A program made the translations under genes and the position numbers. Below the pieces are notes generated by a model that saw only the letters and a program-made list of their open reading frames with translations, ran no database searches and had not been told where the DNA came from. Positions 1-64,000 of a DNA stretch of 64,000 nucleotides are shown piece by piece; within the stretch, counting starts at the first letter, position 1, and each line of letters begins with the position of its first letter. The stretch comes from a virus: positions 149,709 through 213,708 of the IMG/VR virus record IMGVR_UViG_3300045988_082442. One strand, 5' to 3'.

Positions 1-1
1 A

Positions 2-220
2 GATGAGTATATTACAAAAGTAGTGGACGATTATCTAAAAGATGTATTACCAATTAGAGAATATTGTGATAAAATAGGGGTTTCTAATAGACAATTCCAT
101 ACAATATTAAACAGATATAAAGAGATACATCCAAATCAACCAGTAGATGACTTTATAAAAAGTCATAGAAATACAGTACACAGAAAGAGAATAGAAGCAT
201 ATAAACAAGTAGATGTATAA
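2..220 (+). CDS. 3' end of a gene cut by the window edge; helix-turn-helix-like segment (IREYCDKIGVSNRQFHTILNRY)
   Basis: Frame is open from base 2 to TAA 218-220; hairpin terminator follows at 230-261. Confidence 0.5.
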   Translation, partial: DEYITKVVDDYLKDVLPIREYCDKIGVSNRQFHTILNRYKEIHPNQPVDDFIKSHRNTVHRKRIEAYKQVDV

Positions 221-229
221 TTAGATAAA

Positions 230-261
230 ATTGTAGATAAAAAATATCTACAATTTTTTTA
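230..261 (+). terminator. rho-independent terminator
   Basis: ATTGTAGATA / TATCTACAAT 10-bp stem plus T7 run. Confidence 0.8.
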
Positions 262-342
262 TTTTATCTATTGACAAATAAAAATATCTATTATATAATA
301 CAACCAGAGTTAAAAATATCTAAAAAGATATTTAAGATATTT
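241..342 (+). promoter_or_regulatory. cluster of AAATATCT / AGATATTT motifs around promoter 271-299
   Basis: Direct copies at 242-249, 282-289 and 314-321; inverted copies at 326-333 and 335-342. Confidence 0.4.
271..299 (+). promoter_or_regulatory. sigma-70/sigA-type promoter TTGACA-17-TATAAT
   Basis: Exact consensus hexamers, 17-nt spacer, about 60 nt before ATG 360. Confidence 0.7.
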
Positions 343-359
343 ATTAGGAGGTAGTATTT

Positions 360-1268
360 ATGAAAGAAAAGAAATTAGTGATTACGCCAGAAAAGTATAA
401 TTGGAGAGAGGAAGGATTTAACTTTACAAAGGTATTAAAATTAGAGTGTTTTAGAGAGGATAAACCTTTAATAATAGTAAAACAACCAAAGACATGGGCA
501 GGATTAGCAAGGGAAGTAATAAGAACATTTGACTATATAATAGAAGCAGAAGTTCAAAACAATCAAATGCTATTTATGGACAAGTTTAATGAAGCATTAC
601 ATGGGGTAATAAAAGAATCAGGAGTAAGACCAAATACAAGTTTTTCAGAAGATTTATTTATATTTCCAACTAATGCAGAAATAAATACATCAAGAGGAAT
701 ATATCCAGACCATTTACATAGTACAGTTTATATGAATAATGCAAATAGCTTATTAAAGATATTTGAAATACCAGATTCAACATTGTCAGCATATATAACA
801 GCAGTATATAGTGGAGAAGTTGTGTGGGTTATAAATGCACTTATAAAAGCATTAGCTCAATATGATGTTAAAGTAGTAATAACATATATGGATAGAGAAA
901 AAGTAAACACAGAAAAACCAGTTCAAATGAGTATAGATGAGATAGAAACAAATAATGAGGAAAAAGTAGAAGATAAATCATTGAAAGAACAACTAAATGA
1001 TATAATAACAACACTAGAAATAGTAGCAGATGCATCTAGTGAAAAACTAAAAAGAACAGTAACATCAGCTAATGAGATAGACTTAGCAAATAGGGAGATG
1101 AGATTAGCATTAAGCCATCCAGAAGAAACAGACAATGAACTATTAAATGAGTATCAAAAATCAATAGATGAGGGAAGTATATCAATGTTAGAAAATATGG
1201 CATATTTAAGGGCATCAATATATTGTATTAAGACTAATTTAAACAATATAAAAGAACTTCTTTCTTAA
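360..1268 (+). CDS. hypothetical protein, 302 aa
   Basis: Long ORF with AGGAGG about 8 nt before the ATG, downstream of promoter 271-299; no family recognised by eye. Confidence 0.75.
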   Translation: MKEKKLVITPEKYNWREEGFNFTKVLKLECFREDKPLIIVKQPKTWAGLAREVIRTFDYIIEAEVQNNQMLFMDKFNEALHGVIKESGVRPNTSFSEDLFIFPTNAEINTSRGIYPDHLHSTVYMNNANSLLKIFEIPDSTLSAYITAVYSGEVVWVINALIKALAQYDVKVVITYMDREKVNTEKPVQMSIDEIETNNEEKVEDKSLKEQLNDIITTLEIVADASSEKLKRTVTSANEIDLANREMRLALSHPEETDNELLNEYQKSIDEGSISMLENMAYLRASIYCIKTNLNNIKELLS

Positions 1269-1287
1269 TCATAGATAATATAAAGTT

Positions 1288-1305
1288 GGTAAAATATTAA
1301 TGAGG
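1288..1305 (+). promoter_or_regulatory. late-type conserved motif copy 1 (GGTAAAATATTAATGAGG)
   Basis: 51 nt before ATG 1356; forms the 5' arm of hairpin 1291-1331. Confidence 0.6.
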
Positions 1306-1337
1306 AATATGTAAAACCTCATTAATATTTTTTATTT
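1291..1337 (+). terminator. terminator whose 5' arm is the late motif
   Basis: AAAATATTAATGAGG 1291-1305 pairs with CCTCATTAATATTTT 1317-1331, then a T run. Confidence 0.7.
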
Positions 1338-1355
1338 TGTAAAGGAGAGTGTAGA

Positions 1356-4300
1356 ATGGCATCAGTTACAACACCAACTATAAATAAGATAATTAGATTA
1401 AAGAATTATGATTTACTAGGTACACAATGTAAGAAATACAATATGTATATGTGCCTAGATACACTTCAATTATGGTATGACGAATCTGATTCAAAGAGAG
1501 TATTATATGCCTATGTAGGGGTAGACACAGTAAATGATTTACAGAAAAATTTAATACCAGAATTAGGAACAACATATTACTGTTGGGAGAGTAATTCATT
1601 ATGGTTATGGATGAACAGATGGATATGTTTATATACAGATGGTAAATACCCTAGTGCATATAGAACAGATAACGGTTATATAGAAGAAGTATATTTAAGT
1701 GATGACCAACCAACAATAGTAGATAATAATGGATTATTGAGAGATGGCTCTGTTGTTGTTAGGGATGCTAATAGAATAATCAAAGGTAGATTATATATAA
1801 GTGATAGCATGGATAATCTAGTTATATCATCATATTTAGGTGGTGGTGTAAGAATACTTCCAAATGGTGCATTCTCAAGTGATGGGGAATTATACATAGA
1901 TGATGATGCTAGAGCATATATTAGGGGAGAATGGAATGTAAGAAACCATGAAATTTATGTAGACTATACAGAAAAGCCAAATGAGGATAAAAATGAATAT
2001 AGAGATAGTACACATAGATATAGAGTATGGCATGAAGGAAACCTAAAATTATCTAGCTTTGATTTAACAGGAGAGAATATTTATAATAAGATTATAGATG
2101 CACAAAAGAATGGAACATTACCAGACCCATTAGTATTAAATGTAGATAGATTAAATGGATTACATTCAACAGATTTTGCATTGAAGAGTCATGTGCATAC
2201 AACTAGCGAAATATCAGACTTTAAGGAAGCAACAGAAGCAGCAGCAGAAGCAGTATTAAAGAATAGATTAACAAATATGATATTCAAAGGTGCAAAAATA
2301 ACATGGGTAGAAGCATCAAAGAAGTTTATGTTAAGTACAGATAACTTCATATTAACATTAACAGGTGGAGTTACAGGACAAGGTACTGTTACAAATAATA
2401 CAAATACAACAATAGCAGTAACAGTAGACCCAAATAAACATAAGCACAAAGATATAACTGATAGATTAGATAAATTAGAAAAAGGTGGAGGAGCAGACTT
2501 ATCAAACTACTATAATAAACAAGAGGTAGATAAAAATATAAGTGATATGTTCTCAGCAACACCAATACAAGGAAAAGCATTATTAGTAGATAAAAATAAG
2601 AATTTACCAGGAAATGCTTTAACAGCAAGTGATTTAGACCATGATACGGAATTAGAATTAGATGGAGATATAACAGGAGCAGTTACATTTGGTTATGATT
2701 TAACTAGATTAACATTAACAACAGATGCATCAAAAATAGTATCAGATACAGCAACAGCAGGAAAAGCATTAAAATTAGATAGTAATGCAGAATTACCAGC
2801 AACCTCATATAAAGCGAAACAATTAGACCATGATATAGAATTTAATATAGCAGGAGCAGTAACTGGAAGAGCAACATTAGATACATCTCAATCATCATTT
2901 ACAATAAATACAACAATACCAGCAGGCTCAAAGATACTAACAAAAGATGATTTAGGTGTAACAGTAGCATCATTAGGAAGTGATGGAAAAGTATTAAGTT
3001 CACAATTACCAGATACAGCAATAGGTGGTATGAAAATAGTAGATACATGGTCAGGAGGAATAGCACCAAGTACAAAGCCAGGAGAAGGTAATGTATGGTA
3101 TGTAGATACAGACTGCACATTTAATGGAAAGAGCTATAAAGCAGGGGACTGGATTTATTATCATAATTCAAGTTGGAATAGAGCAGACTTAGGAGTAAGT
3201 GTTAAATCTGTAAATGGAAAATCAGGAGAAAGTATTACACTAACACCAGCAGATGTAAAAGCAATATCAGAAGATTATATAGACTATACAATAGGTGCAG
3301 ATATACCACAAAATAAAATAGTAGTCACAGATAAAGATAGGCATATAGCAGGAGCAACAGTTGATAAATTAACAAAAGAATTTTCAATAGGAAGTACTAA
3401 TGGGGATGTTTCAATAAGTGCAACAAAGAGTACAAATTTAAAAACAGATGGCTCAAAGAACTTAAATTTAACAATGGAAATAACACAGGATGGATATGAT
3501 AACATAGCAAAAAATGTTAGAAGAGATATAAAAAACAATAATTCAAATGTACCATTTAGAAAGAATTTGAACTTTGTTGACTTTGCCATAGCAGATGATA
3601 GTGGAACGAATACAGTTACAATTAAACCTGATTATACTAATGTTGATGAAATATTATATTTTAATGGAACGCTTACAGATGATTTTAAGAAAAGATTAAC
3701 TAATAACTATTATAATAAAAATGACAGACCTTTTTATATAGCATATAGAGATGCTAACAATAGAATACAATTAGTTGGAATAAATGGAAGTATTGCAGAC
3801 GCAGCAGATAATACAACTATTTCTATACCAACAGGAGAATACTCTACAGTATTAGAAAGTAATAAAGTTATAACTAAAGTAGCAACAGCTAATATAACAT
3901 TTGATTCTGGTGGGAATATATCTAATTTTACAATAACAAGAACTAATTCAACAGAGGCATTACCAATATCTGGTGGTACATTAACAGGAAATATAACATT
4001 ATCAAAATCATCAGGAGATGTAAGTTATTATGCCAAAAGAAGTGATACAGGAACTCAAGTTTGGATGGGTATAGGTTCAGGTGGTGTTAATCATGGATTA
4101 TACTCTAATAAGTTAAATAAATGGATGGTATATGCAGATGCAACAAATGTTTATCTAAATGGAAATGCCACATCAGCAACAAAAGCAACTCAAGATAGTG
4201 ATGGAAATGCAATAAATACAACATATTTGAAAAAGTCAGGTGGCACAATGACAGGTACTATTACAACAAGAGCACTAACACCATCAGCAAACAATACTTA

Positions 4301-4451
4301 TAGTGTAGGAACAAGTAGTGCGAGATATAGTAATGGTTACTTTACAAATACAAATACAACAAATCTAATTGTAAATGGAAGAAAAGTATTTCTACAAAGT
4401 GGTACACCATCAGGAGCATCAAATGGTGATATATGGATAGTAACAAAGTAG
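1356..4451 (+). CDS. tail fibre protein, 1031 aa
   Basis: Fibre-type motifs LNGLHSTDFALKSHVHTTSEISDF and repeated GGTLTGNI / GGTMTGTI near the C-terminus; late motif 1288-1305 upstream. Confidence 0.8.
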   Translation: MASVTTPTINKIIRLKNYDLLGTQCKKYNMYMCLDTLQLWYDESDSKRVLYAYVGVDTVNDLQKNLIPELGTTYYCWESNSLWLWMNRWICLYTDGKYPSAYRTDNGYIEEVYLSDDQPTIVDNNGLLRDGSVVVRDANRIIKGRLYISDSMDNLVISSYLGGGVRILPNGAFSSDGELYIDDDARAYIRGEWNVRNHEIYVDYTEKPNEDKNEYRDSTHRYRVWHEGNLKLSSFDLTGENIYNKIIDAQKNGTLPDPLVLNVDRLNGLHSTDFALKSHVHTTSEISDFKEATEAAAEAVLKNRLTNMIFKGAKITWVEASKKFMLSTDNFILTLTGGVTGQGTVTNNTNTTIAVTVDPNKHKHKDITDRLDKLEKGGGADLSNYYNKQEVDKNISDMFSATPIQGKALLVDKNKNLPGNALTASDLDHDTELELDGDITGAVTFGYDLTRLTLTTDASKIVSDTATAGKALKLDSNAELPATSYKAKQLDHDIEFNIAGAVTGRATLDTSQSSFTINTTIPAGSKILTKDDLGVTVASLGSDGKVLSSQLPDTAIGGMKIVDTWSGGIAPSTKPGEGNVWYVDTDCTFNGKSYKAGDWIYYHNSSWNRADLGVSVKSVNGKSGESITLTPADVKAISEDYIDYTIGADIPQNKIVVTDKDRHIAGATVDKLTKEFSIGSTNGDVSISATKSTNLKTDGSKNLNLTMEITQDGYDNIAKNVRRDIKNNNSNVPFRKNLNFVDFAIADDSGTNTVTIKPDYTNVDEILYFNGTLTDDFKKRLTNNYYNKNDRPFYIAYRDANNRIQLVGINGSIADAADNTTISIPTGEYSTVLESNKVITKVATANITFDSGGNISNFTITRTNSTEALPISGGTLTGNITLSKSSGDVSYYAKRSDTGTQVWMGIGSGGVNHGLYSNKLNKWMVYADATNVYLNGNATSATKATQDSDGNAINTTYLKKSGGTMTGTITTRALTPSANNTYSVGTSSARYSNGYFTNTNTTNLIVNGRKVFLQSGTPSGASNGDIWIVTK

Positions 4452-4464
4452 GAGGTAGGTAAAT

Positions 4465-5220
4465 ATGGCTTTACAAGAAGTAACTACATTTGGAGCAACA
4501 GGTTATACACCTTATCATAATCATGCATCTACAACTACCTATGATGTACAAAGTAATTTAAGGGTTAGAAATGGACCAGGAGTTAATTACACACAATTAT
4601 ATTACAGATACCCAGGAGATTGGTGGACAGTTGCAGAAAACTATAATGGATGGTGTAGGGTACCAAATGCAAATGAATGGACATCTAATTCATATATGAG
4701 TAACCCAAACCCATCTCAGCCAACACCAGGTGAGTTTAGAGTAAATTCATTTAAAGTAACAGCAACCAGAGAAACTGCAAGTACAAAGCAAATATCTGTA
4801 AAGTATGAATGGTGGTGGAATAATGTAGGTGGTACAACAGAAACTTATTATCATTGGAGAGTATATTGCTTTGCACGTAAAAATGGTGGTGAGGCACAGT
4901 ATAATATTCACGGAGATACACAAAGCATAGGTAGAGATGGTAGTGGTTATTTTACAGAAACATGGACAATGGACGAAACATCTGGAAATACTACATTACA
5001 CTTTGGTAATTATGGTGTATGGTACACAAGTTATGGTGGTTATTGGAATCCTGGGGGTGGTGTAGGAAATAGCTTTACATTTAATATACCAAAGTACCAA
5101 CCAAGCCCAGTAAGACAATTAGTAAATGGTACCTGGGAAACAATACCTATTAGACATACATCAGATAATTCAAATGTAGTAATAAAACAATTCAATGGTT
5201 CAAGTTGGATAGATTTATAG
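4465..5220 (+). CDS. virion-associated protein with N-terminal bacterial SH3-like domain
   Basis: LRVRNGPGVNYTQLYYRYPGDWWTVAENYNGWCRV resembles SH3b cell-wall-binding domains; tightly packed after the fibre gene. Confidence 0.55.
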   Translation: MALQEVTTFGATGYTPYHNHASTTTYDVQSNLRVRNGPGVNYTQLYYRYPGDWWTVAENYNGWCRVPNANEWTSNSYMSNPNPSQPTPGEFRVNSFKVTATRETASTKQISVKYEWWWNNVGGTTETYYHWRVYCFARKNGGEAQYNIHGDTQSIGRDGSGYFTETWTMDETSGNTTLHFGNYGVWYTSYGGYWNPGGGVGNSFTFNIPKYQPSPVRQLVNGTWETIPIRHTSDNSNVVIKQFNGSSWIDL

Positions 5221-5229
5221 AATATGAAA

Positions 5230-5259
5230 AAGACTACAAATAATGTAGTCTTTATTTTT
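5230..5259 (+). terminator. rho-independent terminator
   Basis: AAGACTACA / TGTAGTCTT stem plus T-rich tail. Confidence 0.75.
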
Positions 5260-5260
5260 A

Positions 5261-5276
5261 GTAAAATATTAATGAG
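5261..5276 (+). promoter_or_regulatory. late-type motif copy 2 (GTAAAATATTAATGAG)
   Basis: 30 nt before ATG 5306, right after terminator 5230-5259. Confidence 0.6.
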
Positions 5277-5305
5277 TAATAAGTATTATAGAAAGGAGAT
5301 TATAT

Positions 5306-7510
5306 ATGGCAGATGTTTGGTGTGATAATGGTTGGCATACTGGTGGAGCACCTAGAAGAAAAGTATCTGGAACTTTAAGTGCTAATTATTCAGGTTTAAC
5401 CATAAGTGCTTCTTTTAGTGGAAATCAAGTATTAACTGCTTCAGGTTTCTCTTCAATGTCAGATACAGCAAGACTTTACATAGATGGTAATCAGGTTGGC
5501 AGTACAACAGTTGCAATGACTGGTGGTGGAATATCTATGTCAGGTTCTTTAAATGTAGGTGCTGGAAATCATACAATTTCAGTAACTATGGAATGTCCTG
5601 ATGTTACAAATGGAAGACATTGTTCTGCCAGTCTAAGGGGACCTATAACTATTGGTTCATTAACATTATATGTACCAGACCCATATTCTCCCCCTTCTTA
5701 TGATATATGGAGTGCTACCCAAATTGTAAAGGTTGATAGGGATAAAGTAGATGTAAACTATAAAATAGATGGTGGTACAAATGGACTTGATTGGGTTATT
5801 GCAAGAGTAGACGGTGTAAAGGATTTTAATGCAAGTAAAAATAAAGGTGGTTCTTTATGGACATCTTTCTACCCAACATGGGGTGATGGCTTTAGACATG
5901 GAAGCTCTTATAATGTTAGAATAAGATTTAGCGATAATCATGCAGAATATCAAACAGGACATAAGACCTTTTATACATATCAAGAACCTAAACTTACAGG
6001 AGTATCTGTAAGTCCATCATCTGCAAATGCACAAAACCAATCTATAACATTTACACAATCAGGAATAAACGATAGAGCTTGGTCAACATTAGAACAAAAA
6101 TTCTATACATTAGCACATTGTACAGCTGGTGGTTCAAATGTAGGTAATGGATGGACACAAGTAGGTACAGTGGGAAACAATGCTTCATTTACATTAAACG
6201 GAGCATCATTAAGGGGATTTGTACCAAAGGCTTATGATAATCAAACAGTAACAATGCATGTTAAAAGAAGGAACAGTTCAGCAAACTGGGAAAGTGCAGA
6301 GCAAACTTGCACATTTAAAGTTATATATAGACCTCAAAAAGGTGTAACCTGTGCTAATACATCATACAAGAAGAATAACTCATTTGGTGCTGCAGTAGGT
6401 AAGGGGGCATTAGTAATAAATGATAATACTACAACTGGAATACATATATCTTGGAATTATGATACAACAACATCTGATGCAGGATATACACAGGGTTATA
6501 GAATAAGATTATATAATACATCTAAAGTAGTAGTAAAAACATATTATACATCTAGCAAGAACTATACAATACCTAAAGCAGATATACCTAAAATGCAGAA
6601 TACTTATATAGATATAACTCCATATTTTGCAAATGACCAAAGTAGTGTTGCTTCATCAGCTGTTGCAGGAAATTATTGGTATTTTGCAAACCCAGTTAAA
6701 TGTGATTTTGTAGTGTTGGCTACTAAATTGAGCAAACCAACAATAACATACCCAGTAGAAGGAAGTGAGTGGATAAATACAAAATTTAGAGTTTGTTTCC
6801 AATTACCATCAGATGGAGATAAGGGTGCAGAACTAGAAACATATCATTATGAGGATATAGAGGTAAGTGTAAATGGAAAAGTATTTAGAATGACATCAAA
6901 TCCAGAAGGTTTAACATCTGGTGGAGTTCAAGCAGCTGGAGCATTTAGTTCAACAGCATCAAATTTAACATATACAAAAAAGATAGTTGTTGCACCATTT
7001 AAAGCATCTAATTTCCCTACAGCATCAACATATCAAATAAGGGTAAGAGTTAAAAAGAAATATACAACAGTAAAGAATAACTGGAGCCCATGGAGTGATG
7101 TTAGAACATTTAGAGTAAAGACAGCTACATTTACACCAGCAGTAGGAGATATAATTTATGCTTCCCACTATAATGATTCTAAAAAGGTTATAGATAGGGT
7201 AAGAAAAACATATAGTGTAGCTTGGAATACAAAACCATCAGATGTAGCAAGAGGAACAGAGATATTAAGAACACAATATCCATATACAAATTTATATAGT
7301 ATTATTGTTGATACTAAAAAGAAAGTAAATAACTATGCAACATTTGATTCTTCTCAAACATCTGTAAAATTTGATAGCACAAATGCAATACAAGAAAACT
7401 TTACACAATATGTTGAATTGGTAACAGCAGCGAGTAATGAAAGCAAGTCTGATGCAAGTGGTAGAAACTATATGAGAATAGTTTACGATAGATGCAACAA
7501 GTTAATTTAG
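5306..7510 (+). CDS. large structural protein with Ig/FN3-like repeats, 734 aa
   Basis: Beta-rich S/T/N/G composition; FN3-like stretch GIHISWNYDTTTSDAGYTQGYRIRLYN; late motif 5261-5276 upstream. Confidence 0.5.
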   Translation: MADVWCDNGWHTGGAPRRKVSGTLSANYSGLTISASFSGNQVLTASGFSSMSDTARLYIDGNQVGSTTVAMTGGGISMSGSLNVGAGNHTISVTMECPDVTNGRHCSASLRGPITIGSLTLYVPDPYSPPSYDIWSATQIVKVDRDKVDVNYKIDGGTNGLDWVIARVDGVKDFNASKNKGGSLWTSFYPTWGDGFRHGSSYNVRIRFSDNHAEYQTGHKTFYTYQEPKLTGVSVSPSSANAQNQSITFTQSGINDRAWSTLEQKFYTLAHCTAGGSNVGNGWTQVGTVGNNASFTLNGASLRGFVPKAYDNQTVTMHVKRRNSSANWESAEQTCTFKVIYRPQKGVTCANTSYKKNNSFGAAVGKGALVINDNTTTGIHISWNYDTTTSDAGYTQGYRIRLYNTSKVVVKTYYTSSKNYTIPKADIPKMQNTYIDITPYFANDQSSVASSAVAGNYWYFANPVKCDFVVLATKLSKPTITYPVEGSEWINTKFRVCFQLPSDGDKGAELETYHYEDIEVSVNGKVFRMTSNPEGLTSGGVQAAGAFSSTASNLTYTKKIVVAPFKASNFPTASTYQIRVRVKKKYTTVKNNWSPWSDVRTFRVKTATFTPAVGDIIYASHYNDSKKVIDRVRKTYSVAWNTKPSDVARGTEILRTQYPYTNLYSIIVDTKKKVNNYATFDSSQTSVKFDSTNAIQENFTQYVELVTAASNESKSDASGRNYMRIVYDRCNKLI

Positions 7511-7525
7511 TAAAATATTAATGAA
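7510..7525 (+). promoter_or_regulatory. late-type motif copy 3 (GTAAAATATTAATGAA)
   Basis: 28 nt before ATG 7553; overlaps the stop codon of the upstream gene. Confidence 0.6.
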
Positions 7526-7552
7526 TGAAATTTTAATAAAGGAGAGGTTGAA

Positions 7553-8593
7553 ATGATAAAAGATTATAGTAAAGTACCTCGTACATTTAGTGTTACAAAT
7601 AACACAGGAGCAGACAAGGAGATAGATTTAAGATTTATCAAATTAGTAGTTAAAAATGAAGAAACAATATCTGTAAAAGTAGAGGTAAGCGAACACCTTG
7701 CATTATTTACAGCAAGAGCAAATGAATTAGGTTTAGAGTTAGGAGAACCAGCAACAGAAGTAACTGATGAAGCTTCTATGAAAGAAGCATTAGTAGATGA
7801 AAATGTTAAAGAAGTTGTATTGTCAGCAGATTTAGAATTAGCAGAAGCATTAGTACCTACACATGATATAACAATAGATGGTAATGGAAAAACAATAACA
7901 TCTACTAAAAGAATCGCAAATGCTGAAGGTGTTACAGTTGAATTAAAAAATGTTAATGTAAATGTTACAGAAGACACAGCAGTTAGAGCATCAAAAGGTG
8001 GAAAAGTAATTATAGGAAGTGATGCTAAAATAACTAACACAAAAGGTTGGGGTGTAACAGCATTTGAAGAAGGAACAACAGTAGAAATAAATGGAACTAT
8101 TGAAACTGGTTCAGAACCTTGTATTGCAGGAAATGGTTCAGCAGGTAAAGGAAATACAAATATAGTAATAAATGAAGGAGCTAAATTAGTGTCTGATGAT
8201 ATAACTATATTCATACCACAAGACGGAACAGTTACAATCAATGGTGGTGAAATAGTAGGTAAAACTGCAATAGGTATAAAAGCAGGTACACTTAACATAA
8301 ATGGTGGTACATTGACAGCAAATGGTGAAAAAGTAGAAACACCAAAAGCAAATAACAATGGTATGGCTGCTTGGGGAGATACAATAGCAATAGAAGTAAA
8401 TAAAGGATATGCTGGTGGAAAAACAGATAAGAACATCAAAGTAAATGTATCAGACAAAGCAGTATTAACTTCAGCAAACGCAGAAGTAATAAGAGAATTC
8501 AACCCACTAAAAGAAACAATATCAACAGAAGTAACAGGTGCTTATGCAAATAAAGAAGAAGTTGCAGAAAACATATTTGTATATACAAAATAA
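7553..8593 (+). CDS. beta-helix repeat protein, putative spike/adhesin, 346 aa
   Basis: Repeats of the type VTINGGEIVGKTAIGIKAGTLNINGGTLTANG; late motif 7510-7525 upstream; terminator 8613-8650 downstream. Confidence 0.5.
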   Translation: MIKDYSKVPRTFSVTNNTGADKEIDLRFIKLVVKNEETISVKVEVSEHLALFTARANELGLELGEPATEVTDEASMKEALVDENVKEVVLSADLELAEALVPTHDITIDGNGKTITSTKRIANAEGVTVELKNVNVNVTEDTAVRASKGGKVIIGSDAKITNTKGWGVTAFEEGTTVEINGTIETGSEPCIAGNGSAGKGNTNIVINEGAKLVSDDITIFIPQDGTVTINGGEIVGKTAIGIKAGTLNINGGTLTANGEKVETPKANNNGMAAWGDTIAIEVNKGYAGGKTDKNIKVNVSDKAVLTSANAEVIREFNPLKETISTEVTGAYANKEEVAENIFVYTK

Positions 8594-8612
8594 TAATGAA
8601 ATAGATATATGA

Positions 8613-8650
8613 ACAAGGGATATGTAATAGTATCCCTTGTTTTATTATTT
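8613..8650 (+). terminator. rho-independent terminator
   Basis: ACAAGGGATA / TATCCCTTGT stem plus TTTT. Confidence 0.75.
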
Positions 8651-8651
8651 G

Positions 8652-8667
8652 GTAAAATACTAATGTA
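8652..8667 (+). promoter_or_regulatory. late-type motif copy 4, degenerate (GTAAAATACTAATGTA)
   Basis: 28 nt before remnant ATG 8695; drives the endonuclease cassette. Confidence 0.45.
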
Positions 8668-8682
8668 AAGGAAATTTAAGGA

Positions 8683-8719
8683 GGAGGTAATCAAATGGCA
8701 AATTCAGTAGCATATTATG
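8683..8719 (+). repeat. 37-bp direct repeat, copy A (RBS plus first codons of the spike gene)
   Basis: Identical to 10387-10423 except one T/C difference. Confidence 0.85.
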
Positions 8720-8733
8720 CTAAGATGTTGTAG
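8695..8733 (+). other. 12-codon remnant ORF (MANSVAYYAKML) duplicating the 5' end of gene 10399..12939
   Basis: 37-nt block 8683-8719 matches 10387-10423 (RBS, ATG and first 8 codons) with one mismatch. Confidence 0.7.
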
Positions 8734-8749
8734 TAAGTAGGAGGAAGAG

Positions 8750-10318
8750 ATGGGTAATAATAGAGTAAAGCTAAATGACAAGATTTTGTCAGATGAGGAG
8801 TTAAAGAACGAGATAATAAAATATTATATAAATAATAATCATACAATACAAGAAACAGCAGATTACTTTGACGTGAATATAACAACCATTACTAGAAAGT
8901 TAAAGAAGTTCAAAATTAGAAAATCAAAAGAACTTATAGAAGAATCTAAAAAGATGAGAAATAGAGAAAAATATGGTGTAGATTACCCTCTACAATTAGA
9001 AGAGACTACAAGGAAAAGGGAGCAAACCAATTTAGAGAAATATGGTTATAAAAATCAATTTCAAAGACCAGATATAATAGAAGATATACAAGATGCTAGA
9101 AGTGAAAAGATGGACAAGATTGTATCTAAAACAAAAGATACTTGGAATAAAAGATACGGTGGGCATCCATTATCAAATAAAGGGGTACAGCTTAAAGCAA
9201 AACAAACTAACTTAAAAAGATATGGTGTAGAATATTCATCCCAAAATGATGATATAAAGAAGAGGAAGAAAATTTCCAGAATAAAATACTTTGAGGAAAA
9301 TTCAGAAGAATATAATCTGTTAAGAGATAAAGAGAGATTTAAACAAATAGTATTAAGTATTCCTTACGAAGAAAGAACATCAACATCATGTGCAGAAAAA
9401 ATGGGCATACATACAACTACATTTAATAAGTGGTTTAAGCTTCATAATCTTAAAGAAGAGATTTCAATGAACTTTCAAAGAAGTAGACAGGAACAAGAAA
9501 TAACAGAATATATAAAATCATTTTATACAGGTATTGTAATAAATAACTATAAGCTAGATATGGAACTAGACATTTATTTACCAGAATTAAAATTAGGAAT
9601 AGAGTTTAATGGAACATATTATCATGATGTGGAACATAAAGGAAAAGGTTACCATCAAGAGAAATCATTCTATTTTAAAGAAAAAGGAATATTTGTATAT
9701 CATATATATGAATGGGAATGGGAAGATGATATAAAAAGAGAAATAATAAAAAATAGTTTAAGAAGAATGATACTAAACGATAACAAAGTTATCTATGCAA
9801 GAAAATGTGAACTTAAAGAAGTAGGTTCATCTGAATCATCTAAATTCTTAAATCAATATCATATACAAGGTAATGTAAATGCAACTATAAGATATGGTTT
9901 ATATTATGAAGATACCCTTGTAGAGATAATGACATTTTCAAAAGCAAGATATACAGACGGATATGAAATAATAAGATTGTGTTCTAAATCAGATATAAAT
10001 GTAGTAGGTGGAACAGAAAGATTATTTAAGCATTTTATAGAACAATATAATCCTAGTAGAATTATCTCATATTGTAACATAGATAAGTTTAAGGGAACAA
10101 TATATGAGAAAGTAGGCATGAAGCTGGACAAGATAAATCCACCAAATTATAAATGGGTAAATTGTAATGATAATGATGTTAAGTCAAGATACCAATGTCA
10201 AAAGCATCTAATAAGGGAAGATGAAAATGATACTAGAACTGAATCAGAAATTATGAAATCAAGAGGATATATAAAAGTAGAAGACGCTGGGACTTATAGA
10301 TTTATATTGGAGAGATAA
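8750..10318 (+). CDS. free-standing homing-endonuclease-like protein, paralog 1 (HTH, KYG repeats, Vsr/PD-(D/E)XK-like core, conserved C-terminal domain)
   Basis: Repeated EKYGV/KRYGV modules; LDIYLPELKLGIEFNGTYYHD nuclease-like core; C-terminal IYARKCELKEV..FLNQYHIQG..VVGG shared with 57655..59361 and 62020..63012. Confidence 0.65.
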   Translation: MGNNRVKLNDKILSDEELKNEIIKYYINNNHTIQETADYFDVNITTITRKLKKFKIRKSKELIEESKKMRNREKYGVDYPLQLEETTRKREQTNLEKYGYKNQFQRPDIIEDIQDARSEKMDKIVSKTKDTWNKRYGGHPLSNKGVQLKAKQTNLKRYGVEYSSQNDDIKKRKKISRIKYFEENSEEYNLLRDKERFKQIVLSIPYEERTSTSCAEKMGIHTTTFNKWFKLHNLKEEISMNFQRSRQEQEITEYIKSFYTGIVINNYKLDMELDIYLPELKLGIEFNGTYYHDVEHKGKGYHQEKSFYFKEKGIFVYHIYEWEWEDDIKREIIKNSLRRMILNDNKVIYARKCELKEVGSSESSKFLNQYHIQGNVNATIRYGLYYEDTLVEIMTFSKARYTDGYEIIRLCSKSDINVVGGTERLFKHFIEQYNPSRIISYCNIDKFKGTIYEKVGMKLDKINPPNYKWVNCNDNDVKSRYQCQKHLIREDENDTRTESEIMKSRGYIKVEDAGTYRFILER

Positions 10319-10340
10319 AAGTATCTCTCTTTATTTATTT
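10309..10340 (+). terminator. rho-independent terminator overlapping stop codon
   Basis: GAGAGATA / TATCTCTC stem plus T-rich tail. Confidence 0.65.
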
Positions 10341-10356
10341 GTAAAATATTAATGAG
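10341..10356 (+). promoter_or_regulatory. late-type motif copy 5
   Basis: 43 nt before ATG 10399, after terminator 10309-10340. Confidence 0.6.
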
Positions 10357-10386
10357 AGACATCAAGATAATAGATGTTATTATAAA

Positions 10387-10423
10387 GGAGGTAATCAAAT
10401 GGCAAATCCAGTAGCATATTATG
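10387..10423 (+). repeat. 37-bp direct repeat, copy B
   Basis: See 8683-8719; the two copies bracket the endonuclease gene. Confidence 0.85.
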
Positions 10424-12939
10424 ATGGAGGTAATATAACTTGTTTCCCATCATCTAATGCAAAAGACTTTGGTAAGTTGCATACAGAATTTAATGAAGCA
10501 AGATTTGTAACAAGAGTAGCAAAAAAGAACTTTTGTATAAAGAATCCTAGTTTTACATTAAAAGCAGCAGTAGATATAACAACAAATACACCAATGCTTG
10601 AAATATCAGAAGGTGAGGCTTCTATAAATGGTATGGATATAATAGCATCAGTACCAATTCAAATAGCACCCCCAGGAACAGCAGGTAAATGGTATGTTGC
10701 ATTTAAACTAGGTAGAGATAATTTAGGTAGAGATTTTAAAGTAGGAAAATATAAATTAAAAGGTAATGTTTTAGGAGACCTAGTAGTAGGTGTTACAAAA
10801 ACATTTGAGGGTATGTATTTAACATATTTTGATAAAAGATTAGATGAGGGTGATGAAGACCCAGATATGTTATATTTAGGTAGTATATATTGGGATGGTC
10901 ATGATTTCTCAGATATAAAAGAAGACCCTCAAAAATATACTAGAATAGAAGCAGAAGATGTAGGATGTTACATAAAAGACCCAAAACATGCAGATATAAC
11001 ATATATGGATTTACAAAGTTTAATATACAAACTTCCTGACTGGTATTTCTCAAAAGAGGGAGATGTATGTTATGGAGAGATAAATGTAGTTCCAGGTAGA
11101 GGTTCAGCTCCATCTCCTTATAATGACCCAATGCCAGGATTCCAATTAAGAGCTTATGATGGCAATACGACTAAAATGGTTATTAAAGCATCTAGTATAG
11201 AAAACAGTACATTGATGAGATATGGAGATATAAATAATGATGGTGTTATAGACCAAGCAGATTTAGATTTAGTAACAAAGTTTGTTAATGGAACAGTAAA
11301 ACCAACACCTTTACAAAAAGAACTAGCTTGTGTAAGTGGAAATAGAGAAGGAAAGCTAACTGATAATGATGTTACTATGATTAAGAATTATGTAGCAGGT
11401 GAAAGACCAGTTGGTAAGAAAGGTGAAAAGAACCCAATAGGAAAAACAGGTTGTATCTATGGTATAGGGGATATAGAGAATGGAATGACATTATATTCTT
11501 CAAATTCTAAATCAGAAATAGATATGGACCATGCACAATTATATACTAACTTTGATGATGATATATTCCATATACACAATCCAGAAGGTATATGTGTTGA
11601 ATCTGGTGGTGGAAATATCAAGTTAGAAGCATATAATGATATTATAATGAAAAGATTTGATTCTCATGCACCAACATTAAAATTAACTGGAAATGTTCTT
11701 CAAATGACAGACCCAGATACACCAAACTTAAAATGGAAGCTTGATTTTATATTAGATAATAAGAAAGAGAAATTACAACAAACAATAGGTAAATCAATAC
11801 TACAATATGATTTATCAAATAAATACCTATCATTATTAGGAACAGATACATCAAGATTTGATATAATACCACCATTCTATATGGAAAATGCAGTAAATAG
11901 ATGTATAGGAACATTATACTTTGGACCAGAAGATGGTAATAATGATAACTACATGAGAAAAAATGAGATACAATTAGATAGTAATGCAGCAGATAAGGTT
12001 GAACTAAAAATGACTGACAGATTTATATATTTAAAAGATGAAAATAAAGGTTCAACAAATAGCTACTTCAAAGTAGGTGCAGCAGATGATAATAACTATG
12101 TTAAAATAAATTCTAATGGAAATACAGAAATAAAAAATACAACAGGAACAGCAGAGATTAAATTTGCAGGTAGTGGAACAAATACAGCAAGAATATATCA
12201 TAATCATAATGACAACTATATCAGAATAGATACTAATTTATGGGTTAAAAATGATATAGAAGCAGGTGGTGATGGATACTTTAATGGTGGAGATGTTCAT
12301 ATCAAAAATGCAGGTGGACAATCTAATCTATACTTTACAGATGGAAGCAAAACATATAAGATTTATCATATTAATGGTGAAACTGTATTAAGAATGAATA
12401 CTACACTTAATATGAACAATAACAATATAGAAAATGTAAACAATATAAAAACAACTACATTAAATGTAGGAACAGGCTATAATAAATTGACAGTTGATAA
12501 AGATGGTAACTTAAATACAACAGGAACAATTACTGGTAAAAAGGTATATGGAGCTGTATATAATGGATTTGGTGAGATATTTAAGAAAGCCAAAGATGAA
12601 GTTATTGAATATGGATACATTGTATATATGGGAACTGATGGACTAGTTCATAAGGTATCTAAAAAAGAAGACCTAAATTCTATTGTTGGTATATGTTCTA
12701 ATACAATAGGTATGGAGATGGCTGGTGATGCTCAAAACTTAGCTGAAGATGAAAAAGTAGAAGTAGAAATGTTAGGTAAAATATGGGTTAAATCAGAAGA
12801 TACATCTATAAAACCAGGAGATATGATAATGGCATTAGAAGATGGTACAATAGCAAAAACAATAGTTAAAGAAGATAAGTTCGGTATTGCAATGACATCA
12901 AATATAGATGGTAAAGTAAGAATAGTTTATAATGGCTAA
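10399..12939 (+). CDS. tail spike/fibre protein with internal dockerin-like module, 846 aa
   Basis: Late motif 10341-10356; two Ca-binding dockerin-type repeats at 11224-11400; beta-rich N/G/T repeats. Confidence 0.7.
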   Translation: MANPVAYYDGGNITCFPSSNAKDFGKLHTEFNEARFVTRVAKKNFCIKNPSFTLKAAVDITTNTPMLEISEGEASINGMDIIASVPIQIAPPGTAGKWYVAFKLGRDNLGRDFKVGKYKLKGNVLGDLVVGVTKTFEGMYLTYFDKRLDEGDEDPDMLYLGSIYWDGHDFSDIKEDPQKYTRIEAEDVGCYIKDPKHADITYMDLQSLIYKLPDWYFSKEGDVCYGEINVVPGRGSAPSPYNDPMPGFQLRAYDGNTTKMVIKASSIENSTLMRYGDINNDGVIDQADLDLVTKFVNGTVKPTPLQKELACVSGNREGKLTDNDVTMIKNYVAGERPVGKKGEKNPIGKTGCIYGIGDIENGMTLYSSNSKSEIDMDHAQLYTNFDDDIFHIHNPEGICVESGGGNIKLEAYNDIIMKRFDSHAPTLKLTGNVLQMTDPDTPNLKWKLDFILDNKKEKLQQTIGKSILQYDLSNKYLSLLGTDTSRFDIIPPFYMENAVNRCIGTLYFGPEDGNNDNYMRKNEIQLDSNAADKVELKMTDRFIYLKDENKGSTNSYFKVGAADDNNYVKINSNGNTEIKNTTGTAEIKFAGSGTNTARIYHNHNDNYIRIDTNLWVKNDIEAGGDGYFNGGDVHIKNAGGQSNLYFTDGSKTYKIYHINGETVLRMNTTLNMNNNNIENVNNIKTTTLNVGTGYNKLTVDKDGNLNTTGTITGKKVYGAVYNGFGEIFKKAKDEVIEYGYIVYMGTDGLVHKVSKKEDLNSIVGICSNTIGMEMAGDAQNLAEDEKVEVEMLGKIWVKSEDTSIKPGDMIMALEDGTIAKTIVKEDKFGIAMTSNIDGKVRIVYNG

Positions 12940-12947
12940 TATAAAAA

Positions 12948-12969
12948 GAGGAAGTAAACTTACTTCCTC
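12948..12969 (+). terminator. hairpin, possible terminator (no T run)
   Basis: GAGGAAGTA / TACTTCCTC 9-bp stem. Confidence 0.45.
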
Positions 12970-12999
12970 AATCATTTATAGATAGGAGGTATCTGTGTA

Positions 13000-13107
13000 T
13001 TGAACTGGAGAGATAGAGTTTTATTATTACTATTATTTATATACTGCATAACATTCTGGGTACTTATTATAGGTGCAGCAAACTTCCTATTACAAATAAT
13101 ATTTTAG
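13000..13107 (+). CDS. possible 35-aa single-pass membrane peptide (TTG start)
   Basis: AGGAGG at 12984-12989; product LNWRDRVLLLLLFIYCITFWVLIIGAANFLLQIIF is one hydrophobic helix; below the ORF-track size cutoff. Confidence 0.3.
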   Translation: MNWRDRVLLLLLFIYCITFWVLIIGAANFLLQIIF

Positions 13108-13128
13108 TATATAGGGAGATGGAATATT

Positions 13129-13632
13129 ATGAGTGATAACAAGTCAGCTAGAATGGAATTAGAGAAAATATTTGGCAAAATATGTATGATAGAAGAAGCT
13201 GGTATAAGATATATTCCAAAAGAGAAGAGAAAGAAAATAAAAGGTTATACAAAATATGATGAAGTACTGACATATCATCATATAAAAGAGAAGCATACTG
13301 GTGGTAAAGCAACTTTTGAAAATGGGGCTTTGATAAGGGGTTATAATCATAGATGGTTACACTCATTACCAGAAGATGAGAAAGAGTTAGTAAACCAACA
13401 ATTACAAGAATATAAAATGAGAATTATGACATTACAGGGAAATGGTCAAGTAACAGATAGTAAATCAATTAGTTTAGATTTTAATATGGATGATTGCATC
13501 ACTATTCCTGTATATAATAATAAGAATAAACATAGGGGTTCAGCAAAGAAAAGACAGGCATTAGATAGAGAAGAAAGAAAATTAAGAAAATATAATAAAT
13601 TAACACTTGACGATGATGATTATGAGTTATAA
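13129..13632 (+). CDS. HNH-family nuclease, 167 aa
   Basis: LTYHHIKEKHTGGKATFENGALIRGYNHRWLH fits the HNH beta-beta-alpha-metal motif; basic C-terminus. Confidence 0.6.
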   Translation: MSDNKSARMELEKIFGKICMIEEAGIRYIPKEKRKKIKGYTKYDEVLTYHHIKEKHTGGKATFENGALIRGYNHRWLHSLPEDEKELVNQQLQEYKMRIMTLQGNGQVTDSKSISLDFNMDDCITIPVYNNKNKHRGSAKKRQALDREERKLRKYNKLTLDDDDYEL

Positions 13633-13649
13633 ATGGGGGTAGATAAATT

Positions 13650-13745
13650 ATGGGATTTATAATATTTATGATAGGATTGATAATTGGATTGCTTTCAGGA
13701 GTTTCAATAATATGTTTATTAAATGCAGGAAAGGATGAAGATTAA
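13650..13745 (+). CDS. possible 31-aa membrane peptide
   Basis: MGFIIFMIGLIIGLLSGVSIICLLNAGKDED; GGGGG-type RBS 6-10 nt upstream; stop 2 nt before the next ATG. Confidence 0.35.
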   Translation: MGFIIFMIGLIIGLLSGVSIICLLNAGKDED

Positions 13746-13747
13746 TT

Positions 13748-14047
13748 ATGTGTGAAAAATGTGGAAGAACAATATTATTACAATCACATGATGGTAGAGA
13801 ACATGTAGATATAAAAGATAATGAAATCAGACTTAGACGTTTTTCTTTTGAAGAAGGATATGAATATACAATGGAGTCAGAGACATTGAATTATTGTCCA
13901 ATATGTGGAAATAAAATTGGAAATAAACCAGTAGAAAAATATGTAATTGCTAGTAATAATGACGATGATGATGAAGATTGGGATGACGACGAAGACAACG
14001 AAGATGTTGAAGACTGGGATGAAGAAGATGATGACGATAAAGACTAA
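13748..14047 (+). CDS. zinc-ribbon protein with extremely acidic Trp-containing tail, 99 aa
   Basis: CEKCG...CPICG pairs; tail DDDDEDWDDDEDNEDVEDWDEEDDDDKD. Confidence 0.7.
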   Translation: MCEKCGRTILLQSHDGREHVDIKDNEIRLRRFSFEEGYEYTMESETLNYCPICGNKIGNKPVEKYVIASNNDDDDEDWDDDEDNEDVEDWDEEDDDDKD

Positions 14048-14294
14048 TAATGAACAATCAGCAAAACAACAAATAATAAATAGATTATTTAATGTATTAC
14101 AAGGACAAGGTATGTATGTTAGAGAAGATGGAACATTATCACCAAATGACAAATTAGAACAAACAAGTATATTAGTAGATACAGTGAAGTTTTTAAAAGA
14201 CTATGATGAAAACATAAAAGTATTAAATAAATATTGGTTAGATAAGCATAGAAAAGAAAAGTTTAGTAAACCAGAGGAAGATATTGAAAGATAG
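14019..14294 (+). CDS. hypothetical protein; start uncertain (in-frame ATGs at 13947, 14004, 14019 overlap the acidic tail of the upstream gene)
   Basis: ORF in a second frame overlapping 13748..14047; product is paralogous to 14372..14596. Confidence 0.45.
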   Translation: MKKMMTIKTNNEQSAKQQIINRLFNVLQGQGMYVREDGTLSPNDKLEQTSILVDTVKFLKDYDENIKVLNKYWLDKHRKEKFSKPEEDIER

Positions 14295-14371
14295 TATGAG
14301 ATTCTTATGAGATTCAATTTCTAGGCATTTTTATATAATAAATATATAATTTTATATCAGGAGGTATAAAT

Positions 14372-14596
14372 ATGGATAAACTAGAAGCTAAACAACAGAT
14401 GTTAAAAACAATGCTAGGTACAATAAAAGATGAAGCTATGCAAGTTAAGGATTCCACAATACCAGACAAAGATAAATTAGAGAAAGTAAATGTGCTGTTA
14501 AACATTATGTATTATGTTCAAAACTATAATGAATATACACAGGTTATAGCAGAATATAAAAGAAAGAAATCAAGACTAATGGGAAGGGAGATATAG
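14372..14596 (+). CDS. hypothetical protein, 74 aa, tandem paralog of 14019..14294
   Basis: AKQQ...PDKDKLEKVNVLLNIMYYVQNYNEYTQVIAEYKRKK aligns with AKQQ...PNDKLEQTSILVDTVKFLKDYDENIKVLNKYWLDKHRKEK. Confidence 0.7.
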   Translation: MDKLEAKQQMLKTMLGTIKDEAMQVKDSTIPDKDKLEKVNVLLNIMYYVQNYNEYTQVIAEYKRKKSRLMGREI

Positions 14597-14599
14597 ATA

Positions 14600-15187
14600 A
14601 TGAGTTTTAATCAAGTATTGAATAATAGACTAAATAAAGCTAATTTACCAGAAAATACAAATATAGTAGTATTATCATTAGTTCCAGAGTTAGATTATGT
14701 AGATGACTATATATTTGTATTTAGAAAAGAATATCAAGATACTAAAACTCATATCTATAATCTAAAAAGAGTATATGTCATCAAATGTAGTACATTATTT
14801 TATGATAATAGAGTAATAATAACAAAATTGTTAGATTGTGTTAATGAAGCTTGGGAATCATATAATACTTTTGGAAATAAGGTATATGTTGAAAGATATA
14901 ACTGGGGAAGTACATCTGATATAGCAATTGTAGAATTTGAAGAATTAGATATAATATATCAATATGAAAACACAGAAGGAAACCTTACAGAAGGAGATAT
15001 AAAGAGCTATACCTTAAATGAAAAGAAGAGTATAAATAAATTTTTAGGAAGTGCAGTTGTATATCAATACGGAGCAGATGTAACAATAGAGCTAGAATAT
15101 GATAAAAAACCAACAGAATCCAAATTTAAAAAAGATATTATAGCTGAATACGAAAAGACACATACTAAGAAAGGGGATACCAAATGA
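14600..15187 (+). CDS. hypothetical protein, 195 aa
   Basis: Long ORF, start 4 nt after the preceding stop. Confidence 0.8.
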   Translation: MSFNQVLNNRLNKANLPENTNIVVLSLVPELDYVDDYIFVFRKEYQDTKTHIYNLKRVYVIKCSTLFYDNRVIITKLLDCVNEAWESYNTFGNKVYVERYNWGSTSDIAIVEFEELDIIYQYENTEGNLTEGDIKSYTLNEKKSINKFLGSAVVYQYGADVTIELEYDKKPTESKFKKDIIAEYEKTHTKKGDTK

Positions 15188-15564
15188 ATTTAGTAGATAT
15201 AACCAGAAATATGATGTTAGAGGATTATGACTATTACGATGATGACGATGATTGGTCATATACACCATCAGAAGAGGAAATAAAATCTGAAAAAACTAAG
15301 AGAGCAAAAAGACTATTCCCAATGGAATATAAGACAACAGAAAAAGAAGAAATAAATGTAGATAATTGGGATTTAAAGGATTGTGTAGAAGAAGCTGAGA
15401 AATTAGCAAATAAATATAAAACAATACTTCTAAATGAATATAATCTTACTATAAATGACTTACAAAGAGCTAGTTATTCTAATACTGATAAAAGCATTAT
15501 GGATATTATAGTATGCTGGAAAAGATGGAATAACTTTATACTATCATTTAAAAGATATGTATAA
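15184..15564 (+). CDS. hypothetical acidic protein, 126 aa
   Basis: ATGA start/stop overlap with the upstream gene; N-terminal YDYYDDDDDW. Confidence 0.8.
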   Translation: MNLVDITRNMMLEDYDYYDDDDDWSYTPSEEEIKSEKTKRAKRLFPMEYKTTEKEEINVDNWDLKDCVEEAEKLANKYKTILLNEYNLTINDLQRASYSNTDKSIMDIIVCWKRWNNFILSFKRYV

Positions 15565-15569
15565 AATAC

Positions 15570-15598
15570 TTGACAAAATTTAAAACTTATATTATAAT
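15570..15598 (+). promoter_or_regulatory. conserved early-type promoter cassette (TTGACAAAATTTAAAACTTATAT TATAAT)
   Basis: Consensus hexamers, 17-nt conserved spacer. Confidence 0.7.
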
Positions 15599-15634
15599 GA
15601 ATTTAGGTTATAATATGAGAAGGAGTATTTTATA

Positions 15635-16068
15635 ATGAAAGATGTAATTGAAGAAACAAAAAGATTGATATTAAATAATAATAGAAAAAATTTAACAGAA
15701 ATGGCTAGAATTGGTTATTTATATGATAAGAAAGGAAGAAAGGAAGACCAGAAGAGCAGTTTGAAGTATATGTAAATACAAATGATGATGGGGATAGACC
15801 ACACTTTCATTTAAGATATGAACCAGACTGGGATGAATTTCATATCTGTATTAGAATTGACTGTTGTGAATACTTTGAACACGAGGGAAAAGAGAGTACT
15901 TTAAATAGTAGTATGAGAAAAAGGTTAGTAAACTTTCTAACATCTATAAATGAGGATGATGATAGCAAAACAAACTGGCAAGTTTTAGTTATTGAATGGA
16001 ACAGAAATAACTCTAATCAAAAAGTAGATAAAGATATTGAGATGCCAGATTATTTGAATTTGAAGTAA
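15635..16068 (+). pseudogene. frame-disrupted small gene with PHFH motif (DUF4160-like by memory)
   Basis: ATG 15635 frame stops at 15773-15775. A second frame, open from 15730, encodes ...FEVYVNTNDDGDRPHFHLRYEPDW... to TAA 16066-16068 with no start of its own. The shift lies in the A/G-rich run 15730-15750. Confidence 0.55.
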
Positions 16069-16080
16069 AATATTAATGAA
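16065..16080 (+). promoter_or_regulatory. late-type motif copy 6 (GTAAAATATTAATGAA)
   Basis: Overlaps stop 16066-16068; followed by a hairpin and then early promoter 16132-16160. Confidence 0.45.
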
Positions 16081-16131
16081 AGCAGGTAGGACATACAAAT
16101 TCTACCCGCTTTAAACTTTTAAGAAAAATGC

Positions 16132-16160
16132 TTGACAAAATTTAAAACTTATAATATACT
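16132..16160 (+). promoter_or_regulatory. conserved early-type promoter cassette (-10 TATACT)
   Basis: Same spacer AAATTTAAAACTTATAA. Confidence 0.7.
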
Positions 16161-16190
16161 ATCAACAGTTTAAGTTTGGGGGTATAAATA

Positions 16191-16431
16191 ATGAATTTGG
16201 AAGAATTTATAAATGATATAAAAGAACAAGAATTAAACTTATATAGAAATTGCATAGAGGCACTAAAAACAGAATATAACACAGGTAAATATAATGGAGA
16301 TTTACAATCATTTTGGAGATGATTATTCTTTTGAAGGTGAAAAGGGAAGTTGTGTAATTGAAGTAATTTGGGCAGGAGGATATAATATACAAAGACTTCA
16401 TACTAGATGGATAGTTAAGAATAGTTTATAG
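16191..16431 (+). pseudogene. small gene broken at a T4 run, or two overlapping mini-ORFs (16191..16322 and 16294..16431)
   Basis: First frame stops at 16320-16322; removing one T from TTTT 16311-16314 gives one continuous 79-codon ORF. Confidence 0.4.
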
Positions 16432-16445
16432 GAGATATATAAGAT

Positions 16446-16724
16446 ATGAAAATATTAAAGATGTATTACGAAAGATTAAAAGGGAATATGCCATATAATA
16501 AAGCAAAAGAAGCATTATATAACTTTGGAGATTTATTAGAGAAACATGGTTGGGTAAATGATATGATGGAAGCTGGTTATGTTTCCCCAGATTTAAGTAC
16601 AATATTCTATTATGGAAGAAGTCCTTATAATGGACAATTTGTTCAGTTTACAGCAGGAACAAAAGCAAATAATAAGTATGTAGAAATACAAGAAAGATAT
16701 TCAGAATACTTTGTAGAGGTATAG
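16446..16724 (+). CDS. hypothetical protein, 92 aa
   Basis: ORF with GGAG RBS. Confidence 0.75.
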   Translation: MKILKMYYERLKGNMPYNKAKEALYNFGDLLEKHGWVNDMMEAGYVSPDLSTIFYYGRSPYNGQFVQFTAGTKANNKYVEIQERYSEYFVEV

Positions 16725-16804
16725 AAATAAATAAGTAGATTTAGATGTTAATATAAGTAGAACACCAATCTTTAAAAAAAATTAAAAATATTTTACAAAA
16801 ATGC

Positions 16805-16833
16805 TTGACAAAATTTAAAACTTATAATAATAT
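16805..16833 (+). promoter_or_regulatory. conserved early-type promoter cassette (-10 TAATAT)
   Basis: Same spacer. Confidence 0.65.
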
Positions 16834-16868
16834 ATGTGCATAATAAAAATACAAAGGAGGTAAATGTA

Positions 16869-17180
16869 ATGAAAAGAGGTAGAAGAGAAAGTGTTGGGGA
16901 GGCTATTGAACAGCTTCAAAAAATGAAAAGAAAGGTAGATACAGAACATAAAAGATATAAAGAAATGTATATAACAGAAACTGTAAAAGAATCCCAAAAC
17001 ACTGTAAGAAGGCTTTCATCTAAATTAGAAACATTACAAGGGAAAGAAACAAACGAGGAAACAATACTAAAAGTAGTTGATGAATTATTTAGCATATTGT
17101 TTGAAAGTCATAAAAACTTAGATAAGATTGAAGATAATTATACATTTTATAAAGACCTTGATGATAAGTTCAATCAATAG
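16869..17180 (+). CDS. hypothetical basic/coiled protein, 103 aa
   Basis: AAGGAGG 7 nt before ATG 16869; the ORF-track start 16836 lies at the predicted transcription start of promoter 16805-16833, so it is unlikely. Confidence 0.7.
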   Translation: MKRGRRESVGEAIEQLQKMKRKVDTEHKRYKEMYITETVKESQNTVRRLSSKLETLQGKETNEETILKVVDELFSILFESHKNLDKIEDNYTFYKDLDDKFNQ

Positions 17181-17197
17181 TTTAGGAGGAAACTAAA

Positions 17198-18026
17198 ATG
17201 ATAAAAAGAAATAAGAGAAAATCAACAACAAACAGAAGATTTAAAGATACTAAAAGGAGTAGTCACCTGAGAAGGAACAATAAGTTTAGTGTAAAGAAAG
17301 GTTTTAAAAAGCCACATTTAAGAATAGACAGAATAATATTAGTTATAATGATTATAGTTTTTATAATATTAATACATAATCAATATAAGAAACAACATGA
17401 AACAGACAATACATTAAATAAAATGATAAATACTTTAGAAACAATACAGACAGAGCTAGAAGATATGACTGATAAACAAGTGCAATTAGAAGAGAAACAA
17501 AAAGAGTTAGAAGTATCAAAAGCTCAAAAGAAAGAAGAGAAAGCAAGATTAGCAAGGGAAGCAGAAGAAAAGGCTAGAATTGCTAAGGAAGAAGCTAGAA
17601 AAGCAGAAGAAGCTAGAAAAGCAGAAGAAGCTAAGAAACAAGAACAAATAAGAGTTGCCAGTACAAAACCAGTTACATCAAGAGGTGGAACAACAGTAAG
17701 GGAATCAAGCTCTAGTTCTAAATCAGGATTACAATCTTATGCACATGATTTATGTATAAATACTTATGGTTGGTCAGAAAATGATTATCAATGTTTAGTT
17801 AAATTATGGAATAGAGAATCAGGATGGAATCCAAATGCCCATAATAAATCATCAGGATCCCATGGTATTCCACAGTCATTACCAGCATCTAAGATGGCTA
17901 GTGAAGGTTCTGATTATTATACAAATGGAAAAACCCAGATACGCTGGGGATTACGGGTATATTAAAAATAGATATAGCAATCCTTCTAGTGCCTGGGCTC
18001 ACTCACAGCAGACAGGGTGGTATTAA
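17198..18026 (+). pseudogene. membrane-anchored lytic-transglycosylase-like cell-wall hydrolase; reading frame broken near 17946-17955
   Basis: TM helix, KAEEARKAEE coiled coil, ESGWNPNAHNKSSGSHGIPQ motif. The conserved C-terminal YIKNRYSNPSSAWAHSQQTGWY lies in another frame (ORF 17835..18026). Confidence 0.7.
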
Positions 18027-18562
18027 TGGAAATATGGAAAGATATTAAAGGCTATGAAGGTTACTATCAAGTAAGTAATCAAGGAAGGGTTAAAAGTCTA
18101 AGCAGAACTGTAAGTAAGAATTATAATCCAAGAAGAATAAGGGAAAGAATACTAAAAGTGAGACCAGATAAAGACGGTTATCTTTGTGTTACACTATCTG
18201 TTGATAATGTTAAAAAGGGTTTCCCTGTCCATAGGCTTGTTGCAATGACTTTTATTCCAAATCCAGAAAATAAAAGAACTGTAAATCACATAGATGGAGA
18301 TAAAACTAATAATTGTGTTGAAAATTTAGAGTGGGCTACTGATTTAGAACAAACAGTTCATGGAATCAGGCTTGGGATTATAAATCCACATCATACAAAG
18401 AATAGAAGACGTAGAAGGGTTATAAGGAGTGACGGTATTATTTATGATTCTATAAAGGAGGCTGCAGAGAAAAATAATCTTTTTACTTCTAATATAATTG
18501 TATGCTGTCAAGGTAAGGTAAATTCTATTGGTGGCTATCATTGGGATTATTATAGTGGTTAA
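18026..18562 (+). CDS. HNH homing endonuclease (NUMOD4-like N-terminus plus HNH)
   Basis: MEIWKDIKGYEGYYQVSNQGRVKS and HRLVAMTFIPNPENKRTVNHIDGDKTNNCVENLEWAT. Confidence 0.85.
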   Translation: MEIWKDIKGYEGYYQVSNQGRVKSLSRTVSKNYNPRRIRERILKVRPDKDGYLCVTLSVDNVKKGFPVHRLVAMTFIPNPENKRTVNHIDGDKTNNCVENLEWATDLEQTVHGIRLGIINPHHTKNRRRRRVIRSDGIIYDSIKEAAEKNNLFTSNIIVCCQGKVNSIGGYHWDYYSG

Positions 18563-18565
18563 AGT

Positions 18566-18596
18566 AAGGAAGTGTAAAATACACTTCCTTTTTCTT
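18566..18596 (+). terminator. rho-independent terminator
   Basis: AAGGAAGTGT / ACACTTCCTT stem plus T5. Confidence 0.8.
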
Positions 18597-18608
18597 TGTG
18601 TTATTTGT

Positions 18609-18624
18609 GTAAAATATTAATGAG
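18609..18624 (+). promoter_or_regulatory. late-type motif copy 7
   Basis: 48 nt before ATG 18672 (gene preceding portal), after terminator 18566-18596. Confidence 0.6.
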
Positions 18625-18632
18625 GGAAAACC

Positions 18633-18661
18633 TTGACAAAATTTAAAATTAGAGGTAGGAG
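18633..18661 (+). promoter_or_regulatory. partial early-type cassette (TTGACAAAATTTAAAA, poor -10)
   Basis: The -35 and half the spacer are conserved; the -10 position is occupied by the RBS. Confidence 0.35.
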
Positions 18662-18671
18662 GAAGATATCC

Positions 18672-19145
18672 ATGAAACAATTAACAAAACAAGATATTTT
18701 AAACAAATTGTATGAAATTGCAGAGAAAGAAGGATTAGATTTTACACGAGAGGTACAAAAAACAATAAGAAATGAAGTAGTGCCAATGGAGGTTATTAAG
18801 ATTTTAAACAAATATGATAAGTCTTTTTTACCAATATATGATACATATAACACAGTGTATTTAAAAAGGTTTAAAAACCCATTATATAGAAATCTAAGAA
18901 ACCCATACATAGAAGAAGCAGAGGCAGCAATAGCATTAAGTTCATTAGTAACTAAGATGCTAATAAGCATTAGTATGATGAAAGAGGAAGATGTAAAGAT
19001 ATTCTCTGCTGTAATGAATATACAAGGAATAAATGAAGCTCTAACTGATTATGCCTTAAATAGAGATGCAGAAGGTATTATGGAACGACACAGACAAGTT
19101 AGAGAATTGTTAGAATTGTTATTTTTAGAAGATAAGGAGGCATAA
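18672..19145 (+). CDS. hypothetical protein upstream of portal, 157 aa
   Basis: GGAGG 8 nt before ATG 18672; the ORF-track start 18633 coincides with a TTGACA box. Confidence 0.7.
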   Translation: MKQLTKQDILNKLYEIAEKEGLDFTREVQKTIRNEVVPMEVIKILNKYDKSFLPIYDTYNTVYLKRFKNPLYRNLRNPYIEEAEAAIALSSLVTKMLISISMMKEEDVKIFSAVMNIQGINEALTDYALNRDAEGIMERHRQVRELLELLFLEDKEA

Positions 19146-19146
19146 A

Positions 19147-21063
19147 ATGGGGTTTAGAGATAGAATGCAAAACTTTATGGAAAGCACATTCAAAGTCAGA
19201 ATAATACCTAAACAAACACCAAGAGAAGGAATGGCTATTACATCTGAAAAGAACTCTTTACCAAACCAATTAGATGAAGCTGTTGAATCTGGAAAAAGGA
19301 TTGACCTATCTGGATTAAGAGATTTAATGTCATTAAAAACAGATAGAAATGAGCAATATAAAGCTTACGAAGAAATGGTTGCAGATGGACGTATAGGTGC
19401 AGCTGTTGAGATGTATGCTAACGATACAGTACAACAATCTCCAGAGGGTAAAGTTATTTGGGTAGAAAGCGATAATGCTGATGTAGCATCCTATGGAAAT
19501 AAACTATTAGAAGATTTAGGTGTTGCACAAAATCTTTGGAGTTGGGCATACTGTTTATGGTTATATGGTGACGTGTATTTAGAGTTATTTGAAAATACTT
19601 CTACATTAGGAAATAAACCAACATTATTGACAGAACCAGTAAATCATAATGCTAATTTCCAAAAACAAGTTCCTATTGAAGGAGCATATCTTGAAAGATA
19701 TGTGGAAAAGGTTCCAAACCCAGCAGATGTATATGACCTACAATTCAAAGGTAAGACATCTGGATTTGTTAAATCAAGAGAACCATTAACACCAACATAT
19801 AAAAATAGAATAAACACATATAATGTTACATCATCAACTGAAAAGATAGATATATTATCTCCTATGAAGTTTGTTCATATATGTTTATCACCTAATATTT
19901 CAAGATACCCAGAGAAATTTAGTATAGTACAAGAAACACCAGATAATAAGAATGTGCATACAACTGGTGGAGATGCAATAAATGAAAATTCAGTAGGTGG
20001 ATCTACTTATACTGTATTAAGAGGACAATCAATGTTAGAGAATGTATATGGACCATATCAAGCATTGAAACTAAAAGAAGATAGTATATTATTAGAAAGA
20101 ATAACAAAAGCTTCCATTACAAGAATTATACAAATAGAGCTAGGTGATATGCCAGAAAGTCAAAAAGACAGGGTATTAAGGGATTTAAAGGAACAAATAG
20201 AACAACAACTTCAAATGAATAAATTTACTGGTGATATAAATAGCAGAGCAAGTGCTAACCCATCAGAGAATATAATCTACACAACTACTAAAAATGGTAA
20301 GGGTGTAATTAATACAGTAAATATTGGTGGAGAAGCAGATTTAGGTAATATAGAAGATATTACACAATCTGAGAATAAACTATATGGTGCTTTACAAGCT
20401 AATAAAGCAGCTTTAGGTGCAGATATGGATGGTACTGGATTATCAAATGGTGGTTCATTAACAGAATTAAACTCAATATATGCTAGAAGAATAGTTAGAG
20501 GGCAAACAGCACTAACATCTGGAATAACTACTTTAATAAATATATTTGCATTAAAAGAAGGACTTGCAGTTACTCATGTAAATAACTTTAGAGTTAGAAT
20601 GGTTAAACCAGTAACATCAGAAGATACAAGAAGAGATGATTTATTATCTAATAAGATTAGAAATGTAAGTGATTTACTAAATCTATTAAATGATAAAGAT
20701 ATAATTGACTCAGTATCAAGATTAAAGATTATAGCTAACTTAATGGTTAACTACCTATCTCAACAAGATATTGCAGATGTATTAAATGAAATACTTGAAT
20801 CTCAAGAAGCAGAAGTTGAAGATACAGATAAGGGAGATGGTGATGATACATTTGATGATATTACAACACATGGGGGTTCTGGAAGTAGTTTAAGAGAACC
20901 ACCATCAGGAGGGGAAGCACCTAGTAAACCAAATAGCCCAGATTTAGATACTGAAACAGATACTGAAACAGAACCTAATACGCCAGATTTAGAATCTAAT
21001 GTAGGAGCAGGTTCTACTGATGATATAGACTTATCAGAAATAGAAGGTAAAGATTTATTATAG
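19147..21063 (+). CDS. portal protein, T4 gp20-like
   Basis: By memory of T4 gp20: YKAYEEMVADGRIGAAVEMYANDTV and LKLKEDSILLERITKASITRIIQIELGDMP parallel the gp20 TYRNLM..AVSEIVSDAI and [30 protein letters not shown]. Confidence 0.8.
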   Translation: MGFRDRMQNFMESTFKVRIIPKQTPREGMAITSEKNSLPNQLDEAVESGKRIDLSGLRDLMSLKTDRNEQYKAYEEMVADGRIGAAVEMYANDTVQQSPEGKVIWVESDNADVASYGNKLLEDLGVAQNLWSWAYCLWLYGDVYLELFENTSTLGNKPTLLTEPVNHNANFQKQVPIEGAYLERYVEKVPNPADVYDLQFKGKTSGFVKSREPLTPTYKNRINTYNVTSSTEKIDILSPMKFVHICLSPNISRYPEKFSIVQETPDNKNVHTTGGDAINENSVGGSTYTVLRGQSMLENVYGPYQALKLKEDSILLERITKASITRIIQIELGDMPESQKDRVLRDLKEQIEQQLQMNKFTGDINSRASANPSENIIYTTTKNGKGVINTVNIGGEADLGNIEDITQSENKLYGALQANKAALGADMDGTGLSNGGSLTELNSIYARRIVRGQTALTSGITTLINIFALKEGLAVTHVNNFRVRMVKPVTSEDTRRDDLLSNKIRNVSDLLNLLNDKDIIDSVSRLKIIANLMVNYLSQQDIADVLNEILESQEAEVEDTDKGDGDDTFDDITTHGGSGSSLREPPSGGEAPSKPNSPDLDTETDTETEPNTPDLESNVGAGSTDDIDLSEIEGKDLL

Positions 21064-21081
21064 AAAGGAGAGAGGGTTTGT

Positions 21082-21504
21082 ATGAAAGTTAATATTATAA
21101 ATGAATGTGATGGTGGCTTTACACAACCCTCTGCTATTTCTGGAATAAGGCAAGATATATTTAAAAGAAAAGTAGAGGAAGCTTCTATTGATAGAAATTC
21201 AAAAGATGCTGGTATTCAGTTTAGAGATTTGGTAGAAAAGACACAGGATGAACTTAATGATTATATAGATATATCAGGATGGGACAATATACCACAGAAA
21301 AATAAGGTTATAATAAAGAAATTTCAAGGTGAATTTGATAATATAATGAATAGCTATAGTACACCACCTAGAGATTTACCATTATATAAACTTTGGGATT
21401 TACTATCAGAAAAAGAACAAACTAAACTACTATATGAAATAGAAGAAATAAACAAACTTTTAGATAGGGGTTATGTAGTCAAGAAAGAAATAAAAAGAGT
21501 TTAA
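21082..21504 (+). CDS. hypothetical protein, 140 aa
   Basis: ORF with GGAGAG RBS directly after portal. Confidence 0.75.
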   Translation: MKVNIINECDGGFTQPSAISGIRQDIFKRKVEEASIDRNSKDAGIQFRDLVEKTQDELNDYIDISGWDNIPQKNKVIIKKFQGEFDNIMNSYSTPPRDLPLYKLWDLLSEKEQTKLLYEIEEINKLLDRGYVVKKEIKRV

Positions 21505-21512
21505 TAAAATGC

Positions 21513-21541
21513 TTGACAAAATTTAAAACTTATAATAAAAT
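21513..21541 (+). promoter_or_regulatory. conserved early-type promoter cassette (-10 TAAAAT)
   Basis: Same spacer; precedes the acidic gene block. Confidence 0.7.
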
Positions 21542-21579
21542 GTTATAAAGTTAAATTAAGAGATTGGAGGAATTATATA

Positions 21580-21933
21580 ATGGAAGAAGTAAACATCTTA
21601 AATCCAGAGGATAAAGATTACTATGAAGGTAAACTATTTAGAGTTTGTATTTGGAGTGGTATGGGTTACAGTTTATACTCATACGATGTATATGCAAATC
21701 ACGAAGAAGAAGCTTTGAATCTTGCTGTTAAATATGCAGAAAGAGAAGGAGACCCAATTTTATTTAGCTGGGATGAAGTTGAACAAGATGCAGAGGAAAA
21801 TGATGAGGGTGATGATGCAGAATCATATATAGATGAATATTATGTTTATGTAGATGCAACTATGGAGGGAGCAGAGAATCCTTGGTTTATATTAAGGGAA
21901 AATTTAAGAATAGAAAGATTGGAGGAAAATTAA
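21580..21933 (+). CDS. acidic hypothetical protein, 117 aa
   Basis: Promoter 21513-21541 and GGAGG RBS upstream. Confidence 0.8.
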   Translation: MEEVNILNPEDKDYYEGKLFRVCIWSGMGYSLYSYDVYANHEEEALNLAVKYAEREGDPILFSWDEVEQDAEENDEGDDAESYIDEYYVYVDATMEGAENPWFILRENLRIERLEEN

Positions 21934-21934
21934 A

Positions 21935-23086
21935 ATGGCAAATGTAAATAAGATTGCAAAATTTCTAAAAGATAGTGTTGAAGAACTTATTAAAATAGAC
22001 GAGGGTTGCTGTGAGCTTAAACTTGATGATGACTTATCATTATTTGTAGGTTGGTCAGGTGGTTATGATAATCAACCAGACAATACAATAATTCAAAGCA
22101 AAAATGACCCAGAATATGCTATAAATGCTGGTATTAAATCAAACCATGAATATCTAAAAACAGACTTTGATTGGTTAAATTATCCTTATGAAGAGGAAAG
22201 CGGAGAAGTTTGGGATTCAGGAATAACAATATCTCCAAATGAAGATTATGAAAAAGATGCTCAATGGTTTGTAGACCAATATGCAGAAATAAGAACAGCA
22301 TTAGATAAAGGTGAAATAGTATTAGAAAGTAAGAAAGTAGAAAATGTATATAAAAGTGAAGATATAACATTTCAAGAAATAGAAGCAAGAATGGATAATG
22401 CTGAAGACTATGCAGATTTATATGAGGCAGCAAGTCTAATAGCAGATACAAGTTTAAGAATAGATGTAGAAAATCTAATTGGACAATGTGAAGATGATGA
22501 AGATGAAATAGACCAAGCAGTATCAATTATATGTAGTGATTTATTAGACGCTTATGCAAATGAAGAAAATGTAGAACATTTTGAAGAAAGCAAAAAAGTA
22601 GGAGAAAAGAAACTACAAGAAGATTGGGCAGAGGATGTTGACTTTGTTGCAGACTATGTATTAGCAAATGTAGATGGAAAAGACAATGTTGAATTTGAAG
22701 ATTTAAGAAATATCATACATGATGGTTTAAAAGAATTTTACCCAGAAATGAGTGAAGAAGAATTAGAAGATAAAGAATCTGATATAGAACCAGATATAAG
22801 AACTATATTATCTTTAAATGGTTATGGTACAGACTTTGTAACAGGGAATGTAACAACAGACATTGATAGTTTAGAAGAAGGCAAGAAGATAGAAGAAAAA
22901 GATACTAAACAAGAATATCAAGACTATTGTAAAGATTTAAAAATAGATGCTAATAAGAAATCTTCTGTAAATAAATTCTTAAATGACTATGCTCAAAATT
23001 ATACTAAAATGAATGGTGTGTCTAATCTACAATCAGAAATTGACAGAGTTAAGAAAGAACTAAGAGAAAGTATTACAAGAAAATAA
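21935..23086 (+). CDS. acidic multi-module protein, 383 aa
   Basis: Long ORF, start 2 nt after the upstream stop; D/E-rich. Confidence 0.8.
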   Translation: MANVNKIAKFLKDSVEELIKIDEGCCELKLDDDLSLFVGWSGGYDNQPDNTIIQSKNDPEYAINAGIKSNHEYLKTDFDWLNYPYEEESGEVWDSGITISPNEDYEKDAQWFVDQYAEIRTALDKGEIVLESKKVENVYKSEDITFQEIEARMDNAEDYADLYEAASLIADTSLRIDVENLIGQCEDDEDEIDQAVSIICSDLLDAYANEENVEHFEESKKVGEKKLQEDWAEDVDFVADYVLANVDGKDNVEFEDLRNIIHDGLKEFYPEMSEEELEDKESDIEPDIRTILSLNGYGTDFVTGNVTTDIDSLEEGKKIEEKDTKQEYQDYCKDLKIDANKKSSVNKFLNDYAQNYTKMNGVSNLQSEIDRVKKELRESITRK

Positions 23087-23156
23087 TAAATAATTACCAG
23101 TAAAGAGGATTTATATAAAATCCTCTTGAATGGGATTTATATAAAGGAGTAATGAT

Positions 23157-23450
23157 ATGGCAAAGCAAATTGTTGAATATAAAGTAAAAGACAGAGCTTC
23201 TTTAAATGAACTTGAAAATAAAGTAAAGAATGCCAGAAATAGTAACGATTATATCCTTATCAAGTTTGGTAGAAAAGGAGAATTTATTAGAGTAGATTTT
23301 GCAAAAGACCAAACTTATGGTGTTTCACATAACCTATACAATATGGAATTTATAGTTAAGTTAAATGTTATGACAAGACAATATAAAGTAGTAAATATTA
23401 GAAAGATTGCTGATTTCATATTTGATTGGGTTAATAGATTAAATCGTTAG
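23157..23450 (+). CDS. small basic hypothetical protein, 97 aa
   Basis: AAGGAG RBS. Confidence 0.75.
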   Translation: MAKQIVEYKVKDRASLNELENKVKNARNSNDYILIKFGRKGEFIRVDFAKDQTYGVSHNLYNMEFIVKLNVMTRQYKVVNIRKIADFIFDWVNRLNR

Positions 23451-23517
23451 GCGTCAGGTTCGGTTCTGTGCCAATTTAATTACATAGGTAATAAATTTAT
23501 ATAGGAGGTTAGTAAAA

Positions 23518-25569
23518 ATGGAAAATAATCAAAAAGAAATCATTGACATTGCATTAGATAGACTAAACCAAGAAGGATTATGGTTTACTACAAAAGAAGA
23601 TAAACTATATGCTAATGCAAAAGATTTATACAAACTAGATAAGTTTGGTGAACTAGAAGATAAATCAAAAGAAAGACTAATTGCTGAAGTGGAATCATAT
23701 TTAGGCGATGGAGCTACATTTATTATAGAAGCAGTAGACCAATGGATAGAGGATAATATTGCAGAAGGATTATTAGGTTATGTAGATACATTAGCTATGG
23801 ATTTTGAAATTCCAGAAGCAGTTGAAAATACAAATTCTTATTCTGAACAAGGTGTTGATAATTTAGAAACAACAGTTGCTAAAGAAGCAGACAAAGCTAA
23901 AAAAGAAGAAGGAAAAAAGATAGTGGAAGATAACGATAGAGATTTTGATGTATATCAACAATACATAATGAGTAATGTTTATTGTGATAATGAAACAATG
24001 ATGACAAGCCCAGAAATAATAGAAGATAATGCTGGTTTAATAGCAGAAGATGCTGCTAAAGAAGTTGTTGCACAAATATTTGATGGGAAAGAACCAGAGG
24101 GAATATATCAAGCAACATTAGAAGATTATACAGAAGAAATAAAAAGAGTTATCTTAGCAAATATTGACAGAATTGTATATCTTCAAAATACAGAACAAGA
24201 AGAGTTAAATGCAAAACTAACAGAAGCAAAAGCAGATGGTTATTCAAAACCAGTTAAAGTAGATGGTAAATGGTTTAGATATAATTATAAATATAATGAA
24301 TTAGAATATATAACACATTCTAGTAATGAATTTGGACCTATTGAAGTAATAGATAGTATAGGTGTTGACCCAGAAGATTGGAGAGAAGATAAAGACTTAT
24401 GTATTCAAAGATTTTTAGAAGATATTAAATCAGAAGAAGATGTAGATATATCAGAATTTGATAGTTTATTTCCTAAAAAATTAAAAGAAATAAGCAGTAA
24501 AGTAAATTGTATGCACTATGCTTATAATGAACCAAATGTATATAGGTATATGTTTACAAATAAGAAAGATGCTGAAGAAGCTAAATCTATTTTAGGTCAA
24601 TACGGAAAAGTAGAAGAAGTAGACCCTATGGAATTTTCTGAATATGAAGATAAGAAAGACTTAGATAAAGCAAAAGCATGTCTTGTAGTTACATTTAATT
24701 CTGGTGTTTTAACTGAAAGTAAGAAAGAGGAAGATGCTGGTAGTGATGATAATACATTATCAATGGATGTAATTAAATTCTTAAAGAATACAACATATAA
24801 AAATAAACCAGTTGCAGTATTAGATTATGAAGGTGTTGAAGATACATTTGGAAATGAATATATAGTTAGAATGAGAGTTTATATTGAAGAAGCAGATGGA
24901 GATTATAGACTTGTAATTAAAGGCTCTTATACTAATGAAAATGGAACACCTTTTGCTTGGAGCAATGGTGGTTGGGAAGATAAATCAGGTTACACAAGGG
25001 AATTTACTATAAATGAAGCTGAAGTAGAACAACTATGCCAAGCTATTATAACAAAAGACGAAGATGAATTATATGGTTTCCTTGAAACATACGATAACAA
25101 TTTCAGAGATGACTTTGCTTCTTATCTTGCAAAAGGTTATGACAAATATAGTGATGAAGGAAAGAAGGATAAATCTGTAAATTTTAATGAAGCCCTTGAT
25201 GTTAAATCTAACAGAAAGGCTCTAACAGAGGGGGCTAGAGAAAGACTTGATGAAAGAAATGAACAAAGTGCCTCTATCATAGATAAAGCTTTACAAGGAA
25301 TATCAGAAGATACATCTGATAAAGAAAGTGGAATAATAATTAAAACAAGTGAACTATTTAAGAAACTATCAGACAGGGGATATGACGTACAAGTAAGTTT
25401 TGATAATGGGGAAAGTACAAGTTCAATAGCTATTGGACAACAAGGTGCAAATGTTCTTATAACAATAACAGATGCTGACCAACCATTAAGAGCCTTTATT
25501 AGTGGAAATCTTGAAATAAATGATGACAGTTTAAAAATGATAAAGAGTATAATGGAGGTGCTTAAATAA
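23518..25569 (+). CDS. acidic giant protein, 683 aa
   Basis: Long ORF, AGGAGG RBS. Confidence 0.85.
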   Translation: MENNQKEIIDIALDRLNQEGLWFTTKEDKLYANAKDLYKLDKFGELEDKSKERLIAEVESYLGDGATFIIEAVDQWIEDNIAEGLLGYVDTLAMDFEIPEAVENTNSYSEQGVDNLETTVAKEADKAKKEEGKKIVEDNDRDFDVYQQYIMSNVYCDNETMMTSPEIIEDNAGLIAEDAAKEVVAQIFDGKEPEGIYQATLEDYTEEIKRVILANIDRIVYLQNTEQEELNAKLTEAKADGYSKPVKVDGKWFRYNYKYNELEYITHSSNEFGPIEVIDSIGVDPEDWREDKDLCIQRFLEDIKSEEDVDISEFDSLFPKKLKEISSKVNCMHYAYNEPNVYRYMFTNKKDAEEAKSILGQYGKVEEVDPMEFSEYEDKKDLDKAKACLVVTFNSGVLTESKKEEDAGSDDNTLSMDVIKFLKNTTYKNKPVAVLDYEGVEDTFGNEYIVRMRVYIEEADGDYRLVIKGSYTNENGTPFAWSNGGWEDKSGYTREFTINEAEVEQLCQAIITKDEDELYGFLETYDNNFRDDFASYLAKGYDKYSDEGKKDKSVNFNEALDVKSNRKALTEGARERLDERNEQSASIIDKALQGISEDTSDKESGIIIKTSELFKKLSDRGYDVQVSFDNGESTSSIAIGQQGANVLITITDADQPLRAFISGNLEINDDSLKMIKSIMEVLK

Positions 25570-26363
25570 TGAATATTACAGATTTAATTGGGGAAGATAA
25601 AGTTGATAGTATGATAAGAAATAACCCTTGCTTTGGTTTTGTAGAAAATTATACAATAGATGGTGATATTCTTACTATCAAATCAAAAATGTCAATTACC
25701 TATTATAGACTAAAAGAAGATAACGGAGTTATGTATGCCTATATGATAGGATTAGATGGTAGCCAATTAGGGGATGAATTTCCCCTTGATTGGCAAGAGG
25801 CAGAAGCTGATGGTTTAGTAGAAGAAAAAGAATTACCTGAAGATTTCAATGAAGATGAGTTAGATAGCAGAAAACAAAACCTACAAGAAAGTGTAAATTG
25901 GAGTTACTTTGACAAATTTAGAGATGTAATAGATAAATTTATGCCAGACCAAGGAGAGGGAGAAACTTATGCTTCTCAAATAGCAACTGCCATAAATAAA
26001 TTAGTTTATAAATGGTACAATGATGGTGATGTTTATGATAACAGCTGTTATTTAGAAGGATGGGCTAATGATTTATCTGACTATGCAAACTGGTTAGCAA
26101 AAAATGTTGACGGTGCAAAAGATATACTTGACAATATCTTTGAAGCTAGAAACGATAGTGATTACGAAAACATTTTAAAAGCACTTGCAGACAATTATTT
26201 ATCTATGGAATTTTTAGATAGAGCATCTGAAAAATCTAAAACTGGAAGCATTTATGATTGTGCTGGAGATTATAGTTTTGATGAACATAGATGGGATGAA
26301 GATGAGGACGACTATTGGGAAGATGATTATGATGAAGATGAGGAAGATGAGGAGGATTACTAA
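25569..26363 (+). CDS. acidic protein with DE/W-rich tail, 264 aa
   Basis: TAATG overlap with the upstream gene; tail WDEDEDDYWEDDYDEDEEDEEDY. Confidence 0.85.
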   Translation: MNITDLIGEDKVDSMIRNNPCFGFVENYTIDGDILTIKSKMSITYYRLKEDNGVMYAYMIGLDGSQLGDEFPLDWQEAEADGLVEEKELPEDFNEDELDSRKQNLQESVNWSYFDKFRDVIDKFMPDQGEGETYASQIATAINKLVYKWYNDGDVYDNSCYLEGWANDLSDYANWLAKNVDGAKDILDNIFEARNDSDYENILKALADNYLSMEFLDRASEKSKTGSIYDCAGDYSFDEHRWDEDEDDYWEDDYDEDEEDEEDY

Positions 26364-26950
26364 TGGATGAGGTTGCAGATTATATAAATAATATGGAACA
26401 AGATATGCCAGTAGAATATTCTACACTTCTATTCAATAATAAATGGGAGTATCTATTAGATGCAGCAAAAGATAGAAAGAGAGCAATAAATAAAGCATTT
26501 AAAGATAAAAGTTGTAGATACTCTGATTCTTTTCTAAGAACTCAACTAGACATAACAGAAAGAGCAATAGATGAGTTAAAGAGAAGAAGTAAGGAGGAAA
26601 CTATGAAAAAGGAAAATCTAAACGAAGCAGTTGATAAAGATATATTTGATGAAAGAGATAAAAAGATATTCCAAGATTTAAAAGATAAAGAAGAACCAGA
26701 AACTGTTTATGATTTACTTGTTGCAAGAATTGGACAAGAAATAACAGTTGGAGAATTAAATACAGTTCTACAAAGCATCTTTGGTAAATATGATGATATA
26801 TTCTTACTTGAAAATGATTTGTATAATGCAGATAGAGACCAATTACAAGATTTAGTAATTTGGGATGACGATGATGAATATACACTTACATTTAAAGTAA
26901 TTGATATGTTAGATGGAACTATTGAACTTACTGATGTCAATGTGGAATAA
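26363..26950 (+). CDS. acidic protein, 195 aa, with in-frame internal SD-ATG at 26603
   Basis: TAATG overlap; internal AAGGAGG plus 6 nt plus ATG at 26591-26605. Confidence 0.8.
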   Translation: MDEVADYINNMEQDMPVEYSTLLFNNKWEYLLDAAKDRKRAINKAFKDKSCRYSDSFLRTQLDITERAIDELKRRSKEETMKKENLNEAVDKDIFDERDKKIFQDLKDKEEPETVYDLLVARIGQEITVGELNTVLQSIFGKYDDIFLLENDLYNADRDQLQDLVIWDDDDEYTLTFKVIDMLDGTIELTDVNVE

Positions 26951-26979
26951 AACAAATACCATAAGTTTTGAAAAACCCC

Positions 26980-27008
26980 TTGACAAGATTTAAAACTTAT
27001 GGCATTAT
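26980..27008 (+). promoter_or_regulatory. early-type promoter cassette variant (TTGACAAGATTTAAAACTTATGG CATTAT)
   Basis: One spacer change, weaker -10. Confidence 0.55.
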
Positions 27009-27036
27009 TCATATAATAATTTAAGGAGGTAAGTGT

Positions 27037-29385
27037 ATGAGATTAGAAGAAAGTCATTTAGATGATTACCTTGCAGACAATGAATATGCAGTAACTTACA
27101 TAGACGGGGAAGGTAAAGAAAAACAGATTAAATTTAAACCTAATAAGAACACTAATATTGCAGGTATTCAAAAACAATTAGGTGAAACATATAAAGATTT
27201 CTTTAAGTTAAAAGAAATCAAAGGAGGAGAAAAAATGCAAGAAAGTAAAAATATTAAGGACTTAACATTAGCAGAAAGAATATTGTTAAATGCAATCAAG
27301 ACAGTAAATAGTGCTTATGATTTAGATAATGTAGTTTGCACAACGATACCATCTACTGGAGATGTATTAGTATCAACTAAAGATGGTAAGGATATATGCA
27401 CAATAGCAAGACATAAATTTGCAATAAATGGTGATGACACAGAACTTATTGATGAATTAAGATTTAATGGTTATTGGAAAGAACCAGACTTTGAGGATAA
27501 AGATACATTAGAGGAAGAAGTTTTAATTGAAAAAGATGGTAAATACGATACAATGGCATTTGCACAATGGCTACCAATGTCATTTACAGATTATGTTGAT
27601 AGTCATATTAAAGATGATTATGAAGAAATGGGAAGTAACTATAATAAGATAGAAAACTTTATTGAAGATTATGTATTACAATATCAAGAGGACCATTTAG
27701 ATGCAGAAGAGCAAGAAGAGTTTGAATATGATTTAGCAAAAGATTATGTTAGATATAAATTAGATAATATTGAAAAGAAGGAAGAAAAAGTATTAACATT
27801 ATCAAATGGTAAATTCAAAAAAGGAGACATATATGTAAATGGTAATGGTGCATTGATTAGAATAACAGATTATACAAAATCAGGAACACCTCAATATGAT
27901 ATAGGTATGCCAACAGATTTTGCAATGGGTACTCACACTTGTAAAGGAATGGCAAGTGATGAGGAATTACAAGCACTTTTAGATAATAATGGATATAGAA
28001 AGATAAGTGAAAGCAGGGAAATCAAAACAGAAGCATCTGCTTTATCAGCAAAAGACGAAGCAAATACAGTTATAGTAAATAAAAATCAATTTGGGTATAA
28101 TACAATAGCAATAATAATAGATGACACAAATAAAAGATACCAATTAGTATCTGGACAATCATTACCAAATGGAAGATATAAGAAAGCATCAAAGAAAGCA
28201 ATTAGACAAAAAGCTGAAGATTTAAAAGCATCTGGTTATACAGAAGTTAAAGGTCCTAATAGTTTAAGTGAATCAGTAGAACTAAAGACTGGTTCTGCTG
28301 AAGATATAATGAAAGGTAAAGCATTCTCTGTAAAAGATACAGAAATATTAAATACAGTTATGGATGCTTTAAAATCAGAATTAGGTCCAGATTGGGAAGG
28401 AAAATCATTGATAGATATTGAAGATATAACATTTAATACTATTGATGAATATTCAAAAGACCATAATGAAGATATAGACCCACAACCATACTATACACAA
28501 CTAAAGATGTTGATTGGTAGAAATGATTTATCAGAAGGTAAAGATACAAAATCAGATGAATTGAGTAAAGAAGATATTGTTAATTTATTAGATAATGGTC
28601 ATATCTTAACTGCTGGTAAAAAGAACTATACACCAACAGAGTTCTTATCTGAAAAAGGTAAGATTTACTTTAACAATAGAGAAATTAGCTTTGGTTGGCA
28701 AGAACATCCTAGCTTAAAAACTGCTGATGATTTAGCAGATTTCCTATTAAATTTACAAAAAGAAGGATTTGAAGTAACACATAGTGATAGAACAGAAAAG
28801 GACACAATTACTGAGAGTGCTTCAAAAGAAGATACACTAACAAAACTTGCAAATAAGATACTAGATTTCTATGGGGAAGATATGGGAAATTATTTTGATG
28901 AGATAGCAGGAAAAGAAGAAGATGTTTTTAATAATATACTTTCTTCACTAGAAAATAAAGATGAAAGTGATATAAATAAGTTTATAGAAGATATGGAAGA
29001 AGACGAAGGTAATGAAGATACTGTAAATCAACTTAAATCTATATTAAATGAATGTAAAGAAACACTTATAGAAAAAGATGAAGTAGATGAACCAGATACA
29101 GTAATTGAGTATGGTATATTATTTGAAAATGGTGATGATGAATTTTATTCAGATAAAGAAGAAGCTGATAAAAGATTTCAAGAAATTATAGATAATGGAA
29201 ACCTAGAAGATGTTGTTCAATACTATAAGAAAGAATGGATAAAAGGGGAAAAAGATTACGAAGAAGGAGATGTAGAGGTATATTACACAGAAGGTGATAT
29301 TCTACATGAAGAATTATTTGGTGCTTCTGACAAAGTATATCAAGATAGTAAAGAAAAAGGTTTATATTCAGAAAACTTAAAATAA
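27037..29385 (+). CDS. acidic giant protein, 782 aa, with in-frame internal SD-ATG at 27235
   Basis: Promoter 26980-27008; internal AAGGAGGAG plus ATG at 27221-27237. Confidence 0.85.
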   Translation: MRLEESHLDDYLADNEYAVTYIDGEGKEKQIKFKPNKNTNIAGIQKQLGETYKDFFKLKEIKGGEKMQESKNIKDLTLAERILLNAIKTVNSAYDLDNVVCTTIPSTGDVLVSTKDGKDICTIARHKFAINGDDTELIDELRFNGYWKEPDFEDKDTLEEEVLIEKDGKYDTMAFAQWLPMSFTDYVDSHIKDDYEEMGSNYNKIENFIEDYVLQYQEDHLDAEEQEEFEYDLAKDYVRYKLDNIEKKEEKVLTLSNGKFKKGDIYVNGNGALIRITDYTKSGTPQYDIGMPTDFAMGTHTCKGMASDEELQALLDNNGYRKISESREIKTEASALSAKDEANTVIVNKNQFGYNTIAIIIDDTNKRYQLVSGQSLPNGRYKKASKKAIRQKAEDLKASGYTEVKGPNSLSESVELKTGSAEDIMKGKAFSVKDTEILNTVMDALKSELGPDWEGKSLIDIEDITFNTIDEYSKDHNEDIDPQPYYTQLKMLIGRNDLSEGKDTKSDELSKEDIVNLLDNGHILTAGKKNYTPTEFLSEKGKIYFNNREISFGWQEHPSLKTADDLADFLLNLQKEGFEVTHSDRTEKDTITESASKEDTLTKLANKILDFYGEDMGNYFDEIAGKEEDVFNNILSSLENKDESDINKFIEDMEEDEGNEDTVNQLKSILNECKETLIEKDEVDEPDTVIEYGILFENGDDEFYSDKEEADKRFQEIIDNGNLEDVVQYYKKEWIKGEKDYEEGDVEVYYTEGDILHEELFGASDKVYQDSKEKGLYSENLK

Positions 29386-29388
29386 ATC

Positions 29389-29404
29389 ATAAAATATTAA
29401 TGAG
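29389..29404 (+). promoter_or_regulatory. late-type motif copy 8 (ATAAAATATTAATGAG)
   Basis: 52 nt before ATG 29456; its 3' end is the 5' arm of hairpin 29399-29431. Confidence 0.55.
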
Positions 29405-29434
29405 GGCTGTATATGTCTTGCAGCCCTCATTTTA
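29399..29434 (+). terminator. terminator-like hairpin overlapping late motif copy 8
   Basis: AATGAGGGCTG / CAGCCCTCATT 11-bp stem plus TTTT. Confidence 0.65.
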
Positions 29435-29455
29435 AATAAGATAGGAGGAATTATA

Positions 29456-32400
29456 ATGTCTAACAAGCTAATTGAAGCATTAGAAGTACATGATGAATTA
29501 AATCCAGTACTTTGGGATGGAATGGAATTAAAAGATGAAGTTAAAAATAAACTATTAGAGATTGCTGATACCTTTATAAAGGGGCTAGAATATCCAATAA
29601 ATGTAGCTGATATAAGATTTTTAGGTTCAAATGCTAGTTTTAATTACAATGAAAACTCTGATATAGACTTACATATTATTTCTAATTTTGATTTAACTTA
29701 CATAGATAAGAACATATTACAACTATTGTATAATTCTAGTAAGAATAACTTTAATAACAATCATGATATATCTATACATGGTATTCCAGTAGAAATTTAT
29801 GTTGAAGATATGAACAGTATGAATGCTACAAATGGTTCTTATAGTTTAATAAAAGATGAGTGGGTTAAGATACCAAAACCAATAGACTATGTCATTCCAG
29901 ATTATTCCAAAGAGTTAAATGATTATTTAGATGAATATAATCAAGTTATGAAAGATGGAACATTAGATGAAATAGAAGAACTAATAAACAGAATTTATAT
30001 TGGAAGAAAAGATGGTTTAGCAACTGAGGGGGAAGCAAGTATTGGAAACTGTGTATTTAAAGAATTAAGAAATAGAGATGTTATTAGTAATTTAAGAGAT
30101 AGATTACATGAATTAGAAAGCGAAGAACTTACACTTGAAAACAAGAAACTTGAGGAAGATGTAATTGACGATGTTGCTGTTGAAATGCAAGACGAACCAA
30201 CACCAGAGCAAATAAAAGAAAAAGAAGATGAATATACTGAATATATAGAAACACATATAAAAAATGTAAGAAAAGCTTATGATAGAATTGTAAAAGATTT
30301 AATCAAAGATGAATTTACTGATACACAACTAAAACAGTTAGAAGATAATTTAGAAGTACACGATAAAGATAAATATATACCATTTATGTTTGATGCTTAT
30401 AGAAGAGACCATTTACCAGTAAATGAAAAAGAAAAACAAGAAGCCAAAGAGGATTATGATATTGCCTGGGATTATCATAAGCATAATAATACTCATCATT
30501 GGGAATATTGGTTAAATAGTGCTGGTGAGTTTGCTCAAAACATAGATGGGGAAGCAATGAAACTTGCTTATGCAGAAATGTTTTGTGATTGGTTATCTTT
30601 TGGTTTTAGAAAGGAAGAAACATCAGCTACTGGTGAGTCTACTGAATTTAAAACATGGTATGGTGAGAGTGGTAAGAATATAAAAATACATCCACAATTA
30701 AGAGAATGGTTTGATGATAAAGTTGATACTATTATAAAATATATTGACGAGAATAAAGATACTATTTATGTAGATAAAGAACAAGAAGGAAAATGCTTGA
30801 CAAAATTTAAAAATTGTAATAAAATAGAAGAAGATGATAATATTAATAGAGAGGTAGGTGAAAATATTATGTCTAATGAAGATAAAGAAAAAGAATTAAA
30901 AAGAATGCAAGAATGGGTAAATAAAGTACTAGAAAACAGAAAACTTGAAGAAAGCTCTATGAGTAAAGTAGCAGAATATATTTCTCATTACCAAGTTGGG
31001 TTTATAACAGCTTTTAGACAAGGTAATACAAAAGCAGTAAATCAAGATAATAATCACTGGTTAAAGCTAGATATAATACAAGATTTAGATAAAACAAAAT
31101 TATCTTATATAAAAGTAGATGGTACTTATCCAGAACAAAAGAAGAATGCAGATGGTACAGACGCTGAAGGAGAATATGTGCAAATATTTGAAGAAACTTT
31201 TGCAGTAATAAATGACCAATATAGAAGTGATGACTTTATAAAAATTATGTGCAGTCTAGTTAAGAAATATAATCAAGATAGTACATTGATAGTATTCCCA
31301 CCATCAAATGATTCTAAAAAGATAGAGGATAATATAACAGCAGCTGAATATGATGGAGATGGTAATAAGAAAGCAACATATAAAGGTTTTACTGTTAGTG
31401 TTTATGACAAATATAAGGATAAAAATACTGCAGTTGAAGAATATTACACAAAAGTTGGAAACAAGAAACTAAGTTTCACTAATAGACAAGAAGTAAAAGA
31501 ATGTATTGATAAAGAACCAGAATATGATGTTTACACTTATAGATTAAAGAAACAAGGAAATCAAGGAAGTATGCTAGAATCCCAAAGAAAACATATCTAT
31601 GTAGAAGGATTATTAAATGAATTTAATAAGTTAGAAGAAAGTAGTATGTCAAGGATATTACAACTAATTCAACAAGGATATTTTGCAACAGTAAGTGCTG
31701 ATATTAGTATTATAAGATATGCTTTCTATGTAGCAAAAGATGAAGAATTTATTAAATTAGTTGATAATGATATTCAAAACTTTAATAAACTAGACAACCA
31801 AGAAGAAATAGAAAGTGAACTAAGCTCTAAATATGGTAAAGATTTATTGACATATAATAAAGATGCTTATAAGCAATTACAAGAATCTGTAAGAAATACT
31901 GGATTAGGATATGTTCCAATAGAAGGAGTTTATACTTACTCTGATAGCAATCAAGAAAGTACAGAACCATCATTGTTCATATCTATATCAAAAGACAAAC
32001 GAGCTTCATTTGAGGACTTTAAAAATACTATAATAGATATAGGTAATACTTACTATCAAGAAAGTGTTGTTATAGGCAATTCTGATAAGTCTGACAATGG
32101 GGATATAAAAGCAGATAATGATGGAAAAATAACTATTGATGCTTCTTTATATGATTGTGAAACAGGTTCAGTCATAGCATCAGAGTATTATGATACAGAA
32201 TATAATAAAATTAAGTTATCTGATTTTTCAGGTTTCTTATCAAGATTAGTTAAAGATAAGAATAAAGCATTTGCAATGTATAAATTTGATGAAAGTGTAG
32301 AAGTATTTAATGGTATTGATACATCTTCATATACAAAATGTTTACAAGCAGGTGGAGTACATGAAAGATGGAAACAACATATAAACCCAGTAGCAAATAA

Positions 32401-32986
32401 AATGACAGAAAAATATTCTAAGCTACAAGAAGATTATGATGACTATAGAAGTAAAGTTAAGTTTGATTTGGAATATAGAGTAATAGCTCCTATTACTGTA
32501 AAACAAGAAGATGAATTTGACACATACGGAAAATATGACCAAGAAATGGACATTGATATAGATAGTCTTTATGAATCTTATGAAGATGTAGCTAAACAAA
32601 TTCAAGACTTAGTTGATGATGAAGATTTATTAAAAGAAATCTTCCCTAATGTAGGTTTAGGTAGAGTATATGTTGGAAATATTGAACTTGATGAAGATAA
32701 ACTTGATTTTGATATTGGTTTCAGTAGTATAGTAGACCCAGTAGAGAGAGGTAATGATATAAAACTTGATGAAGATGAGATTAAAGAACAAATAAAAGAT
32801 TTAGTTATTTGTATCATTGAAAATGTTGATTATGTATCAGCAAAGCAAGTATATACAGAATATACTGGGGAAGTAGATGAGGATGGAGAACCTATTGAAG
32901 AAGAAATTACTTCTGATAATGAAATAAGCTATTCTATAAATCTTGATAAATCAAAAGATATTGAAATACACAAAATAAGTGAATAG
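29456..32986 (+). CDS. 1176-aa composite protein: Pol-beta-type nucleotidyltransferase domain, HD/HHW-motif domain, then duplicated acidic modules
   Basis: LGSNASFNYNENSDIDLHI fits G[SG]-x10-DxD; HDKDKY...HNNTHHWEYW...EMFCDW; two KLEESSMS(K/R)-led paralogous modules. Confidence 0.8.
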   Translation: MSNKLIEALEVHDELNPVLWDGMELKDEVKNKLLEIADTFIKGLEYPINVADIRFLGSNASFNYNENSDIDLHIISNFDLTYIDKNILQLLYNSSKNNFNNNHDISIHGIPVEIYVEDMNSMNATNGSYSLIKDEWVKIPKPIDYVIPDYSKELNDYLDEYNQVMKDGTLDEIEELINRIYIGRKDGLATEGEASIGNCVFKELRNRDVISNLRDRLHELESEELTLENKKLEEDVIDDVAVEMQDEPTPEQIKEKEDEYTEYIETHIKNVRKAYDRIVKDLIKDEFTDTQLKQLEDNLEVHDKDKYIPFMFDAYRRDHLPVNEKEKQEAKEDYDIAWDYHKHNNTHHWEYWLNSAGEFAQNIDGEAMKLAYAEMFCDWLSFGFRKEETSATGESTEFKTWYGESGKNIKIHPQLREWFDDKVDTIIKYIDENKDTIYVDKEQEGKCLTKFKNCNKIEEDDNINREVGENIMSNEDKEKELKRMQEWVNKVLENRKLEESSMSKVAEYISHYQVGFITAFRQGNTKAVNQDNNHWLKLDIIQDLDKTKLSYIKVDGTYPEQKKNADGTDAEGEYVQIFEETFAVINDQYRSDDFIKIMCSLVKKYNQDSTLIVFPPSNDSKKIEDNITAAEYDGDGNKKATYKGFTVSVYDKYKDKNTAVEEYYTKVGNKKLSFTNRQEVKECIDKEPEYDVYTYRLKKQGNQGSMLESQRKHIYVEGLLNEFNKLEESSMSRILQLIQQGYFATVSADISIIRYAFYVAKDEEFIKLVDNDIQNFNKLDNQEEIESELSSKYGKDLLTYNKDAYKQLQESVRNTGLGYVPIEGVYTYSDSNQESTEPSLFISISKDKRASFEDFKNTIIDIGNTYYQESVVIGNSDKSDNGDIKADNDGKITIDASLYDCETGSVIASEYYDTEYNKIKLSDFSGFLSRLVKDKNKAFAMYKFDESVEVFNGIDTSSYTKCLQAGGVHERWKQHINPVANKMTEKYSKLQEDYDDYRSKVKFDLEYRVIAPITVKQEDEFDTYGKYDQEMDIDIDSLYESYEDVAKQIQDLVDDEDLLKEIFPNVGLGRVYVGNIELDEDKLDFDIGFSSIVDPVERGNDIKLDEDEIKEQIKDLVICIIENVDYVSAKQVYTEYTGEVDEDGEPIEEEITSDNEISYSINLDKSKDIEIHKISE
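30797..30825 (+). promoter_or_regulatory. early-type promoter cassette embedded in frame inside ORF 29456..32986 (-10 TAAAAT)
   Basis: AAAATGCTTGACAAAATTTAAAAATTGTAA TAAAAT, including the upstream AAAATGC context of the intergenic copies. Confidence 0.55.
30869..32986 (+). CDS. possible nested 705-aa C-terminal product started from an internal promoter, RBS and ATG
   Basis: Full promoter copy 30797-30825, GAGGTAGGTG RBS and ATG 30869, in frame with 29456..32986. Confidence 0.4.
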   Translation: MSNEDKEKELKRMQEWVNKVLENRKLEESSMSKVAEYISHYQVGFITAFRQGNTKAVNQDNNHWLKLDIIQDLDKTKLSYIKVDGTYPEQKKNADGTDAEGEYVQIFEETFAVINDQYRSDDFIKIMCSLVKKYNQDSTLIVFPPSNDSKKIEDNITAAEYDGDGNKKATYKGFTVSVYDKYKDKNTAVEEYYTKVGNKKLSFTNRQEVKECIDKEPEYDVYTYRLKKQGNQGSMLESQRKHIYVEGLLNEFNKLEESSMSRILQLIQQGYFATVSADISIIRYAFYVAKDEEFIKLVDNDIQNFNKLDNQEEIESELSSKYGKDLLTYNKDAYKQLQESVRNTGLGYVPIEGVYTYSDSNQESTEPSLFISISKDKRASFEDFKNTIIDIGNTYYQESVVIGNSDKSDNGDIKADNDGKITIDASLYDCETGSVIASEYYDTEYNKIKLSDFSGFLSRLVKDKNKAFAMYKFDESVEVFNGIDTSSYTKCLQAGGVHERWKQHINPVANKMTEKYSKLQEDYDDYRSKVKFDLEYRVIAPITVKQEDEFDTYGKYDQEMDIDIDSLYESYEDVAKQIQDLVDDEDLLKEIFPNVGLGRVYVGNIELDEDKLDFDIGFSSIVDPVERGNDIKLDEDEIKEQIKDLVICIIENVDYVSAKQVYTEYTGEVDEDGEPIEEEITSDNEISYSINLDKSKDIEIHKISE

Positions 32987-32991
32987 AAATA

Positions 32992-33018
32992 AAAGACAGG
33001 TTATAACCTGTCTTTTTA
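32992..33018. terminator. bidirectional terminator between convergent genes
   Basis: AAAGACAGG..CCTGTCTTT palindrome flanked by A run and T run. Confidence 0.75.
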
Positions 33019-33417
33019 TACTTCTGGTTTTGGTTTAAATTTAACATTACCTTTTACTGATTTTTCCATAAGGTAAGAGTTAAACTTTTCTTCTCCTAAA
33101 TCTTCTTTTAATTTATCTTGGTCTAATTCTTTCTTTGTATAGGCATGTGTTAGATTTGCTATTATTGACATTCCTTCAAGGTAATCAATATCAGAAGCTT
33201 CCATACCTTCATACATATTTTTCTTTGCATCATTATAAATTATGTTATTATCTTCTAGTTTCTTTTGTAATGCTAGATATTCTTGTAATACCTCATTATC
33301 CCTATTCTTTTCTAGTAGTTCTTCTAGCATTACCTCTATTTGATTATTCTCAGTAGCTGCGTTATCAGCTTTGATAAACTCCTCTTTAAAATCATATACA
33401 ACTTTCTTCTTTGCCAT
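33016..33417 (-). CDS. hypothetical coiled-coil protein, 133 aa, reverse-strand moron-like cassette
   Basis: Own reverse promoter 33490-33518, GGAGG RBS, bidirectional terminator 32992-33018. Confidence 0.8.
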   Translation of the reverse strand: MAKKKVVYDFKEEFIKADNAATENNQIEVMLEELLEKNRDNEVLQEYLALQKKLEDNNIIYNDAKKNMYEGMEASDIDYLEGMSIIANLTHAYTKKELDQDKLKEDLGEEKFNSYLMEKSVKGNVKFKPKPEV

Positions 33418-33489
33418 TGTACTTTACCTCCTACATAAATATTTCTATAATAACAACATCTTCTGTGTTGCTTTATTTTAACTATAACC

Positions 33490-33518
33490 ATCTTACTATA
33501 AGTTTTAAATTTTGTCAA
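33490..33518 (-). promoter_or_regulatory. early-type promoter cassette on the reverse strand (-10 TAAGAT)
   Basis: Reverse complement reads GCTTGACAAAATTTAAAACTTATAG TAAGAT; drives 33016..33417. Confidence 0.65.
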
Positions 33519-33560
33519 GCATTTTTATAAAATATTTTAAACTTATATTATTACTATTTT

Positions 33561-33576
33561 GTAAAATATTAATGAG
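33561..33576 (+). promoter_or_regulatory. late-type motif copy 9
   Basis: 27 nt before ATG 33603. Confidence 0.6.
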
Positions 33577-33602
33577 AGATATTATTCAAGGAGGTTTTGA
33601 AA

Positions 33603-33791
33603 ATGTTTATATTTCTAAATGATGGTAGAAAAGTTAATATGATGTGGGTAGCAACATTTTACCAAGAAAAGAATGAAGTTATATATGAAATGGTTAAAGG
33701 ACAAACAGTAAAAGTAGTAGAATCTTTTGGAACAGAAGCTGAAGCCAAAGCAAGAATAGATGAATTAGAGGATATTTATTTATATCATTAG
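33603..33791 (+). CDS. 62-aa protein paralogous to the N-terminus of fibre gene 36419..38146
   Basis: MFIFLNDGRKVN...TEAEAKARIDELE matches MFIKLKDGRKLN...TPEEAEARVKEVD; AAGGAGG 8 nt upstream of ATG 33603. Confidence 0.75.
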   Translation: MFIFLNDGRKVNMMWVATFYQEKNEVIYEMVKGQTVKVVESFGTEAEAKARIDELEDIYLYH

Positions 33792-33802
33792 GAGGGATTA
33801 AA

Positions 33803-34318
33803 ATGGCTGTAAAATATAGAAAACAAAAACCAGAAGAAATAATAGAAACAGGTCATGTGGTTATGATTTCCCCAGATACTTCTTTTGTTACAAAAGCTCA
33901 AAGGGACCCTTTTGGAATAAATGAAAGATTAGTAGTAGGTGTTGCTGATAATACAGATAATAAAACACCTGTACCTATTGAGTTTAAATGTGGTAATGCA
34001 AAAGAAGTAACAGCATTAAATATAAATGGTGGAAATTCTAGTTCTAATAGTACATTAAACATAAATGGTGGAAATTCTTTAATAAGTTCAAGAGAATATA
34101 TAGACACTGTTGAATATGGAATTGTTACAATGACTATTGATGTACCACCTTGTTCAAGGGTTAGAGTAGGAGATAAACTAGCAATAAGTAGAAAAAATGC
34201 TGGTAATATAGAAGTTATGAGGGTTACTAATAACCATCCCTTTGGGAATAGAAGTGTTGGTAAAGTAATTAAAATTATAGATGGAACACATGTAGAAGTT
34301 CTATTGAATATAGAATAG
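33803..34318 (+). CDS. small beta-rich structural-type protein, 171 aa
   Basis: Paralogous to 34890..35258 and to the C-terminus of 10399..12939; contains the LNINGGNS tandem duplication. Confidence 0.7.
   Translation: MAVKYRKQKPEEIIETGHVVMISPDTSFVTKAQRDPFGINERLVVGVADNTDNKTPVPIEFKCGNAKEVTALNINGGNSSSNSTLNINGGNSLISSREYIDTVEYGIVTMTIDVPPCSRVRVGDKLAISRKNAGNIEVMRVTNNHPFGNRSVGKVIKIIDGTHVEVLLNIE
34016..34078 (+). repeat. in-frame tandem duplication (24-nt cores TTAAAYATAAATGGTGGAAATTCT spaced 39 nt)
   Basis: Encodes LNINGGNSSSNST LNINGGNS. Confidence 0.8.
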
Positions 34319-34333
34319 GAGGATTTATAGATT

Positions 34334-34864
34334 ATGGAAGATGAAAATAAGCCTGTTGTTGTAATAACACCAGAAGAAATAAAAAAGGCAGTAGAAGATT
34401 ATTTTAAAGATGTAGTATGTGTTATAATACCTAGACACGATACATCTTCAAATTGGGTATTAAATGATACTATATTATCTAATGGAGAATATGGTATTGA
34501 GGATGATACACATAGAGTAAAAAGAGGAAATGGTACTGATAAATGGTCTGACCTAGATTATGAAACATTTGGAATAGAACACTTAATGACAGCAAAAGCA
34601 GAAGATGTTTCTTATAATAATACAACATCTGGAATATCAAAAGTAAATGTTCAAGAGTGTTTAGATTATATTATAGATAGTCAGTTACAATTAAAACAAA
34701 TTCTAAGTGCTCAAGAAAGTGTAAAGAATAAAGTTTATAACATTGACGCTGATAAAATATCTAGTAGCAGTTACCCATCAGCTAGAGCTGTTATGGAATA
34801 TGTAAATAATATCACATCTCAATATGAAGATAGAATAACAAGACTAGAAAATAAATTAAAATAA
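34334..34864 (+). CDS. short fibre-like protein with Mtd-N/hyaluronidase-type N-terminal motif
   Basis: PRHDTSSNWVLNDTILSNGEYGIEDDTHRVKRGNGTDKWSDLDY matches the RxDT..W....L..GE.G.E.DT...K.GDG...W..L.Y pattern common in fibre N-termini. Confidence 0.65.
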   Translation: MEDENKPVVVITPEEIKKAVEDYFKDVVCVIIPRHDTSSNWVLNDTILSNGEYGIEDDTHRVKRGNGTDKWSDLDYETFGIEHLMTAKAEDVSYNNTTSGISKVNVQECLDYIIDSQLQLKQILSAQESVKNKVYNIDADKISSSSYPSARAVMEYVNNITSQYEDRITRLENKLK

Positions 34865-34889
34865 AAGCATTAGAATAGTAGGTGATAAA

Positions 34890-35258
34890 ATGAGTGAAAT
34901 TCTAAAATATAAAGCAGAAGAAGATATACAAATAGGTGACTTGATTGCAATGGACCAAGTTTCAAATTTAGTACATAAAGCAACTATGCTTGATAGAAAA
35001 AAAGTTATAGGTGTATGTGCTGATGTATTTCCAGATACAGAAGAAGTTTTAATCTGTAATCAAGGTGTTATAGATGTTAATGTTACTGGTATAATTTGTC
35101 TAGGAGACCATATAGGTGTATCACAGAAGCCAGGAAAAGCAGAAGCAATAAACTATGAAATACAGGAAGAAAGACAATTTGATGTTAGAAGTGTAGGTAA
35201 AGTAGTAGGTTTATATGATGTCTATTCCAAAGCAAGAGTGCTACTAAATATTAAGTAA
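34890..35258 (+). CDS. small beta-rich protein, 122 aa, paralog of 33803..34318
   Basis: Shared ...VIGV.AD...GD.I..S...G..E......RSVGKV......A/VLLNI(K/E) ending. Confidence 0.7.
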   Translation: MSEILKYKAEEDIQIGDLIAMDQVSNLVHKATMLDRKKVIGVCADVFPDTEEVLICNQGVIDVNVTGIICLGDHIGVSQKPGKAEAINYEIQEERQFDVRSVGKVVGLYDVYSKARVLLNIK

Positions 35259-35344
35259 TTCTGGGGCGTCAGGATGCCCTAGAAATGATTTTTATATTTA
35301 ATTAGATAAATTATATTACTAAACTAGAAAGGTAGGAAATAAAT

Positions 35345-35704
35345 ATGAGTTTAGAAGGATTTGATACTGATATATCTAATAAGGAAGTAATGAGAGCAAT
35401 TCCAGAGGAGATTAAAAGAAAAATAAATGAACATGGAGCAATATGTGATTATTTAAAAGATTTATATAAAACTAAAAATGCTGATTATGGGGATTGTATG
35501 CACCCACTATTTAAAGAATATGGTTTAACTGCATTCTTAGTAATGTTAGACATAAAGTTAAGTAGAATAAAATCATTACAATATAAATCTAATCATTATG
35601 AAAGTCTTGAAGATAGTTTGTTAGATTTAGCTAATTATGCTATGATAGCAGTAACAGAATTAAGAGATAAGAAAAATAATCATAAAACACTTGACAAAAT
35701 TTAA
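35345..35704 (+). CDS. DUF1599-like protein (all-alpha NTP-pyrophosphohydrolase-like), 119 aa
   Basis: KNADYGD...DIKLSRIKSL...ESLEDSLLDLANYAMIA matches the remembered DUF1599 pattern. Confidence 0.5.
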   Translation: MSLEGFDTDISNKEVMRAIPEEIKRKINEHGAICDYLKDLYKTKNADYGDCMHPLFKEYGLTAFLVMLDIKLSRIKSLQYKSNHYESLEDSLLDLANYAMIAVTELRDKKNNHKTLDKI

Positions 35705-35719
35705 AACTTATTGTATAAT
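35691..35719 (+). promoter_or_regulatory. early-type promoter cassette with extended -10 (TGTATAAT), overlapping the 3' end of 35345..35704
   Basis: TTGACAAAATTTAAAACTTATTG TATAAT. Confidence 0.7.
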
Positions 35720-35759
35720 TGTCTTAAAATAAGTTTATAATAAGTGAAAGGTGATTGAG

Positions 35760-36200
35760 ATGAAAAAAGAGGATATAGTTACAAAAGAAACAATGAGGAT
35801 GATAATTGAAGAAGAAAAAGAACAATTATTTGAAATGGCTAACTTACAACCAAGAACAACAGGACTAAAAACAGTATTATACTCAACATTCGATGGTGAC
35901 GAAGAAAGTTATCAACATAGTAGTCCGAGAGTTAAAATAAAAACAATAAATGCAGGAAGATTTCCAATATTATTAGAACCTAATGTAGAGCCATTAAATA
36001 GTAATGGTGAATATAATAGATTAAAAAATGAAGACTTAAAAATAGTAGATGAAGCCGTTGAGTATGTTAAAGAAAATAAAGAATCTTTTCTATCTCATTG
36101 GTATGGTAGAATAGGTGATGAGCAATTGAGAAAAGTATTGACTGGAATAATGTCATTAAAAGAAGCAGAAGAAGATGCAATGCAAAATGGAGTTGAATAA
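35760..36200 (+). CDS. hypothetical protein, 146 aa
   Basis: Promoter 35691-35719; ATG 35760 preferred to GTG 35751 by RBS spacing. Confidence 0.7.
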   Translation: MKKEDIVTKETMRMIIEEEKEQLFEMANLQPRTTGLKTVLYSTFDGDEESYQHSSPRVKIKTINAGRFPILLEPNVEPLNSNGEYNRLKNEDLKIVDEAVEYVKENKESFLSHWYGRIGDEQLRKVLTGIMSLKEAEEDAMQNGVE

Positions 36201-36217
36201 ATAAATTTAATTTTTAA

Positions 36218-36257
36218 AAAGTATCTAAAATTATTAGATACTTTCTTTTTTGTTTTT
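36218..36257 (+). terminator. rho-independent terminator
   Basis: AAAGTATCTA / TAGATACTTT stem plus T-rich tail. Confidence 0.8.
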
Positions 36258-36273
36258 GTAAAATATTAATGAG
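36258..36273 (+). promoter_or_regulatory. late-type motif copy 10
   Basis: After terminator 36218-36257; 146 nt before GTG 36419. Confidence 0.6.
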
Positions 36274-36418
36274 GCGAATAGTCTATACAAAATTAAATAC
36301 TTTGGTATGGTGGGAAAGGCTCTGGGATACAGAGATGTCATACATATATAATATAAATTCAAGACCCTAGTTCTATCCCATCGACTAGGGTCTTATTATA
36401 TGAAAGGAGGAAACTTAA

Positions 36419-38146
36419 GTGTTTATAAAACTTAAAGATGGAAGAAAGCTAAATCTATTTTATTTATCAGATTGTTTCATTGGTAAACATGATAAGACAG
36501 TAGTTATCTTTTATTTAGTAAATAGTGTGAAAATAATAGAAGGATATGCAACACCAGAAGAAGCTGAGGCGAGAGTAAAAGAAGTTGATTTAGCAATGGA
36601 AGCAGCAAGAGGTGGAGGATTAATTCAAAAAGATACTTTTTCAGATTTTCCTGATAAAGGAAATAAAGGATTTGTTTATATAGCAAAAGATACAGGTCAA
36701 ACATATTATTGGGATGAAATAACAAAAACATACATCTCAACAGGTACTGCTGGTAGAACTGGTGTTTATTCTACTGATATTGCTTTACCTGTAACAATAG
36801 GTTCTGAAATTAAAATAAATAAGTCAGACCTAACTGAAATATTAAAACCAACAGTAGATTATTCAGATGGTTCTGAAATAATAGGAAATAATAATATGCA
36901 TGGTATTATTGTAGGAAGTGATGCTACGACAGTTACTGTAAAAACAATAACTGACTTAACAATAGATAGCTTTCAACAAGTAGAAACACTATCTGATTTA
37001 CCAGCAACAAATACACCTAATGTTTTATACTATGTTAAAGATATAGACGAGTTTAGAGTTTGGGACGATACAACAAATTCATGGGTAGAACCATTCCACC
37101 CTATAATATTTGGTACTGTAAATGTAGCAGATGCTAGAACAGGAACATTGTATGTTGAAGATGGTGTTGCTAAGTACACAATTGACAATGTAAATTGGAT
37201 TGAATTAGATAAACATGTCTTTGAGTATAATAAAGATACAGATTATCTAAAAGATACTTTTGTGTATGTAGGTGATTTAACTGCAAGAGTTGTAGCTGAT
37301 TATAAATCAGATAATACGAAACCAACAATAGCAGAATCATTTGAAAAAGATATAGCAGATGGTAAATTAGCACTAGTAAGTGCATCAGCAGAATTAGAAA
37401 GGGACATTACTTCAAATGTTGACTGTGGTGCAGCTCCAAAAGGTTCTTTCTTCCCAGAAGGAATGTCATTTACAGATTTTGCTGAAAAGATACTAAGAAA
37501 AGATATAGTACCAACAATAAGTACTTCATTCTCAAATTCTGGAGTAAAACAAGTTGGCTCAACAGTAAATAATACATTAATGAAATTAACAATAACAAAT
37601 TTAGCTGATGTTACAGTAGGAGTAAATACAATAGATTTCTATATAGGAACTACATTAGTTGATAGTCAACCATTTGTAGCAGGTCAAAATGTATATCAAT
37701 ATAATTACACAACACCTATTACATCTAATACACCAACAACAATCACTGCGAAAGCAGTATTGACATATCAAACAAGTAAAAAAGCTCAAGGAACTGGAAA
37801 CTTTATATTTGTTTACCCATCATATTCAGGAGTTACAAAATTAGCAACAATTACAGATGCTGATGCAACAGGATTCCAAACAACATTTACTAAAAATGTT
37901 AAAACAGCAAAAGGCTATACATGGAACAATATAACTGTAAATGATGAAAGATTCTGTTATATGTACCCAAAATCAATGGGAGCTTTAACAAGTATTATAG
38001 ATGGAAATGGATTTAATCAAATGGATTCATATACAAGATTTACAGTAAATGTTACAGACGCTACTACAAGTAATGTAGAACCTTATTATGTTTATTTATT
38101 AACTGACCCAACAACAGGTACAGGATTTAAACAAGTATATGCTTAA
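36419..38146 (+). CDS. tail fibre protein, 575 aa, GTG start
   Basis: AAGGAGG 8 nt before GTG; shares the LARVV.DY.SDN module with 38165 and 40969 products. Confidence 0.75.
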   Translation: MFIKLKDGRKLNLFYLSDCFIGKHDKTVVIFYLVNSVKIIEGYATPEEAEARVKEVDLAMEAARGGGLIQKDTFSDFPDKGNKGFVYIAKDTGQTYYWDEITKTYISTGTAGRTGVYSTDIALPVTIGSEIKINKSDLTEILKPTVDYSDGSEIIGNNNMHGIIVGSDATTVTVKTITDLTIDSFQQVETLSDLPATNTPNVLYYVKDIDEFRVWDDTTNSWVEPFHPIIFGTVNVADARTGTLYVEDGVAKYTIDNVNWIELDKHVFEYNKDTDYLKDTFVYVGDLTARVVADYKSDNTKPTIAESFEKDIADGKLALVSASAELERDITSNVDCGAAPKGSFFPEGMSFTDFAEKILRKDIVPTISTSFSNSGVKQVGSTVNNTLMKLTITNLADVTVGVNTIDFYIGTTLVDSQPFVAGQNVYQYNYTTPITSNTPTTITAKAVLTYQTSKKAQGTGNFIFVYPSYSGVTKLATITDADATGFQTTFTKNVKTAKGYTWNNITVNDERFCYMYPKSMGALTSIIDGNGFNQMDSYTRFTVNVTDATTSNVEPYYVYLLTDPTTGTGFKQVYA

Positions 38147-38164
38147 GAAGGGAGGAGTTAAATA

Positions 38165-40954
38165 ATGGCTATTAAAATAGCAGATAACTTTTTATATCAA
38201 GGTAGAAAACCCTTGGACAATAGAATTTTAATAGATACAGTGGCTGATATGGTGGCAATGATTCCAGCAATTATATATGATGGTATGATTGCATATGTTA
38301 AAGATACTAAAGAATACTATATGTATGATTCAACAAACACAGTTGACCCCGTATTAGCTAAATGGAGATTATTCTCAGATGGACAACCATCATTAAAAGA
38401 ATATCTACAAAATACTAAATATAAAAAAGATGACCTTGTATATTTAGGCGAAAGTTTAGCAAGAGTAGTATCAGATTTTACATCAGATAATACTAAATCT
38501 ACAATAGATGGTTCATTTGAATTTGATATTGATAATGCAAAACTAATACCAGTTGGAGCTACAACTGAGTTTAAAATATATAAGAGCAATAATGCTTTAG
38601 ATACTAATATTGATGGTATATCAACACTTCAATTTACAGATTTAGTAACTGCAGGAATTACAATAGATGATATAGAAGTTAATCAATTAGTATATGACAT
38701 CGATGGTACAGTTGCTAAAGTAGACAGCATAAATATAGGTGCTTCAACTCTAACTGTAACAACTATTACATCTAGTGGTAGTGGTGCTTCTGGAATATAT
38801 TTAAGTAATGATATACTAAATAAAACAATACTAGGTACTACATCTGTATCAATTTTAAATTTATCATGTGTAGGAACACCATCAGCATTAGAAATAAATA
38901 CTCACGTATATGATAGTGAGGGTACAGTTGCTAGAGTAAAAGGAATTAATACTGCTGGAGATATTATAGATTTAGAAACAATAACTATTTCTGGAAAAGA
39001 TTATTCTATATATAGAAGCACTAAAGAATTAAGTAGTGTTATAACAGATACTTCAATTTTATCTTTTACAGATATTATAACACCAATGGGAACTACAATA
39101 GCAGATTTAAAAGTAAATCAAATAGTATTTGATGAGAAAGGAACAGTTGCAAAAATAGATGCAGCTGATGAGGTTAATGGTAAATTTACAGTTACAACTA
39201 TGACAACCGCAGACAATATAAATCACATGCCTATCGCACCAGATACTAAAGAGTTAAAGATAAATAATGGTGGTTCAGGTTATCAAGTAGGAGATATAGT
39301 TGAAACAACCGAAACAGGTGTATTTGCAGAAATAACTTCTGTTATAGCAAGTGGTGTTATAGATGGTGTTAAGTATTCAACTAGCACAACTCAAACAACT
39401 ACTGGTACAGGTGCAATAATTGATAATAAACAAGTTATATATGGTGGTTATGGAAGTAATTGGGCTGCATTATCTGAGGCAGCAGTATTAGTTGCACAAA
39501 CACTAGTTGACCAATTTGACTATGAAGTTGGATATAGTTTTGAAATTACAGCACAAGGTACAGGATATGTAGTAGGTGATGTAGTAAGTACAGATACTAC
39601 AGGACAATTTGTTAAGGTAACTAAAATAGGTACTGCAGGTGAAATTCTTGAAGTTGAATATACAAGAAATTTAACAGCAACTACAAGTGGTACGGGTGCA
39701 GTAATCAAAGCAACTTTAGATACAAATGTATTTAAAATACCAGACCAATATTGGAATGCTGGGTTATCATTATTCTATCTAACAAATGATGATGGTGCTA
39801 GTGTTCAATATTATAGAACAGGAGATATTCTAGTTAAATATAATGCTGGTAATAATAACCAGGTTTTTGAATTTACATTTAACGAAGTAAATGGAACTAT
39901 TACACAAAAAGTAACAACAGCAGGAGGAACTACAAAAGGTTCATCTATGAAAGAATATCAAACAACTGCTACGATTAGTAGGACAATAAATGACTTAACT
40001 ATAATAAATGTAACAGATATACCAAGTGTTACAGTAGTTGCAGATTTAGAAGTAGAACAACTAGTATATGACATTAAAGGTACAGTTGCTAAAATTACAA
40101 GTATTGATACAACAACAGGAGATATTGCATTACAAACTATGACTATTTCAGGTGCTGATGGTGATTTATTTATGCCTATTGCACCAGACACAAAGGAATT
40201 GAAAATTAAAAATTCTGGTAATGGTTATGTAGTAGGAGATATAATTGAAACTACAACTACAGGTATATTTGCAACAGTAGATAGTGTTGATGCAAATGGT
40301 TCAATAACTCAAGTATCATTATCTTCAGCAACTACTCAAAGTGTAACAGGTACAGATGCTATAATTTCTTATGAACAAGTAATTTATGGTGGTTATAACA
40401 ATCAATGGGCTCCTTTAATAGATGCAGCTGTTTTAAATGCAAAAGTAGTAGCAGATATTGATGGTTACGAAATTGGTTATGATTACACAATAGCAAATGC
40501 AGGTACAGGTTATCAAGTAGGAGATATAGTTGCAACAGATATAGCTGATGTATTTATAGTAGTTAATTCTGTTGGTGCTTCTGGGGAAATTACAGATGTT
40601 GGATTTACAAGATTAAAAGCACCAAATACAACAGGCACAGGTGCAAATATAACTGCTGTACAAAATACAGATAAATTAGTTATACCTGATATTCAATGGA
40701 ATGGTGGCTGCACAATATTTGGTTTAACAAATAATGATGGTGCTTCTACCGAGTTCTGTAGAACAGGTGATATAAACACTAAATATGGTGTGAGTGAAAA
40801 TAATATATATAAATTTGAATATGATGATGTTAATGGAATAATTACACAAACTGCACTTCCTTTTGGAAATGGTTGTAGTTGTGATTCAGACTCACTAACT
40901 GATGCTGATATAGACGCAGCAATACTAGATTCATTGACAACATTAAATATATAG
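38165..40954 (+). CDS. tail fibre protein with large internal duplication, 929 aa
   Basis: Two blocks of about 230 aa, both starting MPIAPDTKELKI; four copies of a module of about 35 aa (VNQLVYDIDGTVAKVDSI type). Confidence 0.8.
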   Translation: MAIKIADNFLYQGRKPLDNRILIDTVADMVAMIPAIIYDGMIAYVKDTKEYYMYDSTNTVDPVLAKWRLFSDGQPSLKEYLQNTKYKKDDLVYLGESLARVVSDFTSDNTKSTIDGSFEFDIDNAKLIPVGATTEFKIYKSNNALDTNIDGISTLQFTDLVTAGITIDDIEVNQLVYDIDGTVAKVDSINIGASTLTVTTITSSGSGASGIYLSNDILNKTILGTTSVSILNLSCVGTPSALEINTHVYDSEGTVARVKGINTAGDIIDLETITISGKDYSIYRSTKELSSVITDTSILSFTDIITPMGTTIADLKVNQIVFDEKGTVAKIDAADEVNGKFTVTTMTTADNINHMPIAPDTKELKINNGGSGYQVGDIVETTETGVFAEITSVIASGVIDGVKYSTSTTQTTTGTGAIIDNKQVIYGGYGSNWAALSEAAVLVAQTLVDQFDYEVGYSFEITAQGTGYVVGDVVSTDTTGQFVKVTKIGTAGEILEVEYTRNLTATTSGTGAVIKATLDTNVFKIPDQYWNAGLSLFYLTNDDGASVQYYRTGDILVKYNAGNNNQVFEFTFNEVNGTITQKVTTAGGTTKGSSMKEYQTTATISRTINDLTIINVTDIPSVTVVADLEVEQLVYDIKGTVAKITSIDTTTGDIALQTMTISGADGDLFMPIAPDTKELKIKNSGNGYVVGDIIETTTTGIFATVDSVDANGSITQVSLSSATTQSVTGTDAIISYEQVIYGGYNNQWAPLIDAAVLNAKVVADIDGYEIGYDYTIANAGTGYQVGDIVATDIADVFIVVNSVGASGEITDVGFTRLKAPNTTGTGANITAVQNTDKLVIPDIQWNGGCTIFGLTNNDGASTEFCRTGDINTKYGVSENNIYKFEYDDVNGIITQTALPFGNGCSCDSDSLTDADIDAAILDSLTTLNI

Positions 40955-40968
40955 GAGGTGAGATATAG

Positions 40969-42969
40969 ATGAATTTAGCACAAGTTAAAAAATATGTAGA
41001 AGGAGTTCTAAAAGGTTGGTTTCAAAATAAGAAAATATTAGACAAATTAAGTGTAAATACAGATGGTAATCTTACCTTCGATGGTAGTGAAATTAAAGGT
41101 GGCTCTGCATCAATACTAGAATACACACAAGGAACACAATATGCAAAAGATAATCTAGTTTATGTTGACGAGGTATTAGCAAGAGTTGTTGCAGATTATA
41201 CATCAGATAATTCAAGACCTACACTACAAGATAGTTTCCAATACGATATAGACAATGGTGCATTGGTTGAGGTATCATCAGAATTAGCATCATGTTTAGG
41301 AAATGTAAGAGATGATAATACATCAAGTTTCCCTACTACAGCAAATAATGGAGATTGGGTATTAGTAGAAGATTGTGTTAACAATTTCCCAGGAGAAGCT
41401 GGTATAGCAGTATTTGATGGTGTTAGTTGGATAGTGTATAAAATACCAAGACCATCAAGTAGTTTCCCAGAACCAAGTGCTGATGGTAAGAATTACTTTA
41501 GAACATTAGATGTTGGAAATACAGTGGGTACTTGGACATTATTTGATAAAGTATCTGGAGATGAAATAGAGATAACATTAAAAACTATGAATAGTTCTGA
41601 TGTATCTTATGTTCCAAAGAAAGGTGAACTTATATTCTTACAAGATACTGGAAAATTAGTATTAGGTGATGGAACAAGTAGTTTAGGTTTATTAAAACCA
41701 TTTTATGAAGGAACACTAACAAGTGCTGATGTAATTTCAGCATTAGGGTATCAACCAGAAGATGCAAGTATGAAAGGACAACCTAATGGTTATGCTCCTT
41801 TAGGTGCAGATGGCAGAGTACCAAATGCAAACTTACCTGCAAGTTTAACAGATACTTATTCAAAATCTGAAATAGATAATAAAGATACTACAATTCAAAA
41901 TGCTGTAACTACTTTAATAAATAATGAAGCAACAACAGCAAGAGCAGCAGAAACAGCTTTAAGAACAGATTTAGATGCACATACAACAAATAATGCAATA
42001 CATGTAACTCAAACAGAAAAAGATACATGGAATGATAAAGTAGATGATGCAGATTTAGTACCATTTACAAATCATATATCAGATACAGCTATACACGTAA
42101 CACAGGCAGATAAAGATAAGTGGAATGGTATGAATAAAGCAGTATATGTTACAGATATAGCAGATTTACCTATGACAGATAATGAAGTAGGAAATATGGG
42201 TTATGTTCAAGTTTCAGAAGCAGGAGTAACACCCATAGTATGTGATACTTATATATGGGATGGAACTGCTTGGCAACTAATGGACGTAGACCAAGTATCG
42301 CTACAATTTAATTGGGGTAATTTGATAGATAGACCTACATCAACACCACTTGCAATAGACAATACTGTTAATGTTGCACACAATCATACTAATAGACTTA
42401 TATTAGATAAGATAGGGCAATCAGCAACAGGAAGCTTTACATTTGATGGTATAGAAATAGGTGTTAGAGTTAGATTTGTAGCAAATGCTGCTGCATTACC
42501 AACAGAAGGAGAAGAAGAAACTTTATATGTAGTATATGAAGATTCAAGAGTAAGAGGTTATCCATCAATATCTGTATGGAAGGATAATGCTTTCCAAATA
42601 CTTGGTAGAGGTACACAAGATACACCACAAGTAGTAGGAGATATGTCAATATTACAAGCAGAGTATTTCTCAGTAGTTCCTGATTCTAGTGTTATAATAA
42701 ATGTAACACAAAACCAATTCTTTGCATTTATGCCTTTAGAAATTCTTAAAGAAATAGAGGGTGCAAAGGGTGAGACTAGAGTAATAACAGATTTTACAGA
42801 CCCAGAAGATTTTAAATATGACCAATATCTAATAAATGTAGATGCAATTGGTAATTTGAAAATAAGATTAGAAGATTATGCTGCAACATTAGATACTGTT
42901 GGAGATAAATATTATTCACACGTAGAAATAGACTTATCAAAATATAAAGATATAGCTGGTATTCAGTAG
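40969..42969 (+). CDS. tail fibre protein, 666 aa
   Basis: Shared LARVVADYTSDN module; repeated AIHVTQ(T/A)(E/D)KD(T/K)WN motif. Confidence 0.8.
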   Translation: MNLAQVKKYVEGVLKGWFQNKKILDKLSVNTDGNLTFDGSEIKGGSASILEYTQGTQYAKDNLVYVDEVLARVVADYTSDNSRPTLQDSFQYDIDNGALVEVSSELASCLGNVRDDNTSSFPTTANNGDWVLVEDCVNNFPGEAGIAVFDGVSWIVYKIPRPSSSFPEPSADGKNYFRTLDVGNTVGTWTLFDKVSGDEIEITLKTMNSSDVSYVPKKGELIFLQDTGKLVLGDGTSSLGLLKPFYEGTLTSADVISALGYQPEDASMKGQPNGYAPLGADGRVPNANLPASLTDTYSKSEIDNKDTTIQNAVTTLINNEATTARAAETALRTDLDAHTTNNAIHVTQTEKDTWNDKVDDADLVPFTNHISDTAIHVTQADKDKWNGMNKAVYVTDIADLPMTDNEVGNMGYVQVSEAGVTPIVCDTYIWDGTAWQLMDVDQVSLQFNWGNLIDRPTSTPLAIDNTVNVAHNHTNRLILDKIGQSATGSFTFDGIEIGVRVRFVANAAALPTEGEEETLYVVYEDSRVRGYPSISVWKDNAFQILGRGTQDTPQVVGDMSILQAEYFSVVPDSSVIINVTQNQFFAFMPLEILKEIEGAKGETRVITDFTDPEDFKYDQYLINVDAIGNLKIRLEDYAATLDTVGDKYYSHVEIDLSKYKDIAGIQ

Positions 42970-42986
42970 AAAGGAGGAAATCTTTA

Positions 42987-44702
42987 ATGGCTAAGAAAAT
43001 ATTACAATTCAAATCTTGTGCTCAAGGAGGAGAATATACAAGTTGGGGACAACAATCACATAAGTATTCTGGATATACTTGTATAGGAAGTAATCAAACA
43101 AATACACAAGCACAAATAGATTTAACTTATGCCTCTGACCCATTACTTGCAAATAAAGTAACTGGTATAGGTTATGGGTGGCAAAAATATATTGTACCTA
43201 CTACTGGAAAATGTAAAGTTACAGTAAGAGGAGCAGCAGGAGGTTGTTGTGGTTATACAAATGGTAAAATAGACCCAATTACTGGTGCTGTTACTGGACG
43301 TCTTAACAGAGGTGGTAGAGGTGCTAAACTTGTCGGAGATGTGGTTTTAAAGAAAGACGATGTTCTTTATATTCTTGTTGGTATGAGAGGTTGGTGTAAC
43401 TCTGGTGGTACTGACTGGGGTGCTGGAGGTGGAGGAGCTTCTGTTATATTAAGGGCAAATCCATCAGGTGCTTATAAATTCCAACCTACAAATGAACAAG
43501 TTGATGTACTATTTGTAGCAGGTGGTGGAGGAGGTTCATTTGACCAATCTTTTCACGGAAATAACTACGGAACTGACGCATCTTATAATAATGGTACATC
43601 TACTGCTGGTGGTAGTTCAGGTTCTGCTACAGGTGGGGCTGGTTTAACAGGAAATAGTTCATCTGGTTCTCAAGGCTCTGCTCGTTCATTGTTATCTGGT
43701 GCTAATCAAGTTACAACCCCTAAAACTCAAAAATACGGAGGATGGGGTGGAGGTGGACACCCTTACGATGGTGGTGGTGGAGGTGCTGGTTATTCTGGTG
43801 GCTCTGCAAACAATAATAGAGGTGGTTATGGTGGTACATCATATATCAACCCATCTCTAGTAACAGAAACATTTAGAGGATATGCCACAGTAGCAGAGGA
43901 TGGAAATAGAAACCTTACAAACCCTTGGACAGCTTATGGTTTTGTAGAGATAGAATTAGGAAGAGATGATAAAAAATATATACTTGCAGAAGATAGTGAT
44001 GGTTATAAGTGGTTTAATGGTGAAATTAATATTGACGGAACATCAAATGAAACATTTACTGACACATGGGAATTGCTAGATAATCAAGATACACCTGATG
44101 AAACAACATTTGAAACCTTTGGTAAAACTGTAATAAATAATGCAACAGGATTACAAGATAATGTAAAATTCTTAATTAGTTCTATGGAACCAGAGGAGAC
44201 AATAAGTATAGATGGTTATGTAAATGGTGCAATAGTAGAATTAACAGAAGATGCTATAACATCTGATGTATCTGCTTATAAATCATTTACACTTGATGCT
44301 AATCTATCTAATGTTGATGTTAGATTTGCAGTATCTAAAGACTTTGGTAAAACTTATCAGACATACTCTTCAGGACAATGGGTTGATATTGATATAACGA
44401 ATAAAGCAGAGTTTCAAAACAATGGTTATGAGTTAACATCATTTACAACTATACCCGCAACAGATTGGGATACTTATAATGCAAAAACATTAAGATTTGC
44501 TTTCTGCATTAGTCAAAATGGAAACTCAACAGGAGCATTATTGAAAGCAATCAGTTATATTGCAGATTTAACAGGTTCATGGAAAAGATTTACAGAAGAC
44601 CAAGCAACTTATGAATATATCTCAACAAGTCAAGTAAAAGTAACATTCTTTGAGGGTGGAAACTACAAAGTAAATTATTTAGACAAAATAATAAATACAT
44701 AG
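42987..44702 (+). CDS. glycine-rich-domain (ALK/LTK-type Gly_rich) tail protein, 571 aa
   Basis: GAAGGCCG...RGGRGAKL.GDV.L.KDDVLYILVG...GAGGGGASV...LFVAGGGGGS...GGGGAGYSGG. Confidence 0.6.
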   Translation: MAKKILQFKSCAQGGEYTSWGQQSHKYSGYTCIGSNQTNTQAQIDLTYASDPLLANKVTGIGYGWQKYIVPTTGKCKVTVRGAAGGCCGYTNGKIDPITGAVTGRLNRGGRGAKLVGDVVLKKDDVLYILVGMRGWCNSGGTDWGAGGGGASVILRANPSGAYKFQPTNEQVDVLFVAGGGGGSFDQSFHGNNYGTDASYNNGTSTAGGSSGSATGGAGLTGNSSSGSQGSARSLLSGANQVTTPKTQKYGGWGGGGHPYDGGGGGAGYSGGSANNNRGGYGGTSYINPSLVTETFRGYATVAEDGNRNLTNPWTAYGFVEIELGRDDKKYILAEDSDGYKWFNGEINIDGTSNETFTDTWELLDNQDTPDETTFETFGKTVINNATGLQDNVKFLISSMEPEETISIDGYVNGAIVELTEDAITSDVSAYKSFTLDANLSNVDVRFAVSKDFGKTYQTYSSGQWVDIDITNKAEFQNNGYELTSFTTIPATDWDTYNAKTLRFAFCISQNGNSTGALLKAISYIADLTGSWKRFTEDQATYEYISTSQVKVTFFEGGNYKVNYLDKIINT

Positions 44703-44755
44703 CCAGAAATAATCTGGTTATGTATGCCAATATAAATTTTAAAAGGAGGTAAATT

Positions 44756-47700
44756 ATGCCAAGAGGAATATTTCAATATGCACAAGACCTAATAAATGAC
44801 TCTTCTAAAAGTATTAATACAACTTATTCAAGTAATAGAATAGAAGAATTATTAGGTAATATGCAACTAACATTTCATAAAACAACTAACGTTTTAACAG
44901 AAAAGGTTATAGGTAATGTTCAAACTATTAATATTGCAGATATAACAACAAATATCTCAGATTTGAAAATAGGGCATATTATATTTGACACTTCTGAAAT
45001 ATTAGGAAGAATAATATCTATTGATAATACAGTTAATCAAGTTGATGTAGAAATATTACACGCTAACCTATCATCAGGTGGTTGTATTGAAATAAAAGGT
45101 TGTTTAGATACTGCTCCAACAGTATTTAATGCAGGAGATAAATATTTTAACACAACAACAAGCCTGTTATACACAGCCAATGCTAGTGGTTGGGATACAG
45201 GTTCAGCACCAGAATCAGAAACATTATATATAAATACAGATAATAATAAATTGTATGCTTATGTAAATGGTATATTTGATGTGTATGGTGGAAATGATTA
45301 TCAAATATCAACTAAAGTTGATAATGCTTTAAAAGAAATTACAGGAAGTGCAATATCATCTGAGGATGGTTTATATGTAAAAGATTTAGAGTTAGAATTA
45401 GCAAAATTAAATTGGGCACAAAAAACAGTTAATGAAGTTGGAGAATTTGAATTACTTGATGCACCAACTACTTTTAATCTTAAGAATGCTACAACATCTG
45501 GTAATGCAATAATTACAACTATACATCAAGATATCATATTAAAAGATGATATTACTAACTATGATAGTATTGAAATATATTTCGCACCTATTACAACTCT
45601 TGCTTCAGGTGTTCCACAGTCAACTCAATGTAGAGTAAACCAAATAGTATATAATAATTCAAATACAGCTATTGGAAATAATGGTTCTATACTAACTATT
45701 ACATTTGATTCTAATACAACAAGTGTATCAGGTTTTGGATTATACCATATTTCTCTACAAGGTTGGTTCAAAGATACCAAAACTTTACACATTTTGCAAG
45801 GAGTCAATTCAAGTGGTCAAGGATTTGATAAAATGTCCTTAGTAAGCATAGTTGGTAAGAAAACAAAATCAATTATAATTGACCCAGTAGAGTATGTCAA
45901 CACTACACAAGGAATAGAAGATACTCCAGTAGGACATATAATGGCAACTATGTCAAATAATGCTCCATTACATTACTTAATGTGCGATGGTAGCATTTAT
46001 AATATAGTAGATTATCCTTATTTAGCAGAACACTTTAAAACTGAATTTGGAAGTTATAATCATTTTGGAGGAGATGGAACTACAACATTTGCAGTACCAG
46101 ATTTACGAGGAGAATTCTTAAGAGGTACAGGAGCTAATAGTCATGCAAATCAAGGTAGCGGTGGAGCAATTGGTGAACACCAAGACGGTACATCTAGTCC
46201 TCTTATATTATCTAATACCAATAAGCGTATTTATTTTAGAGGTTACGCAACTACTACTGATTATGATTACAAAACAGGTGCTAAATCAACATCAATGATG
46301 ACTCCTGAAGGAGCATTATCAGGTACAGAAACACAAGAAGCAGCATATACATCAAGACCAACAAATACATCAGTTCTATATTGTATTAAATATGAACCAA
46401 CATACTTTATGAACATAGGTGATATTACTTATGAATATGGTTGTGAAAAGATATTAGGGTGTTTTGATACACCTCCTGCTAGTTTCATAATAGGTGATAA
46501 ATATTTTAATACAATTGATAATTTGATATATGAAGCAGATACTTCTACAACTTGGGGTGTGGGGCAAAATCCTAATACTGATGTAATATACTTAAACTTA
46601 GATAATAAGAAAATATATAATTTCAATAATGGTGTATTTGAGGTATTTGGTGGTTCAAGTTCAACATCAAGTGCAACTATCTCAAAACAACCTAATAATG
46701 CGATAGAACAAAAAGCAGATGGTATTTATGTATATGATTATGCATCAATGATTGCAAAGATACAAGATAAAAGATTTAGTGGTTTAGATAAAGGATATTA
46801 CTTTATTACTGGTAAAATGTCAGATACTACTAAAACTTGGAATGCTGGTTATTCTTTAATATCATTTATTAAAAATTCATTGGGTACAGGAAACTATATA
46901 GAAAATTCTGATTTAGCAGTTAGTACTAATGGTTATATTTCATTAACTGAAGGTGCTTGGTCATTATCTGCAGGAACAGTAAATGAATCTACAAATGCAA
47001 TAAAATATGTTTGGAAAGATAGTGATGGTAATGTATTAGGAAACCAAGGATTTGTACCAAGTGGAACAGATGGAAATACAAATATAGATGCTAATGCACT
47101 CGTAACAGTTAACAAAGGAGAAGTTTTAAATGTTGCACCTATAAGACTAGATACTAATGGAGCTATAGAGCAATTATATTCATTTGTGTCAATTCAAAGA
47201 GTTGGTACAACAGATGTTGACCCAGTAGCTTACTTATCAAAAGATGGTAACCTAGAAGAAACACCAGTAGGTTCAATAATTTCATACATGGGTAATAATG
47301 TACCAAAACATTATTTAGCTTGTGATGGTACTGTTTATAATATAGTTGATTACCCAGAATTAGCTTTACACATTAAAAATGAGTTTGGTTCTTATAATTA
47401 CTTTGATGGAGACGGTATAAATACATTTGCAGTACCTAATTTATCAGGTGAGTTCTTAAGAGGAACAGGAGCTAATTCGCGTACTAATCAAGGTAGCGGA
47501 GCTAATGTAGGTGAACACCAAGACGCAACCGAGTTTCCTAATTTATATGTATATGATGGTACTTTCCAATATTTATTTCCTGAAGACAGTACAAAAGGAA
47601 ATAATCTAGTTACATCACCTGATACAATGTTTGGTACAAGAAAATCATCAAGATATACTACTACTGGAACATCAGATGAAGATGATTATCCAGATTGTTT

Positions 47701-48601
47701 AAGATACACAACAAGACCAACAAATACATCAGTTCTATATTGCATTAAATATGAAACAACTCATAAAATATTCTTTGGAGACCAAACAACATATAAAGTT
47801 TCAGTACCAGTAACATATAACTTCCCACAAACAGCACAAATGGTTTGGGCAGAATTTGATACAGCAAATGCTGAAGATGATATATCAATGCTTGGTAGTT
47901 CATTAATTACATCACAAGGAGATGCATTTGTTGCTCCAATGGATGGTTATTATCATGCAACATTTATGTTTCCAGAACAGGCAGATATACCTGGAACAAA
48001 AGTAACTTATCATTGTACTTATATTTATAAAAATGGGGACGTTATAGGTGGTTCTGATAGACAAGATAATTCTACAAATATAAGAGTACCTCTAAATGAA
48101 TCATTTACATTAAAATTGAAGAAGGGTGATACAATAAATGTAGGTATGTATATGGGTGGTCAAACAGGTGCATTTACAAGAAATGGTCAAGCAACATTCT
48201 GCTTAGTTAACACTTTAAATGAAAACAAAACAGCAGAACTAATGAACAAACCAAATACTTGGGTAGTAGGACAAGAATATGACTTTGGTGATGGAATATA
48301 TGGACAAAGATTTACAGGTTCAAAAACAGCATCAAGTAATGTTGATACAGATGTATCTATTTCATTAGGTAATATGTCAGCACCAAAATTGATTGAAATG
48401 GGAGGATATTGGCAACCAACATCTACATTAGTTTCAGGTTTTCAACAATTTAATATGAATACCTATATTGGATCAGCTTTTTCAGGAGGTTGGTTATCTA
48501 GTGATGGTTCAACAGGAGCTTTAACACTTAGATTTAATAGATACGATCCTGGAATTAAATCATTATATTATGATGTATGGATACTATATACAAAACAATA
48601 A
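44756..48601 (+). CDS. composite tail fibre/receptor-binding protein, 1281 aa, with two tail-collar domains
   Basis: Two copies of IEDTPVG...Y..CDG..YNIVDYP.L......FG.YN.F.GDG..TFAVP.L.GEFLRGTG; two copies of the GC.EI.GC.DT.P module. Confidence 0.85.
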   Translation: MPRGIFQYAQDLINDSSKSINTTYSSNRIEELLGNMQLTFHKTTNVLTEKVIGNVQTINIADITTNISDLKIGHIIFDTSEILGRIISIDNTVNQVDVEILHANLSSGGCIEIKGCLDTAPTVFNAGDKYFNTTTSLLYTANASGWDTGSAPESETLYINTDNNKLYAYVNGIFDVYGGNDYQISTKVDNALKEITGSAISSEDGLYVKDLELELAKLNWAQKTVNEVGEFELLDAPTTFNLKNATTSGNAIITTIHQDIILKDDITNYDSIEIYFAPITTLASGVPQSTQCRVNQIVYNNSNTAIGNNGSILTITFDSNTTSVSGFGLYHISLQGWFKDTKTLHILQGVNSSGQGFDKMSLVSIVGKKTKSIIIDPVEYVNTTQGIEDTPVGHIMATMSNNAPLHYLMCDGSIYNIVDYPYLAEHFKTEFGSYNHFGGDGTTTFAVPDLRGEFLRGTGANSHANQGSGGAIGEHQDGTSSPLILSNTNKRIYFRGYATTTDYDYKTGAKSTSMMTPEGALSGTETQEAAYTSRPTNTSVLYCIKYEPTYFMNIGDITYEYGCEKILGCFDTPPASFIIGDKYFNTIDNLIYEADTSTTWGVGQNPNTDVIYLNLDNKKIYNFNNGVFEVFGGSSSTSSATISKQPNNAIEQKADGIYVYDYASMIAKIQDKRFSGLDKGYYFITGKMSDTTKTWNAGYSLISFIKNSLGTGNYIENSDLAVSTNGYISLTEGAWSLSAGTVNESTNAIKYVWKDSDGNVLGNQGFVPSGTDGNTNIDANALVTVNKGEVLNVAPIRLDTNGAIEQLYSFVSIQRVGTTDVDPVAYLSKDGNLEETPVGSIISYMGNNVPKHYLACDGTVYNIVDYPELALHIKNEFGSYNYFDGDGINTFAVPNLSGEFLRGTGANSRTNQGSGANVGEHQDATEFPNLYVYDGTFQYLFPEDSTKGNNLVTSPDTMFGTRKSSRYTTTGTSDEDDYPDCLRYTTRPTNTSVLYCIKYETTHKIFFGDQTTYKVSVPVTYNFPQTAQMVWAEFDTANAEDDISMLGSSLITSQGDAFVAPMDGYYHATFMFPEQADIPGTKVTYHCTYIYKNGDVIGGSDRQDNSTNIRVPLNESFTLKLKKGDTINVGMYMGGQTGAFTRNGQATFCLVNTLNENKTAELMNKPNTWVVGQEYDFGDGIYGQRFTGSKTASSNVDTDVSISLGNMSAPKLIEMGGYWQPTSTLVSGFQQFNMNTYIGSAFSGGWLSSDGSTGALTLRFNRYDPGIKSLYYDVWILYTKQ
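45365..45437 (+). repeat. 73-nt near-identical block shared by the two giant fibre genes, copy A
   Basis: GATGGTTTATATGTAAAAGATTTAGAGTTAGAATTAGCAAAATTAAATTGGGC(A/T)CAAAAAACAGTTAATGAAG; one mismatch to 50857-50929. Confidence 0.85.
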
Positions 48602-48609
48602 ATTTATTA

Positions 48610-48643
48610 AGCTTTAGGTAGTTGAAATATACTACTTAAAGCT
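48610..48643 (+). terminator. 13-bp hairpin between the two giant fibre genes
   Basis: AGCTTTAGGTAGT / ACTACTTAAAGCT (one G.T pair); weak T tail. Confidence 0.5.
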
Positions 48644-48675
48644 AAACTATAAATAAAAAGGAGGTTATTAAAATT

Positions 48676-51600
48676 ATGGCAAAAGGTATTATTCAATATT
48701 CAAAAGACATAGTAAATGATTCATTTGCTAGTACAGAAACAACTTATTCAAGTGTAAAGATAGAACAATTACTATCTACACTTTCAAGTGATATGTACAA
48801 GGTAAGTGATAAATTGTCTATGAAAACTGTGGGTGGTGTACAAACAATAAATCAGTCTGATTTACCAATAACACCAACAACACAGTTAAAACTAAATCAA
48901 ATAGTTTATGATACAAATAAGATATTAGGAATTATATCTGCTATTGATACTGTTAATCTTACTGTGGATGTTACAACTATACACTCAAATGAAGGTGAGG
49001 GTGGTTGTGAAATAATATTAGGGTGTTTTAATACACCTCCAACAGCAACATCAGCAGGAGATATGTATTACAATACTACAAATGGATTATTATATACAGC
49101 AGATGCTTCATTGACTTGGGATGTTGGTTCATTACCAGTTGAAAAAATAACATATCTTAATTTAGATGACCATAAAATATATGCTTTTACGAATAATCAA
49201 TTCGAGATATATGGCGGAAGTGAAGTTGAAATATCTTCAAAAATTGATAATGCTTTAACAGAGATAGCTTCAGGACCTGAGAAAGGTTTATATGTAAAAG
49301 ATTTAGAAGCAAAACTAAATCAAATAAGTTCTATACAAAGGGTAAATATAGGAAATGCTCCTGAATATATGTTAATTTATACAAGGGCAAAAGGAACCCC
49401 ATCTAGTAGAGCAGTTTCTCAAGGAACATACAATGTAACAAGTTGGCACAATGATTTAGAAACAAATATGGACTCTTCAAGATATGATGTAACATCTGCT
49501 AATGGATATGTAATTCTTAAAAAAGGTATTACCTATGAATTAGAATTTAGTACATTATCTAATTCTCTAGGAGCAAGCTATTATATTAGAAATGAAGCAG
49601 GACAAAACATTGGTAATAGAGGTTATATGTCCGCAAACTTAGGTAAGTGGTCAGATGAATCTATTAAAGGAATATATACACCTGAGAAAGATGAAAAAAT
49701 AACATTTGAAGTTACTTATCAAACACAGTTTTTTGCAGCTGACCTAGGAACAACAACTTTATCAACAACAGGTTCATACTATATGGATTGCTCTCATATA
49801 TTTATAAGACAGATAAATCCTTATGTGGTAGACCCAGTAGAACATGTTAATATAGACAAAGGAATAGAAGATACTCCAGTTGGACATATAATGTCTACAG
49901 CAGGAGAAACAACACCACCTCATTACTTACCTTGTGATGGATCAATATATAATATTGCAGATTATCCTTATTTATCTGAATATTTCAAAACAGAACTAGG
50001 TGCTTATAATTGTTATGGTGGTGATGGTATAACTACATTTGCAGTACCAAACATAAAGAATATTGAGAAACTAGGTACAACATCAATAGCAAATAATGCT
50101 TGGGCATCATCAATATATAGTAGTAATTATCCAGCAGCAAAAGCTTTCAATGGTATATTAGACACTAATAGTAATTACTGGCAAACAGTGGCATCTCCAA
50201 CTTTCCCTGTAGAAATAGGAATTGATTTAGAGAGTGGTTATGTAATCAAAAAATATGTATTACATAACTATGGTTGGTCAGCTGGGGCAATAGATGATAG
50301 ACCAACAAGCTGGACATTTGAAGGAAGTATAAATAAAGCAGATTGGGATATATTAGATACTCAAACAAATTATATTTGGACAACAGGTAAAGAAGGATTT
50401 AATATACCAAATGTTAGACCTTATAGATATTACAGATTTATAATAACAGCAACAATAGGAGGACAAAAATCACCTATATTAAACCAAGTAGAATTATTTG
50501 TAAATACAGAAAATCCCTCTCATATAAAATATGAACCAACTTATTTCTTCAATGTAGAAGGAGATGTAACATATGAATATGGATGTGAAACAATACTTGG
50601 TTGTTTTGATACAGCTCCAGCTATAACTGCAATAAATGATATGTATTACAACACAACTGATGGAAGAATATATACTTCAGTAGATGGAGTATCTTGGGAC
50701 ACAGGAACATATCCACAAAAAGATATATTATATGTTAGTATAGATGATAAAAAGATTTATGCTTATACTAATAATCAATTCGAAGTATATGGTGGCAATA
50801 CATTAATTTCTCCAAAAGCAGATAATGCATTAGAAGAAATAGCAGATGGAACAAACGATGGTTTATATGTAAAAGATTTAGAGTTAGAATTAGCAAAATT
50901 AAATTGGGCTCAAAAAACAGTTAATGAAGATTTAGAATATTTTAGTGCAACTGGAACAGAAAATGGTATATCTTTACCTGCATCTCCAAATTATAATTTC
51001 TTACCTTATTTAGATACTATTAAAACAAACTTAGACAGCTCAAGATATACAACACAGTATATAACATTAAAAGCTGGAAAGACATATCAATTATCATTTG
51101 GAACATTAAAATCTACCAATAATGCAACTGGTTCATCTTATCATATTGTTGATAGTCTTGGTAACCAAATTGGAAATAGAGGTTATACAGGTGGAGGTTA
51201 TGGTGATAGTATGGTTGATGTAATTTATACACCAACTTCTGATATTAAAATTAATCCGATGATTGTCACTAATGTAACAACATCTACATCTAAATATTTC
51301 CCTGACTGTTCATTCTTTATGGTAAAAGAAGTTAGTAGGACAATAACAATAGATCCAGTTGAATATGTTGATTCAACAAAAGGAATAGAAGATACACCAG
51401 TTGGTAGCTTAGTGCATTTACTTAAAGACACATCAATACCAAAACATTATTTAGCCTGTGATGGTACTGTTTATAATATAACTGATTACCCATATTTATC
51501 TGAATATATCAAAACTGAATTTGGGTCTTATAATCATTTCGGTGGTGATGGTATAACAACATTTGCTGTACCTTCTTTAGGAATAGCAGCAGGAGAAACT

Positions 51601-52392
51601 GTATATTCTTATGCATCAACAGGAAACAGAAATGATGAAGACACTTGGAATGCCACAGCAGATTGTACAGTAACATATACATTAGCTACTGGACTAGGAT
51701 ATAATGCAGTACTTTATGTAGATGGGGTTCAAGTTGATATGTCTAATCCCAATGTTCCTAATGTATCTACTTCTGGTACTATTACTTTAAATAAAGGACA
51801 AACACTTAAAGTTGAATGTGGAGATGCGGTAACTACTATTAAAGCTACTTCATTAAAAACAATTGCAGACCATTGGATTAAATATGAACCAACTTATTAC
51901 ATGGAATTAAATCAAGATGCTTATATAAATCAATATTGTGACTACTATGATACAAACGAAAGAATAGTTGGTAAATGGACTGATGGTAAACCAGTATATA
52001 GAAAAGTAGTTCCTGTAACCCTTCCTTCTGGTACTGGTGGTACAAGTACGGCACATGGAATTTCAAATATGGATACATTAGTAAATTATTCTTTAACTTG
52101 GTATGATACTTTAGATGGTGCATGGTATGATAGATTTAGATTATGGGAAGGATCTTATGGCATAGCTATGGAAATGAACATCAATGGAACAAATATAAAC
52201 ATAATCTCTAACAAAACCAATACCATTAATTGGACATCAAGAACTTCAAAAGCATATTCTATTTTAGAATATACTAAAACAACAGATGCACCAAATTCAT
52301 TTGATTATGGAATGATAATGGATCAATTTGCACAAGAAGCATTAGTAGATGTAGCAGTTACAGATGCTGAAGTAGATAAATGCTTTGAATAA
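48676..52392 (+). CDS. composite tail fibre/receptor-binding protein, 1238 aa, with two tail-collar domains and a discoidin (F5/8 type C)-like domain
   Basis: Paralog of 44756..48601; NNAWASSIYSSNYPAAKAFNG...YWQT...PTSWTFEGS resembles a discoidin carbohydrate-binding domain. Confidence 0.85.
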   Translation: MAKGIIQYSKDIVNDSFASTETTYSSVKIEQLLSTLSSDMYKVSDKLSMKTVGGVQTINQSDLPITPTTQLKLNQIVYDTNKILGIISAIDTVNLTVDVTTIHSNEGEGGCEIILGCFNTPPTATSAGDMYYNTTNGLLYTADASLTWDVGSLPVEKITYLNLDDHKIYAFTNNQFEIYGGSEVEISSKIDNALTEIASGPEKGLYVKDLEAKLNQISSIQRVNIGNAPEYMLIYTRAKGTPSSRAVSQGTYNVTSWHNDLETNMDSSRYDVTSANGYVILKKGITYELEFSTLSNSLGASYYIRNEAGQNIGNRGYMSANLGKWSDESIKGIYTPEKDEKITFEVTYQTQFFAADLGTTTLSTTGSYYMDCSHIFIRQINPYVVDPVEHVNIDKGIEDTPVGHIMSTAGETTPPHYLPCDGSIYNIADYPYLSEYFKTELGAYNCYGGDGITTFAVPNIKNIEKLGTTSIANNAWASSIYSSNYPAAKAFNGILDTNSNYWQTVASPTFPVEIGIDLESGYVIKKYVLHNYGWSAGAIDDRPTSWTFEGSINKADWDILDTQTNYIWTTGKEGFNIPNVRPYRYYRFIITATIGGQKSPILNQVELFVNTENPSHIKYEPTYFFNVEGDVTYEYGCETILGCFDTAPAITAINDMYYNTTDGRIYTSVDGVSWDTGTYPQKDILYVSIDDKKIYAYTNNQFEVYGGNTLISPKADNALEEIADGTNDGLYVKDLELELAKLNWAQKTVNEDLEYFSATGTENGISLPASPNYNFLPYLDTIKTNLDSSRYTTQYITLKAGKTYQLSFGTLKSTNNATGSSYHIVDSLGNQIGNRGYTGGGYGDSMVDVIYTPTSDIKINPMIVTNVTTSTSKYFPDCSFFMVKEVSRTITIDPVEYVDSTKGIEDTPVGSLVHLLKDTSIPKHYLACDGTVYNITDYPYLSEYIKTEFGSYNHFGGDGITTFAVPSLGIAAGETVYSYASTGNRNDEDTWNATADCTVTYTLATGLGYNAVLYVDGVQVDMSNPNVPNVSTSGTITLNKGQTLKVECGDAVTTIKATSLKTIADHWIKYEPTYYMELNQDAYINQYCDYYDTNERIVGKWTDGKPVYRKVVPVTLPSGTGGTSTAHGISNMDTLVNYSLTWYDTLDGAWYDRFRLWEGSYGIAMEMNINGTNINIISNKTNTINWTSRTSKAYSILEYTKTTDAPNSFDYGMIMDQFAQEALVDVAVTDAEVDKCFE
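50857..50929 (+). repeat. 73-nt near-identical block, copy B
   Basis: See 45365-45437. Confidence 0.85.
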
Positions 52393-52407
52393 AGGAGGTA
52401 AAGAAAT

Positions 52408-52809
52408 ATGTCAAAACCAAATGTAGGAATATTAGCAACTAAGGATTGGGTTACTAGTTTAATAAATAAAGTTATTAAAAAAGGGTTTAATGGTTATAGT
52501 ACTGACGAGAAAAGAATAGGAACTTGGTTAAATAATAAACCTTTATATAGAAAGGTAATTAGTATAAATCAATCTTATTCAACTGGTACAGATAATATTA
52601 TAATGACATTACCAGATACTGATGTTTTTGTAAGAACAGATGCCTTTCTAATATGGAGTGATGGGTCTAAACAAATGGTTTGTAGTTCAGGTGCTGATGA
52701 TGTTAGTCTTTATGTATCTAATAAGGATGAATTAAGATTTTTTAATCACTCTGGCTATGCTATAAATATGAAATATGCAATTCTAGAATATACAAAAACA
52801 ACAGATTAA
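52408..52809 (+). CDS. stand-alone receptor-binding head-domain paralog, 133 aa
   Basis: YSTDEKRIGTWLNNKPLYRKV...AILEYTKTTD matches the C-terminus of 48676..52392 (YDTNERIVGKWTDGKPVYRKV...SILEYTKTTD). Confidence 0.75.
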   Translation: MSKPNVGILATKDWVTSLINKVIKKGFNGYSTDEKRIGTWLNNKPLYRKVISINQSYSTGTDNIIMTLPDTDVFVRTDAFLIWSDGSKQMVCSSGADDVSLYVSNKDELRFFNHSGYAINMKYAILEYTKTTD

Positions 52810-52819
52810 TAGTTTAAAA

Positions 52820-52853
52820 TAGGCTTGTGATAATATCAAACTACACAAGCCTA
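52820..52853 (+). terminator. hairpin, possible terminator
   Basis: TAGGCTTGTG / CACAAGCCTA 10-bp stem. Confidence 0.5.
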
Positions 52854-52869
52854 CTTATCCATAAATTGA

Positions 52870-52885
52870 GTAAACTATTAATGAA
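52870..52885 (+). promoter_or_regulatory. late-type motif copy 11, variant (GTAAACTATTAATGAA)
   Basis: 18 nt before GTG 52903. Confidence 0.5.
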
Positions 52886-52902
52886 GGGAGGGGAACTGTA
52901 TA

Positions 52903-53559
52903 GTGGACTTTAAAACATTTTTCTCAGCAGAAAATATTACAGCTCTTGCAACTAATCTAGCTATTATTGTATTTGCATTAGTTACAGGGTATCACACATT
53001 TTCTAAAAAGTTTGCTGAGCTAAAGAAGAAAAGTAATGAGAGAACATCAATTAGAGGAGAGATAAAAAGACAGTCTGATACCGACATTAAAATATCAAAG
53101 AAGCTAGAAGAAATAAAAGAAATATTAAATGCTGATAGAGTTCAGATATATGACTTCCATAATGGTATACACTATGCAAATGGTAGAAGTGCTATAAAGA
53201 TAACTTGTACTTATGAGATTTGCAGATATGGAATAAAATCATATCAAAATCAATTAGCAGGAATTCCTATAAGCTGTCTACCAAATTTTATATCTTCCTT
53301 ATTATCAGATGGTGAATTTGTTTGCAAGGATATAGAATCCTTAAAGGAAACAAATCCTGCAACATATACTTTTAAAAAGAACATGCAAATATCTTCATTC
53401 TATGACGTAGTATTTCATAATGAAGAAGGAGAGATAGTAGGTTTTATTGCAATTCAATTCTGCAATAATAAATTTAATATAGATAGAGAAGTAGTACAAA
53501 AGTTAGTAGGTTATATAGAAGCTGAATTATCATCATTAATTGAGCCATCTAATAACTAA
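52903..53559 (+). CDS. membrane-anchored protein with GAF-like cytoplasmic domain, 218 aa, GTG start
   Basis: N-terminal TM helix ALATNLAIIVFALVTGY; ADRVQIYDFHNG...GEIVGFIAIQF pattern; late-type motif 52870-52885. Confidence 0.55.
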   Translation: MDFKTFFSAENITALATNLAIIVFALVTGYHTFSKKFAELKKKSNERTSIRGEIKRQSDTDIKISKKLEEIKEILNADRVQIYDFHNGIHYANGRSAIKITCTYEICRYGIKSYQNQLAGIPISCLPNFISSLLSDGEFVCKDIESLKETNPATYTFKKNMQISSFYDVVFHNEEGEIVGFIAIQFCNNKFNIDREVVQKLVGYIEAELSSLIEPSNN

Positions 53560-53612
53560 TATAATGTGAGCAAGAAGTTTGAAAGTATGTCAAGCTTCTT
53601 ATTTTTATTTTA

Positions 53613-53628
53613 GTAAAATATTAATGAG
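53613..53628 (+). promoter_or_regulatory. late-type motif copy 12
   Basis: 14 nt before ATG 53642. Confidence 0.6.
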
Positions 53629-53641
53629 GGGGTAGGTATAT

Positions 53642-53857
53642 ATGGGTAAATCCACATTTTCTTATGATACTATTGACGAAGCACATGAAATATCTGTAAA
53701 TGCTCATATTGCAGAGGTATCTCGTATGATAGAAGAAGTCAGAAACTATGCTCGTCATTTGGATAAATATGAAGAAAGAAAAGAAATCCCAACAGATGAA
53801 GTAGCAGATACATTGTTTGATTTAACATCTGGATGGGGTTATATAGAAAAGATGTAA
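53642..53857 (+). CDS. hypothetical protein, 71 aa
   Basis: Late motif 53613-53628 upstream. Confidence 0.7.
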   Translation: MGKSTFSYDTIDEAHEISVNAHIAEVSRMIEEVRNYARHLDKYEERKEIPTDEVADTLFDLTSGWGYIEKM

Positions 53858-53870
53858 TAAGGAGGTTATT

Positions 53871-54134
53871 ATGAATATAAAATATGACTTAAAAACAGTA
53901 GCAAATCAGATAGCTCAAACATCTGGTGGACTAATTAGAAGAATGAAGAAATATGAAGATAGTACTGAGGAATATTTTATTTCTGAAGTTACAGAACAAA
54001 TGCTATTAGATTTAGGTTTTACATATAAAGGTTATACAAGCTATGGGGTTGCTCCTTATTATGAAAAGAGCAATATACTTGCATACTTTGACGATGTAGT
54101 TCTACATGTAATGGAAATAACATATAGTGCTTAA
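53871..54134 (+). CDS. hypothetical protein, 87 aa
   Basis: AAGGAGG RBS. Confidence 0.75.
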   Translation: MNIKYDLKTVANQIAQTSGGLIRRMKKYEDSTEEYFISEVTEQMLLDLGFTYKGYTSYGVAPYYEKSNILAYFDDVVLHVMEITYSA

Positions 54135-54173
54135 GCCAAGTTTTAAAATATGTCAAGTTTTTATTTTGGTTAA

Positions 54174-54189
54174 GTAAAATATTAATGAG
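54174..54189 (+). promoter_or_regulatory. late-type motif copy 13
   Basis: 72 nt before protease ATG 54261. Confidence 0.6.
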
Positions 54190-54260
54190 GACGGAAGAAT
54201 ATTATTATTTTCTTTCTATTCTCATACATGTATTTGAATAAAAAGAAGAGAGGTAATAGC

Positions 54261-55790
54261 ATGGGAAAGTCAATGATAATTGAAGCTCAAGATTCTTCTC
54301 TTGTATATGAAAAAGGACAAAAAGGTGTTCTTGGAAAACTTAGTGGGGTATTTGCTAATTTCCGTACTGGCACTAGAAATGGTGGTAGATTATACAATGA
54401 GGAGCTTATTGATAAAAGAATATTTGGAAATGAAGATGTAATGGAAGCTCTTGAAACAAGAACTCTATTTGGTGAATTAGACCACCCTGAAGGAGATAGA
54501 TGTGAAACTTTAGCTCAAAATGCTGCAGTATCTATAATAAAATTAGAAAAAGATGCTGAAGAAGGAGTTGTAAAAGGGGAAGCATTAATTCTTGATACAC
54601 CATCTGGTAGAACTTTAAAAGCATTAGTAGATAGTGGAGCAAAAATGGGAATATCAAGTAGAGGTATAGGAGAAGAAATTATAAGTAATGGTCAAACAAT
54701 AATAGACCCAGATACATACGATTTCATAACATTTGATATAGTTGTTACACCAGCAAATAAAGGTGCAAGACTTTCATTAGTTGAAAGTAAACAAAAAGAT
54801 ACAATGCTATATAAATCAATTAAAAAAGAAATCAATGAGTGTATAAGTTTAAATCAGCTAGACCAATTAAGTAAAGTTGTTGAAAATAACATCCCAGTTG
54901 GTAAAGCAAGATTAAAGAAACTTATTGAAGATAAGATAACTACACTTACATCTGATGAAGATATTACAGATAAAAGTGAAGATATACAAGGTAATGAAGA
55001 TATTATACCTAACAATGTTCAAGAGGAACCAGTTGAAAAGACTGATAAACTTGAGGAACAAAAACTTGTAAACAATGAATTACAAGATGCATCTGCTAAA
55101 CTATTAGAGGAAAATAAATCTTTATTAGAAAGAGCAGAAAAAGCTGAAAGAAACAATAAGCTATTGCAAATTAAACTAAAAGAAAGCAGAAAGTTAGAGA
55201 AGAAATCAGAAGTATCTTTAAATGAATCTAAAACAGATAAAGAAGAAATCATTAGAAAACTTAAAAAGATAAATGAAAGTAAACTTAAAAATGTAGAAGG
55301 AACATATAAAGATAAGATTAAATCTTTACAAGAAAGCTTAAAGAATAGTGAAATTGAAAATAGTAAGTTACTTGAAGCAAACAAACTACTAGGAAAGAAG
55401 TCAGTTGAATTGAATAACAAATTAGTAGAATCTAATAAGTTAAACGAAGAAACTAAATCTAAACTAGAAGAAGCACAATCTAAATTAGTTGAGAGTGCAA
55501 ACCAAATTAAAATGTTAGAAAATAAAGTTGTAGAAACTAAAGATGCTAACAAATCAAAGCTTGAAGAAAATAGAAAGCTTGAAGAAAGTAAGATTTTAAA
55601 TCTACAAAATCAATTAGAAGAAGCTAGAAATCAAATATCACAACTAACTGAAGCCAAAGAAAGAATAGCTAAGTTACCATTTAATATAACACAAGCAAAT
55701 CTTAAATATGAAGGCTTACAGCATGAAATAAGTATAAGTGATGATGATAAAGCATTATTCGATACAATGGTTGAAATGAACCAAAAATAA
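54261..55790 (+). CDS. T4 gp21-like prohead core protease fused to a coiled-coil scaffold domain
   Basis: GGRLYNEELI...LFGELDHP...KMGISSRGIGE parallels the remembered T4 gp21 NKRLYPKRIL...LGELNHP...GVSSRGLGS. The C-terminal 300 aa or so is K/E/L/N coiled coil. ATG 54261 is preferred by RBS. Confidence 0.8.
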   Translation: MGKSMIIEAQDSSLVYEKGQKGVLGKLSGVFANFRTGTRNGGRLYNEELIDKRIFGNEDVMEALETRTLFGELDHPEGDRCETLAQNAAVSIIKLEKDAEEGVVKGEALILDTPSGRTLKALVDSGAKMGISSRGIGEEIISNGQTIIDPDTYDFITFDIVVTPANKGARLSLVESKQKDTMLYKSIKKEINECISLNQLDQLSKVVENNIPVGKARLKKLIEDKITTLTSDEDITDKSEDIQGNEDIIPNNVQEEPVEKTDKLEEQKLVNNELQDASAKLLEENKSLLERAEKAERNNKLLQIKLKESRKLEKKSEVSLNESKTDKEEIIRKLKKINESKLKNVEGTYKDKIKSLQESLKNSEIENSKLLEANKLLGKKSVELNNKLVESNKLNEETKSKLEEAQSKLVESANQIKMLENKVVETKDANKSKLEENRKLEESKILNLQNQLEEARNQISQLTEAKERIAKLPFNITQANLKYEGLQHEISISDDDKALFDTMVEMNQK

Positions 55791-55816
55791 TTAAAAATTG
55801 AATGGAGGAATTTATA

Positions 55817-56026
55817 ATGACAGGTAAAGCATTAGTAGAAGCAAATGCTAAATCAACAGTTGCTTCAAAATTTGAAAGCAGAATTAAATTAATAGAATCT
55901 GCAAGAAAAGCTGCTGGAAAACCAGCTATGTCTGCATATGAAAAAAATTATGTAGGACAATTATTTGAAAATGTTAGAAAAGGTAACTTATATAAAGAAG
56001 GATATACTCAAGTATCAAATGTTGCT
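55817..56026 (+). CDS. major capsid protein (T4 gp23-like), exon 1
   Basis: GGAGG RBS; ends at GCT 56024-56026, the proposed 5' splice site; an in-frame TAA follows immediately. Confidence 0.75.
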
Positions 56027-56372
56027 TAACTAATATTTAGTAATTTTCTAAATTCGGGTAACATTAAACACTGTGAATTGCTGGAACATCCTAAAGCTCA
56101 AAGTACCAAAGTGTGAAAATCTTTGAGATGTAACAATGGACAATCAGCAGCTGTTATTTGACAAATAAATGTCAAATATGCAGTTCAACGACTATCGAAA
56201 GTATAGACTAAGAGAAATACTTAGTTGAATAAATGAGTAGAGTACAACCTAAGTAGGTTGGAAGTGCAGTGCAACATATAAAGGTTAAAACAATATATGT
56301 TGAAGATATAGTCTAATCTTATATGAAAGTATAAGAGTTATAATGGAAACGATTATAGCGTAATGAATAATG
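56027..56372 (+). ncRNA. group I intron (IA2-like, td-like), ORF-less, 346 nt
   Basis: P1: exon AATGTTGCT 56018-56026 pairs with GGTAACATT 56057-56065, with the terminal U.G pair. P7: GACTAT 56190-56195 pairs with ATAGTC 56308-56313. AACGACTATC and GAAGATATAGTCT match remembered td-intron strings. P8 hairpin 56272-56302. P9 hairpin (6-nt TGAAAG loop) 56318-56335 plus a further 3' hairpin. Terminal G at 56372. Confidence 0.8.
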
Positions 56373-57542
56373 GGAATAAGAAAAGACTTATTTAATATGA
56401 CAACATTAGCTGTTCAAAACAGAGTATTACCAGAAGTAGTATCTGTTCAAGCTATGAGTTCAGCATTACAATATCTACCAATATTAGAATTTAAAGCAGG
56501 AGAAACAAAAGGACAAGTACAAGAAGGTATGATATTCAATAGTGGTGCTGGATACCAAGATATAGCTGATAGCCACTATGATGGAAAATATGTTGTAAAT
56601 GAAGTTTTAGCACCAGCTGGAACAACAGGTACAGTAGACATAGTTATATCAAGATTACCAATCAACGCTGGAACAATCAAAATCGTTGAAGGAACAAAAG
56701 TTGCAACAGATGACGGTAGCGGAAATATTACAGGTGATTTCACAGGTAAAATAGATTATACAACTGGTACAGGTACAATTACAGCTGCAGCTGCAGCTAC
56801 AGAAGACATCAAAATTTCTTATACTTATGCAAATGAAGAAATAAGAAATGGAGATAAAGGACCAGCTAAAGTTACATTAGGAATTACACCAGTTGAAATG
56901 AAAGCTGAAGAACATCAATTACAAGCTGTATATGCTTTATCAGCAGCATACAGACTAGACAAAGAATTTGGTGTATCTATGCCATTAGTATTTGAACAAC
57001 AAGTTGCTAATGAAATGAACAAAGAACAAGAAAGATTAGTATTCTCAGATATGTTTAACAATGCTCAAGGTGGAGCTGCAGTAGTATGGAGTTCAACACC
57101 AAGACCAGGTGTATCTGATAAAGACCATATTGATAGTTTACCAATAGCTGTAAACTTAGCTGCTGCTAAAATTTACCAAGCTACAGGTGGAAACTTAGGA
57201 GCAAGCTTTATACTAGCTGGTTCAAACGCTGGAGCTTACTTCGCTAAAACAACAGGATTCAATGCTGAAAATATGCCTTTAAATGGTGGAAGCTTCTATT
57301 TAGGAAAAATGGGTAACCTAGATGTATTCCAAGTACCAAGTTTAGCACCAAATGACTTCTTAATTGGAGCAAAAGGAAATGAATATTACAACGCAGGATA
57401 TGTTGTTGGGGACTACATGCCAATTACATTTACAGCCCCAGTATCTCTTGCAGATTTATCTACACAACAAGGTTGGTTATCAATCTATGCTAACAAAATT
57501 GTTAATGCTAAATTATATATCAGAGGAAGAATTACTGTTTAG
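56373..57542 (+). CDS. major capsid protein (T4 gp23-like), exon 2
   Basis: LFNMTTLAVQNRVLPEVVSVQAMS, EEHQLQAVYALSAAYRLDKEFG and the C-terminus parallel remembered gp23 segments; the frame joins exon 1 to give ...QVSNVA/GIRKDLF... Confidence 0.8.
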   Translation, partial: GIRKDLFNMTTLAVQNRVLPEVVSVQAMSSALQYLPILEFKAGETKGQVQEGMIFNSGAGYQDIADSHYDGKYVVNEVLAPAGTTGTVDIVISRLPINAGTIKIVEGTKVATDDGSGNITGDFTGKIDYTTGTGTITAAAAATEDIKISYTYANEEIRNGDKGPAKVTLGITPVEMKAEEHQLQAVYALSAAYRLDKEFGVSMPLVFEQQVANEMNKEQERLVFSDMFNNAQGGAAVVWSSTPRPGVSDKDHIDSLPIAVNLAAAKIYQATGGNLGASFILAGSNAGAYFAKTTGFNAENMPLNGGSFYLGKMGNLDVFQVPSLAPNDFLIGAKGNEYYNAGYVVGDYMPITFTAPVSLADLSTQQGWLSIYANKIVNAKLYIRGRITV

Positions 57543-57565
57543 TACCCTTTCAAAGATTAGAAATA

Positions 57566-57594
57566 AGAGATGTGAGAAATCACATCTCTTTTTG
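57566..57594 (+). terminator. rho-independent terminator after the capsid gene
   Basis: AAGAGATGTG / CACATCTCTT stem plus T5. Confidence 0.8.
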
Positions 57595-57603
57595 ATTTCA
57601 TGC

Positions 57604-57632
57604 TTGACCTATTACATAACCTATGGTATAAT
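57604..57632 (+). promoter_or_regulatory. sigA-type promoter TTGACC-17-TATAAT for endonuclease paralog 2
   Basis: Located just after capsid-gene terminator 57566-57594. Confidence 0.65.
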
Positions 57633-57654
57633 ATACTTATAGGGGGGTAATAAA

Positions 57655-59361
57655 ATGATAATTAAATGTGCTAATTGTAATAAAGAATTTGAACCAAGTA
57701 AACAAATTCAAAATAGAATAAAAAAGGAACCAGACAAACCTAGGTTCTGTTCTCCTAAATGTAGAGCAGAATATACTGGTAAGAAAAGAAAAATAATAGA
57801 AGAGTATATATGCGATTATTGTGGTAAGAAATTTATATTATCTAGTGACCAAAGACATGATAAAGCAAAGAATCCTAATAATAAATACTTTTGTGGTAGA
57901 CAATGCTCTGGTAAGTATAATATGTCAATAGAAGATAATGTCATAAAAAGAAACAAAAACTCAGAACAAACAAAACTAAATAAGTATGGAGATGCCCATT
58001 TTAATAATCATGATAAAACTGTAAGGACATTACAAGATAAATATAATGTAGATAATGTCTTTCAACTTGATAGTATCAAAGAGTTATCAAAATCAACAAA
58101 GCTAGAAAGATATAATGATGCTAACTACAATAACAAAGAACAAATTAGTAAAACACTTTTAAATATGGATGCTGATAAGAAGAAAGAATGGGTAAGTAAG
58201 AGAAAGAAATCACAATGTGATACTATTCAAAACAGAACAGATGAGGAATGGGAAGTTATAAAGAATAAATTATCAGAAAGTAATGCAAGAGCATGGAGTA
58301 ATTTCACAGATGATGAAAAGAATAGTATTAGAAAGTCTATGTCTGATAGTCAAAAGAAAAGATGGGAAGAAATGCCTATTGAAAAGAAGCGAGAATTATT
58401 TAAGAAGTATAGAATATCAATGATGGATAGATATGGAACCATTTGTAACTTTACAAGAGAAGAAGTACAAGAGAAGTCAAGACTAAATAACGGACATACT
58501 ATATCAAAAACTAATATAAAGTTTAGGCAAAGAGTACTAGAAGAAACTGGTGTGAACTTTACACTAGAAAAAGATGGATTTGATTTAGTGAAAGATGATG
58601 TTGCAATAGATATAAACCCAACATTTACCCATAACTGTGCTTTTGGGTTTGCATATTTAACAGGTAGAACTACTGAGAATAAACCCATTGCTGAAGATTA
58701 TCACTATAAAAGATATTTAAAGGCATCAGAACTAGGATACCATCTAATAAATGTGTGGGATTGGGACGATATAAATAAAATACTAGATATGATAAGAGAT
58801 AAGGAAACATTATATGCTAGAAAGTTACATATAAAAGAAGTATCTACAAAAGATACAGCTGAATTTTTAAATAATTATCATATACAAAATACATGTAAGG
58901 GACAAACTGTCAGATTAGGTTTATATATGGATGATGAACTTGTAGAACTAATGACATTTGGTAAACCAAGATATAATAAGAACTATGAATGGGAATTACT
59001 TAGATTATGTACTAAACCAAATTATATAGTAGTAGGTGGTGCTGAAAAACTATTTAATTGTTTTGTATCTAGCTATGAACCTAACTCTATTATAAGTTAT
59101 TGTGATTTATCTAAGTTTACTGGTAATGTTTACAAGAGATTAGGATTTACACAAAATAATAAAATATTTCCTAGTAAGCATTGGTCAAAAGGAAGTGAGC
59201 ATATTACTGATAACTTATTAAGACAAAGAGGTTATGACCAATTATTTAATGCTAATTATGGTAAAGGTACTTCTAATGAAGAATTAATGATTTTAAATGG
59301 TTGGTTACCAGTATATGATTGTGGTCAAGCAAGTTATACCTGGACAAATTCAAAGGGGTAA
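57655..59361 (+). CDS. free-standing homing-endonuclease-like protein, paralog 2 (two Zn ribbons, KYG repeats, nuclease core, C-terminal domain)
   Basis: CANC...CSPKC, CDYC...CGRQC; NKYGDAHFNN, DKYNVDNVFQ; LYARKLHIKEV..FLNNYHIQN..VVGG; own promoter 57604-57632. Confidence 0.65.
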   Translation: MIIKCANCNKEFEPSKQIQNRIKKEPDKPRFCSPKCRAEYTGKKRKIIEEYICDYCGKKFILSSDQRHDKAKNPNNKYFCGRQCSGKYNMSIEDNVIKRNKNSEQTKLNKYGDAHFNNHDKTVRTLQDKYNVDNVFQLDSIKELSKSTKLERYNDANYNNKEQISKTLLNMDADKKKEWVSKRKKSQCDTIQNRTDEEWEVIKNKLSESNARAWSNFTDDEKNSIRKSMSDSQKKRWEEMPIEKKRELFKKYRISMMDRYGTICNFTREEVQEKSRLNNGHTISKTNIKFRQRVLEETGVNFTLEKDGFDLVKDDVAIDINPTFTHNCAFGFAYLTGRTTENKPIAEDYHYKRYLKASELGYHLINVWDWDDINKILDMIRDKETLYARKLHIKEVSTKDTAEFLNNYHIQNTCKGQTVRLGLYMDDELVELMTFGKPRYNKNYEWELLRLCTKPNYIVVGGAEKLFNCFVSSYEPNSIISYCDLSKFTGNVYKRLGFTQNNKIFPSKHWSKGSEHITDNLLRQRGYDQLFNANYGKGTSNEELMILNGWLPVYDCGQASYTWTNSKG

Positions 59362-59418
59362 TGTTATAATATATTCATATATTTTAGTTGTGTCATAAAT
59401 AATACCTAAAAAATAAAA

Positions 59419-59448
59419 AATCTGGAAGTGTAAGTCCCAGATTTTTTC
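59419..59448. terminator. bidirectional terminator between convergent genes
   Basis: AATCTGG / CCAGATT stem flanked by A6 and T6. Confidence 0.65.
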
Positions 59449-60333
59449 TTATATCTCATCTATATAATATATTGGTGTATTATCTTTCTTGAAATGTTGT
59501 TTTATCTCTCTATTTATTGTTATACCTTCATTATTATCCTTCTTTACTTTTTCTTTCAGATTATCTTTTGTTACTCTGTATTTATCTCCATTTGTTAATA
59601 TTAGATACTTTGTTACAAATGTTATTTCTATTATCCTTGACACAAATTCACTAAATATATCTTTACTAAATGTAAATCCATACCCTGTTCCTAGGCTATC
59701 TTTTTCTACATCTACCCTCATTTTCCAATCCATATCTAATGGATATTCTAATACTGTATTACCAGAAAGTACTTCTTTAAAAATATTATTCTTATCCTCT
59801 ACACCATCTTTCTTACGAATTATTGGTAAACCACTTGATGTATATATGTCCATTCCCACTAATAATTTACAATCTGGTTCACTTCTTGCTAATACTGTTA
59901 CATTACTTAAATGAGATTCTACTCTTTCTTTTAATCCCTCTAAGCCATCTAGTACATCTGTACTATTATTCTCCTGTATTATTTGTAGTACTTCTTGTTC
60001 ATCTGGGTATGAATATTTAAACATATTTTCTAATGTTGGTTTAATATACAAGTATGGAATATCTATATTTAACTCTTTAGCCTTATTCTCAAAGTAATCA
60101 TAAGGTTTTCCTAACATATCTTTATTGTGAAAATTTAGTAAGTTTATTACACCCTTTCCTGATACATACACTATTGGATAATCTTTATTCATTTTTAGTC
60201 TGTGGCTATTGGCTTTTACCATTGTATTATATTTAGCAATCTCATTTTTAAGTACCATATTCAACACCTTGGTTGATGGACCATTTCCTGTACCTTTCAA
60301 TGATTGTGCAATTTCTAATTTACTTTCTAACAT
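59449..60333 (-). CDS. hypothetical protein, 294 aa, reverse-strand cassette divergent from the methyltransferase operon
   Basis: Own reverse promoter 60368-60396, GGAGG RBS, bidirectional terminator 59419-59448. Confidence 0.8.
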   Translation of the reverse strand: MLESKLEIAQSLKGTGNGPSTKVLNMVLKNEIAKYNTMVKANSHRLKMNKDYPIVYVSGKGVINLLNFHNKDMLGKPYDYFENKAKELNIDIPYLYIKPTLENMFKYSYPDEQEVLQIIQENNSTDVLDGLEGLKERVESHLSNVTVLARSEPDCKLLVGMDIYTSSGLPIIRKKDGVEDKNNIFKEVLSGNTVLEYPLDMDWKMRVDVEKDSLGTGYGFTFSKDIFSEFVSRIIEITFVTKYLILTNGDKYRVTKDNLKEKVKKDNNEGITINREIKQHFKKDNTPIYYIDEI

Positions 60334-60367
60334 AATCTACCTCCTCTATATTGATAATATCTATTTA

Positions 60368-60396
60368 AGTATATTATAAGTTTTAAATTTTGTCAA
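60368..60396 (-). promoter_or_regulatory. early-type promoter cassette on the reverse strand (-10 TATACT)
   Basis: Reverse complement reads CACTTGACAAAATTTAAAACTTATAA TATACT; drives 59449..60333. Confidence 0.65.
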
Positions 60397-60443
60397 GTGT
60401 TTTTATAAACTTTAAAAGATGTTATTATAGATGAGGTGAAATT

Positions 60444-60710
60444 ATGATTATTACTTATAATGGAAAATCTTTTGAAACAAAGTTCTATGAGCCAATTTCA
60501 GAAGAATATTATCAAGAATTAAAGAAAGAATATTTTAAAAAACCAGATATTGAAGAAGTTAAAGACCAAATATATAAATTATCACAGGGAAGCATTCAAA
60601 ACAATAAAATAACATCATATTACTTTAAAGATATAATGGCTAAAGTAAGATTATACTCTTGTAAATTCTCAGTAGAAGAAGTATTTGATTGTAAGCTTCT
60701 TTATTGCTAA
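60444..60710 (+). CDS. hypothetical protein, 88 aa, overlapping the methyltransferase ORF
   Basis: GAGGTG RBS; the 26-nt overlap with the next ORF in another frame may hide a frameshift. Confidence 0.6.
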   Translation: MIITYNGKSFETKFYEPISEEYYQELKKEYFKKPDIEEVKDQIYKLSQGSIQNNKITSYYFKDIMAKVRLYSCKFSVEEVFDCKLLYC

Positions 60711-61452
60711 AACAAGGGAAAACACAAAAGTCTTTCAAGAAGATGAAACTATGATAAATAAGATTACAAGAGCTATTCAACTAGGTGGTAAAGGTTGTGC
60801 TTTATTTCCTACACAGTTTCCTATTAAAACTATAAATGATGTCCTAAACTTCTATAATATAAATGGTAATTACTATGATTTTAGTTGTGGTTGGGGTGTT
60901 AGATTAACAGGAGCATTAACTCATAGAATAAACTATTTTGGAACTGACCCTAATTATTTACTTACAGAAAAGCTAAATCAATTTGCTAATGATTATAAAT
61001 CTGTTATTAGAACTAATAGTACTGTTGATATTAGAACTCAGGGAAGTCAATACTTTATTCCAGAATGGGAAAATAAGATAGGTTTAGCATTTAGTAGCCC
61101 ACCATACTTTTACTTAGAAGATTATAAAATAGGAGACCAGTCTTATACAGAAGGGACTAGTTATGATAGCTGGAAATCAGACTATTTAAAACCTACTTTT
61201 GAAAACATATATAAATATTTAATTGATGATGGATATTTCCTATTAAATATAAATAACTTTGATAAGTTTAAACTTGCTGAAGATAGCATTAAAATTGCTC
61301 AAGAAGTAGGTTTTCATTTAATTGGATATCATACATTAGAAAACATTAAAAGATGTAAATCATCTGGTGGTTTTAATGATAATAGTGAGAAGATATTTGT
61401 ATTTAATAAGAATAAAGACAAAGGTATAAGGGAAGCAAATCACCTATTTTAG
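60685..61452 (+). CDS. DNA methyltransferase (N6-adenine or N4-cytosine type; motif I before motif IV); start may be ATG 60751
   Basis: YDFSCGWG (FxGxG-like motif I), FGTDPN, SSPPYF ((D/S)PPY motif IV). Confidence 0.7.
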   Translation: MIVSFFIAKTRENTKVFQEDETMINKITRAIQLGGKGCALFPTQFPIKTINDVLNFYNINGNYYDFSCGWGVRLTGALTHRINYFGTDPNYLLTEKLNQFANDYKSVIRTNSTVDIRTQGSQYFIPEWENKIGLAFSSPPYFYLEDYKIGDQSYTEGTSYDSWKSDYLKPTFENIYKYLIDDGYFLLNINNFDKFKLAEDSIKIAQEVGFHLIGYHTLENIKRCKSSGGFNDNSEKIFVFNKNKDKGIREANHLF

Positions 61453-61467
61453 GGTATCTAATTTATT

Positions 61468-61483
61468 GTAAAATATTAATGAG
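61468..61483 (+). promoter_or_regulatory. late-type motif copy 14, inside the loop of inverted repeat 61450-61498
   Basis: 49 nt before ATG 61532; flanked by TTAGGGTATCTA / TAGATACCCTAA arms. Confidence 0.55.
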
Positions 61484-61531
61484 GGATAGATACCCTAATC
61501 ATTTACAGAATGAAAAGGGGGTTATATTTTA

Positions 61532-63012
61532 ATGATTAAGAAATGTGAAATATGTGGAATGGAGTTTAATGCAGCAAGACATAGTTCTAGAAAGTGTAAT
61601 AGAGAACATCATTCTAAGTGCAGTGTATGTGGAAAGGATATTATATTAACACCCAGCCAGGAACAAAGAGTTTTAGATGGGAGAAAGATTATATGTAGTC
61701 AGAAATGTCGAGCACAGGTTGTTAAGGATGCAACAATGGAAAAGTACGGTGTTGACAATGTATTTAAGTTAAAGTGCATACAAGACAAAGTAAAAAGCAA
61801 TAATATTAAACTATATGGTTGTGAAAATCCATTTACTGCTGAATCTTTTAAAAGTAAAGCAAAAAGTACAAAAATACAAAAATATGGGAATGAGAATTTT
61901 AATAATAGAACTAAGTCTAGGAAACAAGTATTCAGAAATATGGTGTAGATAACCCTTGTAAGTCTGATAAGATTAAAGCCAAAATCAGTAAAAATATAGT
62001 AACTGCAAAGAGAAGTCTAATGTCTGATAGAGCATTGTATGTTATCAACAACTTTAAACAATTTGTATCAGGATTAAGTGATGACAATAAAACATTAGGA
62101 TATTTATGTCAATATACTGGTTTAAGTGAAAGTTATATTAGAAGTTTAATACATGAAAACAATTTAGATGATAATATATTAAAACAATATTCACTTCCTG
62201 AGACTGATATTAAAGCATTCCTAGATAAACATGATATATGTTATATACATAATACTAGAACTATAATAAAACCACTAGAACTTGACTTCTATATTCCAGA
62301 TTATAATTTAGCAATAGAGTATAATGGTTTGTATAGACATGCTGACTTAGGAAAGTATTACCATTATAATAAATCAAAAATGTGTGAAGAAAAAGGTATA
62401 AGACTAATACATATATGGGAACATGAATGGAATAATGAAAGACAAAGACCTATTTTAGAGAATATGATATTAAGTGCGTGTAATAAGAATACAAATAAAG
62501 TATATGCAAGAAAATGTAATATTGTAGTAAAGCCATCTAGTGAAATGAGACAGTTTTATGAGAAAAACAATATACAAGGTTTCAGAGGTGGAAAATTCTC
62601 TATATGTTTAGAATATAATAATGAGATAATTATGGCTTACAACATGGGAAGTGCTTTCTTTGGTAAAGGTAAATATGAATGGGAAGTTATCAGGGGTGCT
62701 ACTAAACTAGGTTATACAGTAGTTGGTGGTGCATCAAAAATATTCAGCTATTTTATTAAAACATATAACCCCCAAAGTTGTGTATATTATATAGACTATA
62801 ATTATTTCAATGGAAATTCATTAAAAAACTTACCAGATATGAAATTTATTAAATCACAAATTTCATTTAAAAACTGGTGGGTAAAAGAGAATATAGTAAA
62901 AAACAGGGAACCAGCTAGAAATGCAGAGATAAAGAAATTGCAGGGGGAAGGTTTAGTTAAACCTTTATATAATGCTGGTACCAAGGTATATTTATGGGAA
63001 AGGAAGAATTGA
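61532..63012 (+). pseudogene. homing-endonuclease-like gene, paralog 3, split by a frameshift near 61921-61945
   Basis: ORF 61532..61948 (Zn ribbons plus KYG repeats) continues as ...IQKYGVDNPCKSDK... in the frame of ORF 62020..63012, which is open from 61921. An A3 run lies at 61922-61924. Confidence 0.65.
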
Positions 63013-63013
63013 T

Positions 63014-63826
63014 ATGAGCACATTAAGTACAAGTGAGGCAGCATTTAACATGGGTGTAAATGTATGTGTAACTAAAAGAGATAAAAAGACAGGTAGAATA
63101 TTACAGCAAGAAAAGGGACATAATAGATGTCTAAAACAAACTTTATTAGGTATTGCCAAGTTTTTAAATGGCGAATTTAACCCAACACAACCACTATCAA
63201 ATGAGCAAAACCCTTCATATAGATTAGAAGATGATTGGATACCATCATACCTAGGTGTAGGTACAAATATTGGAAGCTACTCAAGTGGTACTTCTAATGT
63301 AACTAGCGTTGTTAGTGTAAATGATACAAAGTTATTATCTGAAATCTCTCCTAGAATGAGATTACCAGAAAGAAATAAACTTATTTCAAGAAATGAACAA
63401 GCTTATGTTCAACTTGTTATAAACACATATCTACCAGATGAAGAATATGTTGGTCAAAGAATAGGGGAATGTGGTTTATTTGCACAGGAAACAGGTAATA
63501 ACTGTTTGTTCAGAATTGCATTAGCTGAGCCAATATTAAAAGAACAAGATACTATTGTTGAAGTAATGTGGACAATAAGTATTGTTTCTATTGATAGTCA
63601 AAATAGTAAGTATGTAGAAGTTGATAAATCAGACTTAAAACAAATATTAGACCACTTACTAGATAAGTATGCTGGCTATACAAAAGCAGGTAAAAAAGTA
63701 AATATAGATGCTTCTGTTGCTGACTTTAAAGATGCAATGTATGACTACTATAGAAAAGATATTGACCAAGATGGTATTGATGCTACTGTTGCTAAAATGA
63801 ATGCTGATTATAAAGATTTACCTTAA
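63014..63826 (+). CDS. tail-collar-fibre-type (DUF3751-like) structural protein, 270 aa
   Basis: YLGVGTN...VNDTKLLSEISPRMRL...GQRIGECGLFAQETGNNCLFRIAL...KEQDTIVEVMWTISI fits the remembered P2 gpH-N-terminal-type pattern; ATG 63014 preferred by RBS. Confidence 0.55.
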   Translation: MSTLSTSEAAFNMGVNVCVTKRDKKTGRILQQEKGHNRCLKQTLLGIAKFLNGEFNPTQPLSNEQNPSYRLEDDWIPSYLGVGTNIGSYSSGTSNVTSVVSVNDTKLLSEISPRMRLPERNKLISRNEQAYVQLVINTYLPDEEYVGQRIGECGLFAQETGNNCLFRIALAEPILKEQDTIVEVMWTISIVSIDSQNSKYVEVDKSDLKQILDHLLDKYAGYTKAGKKVNIDASVADFKDAMYDYYRKDIDQDGIDATVAKMNADYKDLP

Positions 63827-63831
63827 TACTC

Positions 63832-63860
63832 TTGACAAGCTACTTTAAAAGTGGTACACT
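63832..63860 (+). promoter_or_regulatory. sigA-type promoter TTGACA-17-TACACT
   Basis: Followed by at least 140 nt with no ORF but strong hairpins. Confidence 0.55.
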
Positions 63861-64000
63861 AGGGTTAAGTTGTAGATAATCATATTAAAATATGATATAC
63901 AATCCATCAGATTTATTTATCAACTGAAATGATAAATAAATCTAATCCCCAATAAACTATGTACTACCAATTGAGTTGATAGTATAAAAACAAAAAAAAT

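Follow-up and report, generated by a model that had tools for sequence, protein, structure and literature searches.

A putative phage-specific, single-block late promoter motif in the structural-gene region of an uncultured ~214-kb gut phage

What is the role of a 16-nt motif, GTAAAATATTAATGAG, that recurs on one strand among the structural genes of a large gut phage, and which factor might read it? The window, a 64,000-nt stretch of the IMG/VR record IMGVR_UViG_3300045988_082442, is the structural-gene region of a ~214-kb uncultured, myovirus-like phage known from gut metagenomes only. Its head genes (Gp23 capsid, S77 protease, portal) are of the T4 type, and by portal and protease the nearest cultured phages are the Thornevirus-like SP-15, LIS04, HSE3, and GXN1, at 27–44% identity in aligned regions. 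There are also several unannotated helix-turn-helix-rich early proteins, such as a helicase-HTH fusion (L286, 15762-18008). A DNA search identified 14 copies of the motif in the window, all on the + strand, as originally predicted; 13 lie at the positions first listed and the remaining one begins at 1289, one base later than had been reported.

1289..1304, + strand: exact motif, 51 nt 5' of a 1031-aa gene (1356-4451); this copy forms the 5' arm of the terminator hairpin of the upstream gene
5261..5276, + strand: exact motif, after the terminator 5229-5253 and 29 nt 5' of a 734-aa gene (5306-7510)
7510..7525, + strand: motif with 1 mismatch, 27 nt 5' of a 346-aa pectate-lyase-like gene (7553-8593); it shares its first base with the end of the upstream stop codon
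8652..8667, + strand: degenerate motif with 3 mismatches, after the terminator 8611-8642; a 12-codon remnant and then a homing-endonuclease gene (8750-10318) follow 3'
10341..10356, + strand: exact motif, after the terminator 10309-10330 and 42 nt 5' of an 846-aa gene (10399-12939)
16065..16080, + strand: motif with 1 mismatch and no ORF close downstream; followed 3' by a hairpin of -13.7 kcal/mol and by a sigmaA-type promoter at 16132
18609..18624, + strand: exact motif, after the terminator 18566-18590 and 47 nt 5' of the ATG at 18672; heads the portal operon (portal gene 19147-21063)
29389..29404, + strand: motif with 1 mismatch (A at position 1, the same in orthologues), 51 nt 5' of a 1176-aa gene (29456-32986); begins 4 nt past the upstream stop codon and has a strong hairpin 3'
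33561..33576, + strand: exact motif, heading a small ORF at 33603 and fibre-like genes 33803-34864; the first + strand signal past a minus-strand gene
36258..36273, + strand: exact motif, after a hairpin and T-tract and 145 nt 5' of a 575-aa gene (36419-38146); large tail/fibre genes then run up to 52392
52870..52885, + strand: motif with 2 mismatches, 17 nt 5' of the GTG at 52903 (218-aa gene); the ribosome-binding site is motif positions 17-24
53613..53628, + strand: exact motif, 13 nt 5' of the ATG at 53642; the ribosome-binding site is motif positions 14-20
54174..54189, + strand: exact motif, 71 nt 5' of the gene for the prohead protease (54261-55790, Peptidase_S77); the major capsid gene (56370-57542, Pfam Gp23) comes next
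61468..61483, + strand: exact motif, 48 nt 5' of a homing-endonuclease fragment gene (61532-61948)

Nine of the 14 copies are exact, three (7510, 16065, and 29389) carry a single mismatch, and copies 52870 and 8652 carry two and three, respectively. Allowing up to three mismatches yielded 16 matches, compared to an expectation of 5.25 ± 2.4, and none of 100 shuffles reached that count. Two matches at this threshold fall on the minus strand, one of which (1318) is the palindromic partner of the first copy and the other (59855, three mismatches) occurs by chance. A weight-matrix scan of both strands of the window returned exactly 14 sites, with scores of 20–33 bits and none at 10–20 bits.

The placement of the copies is equally constrained. 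All 14 are intergenic, in a window of which 11% is intergenic, with two overlapping the upstream stop codon by 1–4 nt. The earlier description of most copies as lying shortly 5' of a start codon holds for 11 of the 14, in which the motif ends 13–72 nt before the start, with exceptions at 8652 (82 nt), 36258 (145 nt), and 16065 (365 nt without an ORF); that of copies lying directly after an upstream terminator applies to the eight that have a stable hairpin and T-rich tract immediately 5'. Downstream genes include the anticipated portal operon, prohead protease with the major capsid protein, and fibre-like proteins, in addition to the pectate-lyase-like protein and two homing-endonuclease genes. 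A further copy is present 3' of the window ahead of a 726-aa gene (L086), and in relatives the motif also precedes an endolysin gene. No copies were detected in L083, the 10 kb preceding the window, or within 20.6 kb surrounding a sigma factor gene of the same genome (L551); the motif is restricted to the structural region and absent from ~30 kb of non-structural DNA of this genome.

Comparison with related phages defined the extent of the conserved sequence. The invariant core, GTAAAATATTAAT (13 nt), is followed by a purine and usually reads on as GAGG; among 57 non-redundant sites, 48 have G at position 14, 8 have A, and 1 has T (a purine in 56 of 57). These 57 sites hold less than 0.2 bit per position between -49 and -12, counted from the motif start, with no -35 element. 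Across 11 sites orthologous between the window and a 220-kb relative, the motif is identical at 175 of 176 positions, compared to 59% (upstream) and 69% (downstream) for the 60-nt flanks. In the relative CASPWD010000003.1 (156 kb examined), 25 of 26 core matches are on the + strand and the sole minus-strand match is a palindromic partner, whereas a sigmaA-type promoter class in the same sequence is distributed over both strands (17 on + and 11 on -). The core also occurs 5' of genes in phages whose sigma factor is only 39–45% identical. The genome has two other promoter classes, both host-type, one of which is an extended -10 class (AAGATGTTATAAT) separate from the motif; no further conserved promoter motif without an explanation was noticed.

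Taken together, these observations suggest that the motif is most probably a phage-specific, single-block late promoter of the ~214-kb phage, likely read by a 217-aa phage sigma factor in complex with the host core RNA polymerase. The promoter role itself is well supported at the level of sequence, where polarity, intergenic placement, distribution, conservation, and the separate host-type classes all favor the phage-specific late promoter first proposed, and every sequence-level test able to contradict that reading came out in its favor. In the preferred register, T2-A-A-A-A-T7 would constitute the -10 hexamer (-12 to -7) with G14 as +1. Each copy would start an insulated late transcription unit, often right past the terminator of the preceding unit and in one instance nested within the 5' arm of that terminator.

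A start at or just after G14 may be inferred from two features. At the first copy, RNA starting at G1302 has a folding energy of -4.0 kcal/mol compared to -14.8 kcal/mol for read-through RNA, and only the read-through RNA forms the 15-bp terminator hairpin. Additionally, the ribosome-binding site falls within motif positions 14–24 at three independent sites (52870, 53613, and L560 10540). Both the folding and the ribosome-binding-site positions favor the G14 start. Conversely, the strong hairpins 3' of copies 29389 and 16065 would be included in a transcript starting at G14 and would fit a start ~10 nt further downstream. The lack of a close downstream gene at copy 16065 counts against the promoter reading.

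The original prediction held that no reader is encoded within the window, and indeed no sigma factor or RNA polymerase gene was found there. Outside the window, ~60 kb upstream, scaffolds that carry window genes also carry the gene of a 217-aa sigma-70-family protein (P0064) with matches to Pfam Sigma70_r2 (3.7e-11) and PHROG 351 'RNA polymerase sigma factor' (3.3e-12). The protein is predicted to fold like SigH, SigA, and the N-terminal domain of SigE, and consists of a sigma2 domain followed by an acidic linker and a sigma4-like domain. The family comprises 52 protein clusters, all metagenomic, and co-occurs with the motif core in at least five contigs or lineages. In L551 and CASPWD010000003.1 alike, an extended -10 sequence, AAAGATGTTATAAT (TGnTATAAT), lies ~85 nt 5' of the start codon of the sigma gene, by which this gene appears to be under an earlier, host-type promoter; such an arrangement would give an early/middle-to-late cascade. 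A clamp-loader gene is located near the sigma gene.

If the motif is a promoter, co-occurrence and plausibility give this sigma factor an even chance of being its reader. Sigma4 domains normally read a -35 element, and the sigma4-like domain of the 217-aa protein counts against it as the reader of a motif with no conserved -35. Of the other factors first suggested, neither a gp55 homologue nor a phage RNA polymerase was detected in ~70% of the genome of the 220-kb relative. For gp55, tblastn and phmmer searches with the T4 protein across the window, its flanks, the relatives, and 156 kb of the 220-kb relative had a best E of 0.14; gp55 diverges fast and gp33 is small and poorly conserved. Pfam and PHROG scans revealed no RNA polymerase domains in any window ORF of at least 70 aa, in ~115 non-window ORFs of relatives, or in 37 further ORFs of the 220-kb relative, and precomputed Pfam tables for 80 kb of the window's own genome list no RNA polymerase; beta/beta' domains in particular were absent from both the scans and the tables. 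Another factor, such as a gp55/gp33-like pair, may be located beyond the ~70% of the relative's genome (20 of 28 blocks) and the minor part of the window's own genome that were read.

The strongest competing explanation is that host sigmaA reads TAAAAT as a -10 element, with help from a phage late 'appropriator' or activator, which would either bind the conserved bases on its flanks or release the polymerase from its need for a -35. Helpers of this kind are known, including gp39 of Thermus phage P23-45, Mu C, and the RinA/ArpU-type late activators. TAAAAT agrees with the sigmaA -10 hexamer at five of six positions, with canonical spacing to the purine at position 14, host sigmaA is used for the two other promoter classes of the genome, and HTH-rich early proteins such as the helicase fusion are available candidates. 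However, the extended -10 TG (-15/-14) is absent from the motif, since G1 sits immediately next to TAAAAT and is preceded by a variable base; the 17 contiguous constrained positions exceed what is usual for an activator half-site plus a -10; and the phage's own sigma-70-family gene needs a promoter class to read, for which no other unexplained conserved promoter motif is a candidate. Recognition by sigmaA with a helper is accordingly unlikely.

A very improbable alternative is that the motif acts in RNA, as a site of endoribonuclease processing or as a leader element bound by a protein between the cistrons of long late transcripts. Strand-specific intergenic placement would be equally expected of such an element, and the motif is AU-rich and mostly unstructured. 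Conversely, eight of the 14 copies lie just past terminator-like hairpins, where read-through RNA would be scarce, copy 33561 follows a minus-strand gene, the motif of the first copy is base-paired within the hairpin in read-through RNA, and Rfam has no match to the motif. Start codons lie anywhere from 13 to 145 nt away, and therefore the motif is not a translational operator. Single-subunit T7-like and multisubunit phiKZ/AR9-like non-virion polymerases have promoters in contiguous blocks up to the start site, and the continuous block of ~17 nt with its G-rich end (GAGG) is superficially T7-like; the polymerase scan covered part of the genome, which leaves such an enzyme some room. Recognition by a phage RNA polymerase is nevertheless just as improbable, as no such domain occurs in the window, relatives', or own-genome ORFs examined and the head genes (capsid, protease, and portal) are T4-type rather than phiKZ-type.

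With a late promoter as the preferred reading, the motif would be a ready marker of late transcription units in an abundant, uncultured family of ~200–220-kb gut phages and would help annotate their many structural genes of unknown function. The tight 13–17-nt promoter and its candidate orthogonal sigma might serve as a compact expression switch in low-GC Gram-positive bacteria, and the pair adds a case for how compact phage sigmas recognize -35-less promoters. A more far-reaching interpretation can be offered only tentatively, and is rather doubtful: that this -35-less promoter class and compact sigma family (sigma2, acidic linker, sigma4-like) have not been described before, are restricted to one clade of gut phages of ~200 kb that have T4-type head genes and in which an unrelated sigma replaces gp55/gp33, and, with 13 invariant bases up to the start and promoters nested in terminators, represent a recognition mode unlike that of known sigmas. 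The current view of phage gene regulation is not overturned.

Among known systems, T4 has late promoters (TATAAATA at -13 to -6) whose recognition by gp55 involves gp33 and the gp45 sliding clamp. The phage shares with T4 the type of its head genes, a single late block in the -10 region without a -35, and a clamp loader encoded near the sigma gene, and GTAAAATA falls on the same positions, -13 to -6, in the preferred register. Identity of the motif with the T4 box was rejected: GTAAAATA matches at five of eight letters, and positions 1–3 are invariant and different from those of T4. Conservation also runs on for ~9 nt past the downstream end of the T4 box, and where T4 has gp55, no homologue was detected and the sigma found here has sigma2 and sigma4-like domains. 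Bacillus phage SPO1 has a sigma cascade of gp28 (middle) and gp33/gp34 (late). It likewise infects a Gram-positive host and assigns early genes to host sigmaA and later classes to phage sigma-70-family factors, but its middle and late promoters have two blocks (-35 and -10), whereas the 57 sites lack -35 information. The two-block model (-35 and -10 ~17 bp apart, as in SPO1 and for most alternative sigmas) was rejected for this reason. The Thornevirus-like phages (SP-15, LIS04, HSE3, and GXN1) also encode their own sigma-70-family factor, but it is ECF-like and of another family, with no counterpart in the window's phage family by profile search, and the phage-specific promoter of these phages, which has two blocks (GCTCgATT-N14-ACGTyTATA), is unrelated to the motif.

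The remaining comparison is with phiEco32 (and phage 7-11), in which the gp36 sigma reads middle/late promoters with AATGTA centred at -11.5 (PMC12276001, PMC4331800), and for which a single evident block is possible (PMC12276001). Like gp36, the candidate is a compact phage sigma, sigma2-like in its N-terminal domain and sigma4-like in its C-terminal one, that would replace the host sigma; in both phages one evident block near -10 lies 5' of structural genes, early promoters are strong and host-type, and the motif contains AATG. The 217-aa sigma has no detectable similarity to gp36, which is absent from its PDB sequence matches and top 50 fold matches, and no gp79-like partner was identified. 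phiEco32 is a 77-kb podovirus with a block of 6–9 nt, in contrast to 13–17 nt in this ~214-kb phage with T4-type head genes and a Gram-positive gut host. Set against these systems, the switch is of a known kind and the promoter sequence is new.

The 16-nt late motif GTAAAATATTAATGAG was recovered by a DNA search of the window at all 14 places of the original prediction, on the plus strand throughout, with the start of the first copy shifting from 1288 to 1289. Nine of the 14 copies are exact and five carry one to three differences. When up to three mismatches were allowed, 16 matches were observed in the window against an expectation of 5.25 ± 2.4, a count reached in none of 100 shuffles, and of the two matches on the minus strand one is copy 1's palindromic partner and the other a chance match with three mismatches. 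A scan of both strands of the window with a weight matrix spanning positions −4 to +19 returned exactly 14 sites at 20–33 bits, and because nothing scored between 10 and 20 bits the motif forms a discrete class. All copies are intergenic, and intergenic DNA makes up 11% of the window. The placement described for them, ahead of start codons and after terminators, was borne out: the motif ends 13–72 nt before a start codon in 11 of 14 cases, and a stable hairpin with a T-rich tract lies directly 5′ of eight. Chance AT-rich repeats are ruled out by the shuffle statistics and the bimodal scores, a ribosome or translation signal by the variable spacing to the start codon, and a homing-endonuclease target by the occurrence of such genes near only two copies. 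Scanning the window for Rfam families and tRNAs found nothing, and a literature search for the motif string found nothing relevant. A separate repeated string, TGTAAAAGATTTAG (window 45376, 49293 and 50868), is not a regulatory motif; it is a coding repeat common to the large fibre genes, in which it encodes the peptide GLYVKDLE.

ENA metagenome scaffolds of 213.6–216.5 kb carry proteins identical to those of the window, so the window represents the structural part of a ~214-kb uncultured phage. The window has a G+C content of ~30%, nearly all of its long ORFs are on the plus strand, and the portal, prohead protease (Peptidase_S77) and major capsid protein (Pfam Gp23) are of the T4 type. A near-DNA search of 50,697 deposited phage records gave no match, and the closest cultured phages (Streptococcus phage GXN1, Listeria phage LIS04 and Bacillus phages SP-15 and HSE3) share only 27–44% protein identity with the window over the aligned regions. 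A closer relative, CASPWD010000003.1 (220,052 bp), has ~80–87% nucleotide identity and was binned in an 'uncultured Bacilli' genome.

The window, the 220-kb relative, relatives in IMG/VR and a clade further removed together gave 57 non-redundant sites, whose logo revealed an essentially invariant core (positions 1–13, GTAAAATATTAAT), followed by a purine at position 14 in all but one site (G 48, A 8) and a lean towards AGG at positions 15–17. A weak T-rich tract lies directly upstream, and the absence of a −35 element is indicated by positions −49 to −12, none of which exceeds 0.2 bit. More distant relatives have an identical core and differ at positions 14–16 (GAG, AGA, GTA, ATT). Across 11 orthologous sites in the window and the relative, 175 of 176 nucleotides of the 16-mer are identical; the 60-nt flanks of these sites are 59% identical upstream and 69% downstream, and anchored alignments with further relatives again showed an invariant island at the motif. 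Within the phage's own genome, the 10 kb preceding the window, which carry genes for tRNA repair and other non-structural genes, lack the motif, as do 20.6 kb surrounding the sigma gene discussed below; one further copy lies 3.5 kb past the window end, ahead of a 726-aa gene. In the relative, covered for 20 of 28 8-kb blocks (156 kb), 25 of 26 core matches are on the plus strand, the lone minus-strand match being a palindromic partner, and copies gather in the structural and lysis regions. Over the DNA covered, the motif was not equally frequent inside genes or on the minus strand, and the proposal of a phage-specific late promoter is supported at the level of sequence.

The original prediction held that no reader is encoded in the window, and indeed no sigma factor or RNA polymerase was detected among scanned window ORFs of at least 70 aa, nor in ~115 non-window ORFs of relatives. 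Outside the window, where a gp55-like factor or an RNA polymerase had been envisaged, neither was detected in the ~70% of the relative's genome that was covered, but a sigma-70-family gene was found. T4 gp55 as a query found nothing (best E-value 0.14), and a weak gp55 match in L289, DNA from a different phage group without the late motif, proved to be a zinc-ribbon protein. The early/replication region of the 220-kb relative carries a 223-aa ORF with a Sigma70_r2 domain (E = 3.7e-11), whose family comprises 52 clusters, all metagenomic. A 217-aa member, P0064, is encoded on scaffolds bearing window genes (ZEEV15-1 scaffold_17 and SAYO22-1 scaffold_34), ~59–60 kb upstream of the window start and on the same strand, adjoining RecA/UvsX-like, clamp-loader and SAM-synthetase genes. 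It is annotated in PHROG as 'RNA polymerase sigma factor', and its AlphaFold model (mean pLDDT 73) comprises a sigma2-like domain (19–95) joined by a disordered, acidic linker to a C-terminal domain of four helices (139–213). Foldseek aligned the full-length protein with SigH, SigD, SigA and sigma-70, and its N-terminal domain with that of SigE (TM 0.84); T4 gp55 was absent from the top 50 matches. The motif-bearing IMG/VR contigs 3300006151_000003 and 3300006144_000001 also carry sigma homologues, and 3300021255_000083, with a homologue at 39% identity, has the identical motif core ahead of genes, including one copy directly after its own sigma gene.

A fusion of a NUMOD4-like N-terminus with a Sigma70_r4 domain, at 135 kb in the relative, was set aside as a strain-specific insertion missing from the window's own genome; at ~135.0–137.2 kb of CASPWD010000003.1 (L500 7029–7188 onward, into L523), the ORF accompanies tRNA-Cys and tRNA-Trp in a block between Thg1 and AAA genes that the window's genome lacks at that place. 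The ECF-like sigma of SP-15, LIS04, HSE3 and GXN1, used as a probe, found no counterpart here and in IMG/VR only SP-15 itself. An IS605-type element (Y1 transposase and OrfB/TnpB-like gene; L549 8267–9782) lies just 5′ of the sigma gene in one strain. Two further proteins are possible transcription regulators, an early-cluster DEAD/ResIII helicase fused to several helix-turn-helix repeats (L286 15762–18008, minus strand) and a 948-aa protein with repeated helix-turn-helix-like modules and no family match (L036 7562–10405).

The best reading of the motif is a late promoter without a −35 element, which host core polymerase would read with the phage sigma P0064, the latter being the reader that we infer. 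In the preferred register, TAAAAT would occupy −12 to −7 and transcription would start at G14. This start gives canonical spacing, falls on a position occupied by a purine at 56 of 57 sites, and is supported by ribosome-binding sites located at motif positions 14–24 in three independent cases. At copy 1 (window 1291–1333) the motif supplies the 5′ arm of a terminator-like hairpin with a 15-bp stem and a U-tract behind it (−14.8 kcal/mol, z = −4.0), which an RNA begun at G14 (G1302) cannot make (−4.0 kcal/mol); read-through RNA would therefore be stopped and promoter-initiated RNA would escape. This promoter-inside-terminator layout is kept in distant relatives (L022, L058 and L066).

An alternative register, analogous to that of phiEco32 gp36, would align AATGAG with −14 to −9 and move the start to about position 25. 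Strong hairpins directly 3′ of copies 29389 and 16065, at 29399–29428 (−21.5 kcal/mol) and 16079–16112 (−13.7 kcal/mol) respectively, bear on where transcription starts, and with the later start they would spare the promoter's own transcripts. The mRNA would then, however, exclude the three ribosome-binding sites, and the distant clade does not conserve AATGAG. The hairpins may terminate upstream units or stabilise 5′ ends as stem-loops; a relative (L047) retains that at 29399 with a different stem sequence. As for the reader, host sigmaA could act in place of P0064 together with a phage activator or appropriator, which we regard as unlikely. A phage RNA polymerase is highly improbable because its gene was seen in no scan, and there is equally little to commend an RNA processing or leader element, since copies sit after terminators and after a minus-strand gene.

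The genome also carries a host-type promoter in which the spacer is conserved, TTGACA-AAATTTAAAACTTATAA-TAnnAT, within a ~30-nt conserved element, (aaaatgc)TTGACAAAATTTAAAACTTATAA-TAnnAT, that amounts to a full host sigmaA-type promoter. About ten copies occur in the window, on both strands, ahead of small genes and minus-strand genes:

SigmaA-type promoters in the window
15570, plus strand
16132, plus strand
16805, plus strand
18633, plus strand
21513, plus strand
26980, plus strand
30797, plus strand
35691, plus strand
33503, minus strand
60381, minus strand

The 156 kb of the relative hold 28 copies, divided between the strands (17 plus, 11 minus) in contrast to the late motif, and an IMG/VR scan with a 16-mer of this promoter returned unrelated phages only. 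The spacer's invariance hints at a further bound factor. Another class, AAGATGTTATAAT (also written AAAGATGTTATAAT), is an extended −10 promoter (TGnTATAAT type) preceded by a conserved AAGA; it occurs in early and middle regions as well as ahead of the phage sigma gene:

Extended −10 promoters
Window 60415–60428
L551 (DNA around the sigma gene) 9905–9918, before the sigma gene
CASPWD010000003.1, many copies

The late motif would be a third, distinct promoter class, as a temporal cascade would predict.

Homing-endonuclease genes (DUF7487/PHROG 3339 and HNH types) are unusually numerous in the structural region, and one of them appears split:

Homing-endonuclease genes
Window 8750–10318
Window 18017–18562
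Window 57655–59361
Window 61532–63012
L086 (downstream flank) 14329–15933
L086 19434 onwards

The gene at 8750–10318 is bracketed by two copies (8652–8730 and 10341–10440) of a stretch made up of the late motif, a ribosome-binding site and the opening ~10 codons of an 846-aa gene; the upstream copy is decayed, and the endonuclease gene is absent from two related contigs. This looks like the footprint of an endonuclease-gene insertion that brought a promoter duplication; the family is too widespread to single out paralogous places in relatives. A CRISPR-like mini-array, with three copies of a 36–37-nt direct repeat GTTTTATAGCTATGTAAAATGACACAGATGTGAAAG at a 66-nt period, lies inside the phage genome ~50 kb upstream of the window (ZEEV15-1 scaffold_17; L551 19820–19988).

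Among known systems, the cultured Thornevirus-like relatives differ in having another, ECF-like sigma and a two-block promoter, GCTCgATT-N14-ACGTyTATA. The sigma is clade-specific and common to LIS04 (L090), SP-15 (L282), HSE3 (L283) and GXN1 (L284/L089), in which the promoter recurs ahead of many early and middle genes; the SP-15 genome paper does not mention promoters or sigma factors, and this promoter appears undescribed there. SPO1-type cascades follow a similar logic of sigma replacement, but SPO1 promoters are two-block, unlike the late motif. T4 has in common with this phage the head module and the single-block logic of late promoters, although no gp55 homologue was detected in the DNA covered here and the T4 late box TATAAATA is not matched. 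The closest described system in function is that of phiEco32 gp36 (and phage 7-11). The phiEco32 protein, a compact phage sigma, combines sigma2- and sigma4-like domains, and its promoters have a single evident block near −10 (PMC12276001, PMC4331800), the box AATGTA centred at −11.5 (PMC12276001); no sequence relationship between P0064 and gp36 was detected. The late motif belongs to a well-known kind of element; the novelty lies in its consensus, in how long it is and how invariant it stays throughout a deep phage clade, and in the candidate sigma family.

Follow-up and report, generated by a model that had tools for sequence, protein, structure and literature searches.

The window, by which we mean the whole 64,000-nucleotide stretch of DNA analyzed here, comes from a human-gut myophage of ~213 kb. 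Its GC content is ~30% and we found no tRNAs in it. The gene under study encodes a fibre or spike protein of 846 aa (10399..12939, + strand) and lies within a structural module together with T4-type portal, sheath, protease and capsid genes. By this genomic context the fibre is a component of the virion. Upstream of it there is a gene for a 346-aa protein (7553..8593, + strand), referred to below as the neighbour gene, and between the two lies a homing endonuclease gene (8750..10318, + strand; PHROG 3339, E 5e-103). The endonuclease is absent from one relative (L056), in which the neighbour and fibre genes are directly adjacent; it is an insertion and stands outside the dockerin system described here. 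The first-pass annotation had placed an SH3b-like domain at 4465..5220, for which we obtained no Pfam match at E<=1e-3.

The fibre consists of an N-terminal domain, a dockerin, a shaft and a C-terminal autochaperone, in that order. The N-terminal domain (aa 1-265; 10399..11193, + strand) is the most conserved part, with ~50 invariant residues, and is presumed to be the virion or baseplate anchor. It is followed by the type I dockerin module (aa 275-335; 11221..11403, + strand), with two F-hand Ca loops and three helices. The beta-rich shaft (aa ~350-715; 11446..12543, + strand) is the most variable part, and AlphaFold2 modelled it as nearly all strands. The last part is a beta-tulip or intramolecular chaperone (IMC) domain resembling that of phi29 gp12 (aa ~716-846; 12544..12936, + strand). 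The AlphaFold2 model, calculated for the monomer, had a mean pLDDT of 79.7, and the linkers flanking the dockerin were of low confidence (pLDDT 48-66 and ~61). Foldseek matched the C-terminus to phi29 gp12 (3suc, E 1.2e-5; 3gqh_A, E 1.7e-4), and the fibre model matched Peptidase_G2 IMC fibre proteins in BFVD. Among 28 aligned relatives, Pfam detected Peptidase_G2 (PF11962) in the C-terminal region of 9 and Phage_cement_2 in that of 5, and it gave no match at the C-terminus of the window fibre itself; PHROGs gave no match to the fibre. From these similarities the fibre is predicted to mature with a C-terminal autochaperone of the phi29 gp12 type. No signal peptide was found, and a hydrophobic leader is lacking at the N-terminus (MANPVAYYDGGNITCFPSS), so the protein does not have the appearance of a secreted dockerin protein.

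The segment 11224..11400 (+ strand) translates to GDINNDGVIDQADLDLVTKFVNGTVKPTPLQKELACVSGNREGKLTDNDVTMIKNYVAG, which corresponds to residues 276-334 of the 846-aa reading frame. The Y quoted in the first-pass annotation is residue 275. The Pfam Dockerin_1 profile (PF00404) aligned with residues 275-332 through positions 1-56 of its 57 and scored 28.2 bits (E 2.1e-6) when the whole protein was searched and 37.2 bits (E 3.4e-9) with the isolated 85 aa; the gathering cut-off is 22.9 bits. The same profile matched all 15 of the 15 dockerin segments taken from the fibre family (best E 1e-14). A phmmer search of PDB sequences retrieved type I dockerins (4fl4_A, E 1.1e-6; CelD 1clc, E 2.3e-6), and a profile built from the 15 family dockerins retrieved 8x39 (E 7e-17), CelD (E 1e-11) and 1ohz_B (E 5.6e-11). 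In the AlphaFold2 model the block pLDDT over the dockerin was 82-91 and fell to 73 at loop 2 (residues 311-320). The predicted fold has three helices (286-297, the linker helix 304-310, and 322-332) and superimposed by Foldseek on 4fl4_G of C. thermocellum with an rmsd of 1.9 A over 62 columns (target TM 0.75) and on 4uyp_B with a TM of 0.77; 8x39_A was also matched.

This segment is very unlikely to be an EF-hand pair of the general kind, or a D/N/G-rich, low-complexity stretch that matched by chance. Such a reading would fit the weak EF-hand matches in Pfam (EF-hand_7, E 4.5e-3 here and up to 1.1e-8 in relatives) and the non-canonical second loop of the window protein. However, only Dockerin_1 exceeded its cut-off, while the EF-hand families fell far below theirs (EF-hand_7 reached 17.7 bits, its cut-off being 30), and the segment does not look like a calmodulin-like EF-hand pair. 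In the model a strand (272-274), not a helix, leads into loop 1, which is the F-hand and not the EF-hand arrangement. The superposition on solved dockerins and the coverage of nearly the full Dockerin_1 profile, which gives the repeats a dockerin-like spacing, argue in the same direction. The profile and the predicted fold identify the segment as a true type I dockerin-like module of two tandem F-hand segments of ~22 residues, each with a 12-residue Ca loop and a helix. The dockerin-like double Ca-binding module which the first-pass annotation had recognized in a phage spike is thus borne out by profile, PDB matches, predicted fold and family conservation, including the profile search that it had proposed.

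The annotation had further claimed that the residues and the spacing are those of type I dockerins. This holds for the spacing and for loop 1 (aa 277-288; 11227..11262, + strand), which reads D-I-N-N-D-G-V-I-D-Q-A-D and is canonical, with D, N, D, D and D at positions 1, 3, 5, 9 and 12. It does not hold for loop 2 (aa 313-324; 11335..11370, + strand), which reads S-G-N-R-E-G-K-L-T-D-N-D and is non-canonical. Here the same positions are occupied by S, N, E, T and D, that is, Ser, Glu and Thr take the place of Asp at positions 1, 5 and 9. The variant S-x-N-x-E-G-x-x-T-x-x-D is common to the clade of the window. Most relatives have the canonical loop 2 DVNHDGVIDEKD; clades other than that of the window have D-V-N-H-D-G-V-I-D-E-K-D, and both loops are canonical in relatives outside the clade of the window.

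We assessed conservation in 40 non-redundant relatives with an overall identity of only 35-40%. In loop 1, D277, G282 and D288 were invariant, N279 and D281 were kept in 37/40 and D285 in 32/40. In loop 2, N315 and D324 were invariant, and Asp occupied positions 1, 5 and 9 in 33/40. At this level of identity the Ca ligands vary little or not at all, which indicates selection for function, and the alignment speaks for clear purifying selection on the dockerin. Mean column entropy was 1.06 bits in the N-terminal domain, 1.31 in the dockerin, 1.66 at the C-terminus and 1.86 in the shaft. Within the dockerin, the solvent-exposed positions 286, 287, 290, 293 and 294 of helix 1 were hypervariable (2.4-2.9 bits), and one face of helix 3 was conserved (E322, K323, Y327, I328, N330).

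We found 110 homologues of the fibre, mostly on contigs of ~200 kb; phages of this group are widespread human-gut jumbo phages. In the family alignment the dockerin appeared as a clean presence/absence insert of ~62-75 aa. It was present in 59 of the 86 close cluster representatives, a degree of conservation which lies, by alignment, far beyond chance, and in only 6 of the 117 clusters (at 50% identity) of the wider family of N-terminal domain homologues. Some relatives without the dockerin (P0053, P0060, P0085) have an otherwise co-linear fibre. This clean indel and the patchy presence mark the dockerin as accessory. We found no published description of this system.

In a comparison with cultured phages, neither the fibre (tblastn) nor a 20-kb stretch (megablast) matched any of 50,697 phage records. 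Distant cultured relatives were found only through the portal, the closest being in phages of Streptococcus, Listeria and Bacillus. One relative carries a GH25+CW_7+LysM lysin, and the MAG labels of mis-binned relatives were inconsistent (Bacilli, Clostridia, Romboutsia). Portal relatives, lysin and MAG labels make a Bacillota host plausible, and the host is probably a Bacillota. A Clostridia-type host had been proposed before; its placement within Bacillota agrees with our results, while Clostridia or a cellulosome bearer specifically gained no support.

The neighbour gene is the candidate for a dockerin partner. Its product starts with a conserved N-terminal domain of ~65 aa (MIKDYSKVP..., four strands and a helix). 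Behind this domain lies a right-handed beta-helix body which is adhesin- or lyase-like (Pectate_lyase_5, E 1.4e-9). The AlphaFold2 model had a pLDDT of 93.2, and Foldseek matched it to the L. reuteri SRRP adhesin, to lyases and to phage depolymerases. The bodies vary among relatives (277-944 aa) and include SprB/PKD/Ig-type repeats. Exchangeable receptor-binding proteins, which need an attachment site, usually combine a conserved N-terminus with a variable body in this way. In most contexts the neighbour gene lies immediately upstream of the fibre gene; in L017-type contexts it is found 1.4 kb downstream. After de-replication, a gene matching the profile of the neighbour N-terminal domain stood beside the fibre gene in 6 of 9 dockerin-positive and in 0 of 8 dockerin-negative contexts (one-sided Fisher p = 0.007, kinship ignored). 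No other gene family tracked the dockerin in all-against-all clustering of the neighbourhood ORFs. In a neighbour-joining tree of the fibre N-terminal domain, the main dockerin-less clade was nested among dockerin-positive clades that carry the neighbour. Only a small number of independent events in evolution underlie the co-occurrence, which could therefore reflect lineage alone. Moreover, three dockerin-positive lineages (L007/L015, L023/L030 and L058) have no N-domain gene within 10 kb, therefore the dockerin cannot depend on that gene. Alternatively, the target of the neighbour N-terminal domain might be the baseplate or a different region of the fibre. Dockerin-like C-terminal tails seen by eye in two bacterial-type beta-helix homologues (P0160, P0164) had no Pfam support at E<=0.01 and were rejected.

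A search for cohesins in the phage had been proposed together with the dockerin. It returned no Pfam Cohesin in the 41 window ORFs, among them all + strand ORFs of >=133 aa. The scan of this genome covered 64 kb of ~213 kb at Pfam sensitivity, at which a divergent cohesin may escape. In eight genomic contexts, precomputed Pfam annotations listed no cohesin at a distance of up to 10 kb from the fibre gene, and there was none in the stretch upstream of the window, which contains only tRNA-repair-type genes (Thg1, RNA ligase/kinase) and small genes. A cognate cohesin, as in cellulosome- or amylosome-type systems, was thus found neither among the window ORFs nor in the eight contexts. The N-terminal domain of the neighbour was ruled out as a cohesin because of its size and topology and because no cohesin was among its Foldseek matches. 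The idea that the spike plugs onto a virion partner gains indirect support from the co-occurring neighbour gene, whose conserved domain is not a cohesin.

We tentatively favour the reading in which the dockerin serves as a Ca2+-dependent socket for a second phage receptor-binding protein. Because the ends of the dockerin are close together, the insert would be expected to stand out from the fibre as a lateral knob, close to the proximal end. IMC-bearing fibres are trimeric, and if this fibre is trimeric too, it would bear three such knobs. Each knob would act as a Ca2+-dependent protein-docking socket, whose likeliest partner would be the second phage-encoded receptor-binding protein that is usually encoded immediately upstream (here 7553..8593). 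The partner would dock through its conserved N-terminal domain, and its variable body, beta-helical here and of the SprB/PKD/Ig type in relatives, would recognize the host surface. The outcome would be a branched receptor-binding complex with exchangeable parts. The conserved face of helix 3 is as expected for a conserved phage partner, and we counted the lack of a Pfam cohesin in the structural module in favour of docking within the virion. Against this socket, every experimentally characterized dockerin, to our knowledge, binds a cohesin-fold module, and the neighbour N-terminal domain is too small and of the wrong topology for that. The narrower claim, that the dockerin is a "Lego" socket of the virion which binds the small non-cohesin N-terminal domain of interchangeable beta-helix and Ig-repeat tail proteins, is doubtful.

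It is unlikely, though possible, that the knobs provide Ca2+-dependent primary or reversible adsorption by binding cohesins displayed by the host envelope or by other fibre-attached bacteria. Scaffoldins, anchoring proteins and C. perfringens-type cohesins would be candidates. Cohesin binding is, as far as we know, the sole established function of dockerins, the module sits on a protein of receptor-binding type, and Pfam found no phage cohesin in the window that would take it up. The hypervariable surface of helix 1 beside fixed Ca ligands is what receptor-tracking surfaces look like, and gain and loss among close relatives is typical of host-range modules. In addition, dockerins do occur in gut phages whose hosts bear cohesins, e.g. 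in Ruminococcus phage NatCom_28274, on a secreted protein. However, the nearest cultured relatives of our phage infect Bacilli, and the GC content of the window is lower than that of R. bromii and R. champanellensis, the human-gut species known to bear cohesins. The knob would also be proximal on the fibre and not at its distal tip, and adhesion of this kind leaves both the conserved face of helix 3 and the linked neighbour gene unexplained. More improbable is a structural element with no partner, a Ca-gated hinge or stabilizer at the junction of anchor and shaft. Such an element would stiffen or deploy the fibre once the virion exits the Ca-poor cytoplasm. The Ca ligands are indeed the best conserved residues of the module, which lies exactly at a domain junction between low-confidence linkers; dockerins fold upon Ca binding, and many non-cellulosomal dockerins reportedly occur in genomes without cohesins. 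Still, the co-linear fibres noted above manage without a dockerin, and the conserved exposed residues of helix 3 (E322, K323, Y327, N330) suggest an interface and not only a scaffold. Among the possible functions we thus rank docking of the neighbour within the virion first and adhesion to bacterial cohesins second.

No high-affinity protein plug of bacteria is better understood than the dockerin, and the role of the many non-cellulosomal dockerins is a long-standing question, for which a dockerin in a virion fibre gives a concrete and testable case. If the socket is real, a dockerin would for the first time pair with something other than a cohesin, and modules of the cellulosome type would for the first time be put to use in virus assembly. 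Receptor-binding proteins could then be swapped on a constant fibre, in a natural modular host-range system of use for phage engineering. If adhesion is true, a virus adsorbing to host cohesin scaffolds would be comparably new and would link phage predation to the fibre- or starch-degrading machinery of the gut.

Among known systems, the closest are the cellulosomal type I dockerins (C. thermocellum Cel9/CelD/Xyn10B/CelS; 4FL4, 1CLC, 1OHZ, 2MTE) and the amylosome dockerins of R. bromii (9QF9). The window dockerin shares with these the duplicated F-hand, the D/N ligands at positions 1, 3, 5, 9 and 12 of loop 1 and the predicted three-helix fold, at 31-32% identity and the above rmsd to 4FL4 chains. 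The known ones are C-terminal on secreted enzymes, whereas this one is internal in a virion fibre that has no signal peptide. It also differs in the loop 2 variant of its clade and in the asymmetry of its repeats (helix 1 hypervariable, helix 3 conserved), which argues against the symmetric dual binding mode. Ruminococcus phage NatCom_28274, a gut phage of Bacillota as ours probably is, encodes a protein with a Dockerin_1 match (XTK83925.1, PV036439; E 7e-12), but this protein is secreted and of the moron type. It carries a signal peptide, a weak CBM26 match and a C-terminal dockerin and is not a virion fibre. The glycosidase toxins of C. perfringens (2OZN/2JNK; weak sequence match, E 0.36) show non-cellulosomal use of dockerins in a low-GC Bacillota, although there secreted enzymes pair with a known cohesin-like partner.

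The best structural matches to the whole fibre model were the phi29 gp12 pre-neck appendage (3SUC/3GQH) and the cyanophage Peptidase_G2 IMC fibres, with which it shares the C-terminal beta-tulip autochaperone that aids trimer folding; the N-terminal domain and shaft of phi29 gp12 are unrelated and a dockerin is absent. The Ig-like domains of T4 Hoc and the BACON domains of crAss-like phages are non-essential virion modules, polymorphic in presence and absence, whose ligands are glycans. Accessory display on the virion is common to them and the dockerin, while the folds differ and the ligand here would be a protein. In phages CBA120 (TSP1-4) and G7C (gp63.1/gp66), a baseplate-anchored protein holds exchangeable spikes in a branched complex through conserved N-terminal adaptor domains. 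The concept alone is alike; their docking domains differ, and a dockerin acting as the docking socket of a branched complex would be new.

We found that the (+) strand segment at 11224..11400 encodes residues 276-334 of an 846-aa fibre protein (10399..12939, +), and that its translation is the peptide in which the first-pass annotation had seen a dockerin with two type I Ca loops. Positions 1-56 of the 57 in the Pfam profile Dockerin_1 (PF00404) covered residues 275-332. The score was 28.2 bits for the whole fibre and 37.2 bits (E = 3.4e-9) for the isolated 85 residues, so the segment lies over the gathering cut-off of 22.9; Pfam EF-hand families scored far under their own cut-offs on it. Among PDB sequences, the segment matched type I dockerins of C. 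thermocellum (4fl4_A, E = 1.1e-6; CelD, E = 2.3e-6). A profile of fifteen dockerins of the fibre family matched 30 dockerin chains there with E down to 7e-17, including 1OHZ, CelS and R. bromii Amy16.

The fibre was modelled in AlphaFold2 with 86 homologues as input (mean pLDDT 79.7). The pLDDT was 82-91 in the dockerin block and 73 over loop 2, and helices were predicted at residues 286-297, 304-310 and 322-332. In Foldseek, the 4FL4 dockerin chains superposed on the segment with an rmsd of 1.9 A over 62 columns (TM 0.75, target-normalised), and 4UYP_B gave a TM of 0.77. Since the profile score, the PDB matches, the predicted fold and the superposition agree, the proposed dockerin is confirmed. 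An EF-hand look-alike or a chance match is ruled out by the profile, the fold and the F-hand entry, and we give it a negligible probability. Only one of the two proposed Ca loops is typical: loop 1 (D277-I-N-N-D-G-V-I-D-Q-A-D288) is canonical, but loop 2 (S313-G-N-R-E-G-K-L-T-D-N-D324) has Ser, Glu and Thr for Asp at positions 1, 5 and 9. By sequence and predicted fold, the segment is a type I dockerin with an uncertain site 2.

The dockerin (aa 275-335) follows a conserved N-terminal domain (aa 1-265) and precedes a beta-rich shaft (aa ~350-715) and a C-terminal chaperone domain (aa ~716-846). In Foldseek, the fibre matched best the phi29 gp12 appendage, including the autochaperone at its C-terminus (3suc, E = 1.2e-5; 3gqh), and cement proteins of the beta-tulip type. 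Matches in a viral structure library were IMC fibre proteins of the Peptidase_G2 kind, proteins of pre-neck appendages and tail-fibre-like proteins. The aligned C-terminus of relatives matched Peptidase_G2 in 9/28 and Phage_cement_2 in 5/28 (Pfam).

Further, we compared the fibre with its homologues (110 cluster representatives, most on contigs of ~200 kb). In an alignment of 86 sequences, the dockerin stood out as a cleanly bounded insertion of ~62-75 residues that 59 sequences have and 27 lack; outside it, some of the dockerin-less proteins were co-linear with the rest. Dockerin_1 was matched in all 21 dockerin-bearing members of a 28-sequence alignment and in 15/15 isolated family segments (best E 1e-14). 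In most clades both loops are canonical (YGD[VL]N[RQ]DGVID..D and DVNHDGVIDEKD); the variant loop 2 is common to the clade of ten to which the window protein belongs. Across 40 non-redundant sequences with an overall identity of only 35-40%, little or no variation was found in the Ca ligands, and G276, D277, G282, D288, N315 and D324 were 100% conserved. Mean entropy there was lower in the dockerin (1.31 bits) than in the C-terminus (1.66) or the shaft (1.86). In the same set, exposed helix 1 positions 286, 287, 290, 293 and 294 were hypervariable, and E322, K323, Y327, I328 and N330 of helix 3 were conserved. Purifying selection maintains this dockerin fold and its Ca ligands between the two main parts of the fibre. 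The fibre N-domain matched 117 clusters (50% identity) in an exhaustive HMM search, and a dockerin is present in only 6. As the main dockerin-less clade was nested among dockerin-bearing clades in a neighbour-joining tree of this domain, the sequences favour loss or exchange by recombination over a single recent gain.

The neighbouring 346-aa gene (7553..8593) is parted from the fibre gene solely by a homing endonuclease (8750..10318), which is absent from the otherwise syntenic relative L056. The neighbour starts with a conserved domain of ~65 residues (MIKDYSKVP...), and its body differs between phages: a Pectate_lyase_5 beta-helix in the window, SprB/PKD/Ig-type repeat proteins of 361-944 aa in some relatives and bodies in proteins of 277-540 aa in others. 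In the AlphaFold2 model of the neighbour in the window (pLDDT 93.2), a right-handed beta-helix comes after four strands and a helix; the structures nearest to it were the SRRP adhesin of L. reuteri, polysaccharide lyases and phage depolymerases. This fold and these structures reject the neighbour as a cohesin.

After de-replication of the contexts by fibre N-domain identity (90%), the gene with this ~65-residue start was present in 6/9 dockerin-positive vs 0/8 dockerin-negative contexts (one-sided Fisher p = 0.007, phylogeny uncorrected). Contigs of equal length carrying the two kinds of protein hint at three more co-occurrences (P0156 with P0065, P0161 with P0059 and P0150 with P0013). Among the contexts compared, this gene never occurred without the dockerin, which sometimes occurred without it, as in L058. 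The slot upstream of the fibre gene (7553..10318 in the window) is a variable cassette, in which proteins with the ~65-residue start are 277-944 aa long. Relatives L007/L015 carry there three tandem ~150-aa paralogues (MIPFCK..., 8498..9904) with no Pfam match, and L023 (13768..14364), likewise L030, a different 198-aa protein. In dockerin-less phages the slot is empty, and the presence of the dockerin is followed by no other gene family of the neighbourhood.

How would the module act? Because its termini are adjacent, it would stick out sideways as a knob close to the fibre's proximal end, and a trimeric fibre would have three. Our tentative first choice is a socket function, in which the dockerin would hold another receptor-binding protein encoded by the phage, namely the neighbour with the conserved ~65-residue domain. 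In favour of this, the two genes are linked, their co-occurrence is asymmetric, the neighbour is built as an adaptor with a variable body, the dockerin would sit proximally, and its helix 3 face is conserved. However, some dockerin phages have no such neighbour, the statistics come from few independent events, and no dockerin with a non-cohesin partner is known. Adhesion to cohesins of the host or other bacteria, the sole established dockerin function, is rather unlikely and ranks second. It agrees with the hypervariable helix 1, and the cohesin-like phage partner also proposed in the first-pass annotation was not found: Pfam Cohesin, at the sensitivity of that profile, matched 0/41 window ORFs (every + strand ORF of at least 133 aa and the whole structural module included; the window is 64 kb of a genome with ~150 kb more), and none stood in precomputed Pfam lists for the 10 kb around the fibre gene in eight contexts. 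Against adhesion stand the proximal position of the knob and a host that is probably low-GC. Third, with still lower probability, comes a Ca-gated structural hinge without a partner.

The window covers a structural module of a phage: a T4-type portal (19147..21063), Gp18-like sheath (38165..40954), prohead protease (54228..55790), Gp23-type capsid protein (56370..57542) and tail-fibre genes (44756..52392) in which Collar and F5/8 type C domains occur. Two of these fibre proteins, each >1200 aa (44756..48601 and 48676..52392), have phage tail Collar domains, the latter additionally an F5/8 type C (discoidin) domain; the phage therefore has, in addition to the dockerin fibre, several distinct proteins that are candidates for receptor binding. 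The tail-fibre cluster also encodes a 571-aa protein (42987..44702) that matches PF12810 (E = 2.2e-14), the ALK/LTK glycine-rich domain familiar mainly from receptor kinases of animals. In a 1176-aa protein of the structural region (29456..32986), DUF5662 (E = 3e-22) and an S-adenosylmethionine lyase domain (E = 8e-13) occur together. Homing-endonuclease-type genes (PHROG 3339/DUF7487; NUMOD4+HNH_3) lie at 8750..10318, 18017..18562, 57655..59361 and 61532..61948. GC content is ~30%, long ORFs are nearly all on the + strand, GC skew is strongly positive (0.10-0.36) in each 4-kb bin, and no tRNA genes were found in the 64 kb.

A 213,644-bp human-gut metagenome contig encodes an identical fibre protein; no cultured phage matched the window DNA or the fibre. 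Among cultured phages, the portal is closest (28-32% identity) to those of large myophages that infect Streptococcus, Listeria and Bacillus; one relative has a GH25+CW_7+LysM lysin, and MAG bins holding relatives carry the labels Bacilli, Clostridia or Romboutsia. The host likely belongs to the Bacillota, and the Clostridia-type host suggested earlier is finer than these data support. The SH3b-like domain read at 4465..5220 (251 aa) was not borne out, with no Pfam or PHROG match at E<=1e-3; a homologue in L007/L015 shows an SH3-like motif by eye only.

Full-text literature searches on dockerins together with phages turned up no account of such a module in a tail fibre. What came nearest were dockerin genes beside NosD-like proteins on putative ANME virus contigs (PMC13452462) and a CBM template match reported for a coliphage (PMC5967307). 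A 362-aa protein of Ruminococcus phage NatCom_28274 (PV036439.1, Ca. Heliusvirales; L055 538..1626), annotated as hypothetical, has a signal peptide, a C-terminal Dockerin_1 (E = 7e-12) and a weak match to starch-binding CBM26, and looks like a phage-encoded secreted protein of amylosome type. Two unrelated IMG/VR proteins have F-hand segments: a 1071-aa protein (L053 4234..7449) with two dockerin-like repeats ~130 residues apart (Dockerin_1, 23.8 bits) and a 944-aa Prophage_tail protein (L054 3104..5938) with one such segment by eye and no Pfam dockerin match. Unlike members of a cellulosome-type system, the fibre has no secretion signal, and no cohesin was found for it in the ORFs and contexts scanned; its dockerin is a familiar plug at a new site, and its partner may be of a new kind.

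Follow-up and report, generated by a model that had tools for sequence, protein, structure and literature searches.

A cassette of acidic, modular phage proteins whose linkers resemble the predicted sites of the phage's own prohead protease

The window analysed here, a stretch of 64,000 nucleotides from a virus (IMG/VR record IMGVR_UViG_3300045988_082442, positions 149,709 to 213,708), carries directly downstream of a T4-type portal gene a block of eight plus-strand ORFs (21580-32986), the coordinates of which were verified in an ORF check:

19147..21063, +: T4-type portal gene (PF07230, 3.7e-30), directly upstream of the block
21580..21933, +: block gene 1, 117-aa acidic protein (pI 4.05, D+E 28%; 38% identity to a relative's homologue)
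21935..23086, +: block gene 2, 383-aa acidic modular protein
23157..23450, +: 97-aa basic protein (pI 9.9; relative's copy 74% identical)
23518..25569, +: block gene 4, 683-aa acidic protein, both ends conserved (N-terminal module 1-125, C-terminal module 553-683) around a variable middle
25569..26363, +: block gene 5, 264-aa acidic protein
26363..26950, +: block gene 6, 195-aa acidic protein
27037..29385, +: block gene 7, 782-aa acidic protein, composed of some 8 small modules (AF2 model mb96f22ee5665)
29456..32986, +: block gene 8, 1176-aa polyvalent protein with NTase-like, DUF5662 and two SAM-lyase-like modules

The strong acidity described in the first-pass annotation is confirmed for seven of the eight genes (D+E 21-28%, pI 4.05-4.54, net charge -22 to -106, vs D+E of 7-21% in the window's other proteins), and the small exception is basic, as claimed. 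Its statement that no family could be recognised was incomplete: the 1176-aa protein matches phrog_36119, DUF5662 and two S-AdoMet-lyase-like stretches; family searches with the 117-aa and 97-aa proteins gave no match. The block's polyvalent proteins are built like "beads on a string", each a chain of small modules that fold independently, and as a cassette the block is hypervariable. Gene order (portal, block, two reverse genes, tail genes) is kept in L003/L007 and L015, and the portal directly precedes the block in three relatives; in the distant L016, a homologue of a block protein sits among nucleotide-metabolism genes, away from head genes. The 97-aa gene always lies directly 5' of a 683-family gene, and this pair recurs in L015, L016 and L012. 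We found no cultured relative carrying the block proteins; the block-type linker described below recurs in uncultured phages that form a clade, with contigs of up to about 210 kb.

The core architecture of the 1176-aa protein is shared by homologues of 1252 aa (L007) and 1004 aa (L015), and its parts are as follows, an arrow marking the bond between P1 and P1':

29462..29482, +: candidate short N-terminal leader MSNKLIE↓AL (relatives MNRLNE↓A and MSNKKIEE↓A)
29474..30133, +: NTase-like module (aa 7-226; phrog_36119 9.5e-36; NTP_transf_2 weak, 1.4e-3)
30128..30160, +: double linker LTLE↓NKKLEE↓D at the junction of the NTase-like module and DUF5662
30224..30721, +: DUF5662 module (aa 257-422; PF18907, 3e-22 and 7.8e-24)
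30938..30967, +: site RKLEE↓SSMSK, directly before SAM-lyase-like module 1
31001..31297, +: S-AdoMet-lyase-like module 1 (aa 516-614; PF23780, 33 bits vs cut-off 28 when scanned alone)
31625..31654, +: site NKLEE↓SSMSR, before SAM-lyase-like module 2
31853..32092, +: S-AdoMet-lyase-like module 2, divergent (aa about 800-879; phrog_12788 1.2e-10; PF23780 22.9 bits, under the cut-off of 28)

Against the whole protein, PF23780 gives 7.7e-13. Stand-alone homologues of the NTase-like module (Cr30, S-CRM01, Molly, Lak phages) end exactly where the TLE↓NKK linker begins, and their N-termini are unrelated to MSNKLIE↓AL; because the three phages that share this candidate leader are close relatives, their agreement is weak evidence for it.

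The 782-aa protein, which has 29 mosaic homologues and modules resembling small stand-alone uncharacterised phage proteins, contains the following linkers and sites:

27037..27054, +: MRLEE↓S, N-terminal linker remnant (P1 Glu conserved 16/16)
27232..27249, +: site KMQE↓SK in linker 57-71 (E69 conserved 15/16; AF2 low-confidence)
27517..27537, +: linker EVLIE↓KD, of the recurrent (D/E)EE[LV]LIEK type (E165 14/16; AF2 low-confidence 151-171; breakpoints n=9 to 11)
28000..28038, +: linker KISE↓SREIKTE↓AS (E332 invariant, 18/18; AF2 low-confidence 325-333)
28261..28281, +: site SLSE↓SVE (P3 18/18, P1 16/18, P1' 15/17; AF2 low-confidence 412-430; breakpoint n=10)
28525..28545, +: site DLSE↓GKD (P1 10/12; AF2 low-confidence 496-567)
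28804..28824, +: site TITE↓SAS (P1 10/12; AF2 low-confidence 573-595)

The proposal that such motifs mark module boundaries holds for this protein, in which all five sites fall in inter-domain segments of low AlphaFold confidence (all pLDDT < 50; hypergeometric p 0.007, drawn from Glu positions only) and conservation is 0.85 at the P1 Glu and 0.44 at other Glu (p 0.002); linker residues make up nearly all of the best-conserved Glu (E332, E5, E69, E412, E165). KISE↓SREIKTE↓AS, where relatives read [LI]TE↓A, is the commonest homology breakpoint (n=17). The protein of the window starts MRLEE↓SHLDD, and in relatives the same module is internal, following KKL[IVT]E↓S and preceded by further modules.

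The 683-aa protein has these linkers and sites:

23899..23931, +: double linker KKEE↓GKKIVE↓D (K128 and E131 invariant in the family alignment; E131 16/16)
24214..24231, +: site KLTE↓AK (P3 14/14, P1 14/14, P1' 13/14; AF2 low-confidence 222-239)
24706..24726, +: site VLTE↓SKK, at the start of AF2 low-confidence 400-431; breakpoint in two homologues
25219..25239, +: site ALTE↓GAR, just 5' of the conserved C-terminal domain (P1 Glu 12/13)

K128, E131 and E236 are invariant or nearly so in this family, whose commonest homology breakpoint lies at KKEE↓GKKIVE↓D (n=14), with KLTE↓AK at n=11. In the structural model the sites at 236, 400 and 571 lie in linkers (236 and 571 being conserved; VLTE↓SKK is not conserved in the wider alignment), and the non-conserved matches at 458 and 500, inside folded elements, look like chance matches, as residue 810 of the 1176-aa protein, also inside a folded domain, probably is. 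The C-terminal module, found in 78 representative clusters, is nearly always C-terminal in proteins of 95 to >1000 aa. The P1 Glu of ALTE↓GAR is kept in 66 of about 75 wide-family members, about 37% of which have Lys at P3, and this site could cap a helix structurally instead of being cleaved.

Linkers and sites also occur in three smaller proteins:

22316..22345, +: linker IVLE↓SKKVEN, 383-aa protein (relative's aligned position IILE↓NKEKK)
22577..22624, +: multiple-site linker HFEE↓SKKVGE↓KKLQE↓D, 383-aa protein; end of a homology segment shared with the relative
22868..22900, +: double linker SLEE↓GKKIEE↓K, 383-aa protein; a homology segment ends here
25878..25901, +: site NLQE↓SVNW, 264-aa protein (match in L012)
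26615..26638, +: site NLNE↓AVDK, 195-aa protein, at the start of its conserved C-terminal module

Modules of the 383-aa protein recur, duplicated and reordered, in a relative's 786-aa protein. A 454-aa protein of the relative is the 264-aa module fused with the module of the next gene, the C-terminal 114 aa of the 195-aa protein being 64% identical to the C-terminus of this fusion, and in the distant L012 the 264-aa module follows MDE↓SVNWSYYDK in another context, inside an 817-aa protein. Fusion and fission of block genes between relatives happen at linkers.

Altogether, modules are joined by a stereotyped linker with the consensus h-x-E↓[SGN]-K-K-[LIV]-x-E↓[SAG] or by simpler forms, [LI]-x-E↓[SAG]. 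Block proteins of two phages, 7.7 kaa in total, hold about 12-16 copies of E-[SGN]-K-K-[LIV]-x-E, the count depending on the pattern; in the remaining 14 kaa of the window, K-[KT]-h-x-E is matched loosely three times, never in that linker context. The linker is kept in most of the diverged homologues and in the distant loci L012, L015 and L016, and its codons vary synonymously, so that it is the peptide that is under selection. Some first-half sites have Lys at P3 (KKTE↓N), at odds with L/I-x-E, and unique homology breakpoints were not significantly nearer to strict-motif sites than expected by chance (4/20, p 0.38; 5/14, p 0.18).

The same motif is found in the head module of the window, which encodes Peptidase_S77, Portal_T4 and Gp23:

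54261..55790 (ORF start 54228/54261), +: prohead protease (Peptidase_S77) with a fused coiled-coil scaffold tail, by profile match
55176..55655, +: scaffold tail; 11 K-[LI]-x-E-[SA] sites at intervals of about 7-19 residues
55802..56029, +: exon 1 of the capsid gene (gp23-like); its propeptide contains ALVE↓A and KLIE↓S

Profile searches bear out the proposed gp21-like protease (Peptidase_S77, 41 bits vs cut-off 27; phrog_207, 6.7e-30). Its ORF contains exactly the eight [LI]xES sites previously counted and, in addition, five [LI]xEA sites, giving 13 [LI]xE[SA] sites vs 2.1 expected (z 7.6), and both capsid motifs are present as described, in a separate 75-aa exon. L009 and L012 (z 5.0) share the scaffold-tail pattern, and Listeria phage LIS04 has it in the form L-x-E; in L012 the tail holds KLTE↓GKKLEE↓A, a linker of the block type. 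T4 gp21 cleaves after L/I-X-E, core proteins being diced at several sites, and the N-terminus of the window's protease, MGKSMIIE↓A, parallels the LIE-9 site of gp21 (PMC9026906). From the family of the protease and its scaffold we infer its specificity. The block motif is the same as the sites in the scaffold tail, protease N-terminus and capsid propeptide, and the block linkers reproduce the sites at which the phage's S77 protease evidently acts in these three substrates.

All the motifs originally quoted for the block are present (MRLEES, KLEESSMS twice, VLTESKK, KLTEAK, ISES, LSES, LSEG, ITES, LQES, MSNKLIEALEV). In the proposed comparison with shuffled sequences, [LI]xE[SAG] occurs 25 times in the block vs 10.1 expected, an enrichment of about 2.5-fold (global shuffles, z 4.8, 1/5000 reaching 25; local 30-aa shuffles, z 4.95, 0/2000), and a contingency test at every Glu gives 25 vs 14.4 (OR 2.6, p 9e-4). 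Two controls, a motif with Asp at P1 and the reversed motif, stay flat in the block, and the motif is not enriched in the non-block proteins of the window (27 vs 23.4). A PSSM trained on the scaffold sites alone finds an excess of strong matches in the blocks of both phages (z 5.1 and 5.4) and little elsewhere, with top scores at KLTE↓AK of the 683-aa protein (11.5) and at KVTE↓NKKLEE↓SNLS (16.8), the relative's counterpart of NKLEE↓SSMSR. The enrichment is real but modest. Taken alone, the relative's block is weakly enriched in the contingency test (p 0.077), and linker Glu and domain Glu do not differ significantly in having a hydrophobic P3 (OR 1.5, p 0.19). In the wide homologous family the Asp control is enriched as much as the Glu motif, and motif counts there are therefore confounded by shared domains.

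Transcription signals of two classes serve the block:

21513..21541, +: class-A sigma70-like promoter (TTGACA, 17 bp, TAAAAT), 5' of block gene 1; conserved in L007 (871) and L015 (2945)
26980..27008, +: class-A promoter variant, 5' of the 782-aa gene; L015 equivalent at 9945
29390..29403, +: class-B box TAAAATATTAATGA, 5' of the 1176-aa gene; conserved in L007 (9932) and L015 (12371)
29399..29435, +: intrinsic terminator downstream of the 782-aa gene, overlapping the class-B box (stem of 13 bp, -21.5 kcal/mol, z -5.0, then UUUU)
30797..30825, +: further copy of the class-A promoter, within the 1176-aa gene; an SD-like stretch and the in-frame Met472 (30869) come after it; not conserved in L007
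32991..33016, no strand assigned: bidirectional terminator closing the block

The same class-B box precedes the portal operon (at 18610) and the protease (at 54175). Class-B boxes drive the 1176-aa gene here and the pair of 97-aa and 683-family genes in L015 and L016. From the box at 18610 up to the block, the search for terminators found none. Class-A promoters also drive both reverse-strand genes (33016-33417, 59449-60333), and a looser TTGACC/TATAAT match precedes a homing-endonuclease gene (57655).

We suggest, with a probability of roughly one half, a model whereby the block proteins are loaded into the prohead, where the T4-type protease cuts them into modules that then enter the cell together with the DNA. 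The main rival, that they are early anti-defence proteins of the cytoplasm, we consider possible though rather doubtful. The sigma70-like promoters directly 5' of 21580 and 27037, conserved in relatives, suggest early expression of much of the block, a pattern that we liken to those of T3 SAMase and T7 Ocr; however, late-type boxes and read-through from the portal operon serve the block too. The capsid-cargo interpretation of the first-pass annotation is supported in part, by the protease-type motif, the module boundaries, the conserved P1 Glu, the fusions and fissions at linkers and the plausible anti-defence role, and not by promoters, the context in L016 or leaders, a short CTS-like leader being present in only two of the seven acidic proteins. 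The block is a variation on known kinds of protein, namely T4 internal proteins, phiKZ ejection proteins and polyvalent proteins, the last of which are predicted to enter the cell with the DNA (PMC5512222). A point against the model is that T4 internal proteins are small and basic, whereas the block proteins are large and very acidic.

In our model of prohead-loaded cargo, transcripts from class-B late-type promoters and portal-operon read-through, probably also from the earlier sigma70-type promoters, would place the block proteins at prohead assembly; the protease would cut at exposed linkers to give separate modules, which would be kept in the head and injected with the DNA to act before any phage gene expression. 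We infer each of these steps (incorporation, cleavage, retention and injection). If the linkers are cut, fusion, splitting and reordering of modules would be nearly neutral, which would explain the extreme mosaicism between relatives.

Inside the capsid, the block proteins are probably cut up into proteins that counter host defences. Those modules that can be recognised, two SAM-lyase-like, one NTase-like and DUF5662, are counter-defence or nucleotide-directed; SAM lyase overcomes type I R-M and BREX (bioRxiv 10.1101/2023.02.27.530186), and injected T4 internal proteins are diversified anti-restriction factors (PMC3012670, PMC12373910). Of the earlier suggestion of DNA-mimic or anti-defence cargo, the anti-defence part is plausible, given the SAM-lyase-like modules and the ArdA and LPD11 of homologues, and mimicry has acidity as its one argument. 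Neither an ArdA nor an Ocr domain could be detected in proteins of the window itself. Mosaic homologues of the block proteins carry LPD11, ArdA, DUF5661 and DUF7678, and the neighbours of such homologues include SNF2 and LPD11 genes.

We favour a model, to which we give about an even chance (0.5), whereby the seven acidic genes at 21580-32986 encode polyvalent counter-defence chains with linkers that copy the scaffold sites of the phage's own prohead protease. The chains would be loaded into proheads, cut at the linkers into modules by the S77 prohead protease and injected with the phage DNA. Somewhat less likely is a bolder form of the model, in which polyproteins serve counter-defence throughout an uncultured clade with T4-type heads and contigs up to ~210 kb. 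Here the linker E-S-K-K-L-x-E-S, as a copy of the scaffold's own cleavage site, would string diverse small effectors together, and the prohead protease, working in trans within the capsid, would split each chain into a mixture of separate effectors for co-injection with the genome; because the linker would make module fusion, fission and reordering selectively neutral, it may also act as an evolutionary "plug" for faster shuffling of the anti-defence repertoire.

The block lies in a phage structural region of ~29% GC containing portal, tail and tail-fibre genes, an S77 protease/scaffold gene and a Gp23-family capsid gene. A T4-type portal gene (19147-21063; PF07230, 3.7e-30), followed by a conserved 140-aa ORF, lies directly upstream of it. 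All eight ORFs proposed in the first-pass annotation are real, tightly packed and on the + strand. Its description of all proteins but one as strongly acidic likewise holds: seven of the eight have D+E of 21-28%, pI values of 4.05-4.54 and net charges as low as -106, while the 97-aa ORF at 23157-23450 is basic (pI 9.9). Every peptide string quoted there is present in the block proteins, which showed no paralogy in an all-versus-all BLASTP within the block. The 140-aa ORF right after the portal gene (21082-21504) has 69% identity in relatives, an ORF of similar size also follows the portal gene in Listeria phage LIS04, and the window's ORF may have a conserved accessory role in head assembly. 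The 97-aa protein is 74% conserved, more than its acidic neighbours, and its gene is always directly upstream of a gene of the 683-aa protein family, in the window and in the related uncultured-phage loci L003, L015, L016 and L012; it has no family match and could be an adaptor or chaperone for the 683-family protein.

Module junctions recurrently read h-x-E-[SGN]-K-K-[LIV]-x-E-[SAGD]. Depending on the pattern used, we count 4-6 of these in the window's block and 8-10 in the block of a relative, and the rest of the window (14 kaa) has three loose K-[KT]-h-x-E matches, none in linker context. The linker is found in most diverged homologues and in the distant loci L012, L015 and L016, and in several homologues it stands directly before a "SHLDD..." module, which is the start of the window's 782-aa protein, MRLEE/SHLDD (the slash marks a candidate cut after Glu at P1; P3 is two residues before it and P1' directly after). 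Some sites in the first half of the linker have Lys at P3. Linker codons vary synonymously, with AAG used above the block average, so that conservation is at the peptide level. The modules that the linker joins are unrelated and the proteins differ, so one inherited segment cannot account for it. This codon usage, together with a mean nucleotide identity of 55% over 39-mers, led us to reject the linker as a joint for DNA recombination or a slippery sequence. Unique homology breakpoints were not significantly close to strict-motif sites (4/20, p 0.38; 5/14, p 0.18), and hydrophobic P3 residues were not significantly enriched at linker Glu over domain Glu. In the relative, Asn is more frequent at P1' in both scaffold and linkers; numbers are small, and co-variation of P1' between the two is suggestive.

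The gp21-like protease of the first-pass annotation is a member of Peptidase_S77 (PF03420, 41 bits against a cut-off of 27; phrog_207, 6.7e-30), encoded at 54261-55790 and fused to a coiled-coil scaffold; the protease domain covers about residues 12-200 of the ORF taken as 54228-55790. The fusion protein contains 13 [LI]xE[SA] sites against 2.1 expected (z 7.6), of which 11 are K-[LI]-x-E-[SA], with a spacing of ~7-19 residues in the tail. Its N-terminal region contains IIE/A, similar to the LIE-9 site of T4 gp21 (PMC9026906), so that both proteases carry their own N-terminal L/I-I-E site, and the proposed capsid propeptide sites ALVE/A and KLIE/S were both found. The S77 scaffold tail of L012 has 12 sites (z 5.0), among them KLTE/GKKLEE/A, which is the linker itself.

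In the block, 25 motif sites were counted against 10.1 expected, an excess that holds in global shuffles (z 4.8) and in local shuffles of 30 residues (z 4.95). A contingency test at every block Glu, which discounts any independent bias towards L/I at P3 or S/A/G at P1', gave 25 against 14.4 (OR 2.6, p 9e-4); the same test gave 27 against 23.4 for the other window proteins and weak enrichment for the relative's block alone (p 0.077). Control motifs with Asp at P1 or in reversed order were flat in the window; in T4, an Asp at P1 prevents processing. A PSSM trained on scaffold sites only found 4 strong matches in the window's block against 0.6 expected and 6 in the relative's against 0.8, and little elsewhere. 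The enrichment in the block is genuine, just ~2- to 2.5-fold, and some single matches are noise. Across the wide homologous family, shared domains raise the Asp control as much as the Glu motif; family-wide motif counts are therefore not independent evidence and were dropped as support.

An AlphaFold2 model of the 782-aa protein (mean pLDDT 65.9) has ~8 confident small domains separated by segments with pLDDT <50, and all five [LI]xE[SAG] sites (P1 at 5, 325, 412, 500 and 593) fall in such segments (hypergeometric p 0.007, drawing from Glu positions only); the remaining linkers contain KMQE/S and EEVLIE/K. Among 18 diverged homologues, the P1 Glu of these sites has a conservation of 0.85 compared with 0.44 for other Glu (p 0.002), P3 and P1' are likewise conserved, and the most conserved Glu of the protein (E332, E5, E69, E412 and E165) are nearly all in linkers. 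In the 683-aa family, K128, E131 and E236 are invariant or near-invariant columns. The model of the 683-aa protein is of low confidence (mean pLDDT 56.6), with the N-terminal 147 residues unresolved and three sites not placeable; in it, sites 236, 400 and 571 are in linkers, 236 and 571 being conserved, and the non-conserved sites 458 and 500 are within folded elements. Enrichment, the disordered linkers of the 782-aa model and conserved P3, P1 and P1' together suggest that accessible L/I-x-E candidate sites are present. Disordered linkers that are more conserved than the domains they join call for a sequence-specific reader, for which we see one candidate, the S77 protease; the window showed no further protease candidates. 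The earlier proposal that the block encodes capsid cargo is partly supported, in that the linkers resemble S77 scaffold sites, and is weakened in that a short leader resembling a capsid-targeting CTS is present in just two proteins, the 782-aa (MRLEE/S) and the 1176-aa one (MSNKLIE/A), and absent from the other five acidic ones. This short-leader form is conserved in two relatives and has no similarity to the T4 CTS.

The 1176-aa protein gives the clearest view of the modular architecture:

Features of the 1176-aa protein, by residue
7-226, NTase-like module (phrog_36119, 9.5e-36)
225-235, linker LTLE/NKKLEE/D (sequence)
257-422, DUF5662 (about 1e-23)
495-504, RKLEE/S (sequence; P1 at E499)
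~516-615, S-AdoMet-lyase-like module 1 (PF23780, 33 bits against a Pfam gathering cut-off of 28)
724-733, NKLEE/S (sequence; P1 at E728)
~800-879, S-AdoMet-lyase-like module 2, divergent (22.9 bits, under the cut-off of 28; phrog_12788, 1.2e-10)
last 216 residues, acidic tail (no match)

In cultured phages the NTase-like module has homologues that stand alone, and these stop precisely at the start of the linker. The two "KLEESSMS" modules align only weakly with each other (E 0.055). The statement that nothing in the block but an NTase/HD-like head belongs to a recognisable family is incomplete for this protein, with its DUF5662 and SAM-lyase-like modules, and is borne out for the six other acidic proteins, which are without family matches and belong to a purely metagenomic family. 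A copy of a sigma70-like promoter (class A, listed below) lies within the 1176-aa coding sequence at 30797-30871, followed by an SD-like purine stretch and an in-frame Met472. Together these might produce an early 705-aa SAM-lyase isoform starting 28 residues before LEE/S, which remains speculative because the internal promoter has no conserved counterpart in the relative L007.

Queries with the 782-aa and 683-aa proteins gave 52 clusters, on contigs up to ~210 kb, and the homologues each span 7-64% of the query in proteins of differing lengths, indicating extreme mosaicism. In three IMG/VR contigs with a 79% identical portal protein, the order of portal, block, reverse-strand genes and tail genes is the same, and the modules are fused, split, duplicated and reordered. 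The homologues include LPD11 (large polyvalent protein-associated domain 11, 3e-32), as well as ArdA (4e-8), DUF5661 and DUF7678; the neighbouring genes in one distant locus encode an SNF2 helicase and LPD11, the LPD11 gene being adjacent in L012. In the window, the 1176-aa chain combines at least two domains of disparate activity, the hallmark of polyvalent proteins, in its NTase-like, DUF5662 and two S-AdoMet-lyase-like modules. The mosaic multi-domain make-up and the LPD11 and ArdA homologues place the block in the polyvalent-protein class (Iyer et al. 2017), although a domain scan found no LPD domain in the window's own block proteins. The suggestion of DNA mimicry gained no support: no ArdA (PF07275) or Ocr-like domain was found in the window's proteins, ArdA occurring only in homologue P0027, and acidity by itself is not diagnostic of ArdA/Ocr mimicry. 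Neither megablast with the block nor tblastn with its 782-aa and 683-aa proteins matched any of 50,697 phage records, and no cultured phage was found to carry these proteins. A PDB sequence search with the three largest block proteins gave nothing usable, and a PADLOC scan gave nothing meaningful. Foldseek with the 782-aa model found no PDB match at E <= 1e-3 and, in BFVD, module-level matches only, to small uncharacterised phage proteins. The conserved C-terminal domain of the 683 family recurs in 78 representative clusters, almost always C-terminally, in proteins of 95 to >1000 aa; we speculate that this domain or the 97-aa basic partner serves targeting.

Viewed against known systems, the block would be a hybrid of T4 internal-protein logic, the multi-site processing of phiKZ and SPN3US, and the polyvalent-protein concept. 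T4 packages and injects rapidly diversifying anti-restriction cargo, and its scaffold is cut at many sites (PMC9026906, PMC3012670, PMC12373910). The block shares with T4 IPI, IPII, IPIII and Alt the protease family (Peptidase_S77) and the predicted cut after Glu in L/I-x-E, without sequence homology to these proteins. However, T4 internal proteins are small, basic and single-domain, targeted by a 10-residue N-terminal CTS whose removal is the sole cut (both ends in Alt), whereas block proteins are 117-1176 aa long and very acidic, consist of several modules with candidate sites in between, and have a short leader in only two cases. In phiKZ, 201phi2-1 and SPN3US, a gp21-like protease (gp175/gp245) processes many large proteins inside the head, cutting behind Glu and often at more than one copy of the motif, and SPN3US prefers Ser at P1' (PMC10052503). 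The motif in that group is S/A-x-E rather than L/I-x-E, its cuts remove N-terminal propeptides of 20-254 aa rather than separate modules, and its head module differs from the window's T4-like set of gp23, gp20 and scaffold-fused protease. [SAG]xE was not enriched in block or scaffold, and PHROG, Pfam and tblastn found no homology in the block to phiKZ/SPN3US inner-body or ejection proteins. Polyvalent proteins are phage mosaics of 2-15 disparate domains with predicted delivery together with DNA and extensive shuffling, for which processing by a built-in zincin-like metallopeptidase or, rarely, a C-terminal assemblin-like peptidase has been proposed and no linker motif described (PMC5512222). 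The likeness lies in LPD11 and ArdA in block homologues and in the SNF2 neighbours; in contrast to polyvalent proteins, the window's chains have neither an LPD nor an internal peptidase domain, and their linkers match the sites of a separately encoded S77 protease. The block resembles T3 SAM lyase (gene 0.3) in its PF23780 S-AdoMet_lyase family domain, and T7 Ocr and ArdA in the strong acidity of DNA mimics and the ArdA of one mosaic homologue. Those proteins are small, stand-alone, unpackaged and expressed first after injection, whereas here two copies of the SAM-lyase-like module sit within a 1176-aa chain preceded by a late-type box. The P1 Dar proteins are reported to be large anti-restriction proteins in the head that are injected and whose incorporation is tied to head morphogenesis (PMC12810830, PMC9024508). 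They have no homology to the block, and the head and protease system of P1 is different. We know of no modular linker architecture in Dar proteins.

Two classes of promoter-like element were found:

Promoter classes in the window
class A, TTGACAAAATTTAAAACTTATAAT, 24 nt, perfect sigma70 type, almost invariant, 8 matches against 0 expected
class A, + strand: 15570, 16132, 16805, 21513, 26980 (variant), 30797, 35691
class A, - strand: 33495, 60373
class B, TAAAATATTAATGA, 13 exact copies, all + strand and intergenic
class B, + strand: 1290, 5262, 7511, 10342, 16066, 18610, 29390, 33562, 36259, 53614, 54175, 61469

Class A precedes the first block gene (21513), the 782-aa gene (26980, variant), small unannotated ORFs and both reverse-strand genes, and the homing-endonuclease/HNH gene at 57655 has just a looser TTGACC/TATAAT match upstream. 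Class B precedes the portal operon, the protease gene, tail genes, the 1176-aa gene (29390) and several large genes of no assigned function, in several places overlapping or following a terminator hairpin. The layout is kept in L007 and L015, class A with small changes. Class A is probably an early promoter class and class B a late one, likely read by a phage-specific factor, an assignment that speaks for early expression of a large part of the block. Early-only expression is, however, weakened by three findings: the stretch from the class-B box at 18610 to the block showed no terminator, a strong terminator closes the unit only after the 782-aa gene, and in L015 and L016 class-B boxes drive the pair of 97-aa and 683-family genes. 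Judging by these signals, the block is probably expressed both early and late.

This bears on the strongest alternative, which we nevertheless consider unlikely, that the block is an early cytoplasmic counter-defence or host-takeover island placed between portal and tail genes and never packaged. Host RNA polymerase would transcribe it from sigma70-type promoters once DNA enters; the proteins would act by SAM depletion and possibly DNA mimicry, and the linkers would be structural connectors or sites of another host or early-phage protease. Class A (TTGACA, 17 bp, TATAAT-like) argues for such an island, since it immediately precedes 21580 and 27037 and is kept in L007 and L015, as do its sharing with the reverse-strand accessory genes, the terminator that ends the unit and the possible SAM-lyase isoform from Met472. 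The SAM lyase and Ocr that have been characterised are made early and stay unpackaged, a homologue in the distant locus L016 sits among metabolism genes, and most block proteins are without an N-terminal CTS. Yet an island of this kind leaves unexplained a stereotyped disordered linker that reproduces a scaffold site, its Glu invariant, its P3 hydrophobic and its P1' small, and the window offers no rival protease for it. Class-B boxes also serve the 1176-aa gene and, in L015 and L016, the 97-aa/683-family pair, read-through from the portal operon appears unblocked, and early synthesis is compatible with later packaging.

Two further readings are less likely than an early island. We regard as highly improbable that the proteins are acidic helpers of the scaffold or core, in the manner of T4 gp22, gp67 and gp68, which would help to build or size a large prohead, be diced at L-x-E and be expelled before packaging, with fragments functionless in the next cell. 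Their acidity, multiple protease-type sites, position beside the portal gene and linkers resembling the scaffold-tail repeats would fit, and T4 core proteins are cut into several fragments and largely cleared from the head (PMC9026906). Against it, the proteins contain modules of enzyme-like and anti-restriction type (SAM lyase and NTase-like; ArdA and LPD11 in homologues), the chains are modelled as globular and multi-domain rather than coiled coils, a dedicated scaffold is already fused to the protease, and the block is hypervariable among phages with 79% identical portals, whereas a size-determining core is expected to be conserved. We give equally little credence to the idea that the motif excess is a by-product of an E/K/L/S-rich composition and helix-capping, with the linker a neutral inherited connector. 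The modest, ~2-fold enrichment, the non-significant tests (breakpoints, hydrophobic P3, the relative's block), the Asp control in the wide family and an ALTE/G site that may be a helix N-cap are in its favour. Against it, the excess survives local-composition shuffles, neither the Asp nor the reversed control is enriched in the window, which is free of paralogy, the linker stands between unrelated modules in different proteins, and its Glu is more conserved than domain residues.

If the polyprotein model is correct, it joins polyvalent proteins, capsid-packaged anti-restriction cargo and prohead-protease specificity, which have so far been separate, and gives polyvalent proteins a processing mechanism predictable from sequence, a trans-acting S77 protease with a recognisable linker. 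The linker could then help to predict capsid-cargo proteins and to split hundreds of unannotated giant phage ORFs into effector modules, a ready catalogue of candidate anti-defence proteins, and, combined with a targeting module, could load and release several foreign proteins in engineered T4-type capsids. Should the early-cytoplasmic alternative be right, the linker would still need explaining and would point to an unknown processing or recognition system.

Several other features of the window deserve mention. Five large proteins (1031, 251, 734, 346 and 846 aa) are encoded at 1356-12939, mostly behind class-B boxes; none has a PHROG match, the 1031-aa protein, the one scanned against Pfam, has no match there either. 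We presume all five to be new virion components. The gp23-like major capsid gene (55802-56029 and 56370-57542) is interrupted by a group I intron at 56004-56335 (Rfam RF00028, 77 bits against a gathering threshold of 50, E 6e-20), which the whole-window gathering scan did not pick up; L009 has a continuous 460-aa capsid gene in which YTQVSNVA/GIRKDLFNMTT spans the exact junction (here marked by the slash). Three homing/HNH endonuclease genes (8750-10318, 18017-18562 and 57655-59361; phrog_3339, 5e-103 and 2.6e-55; phrog_59, 4.6e-48) lie in the structural region, one immediately ahead of the portal operon and another right behind the intron-containing capsid gene. Finally, the two tail-fibre-like giants at 44756-48601 (1281 aa) and 48676-52392 (1238 aa) share an identical internal peptide, LELELAKLNWAQKTVNE, at aa 211-227 and 735-751, pointing to duplication or exchange of a segment.
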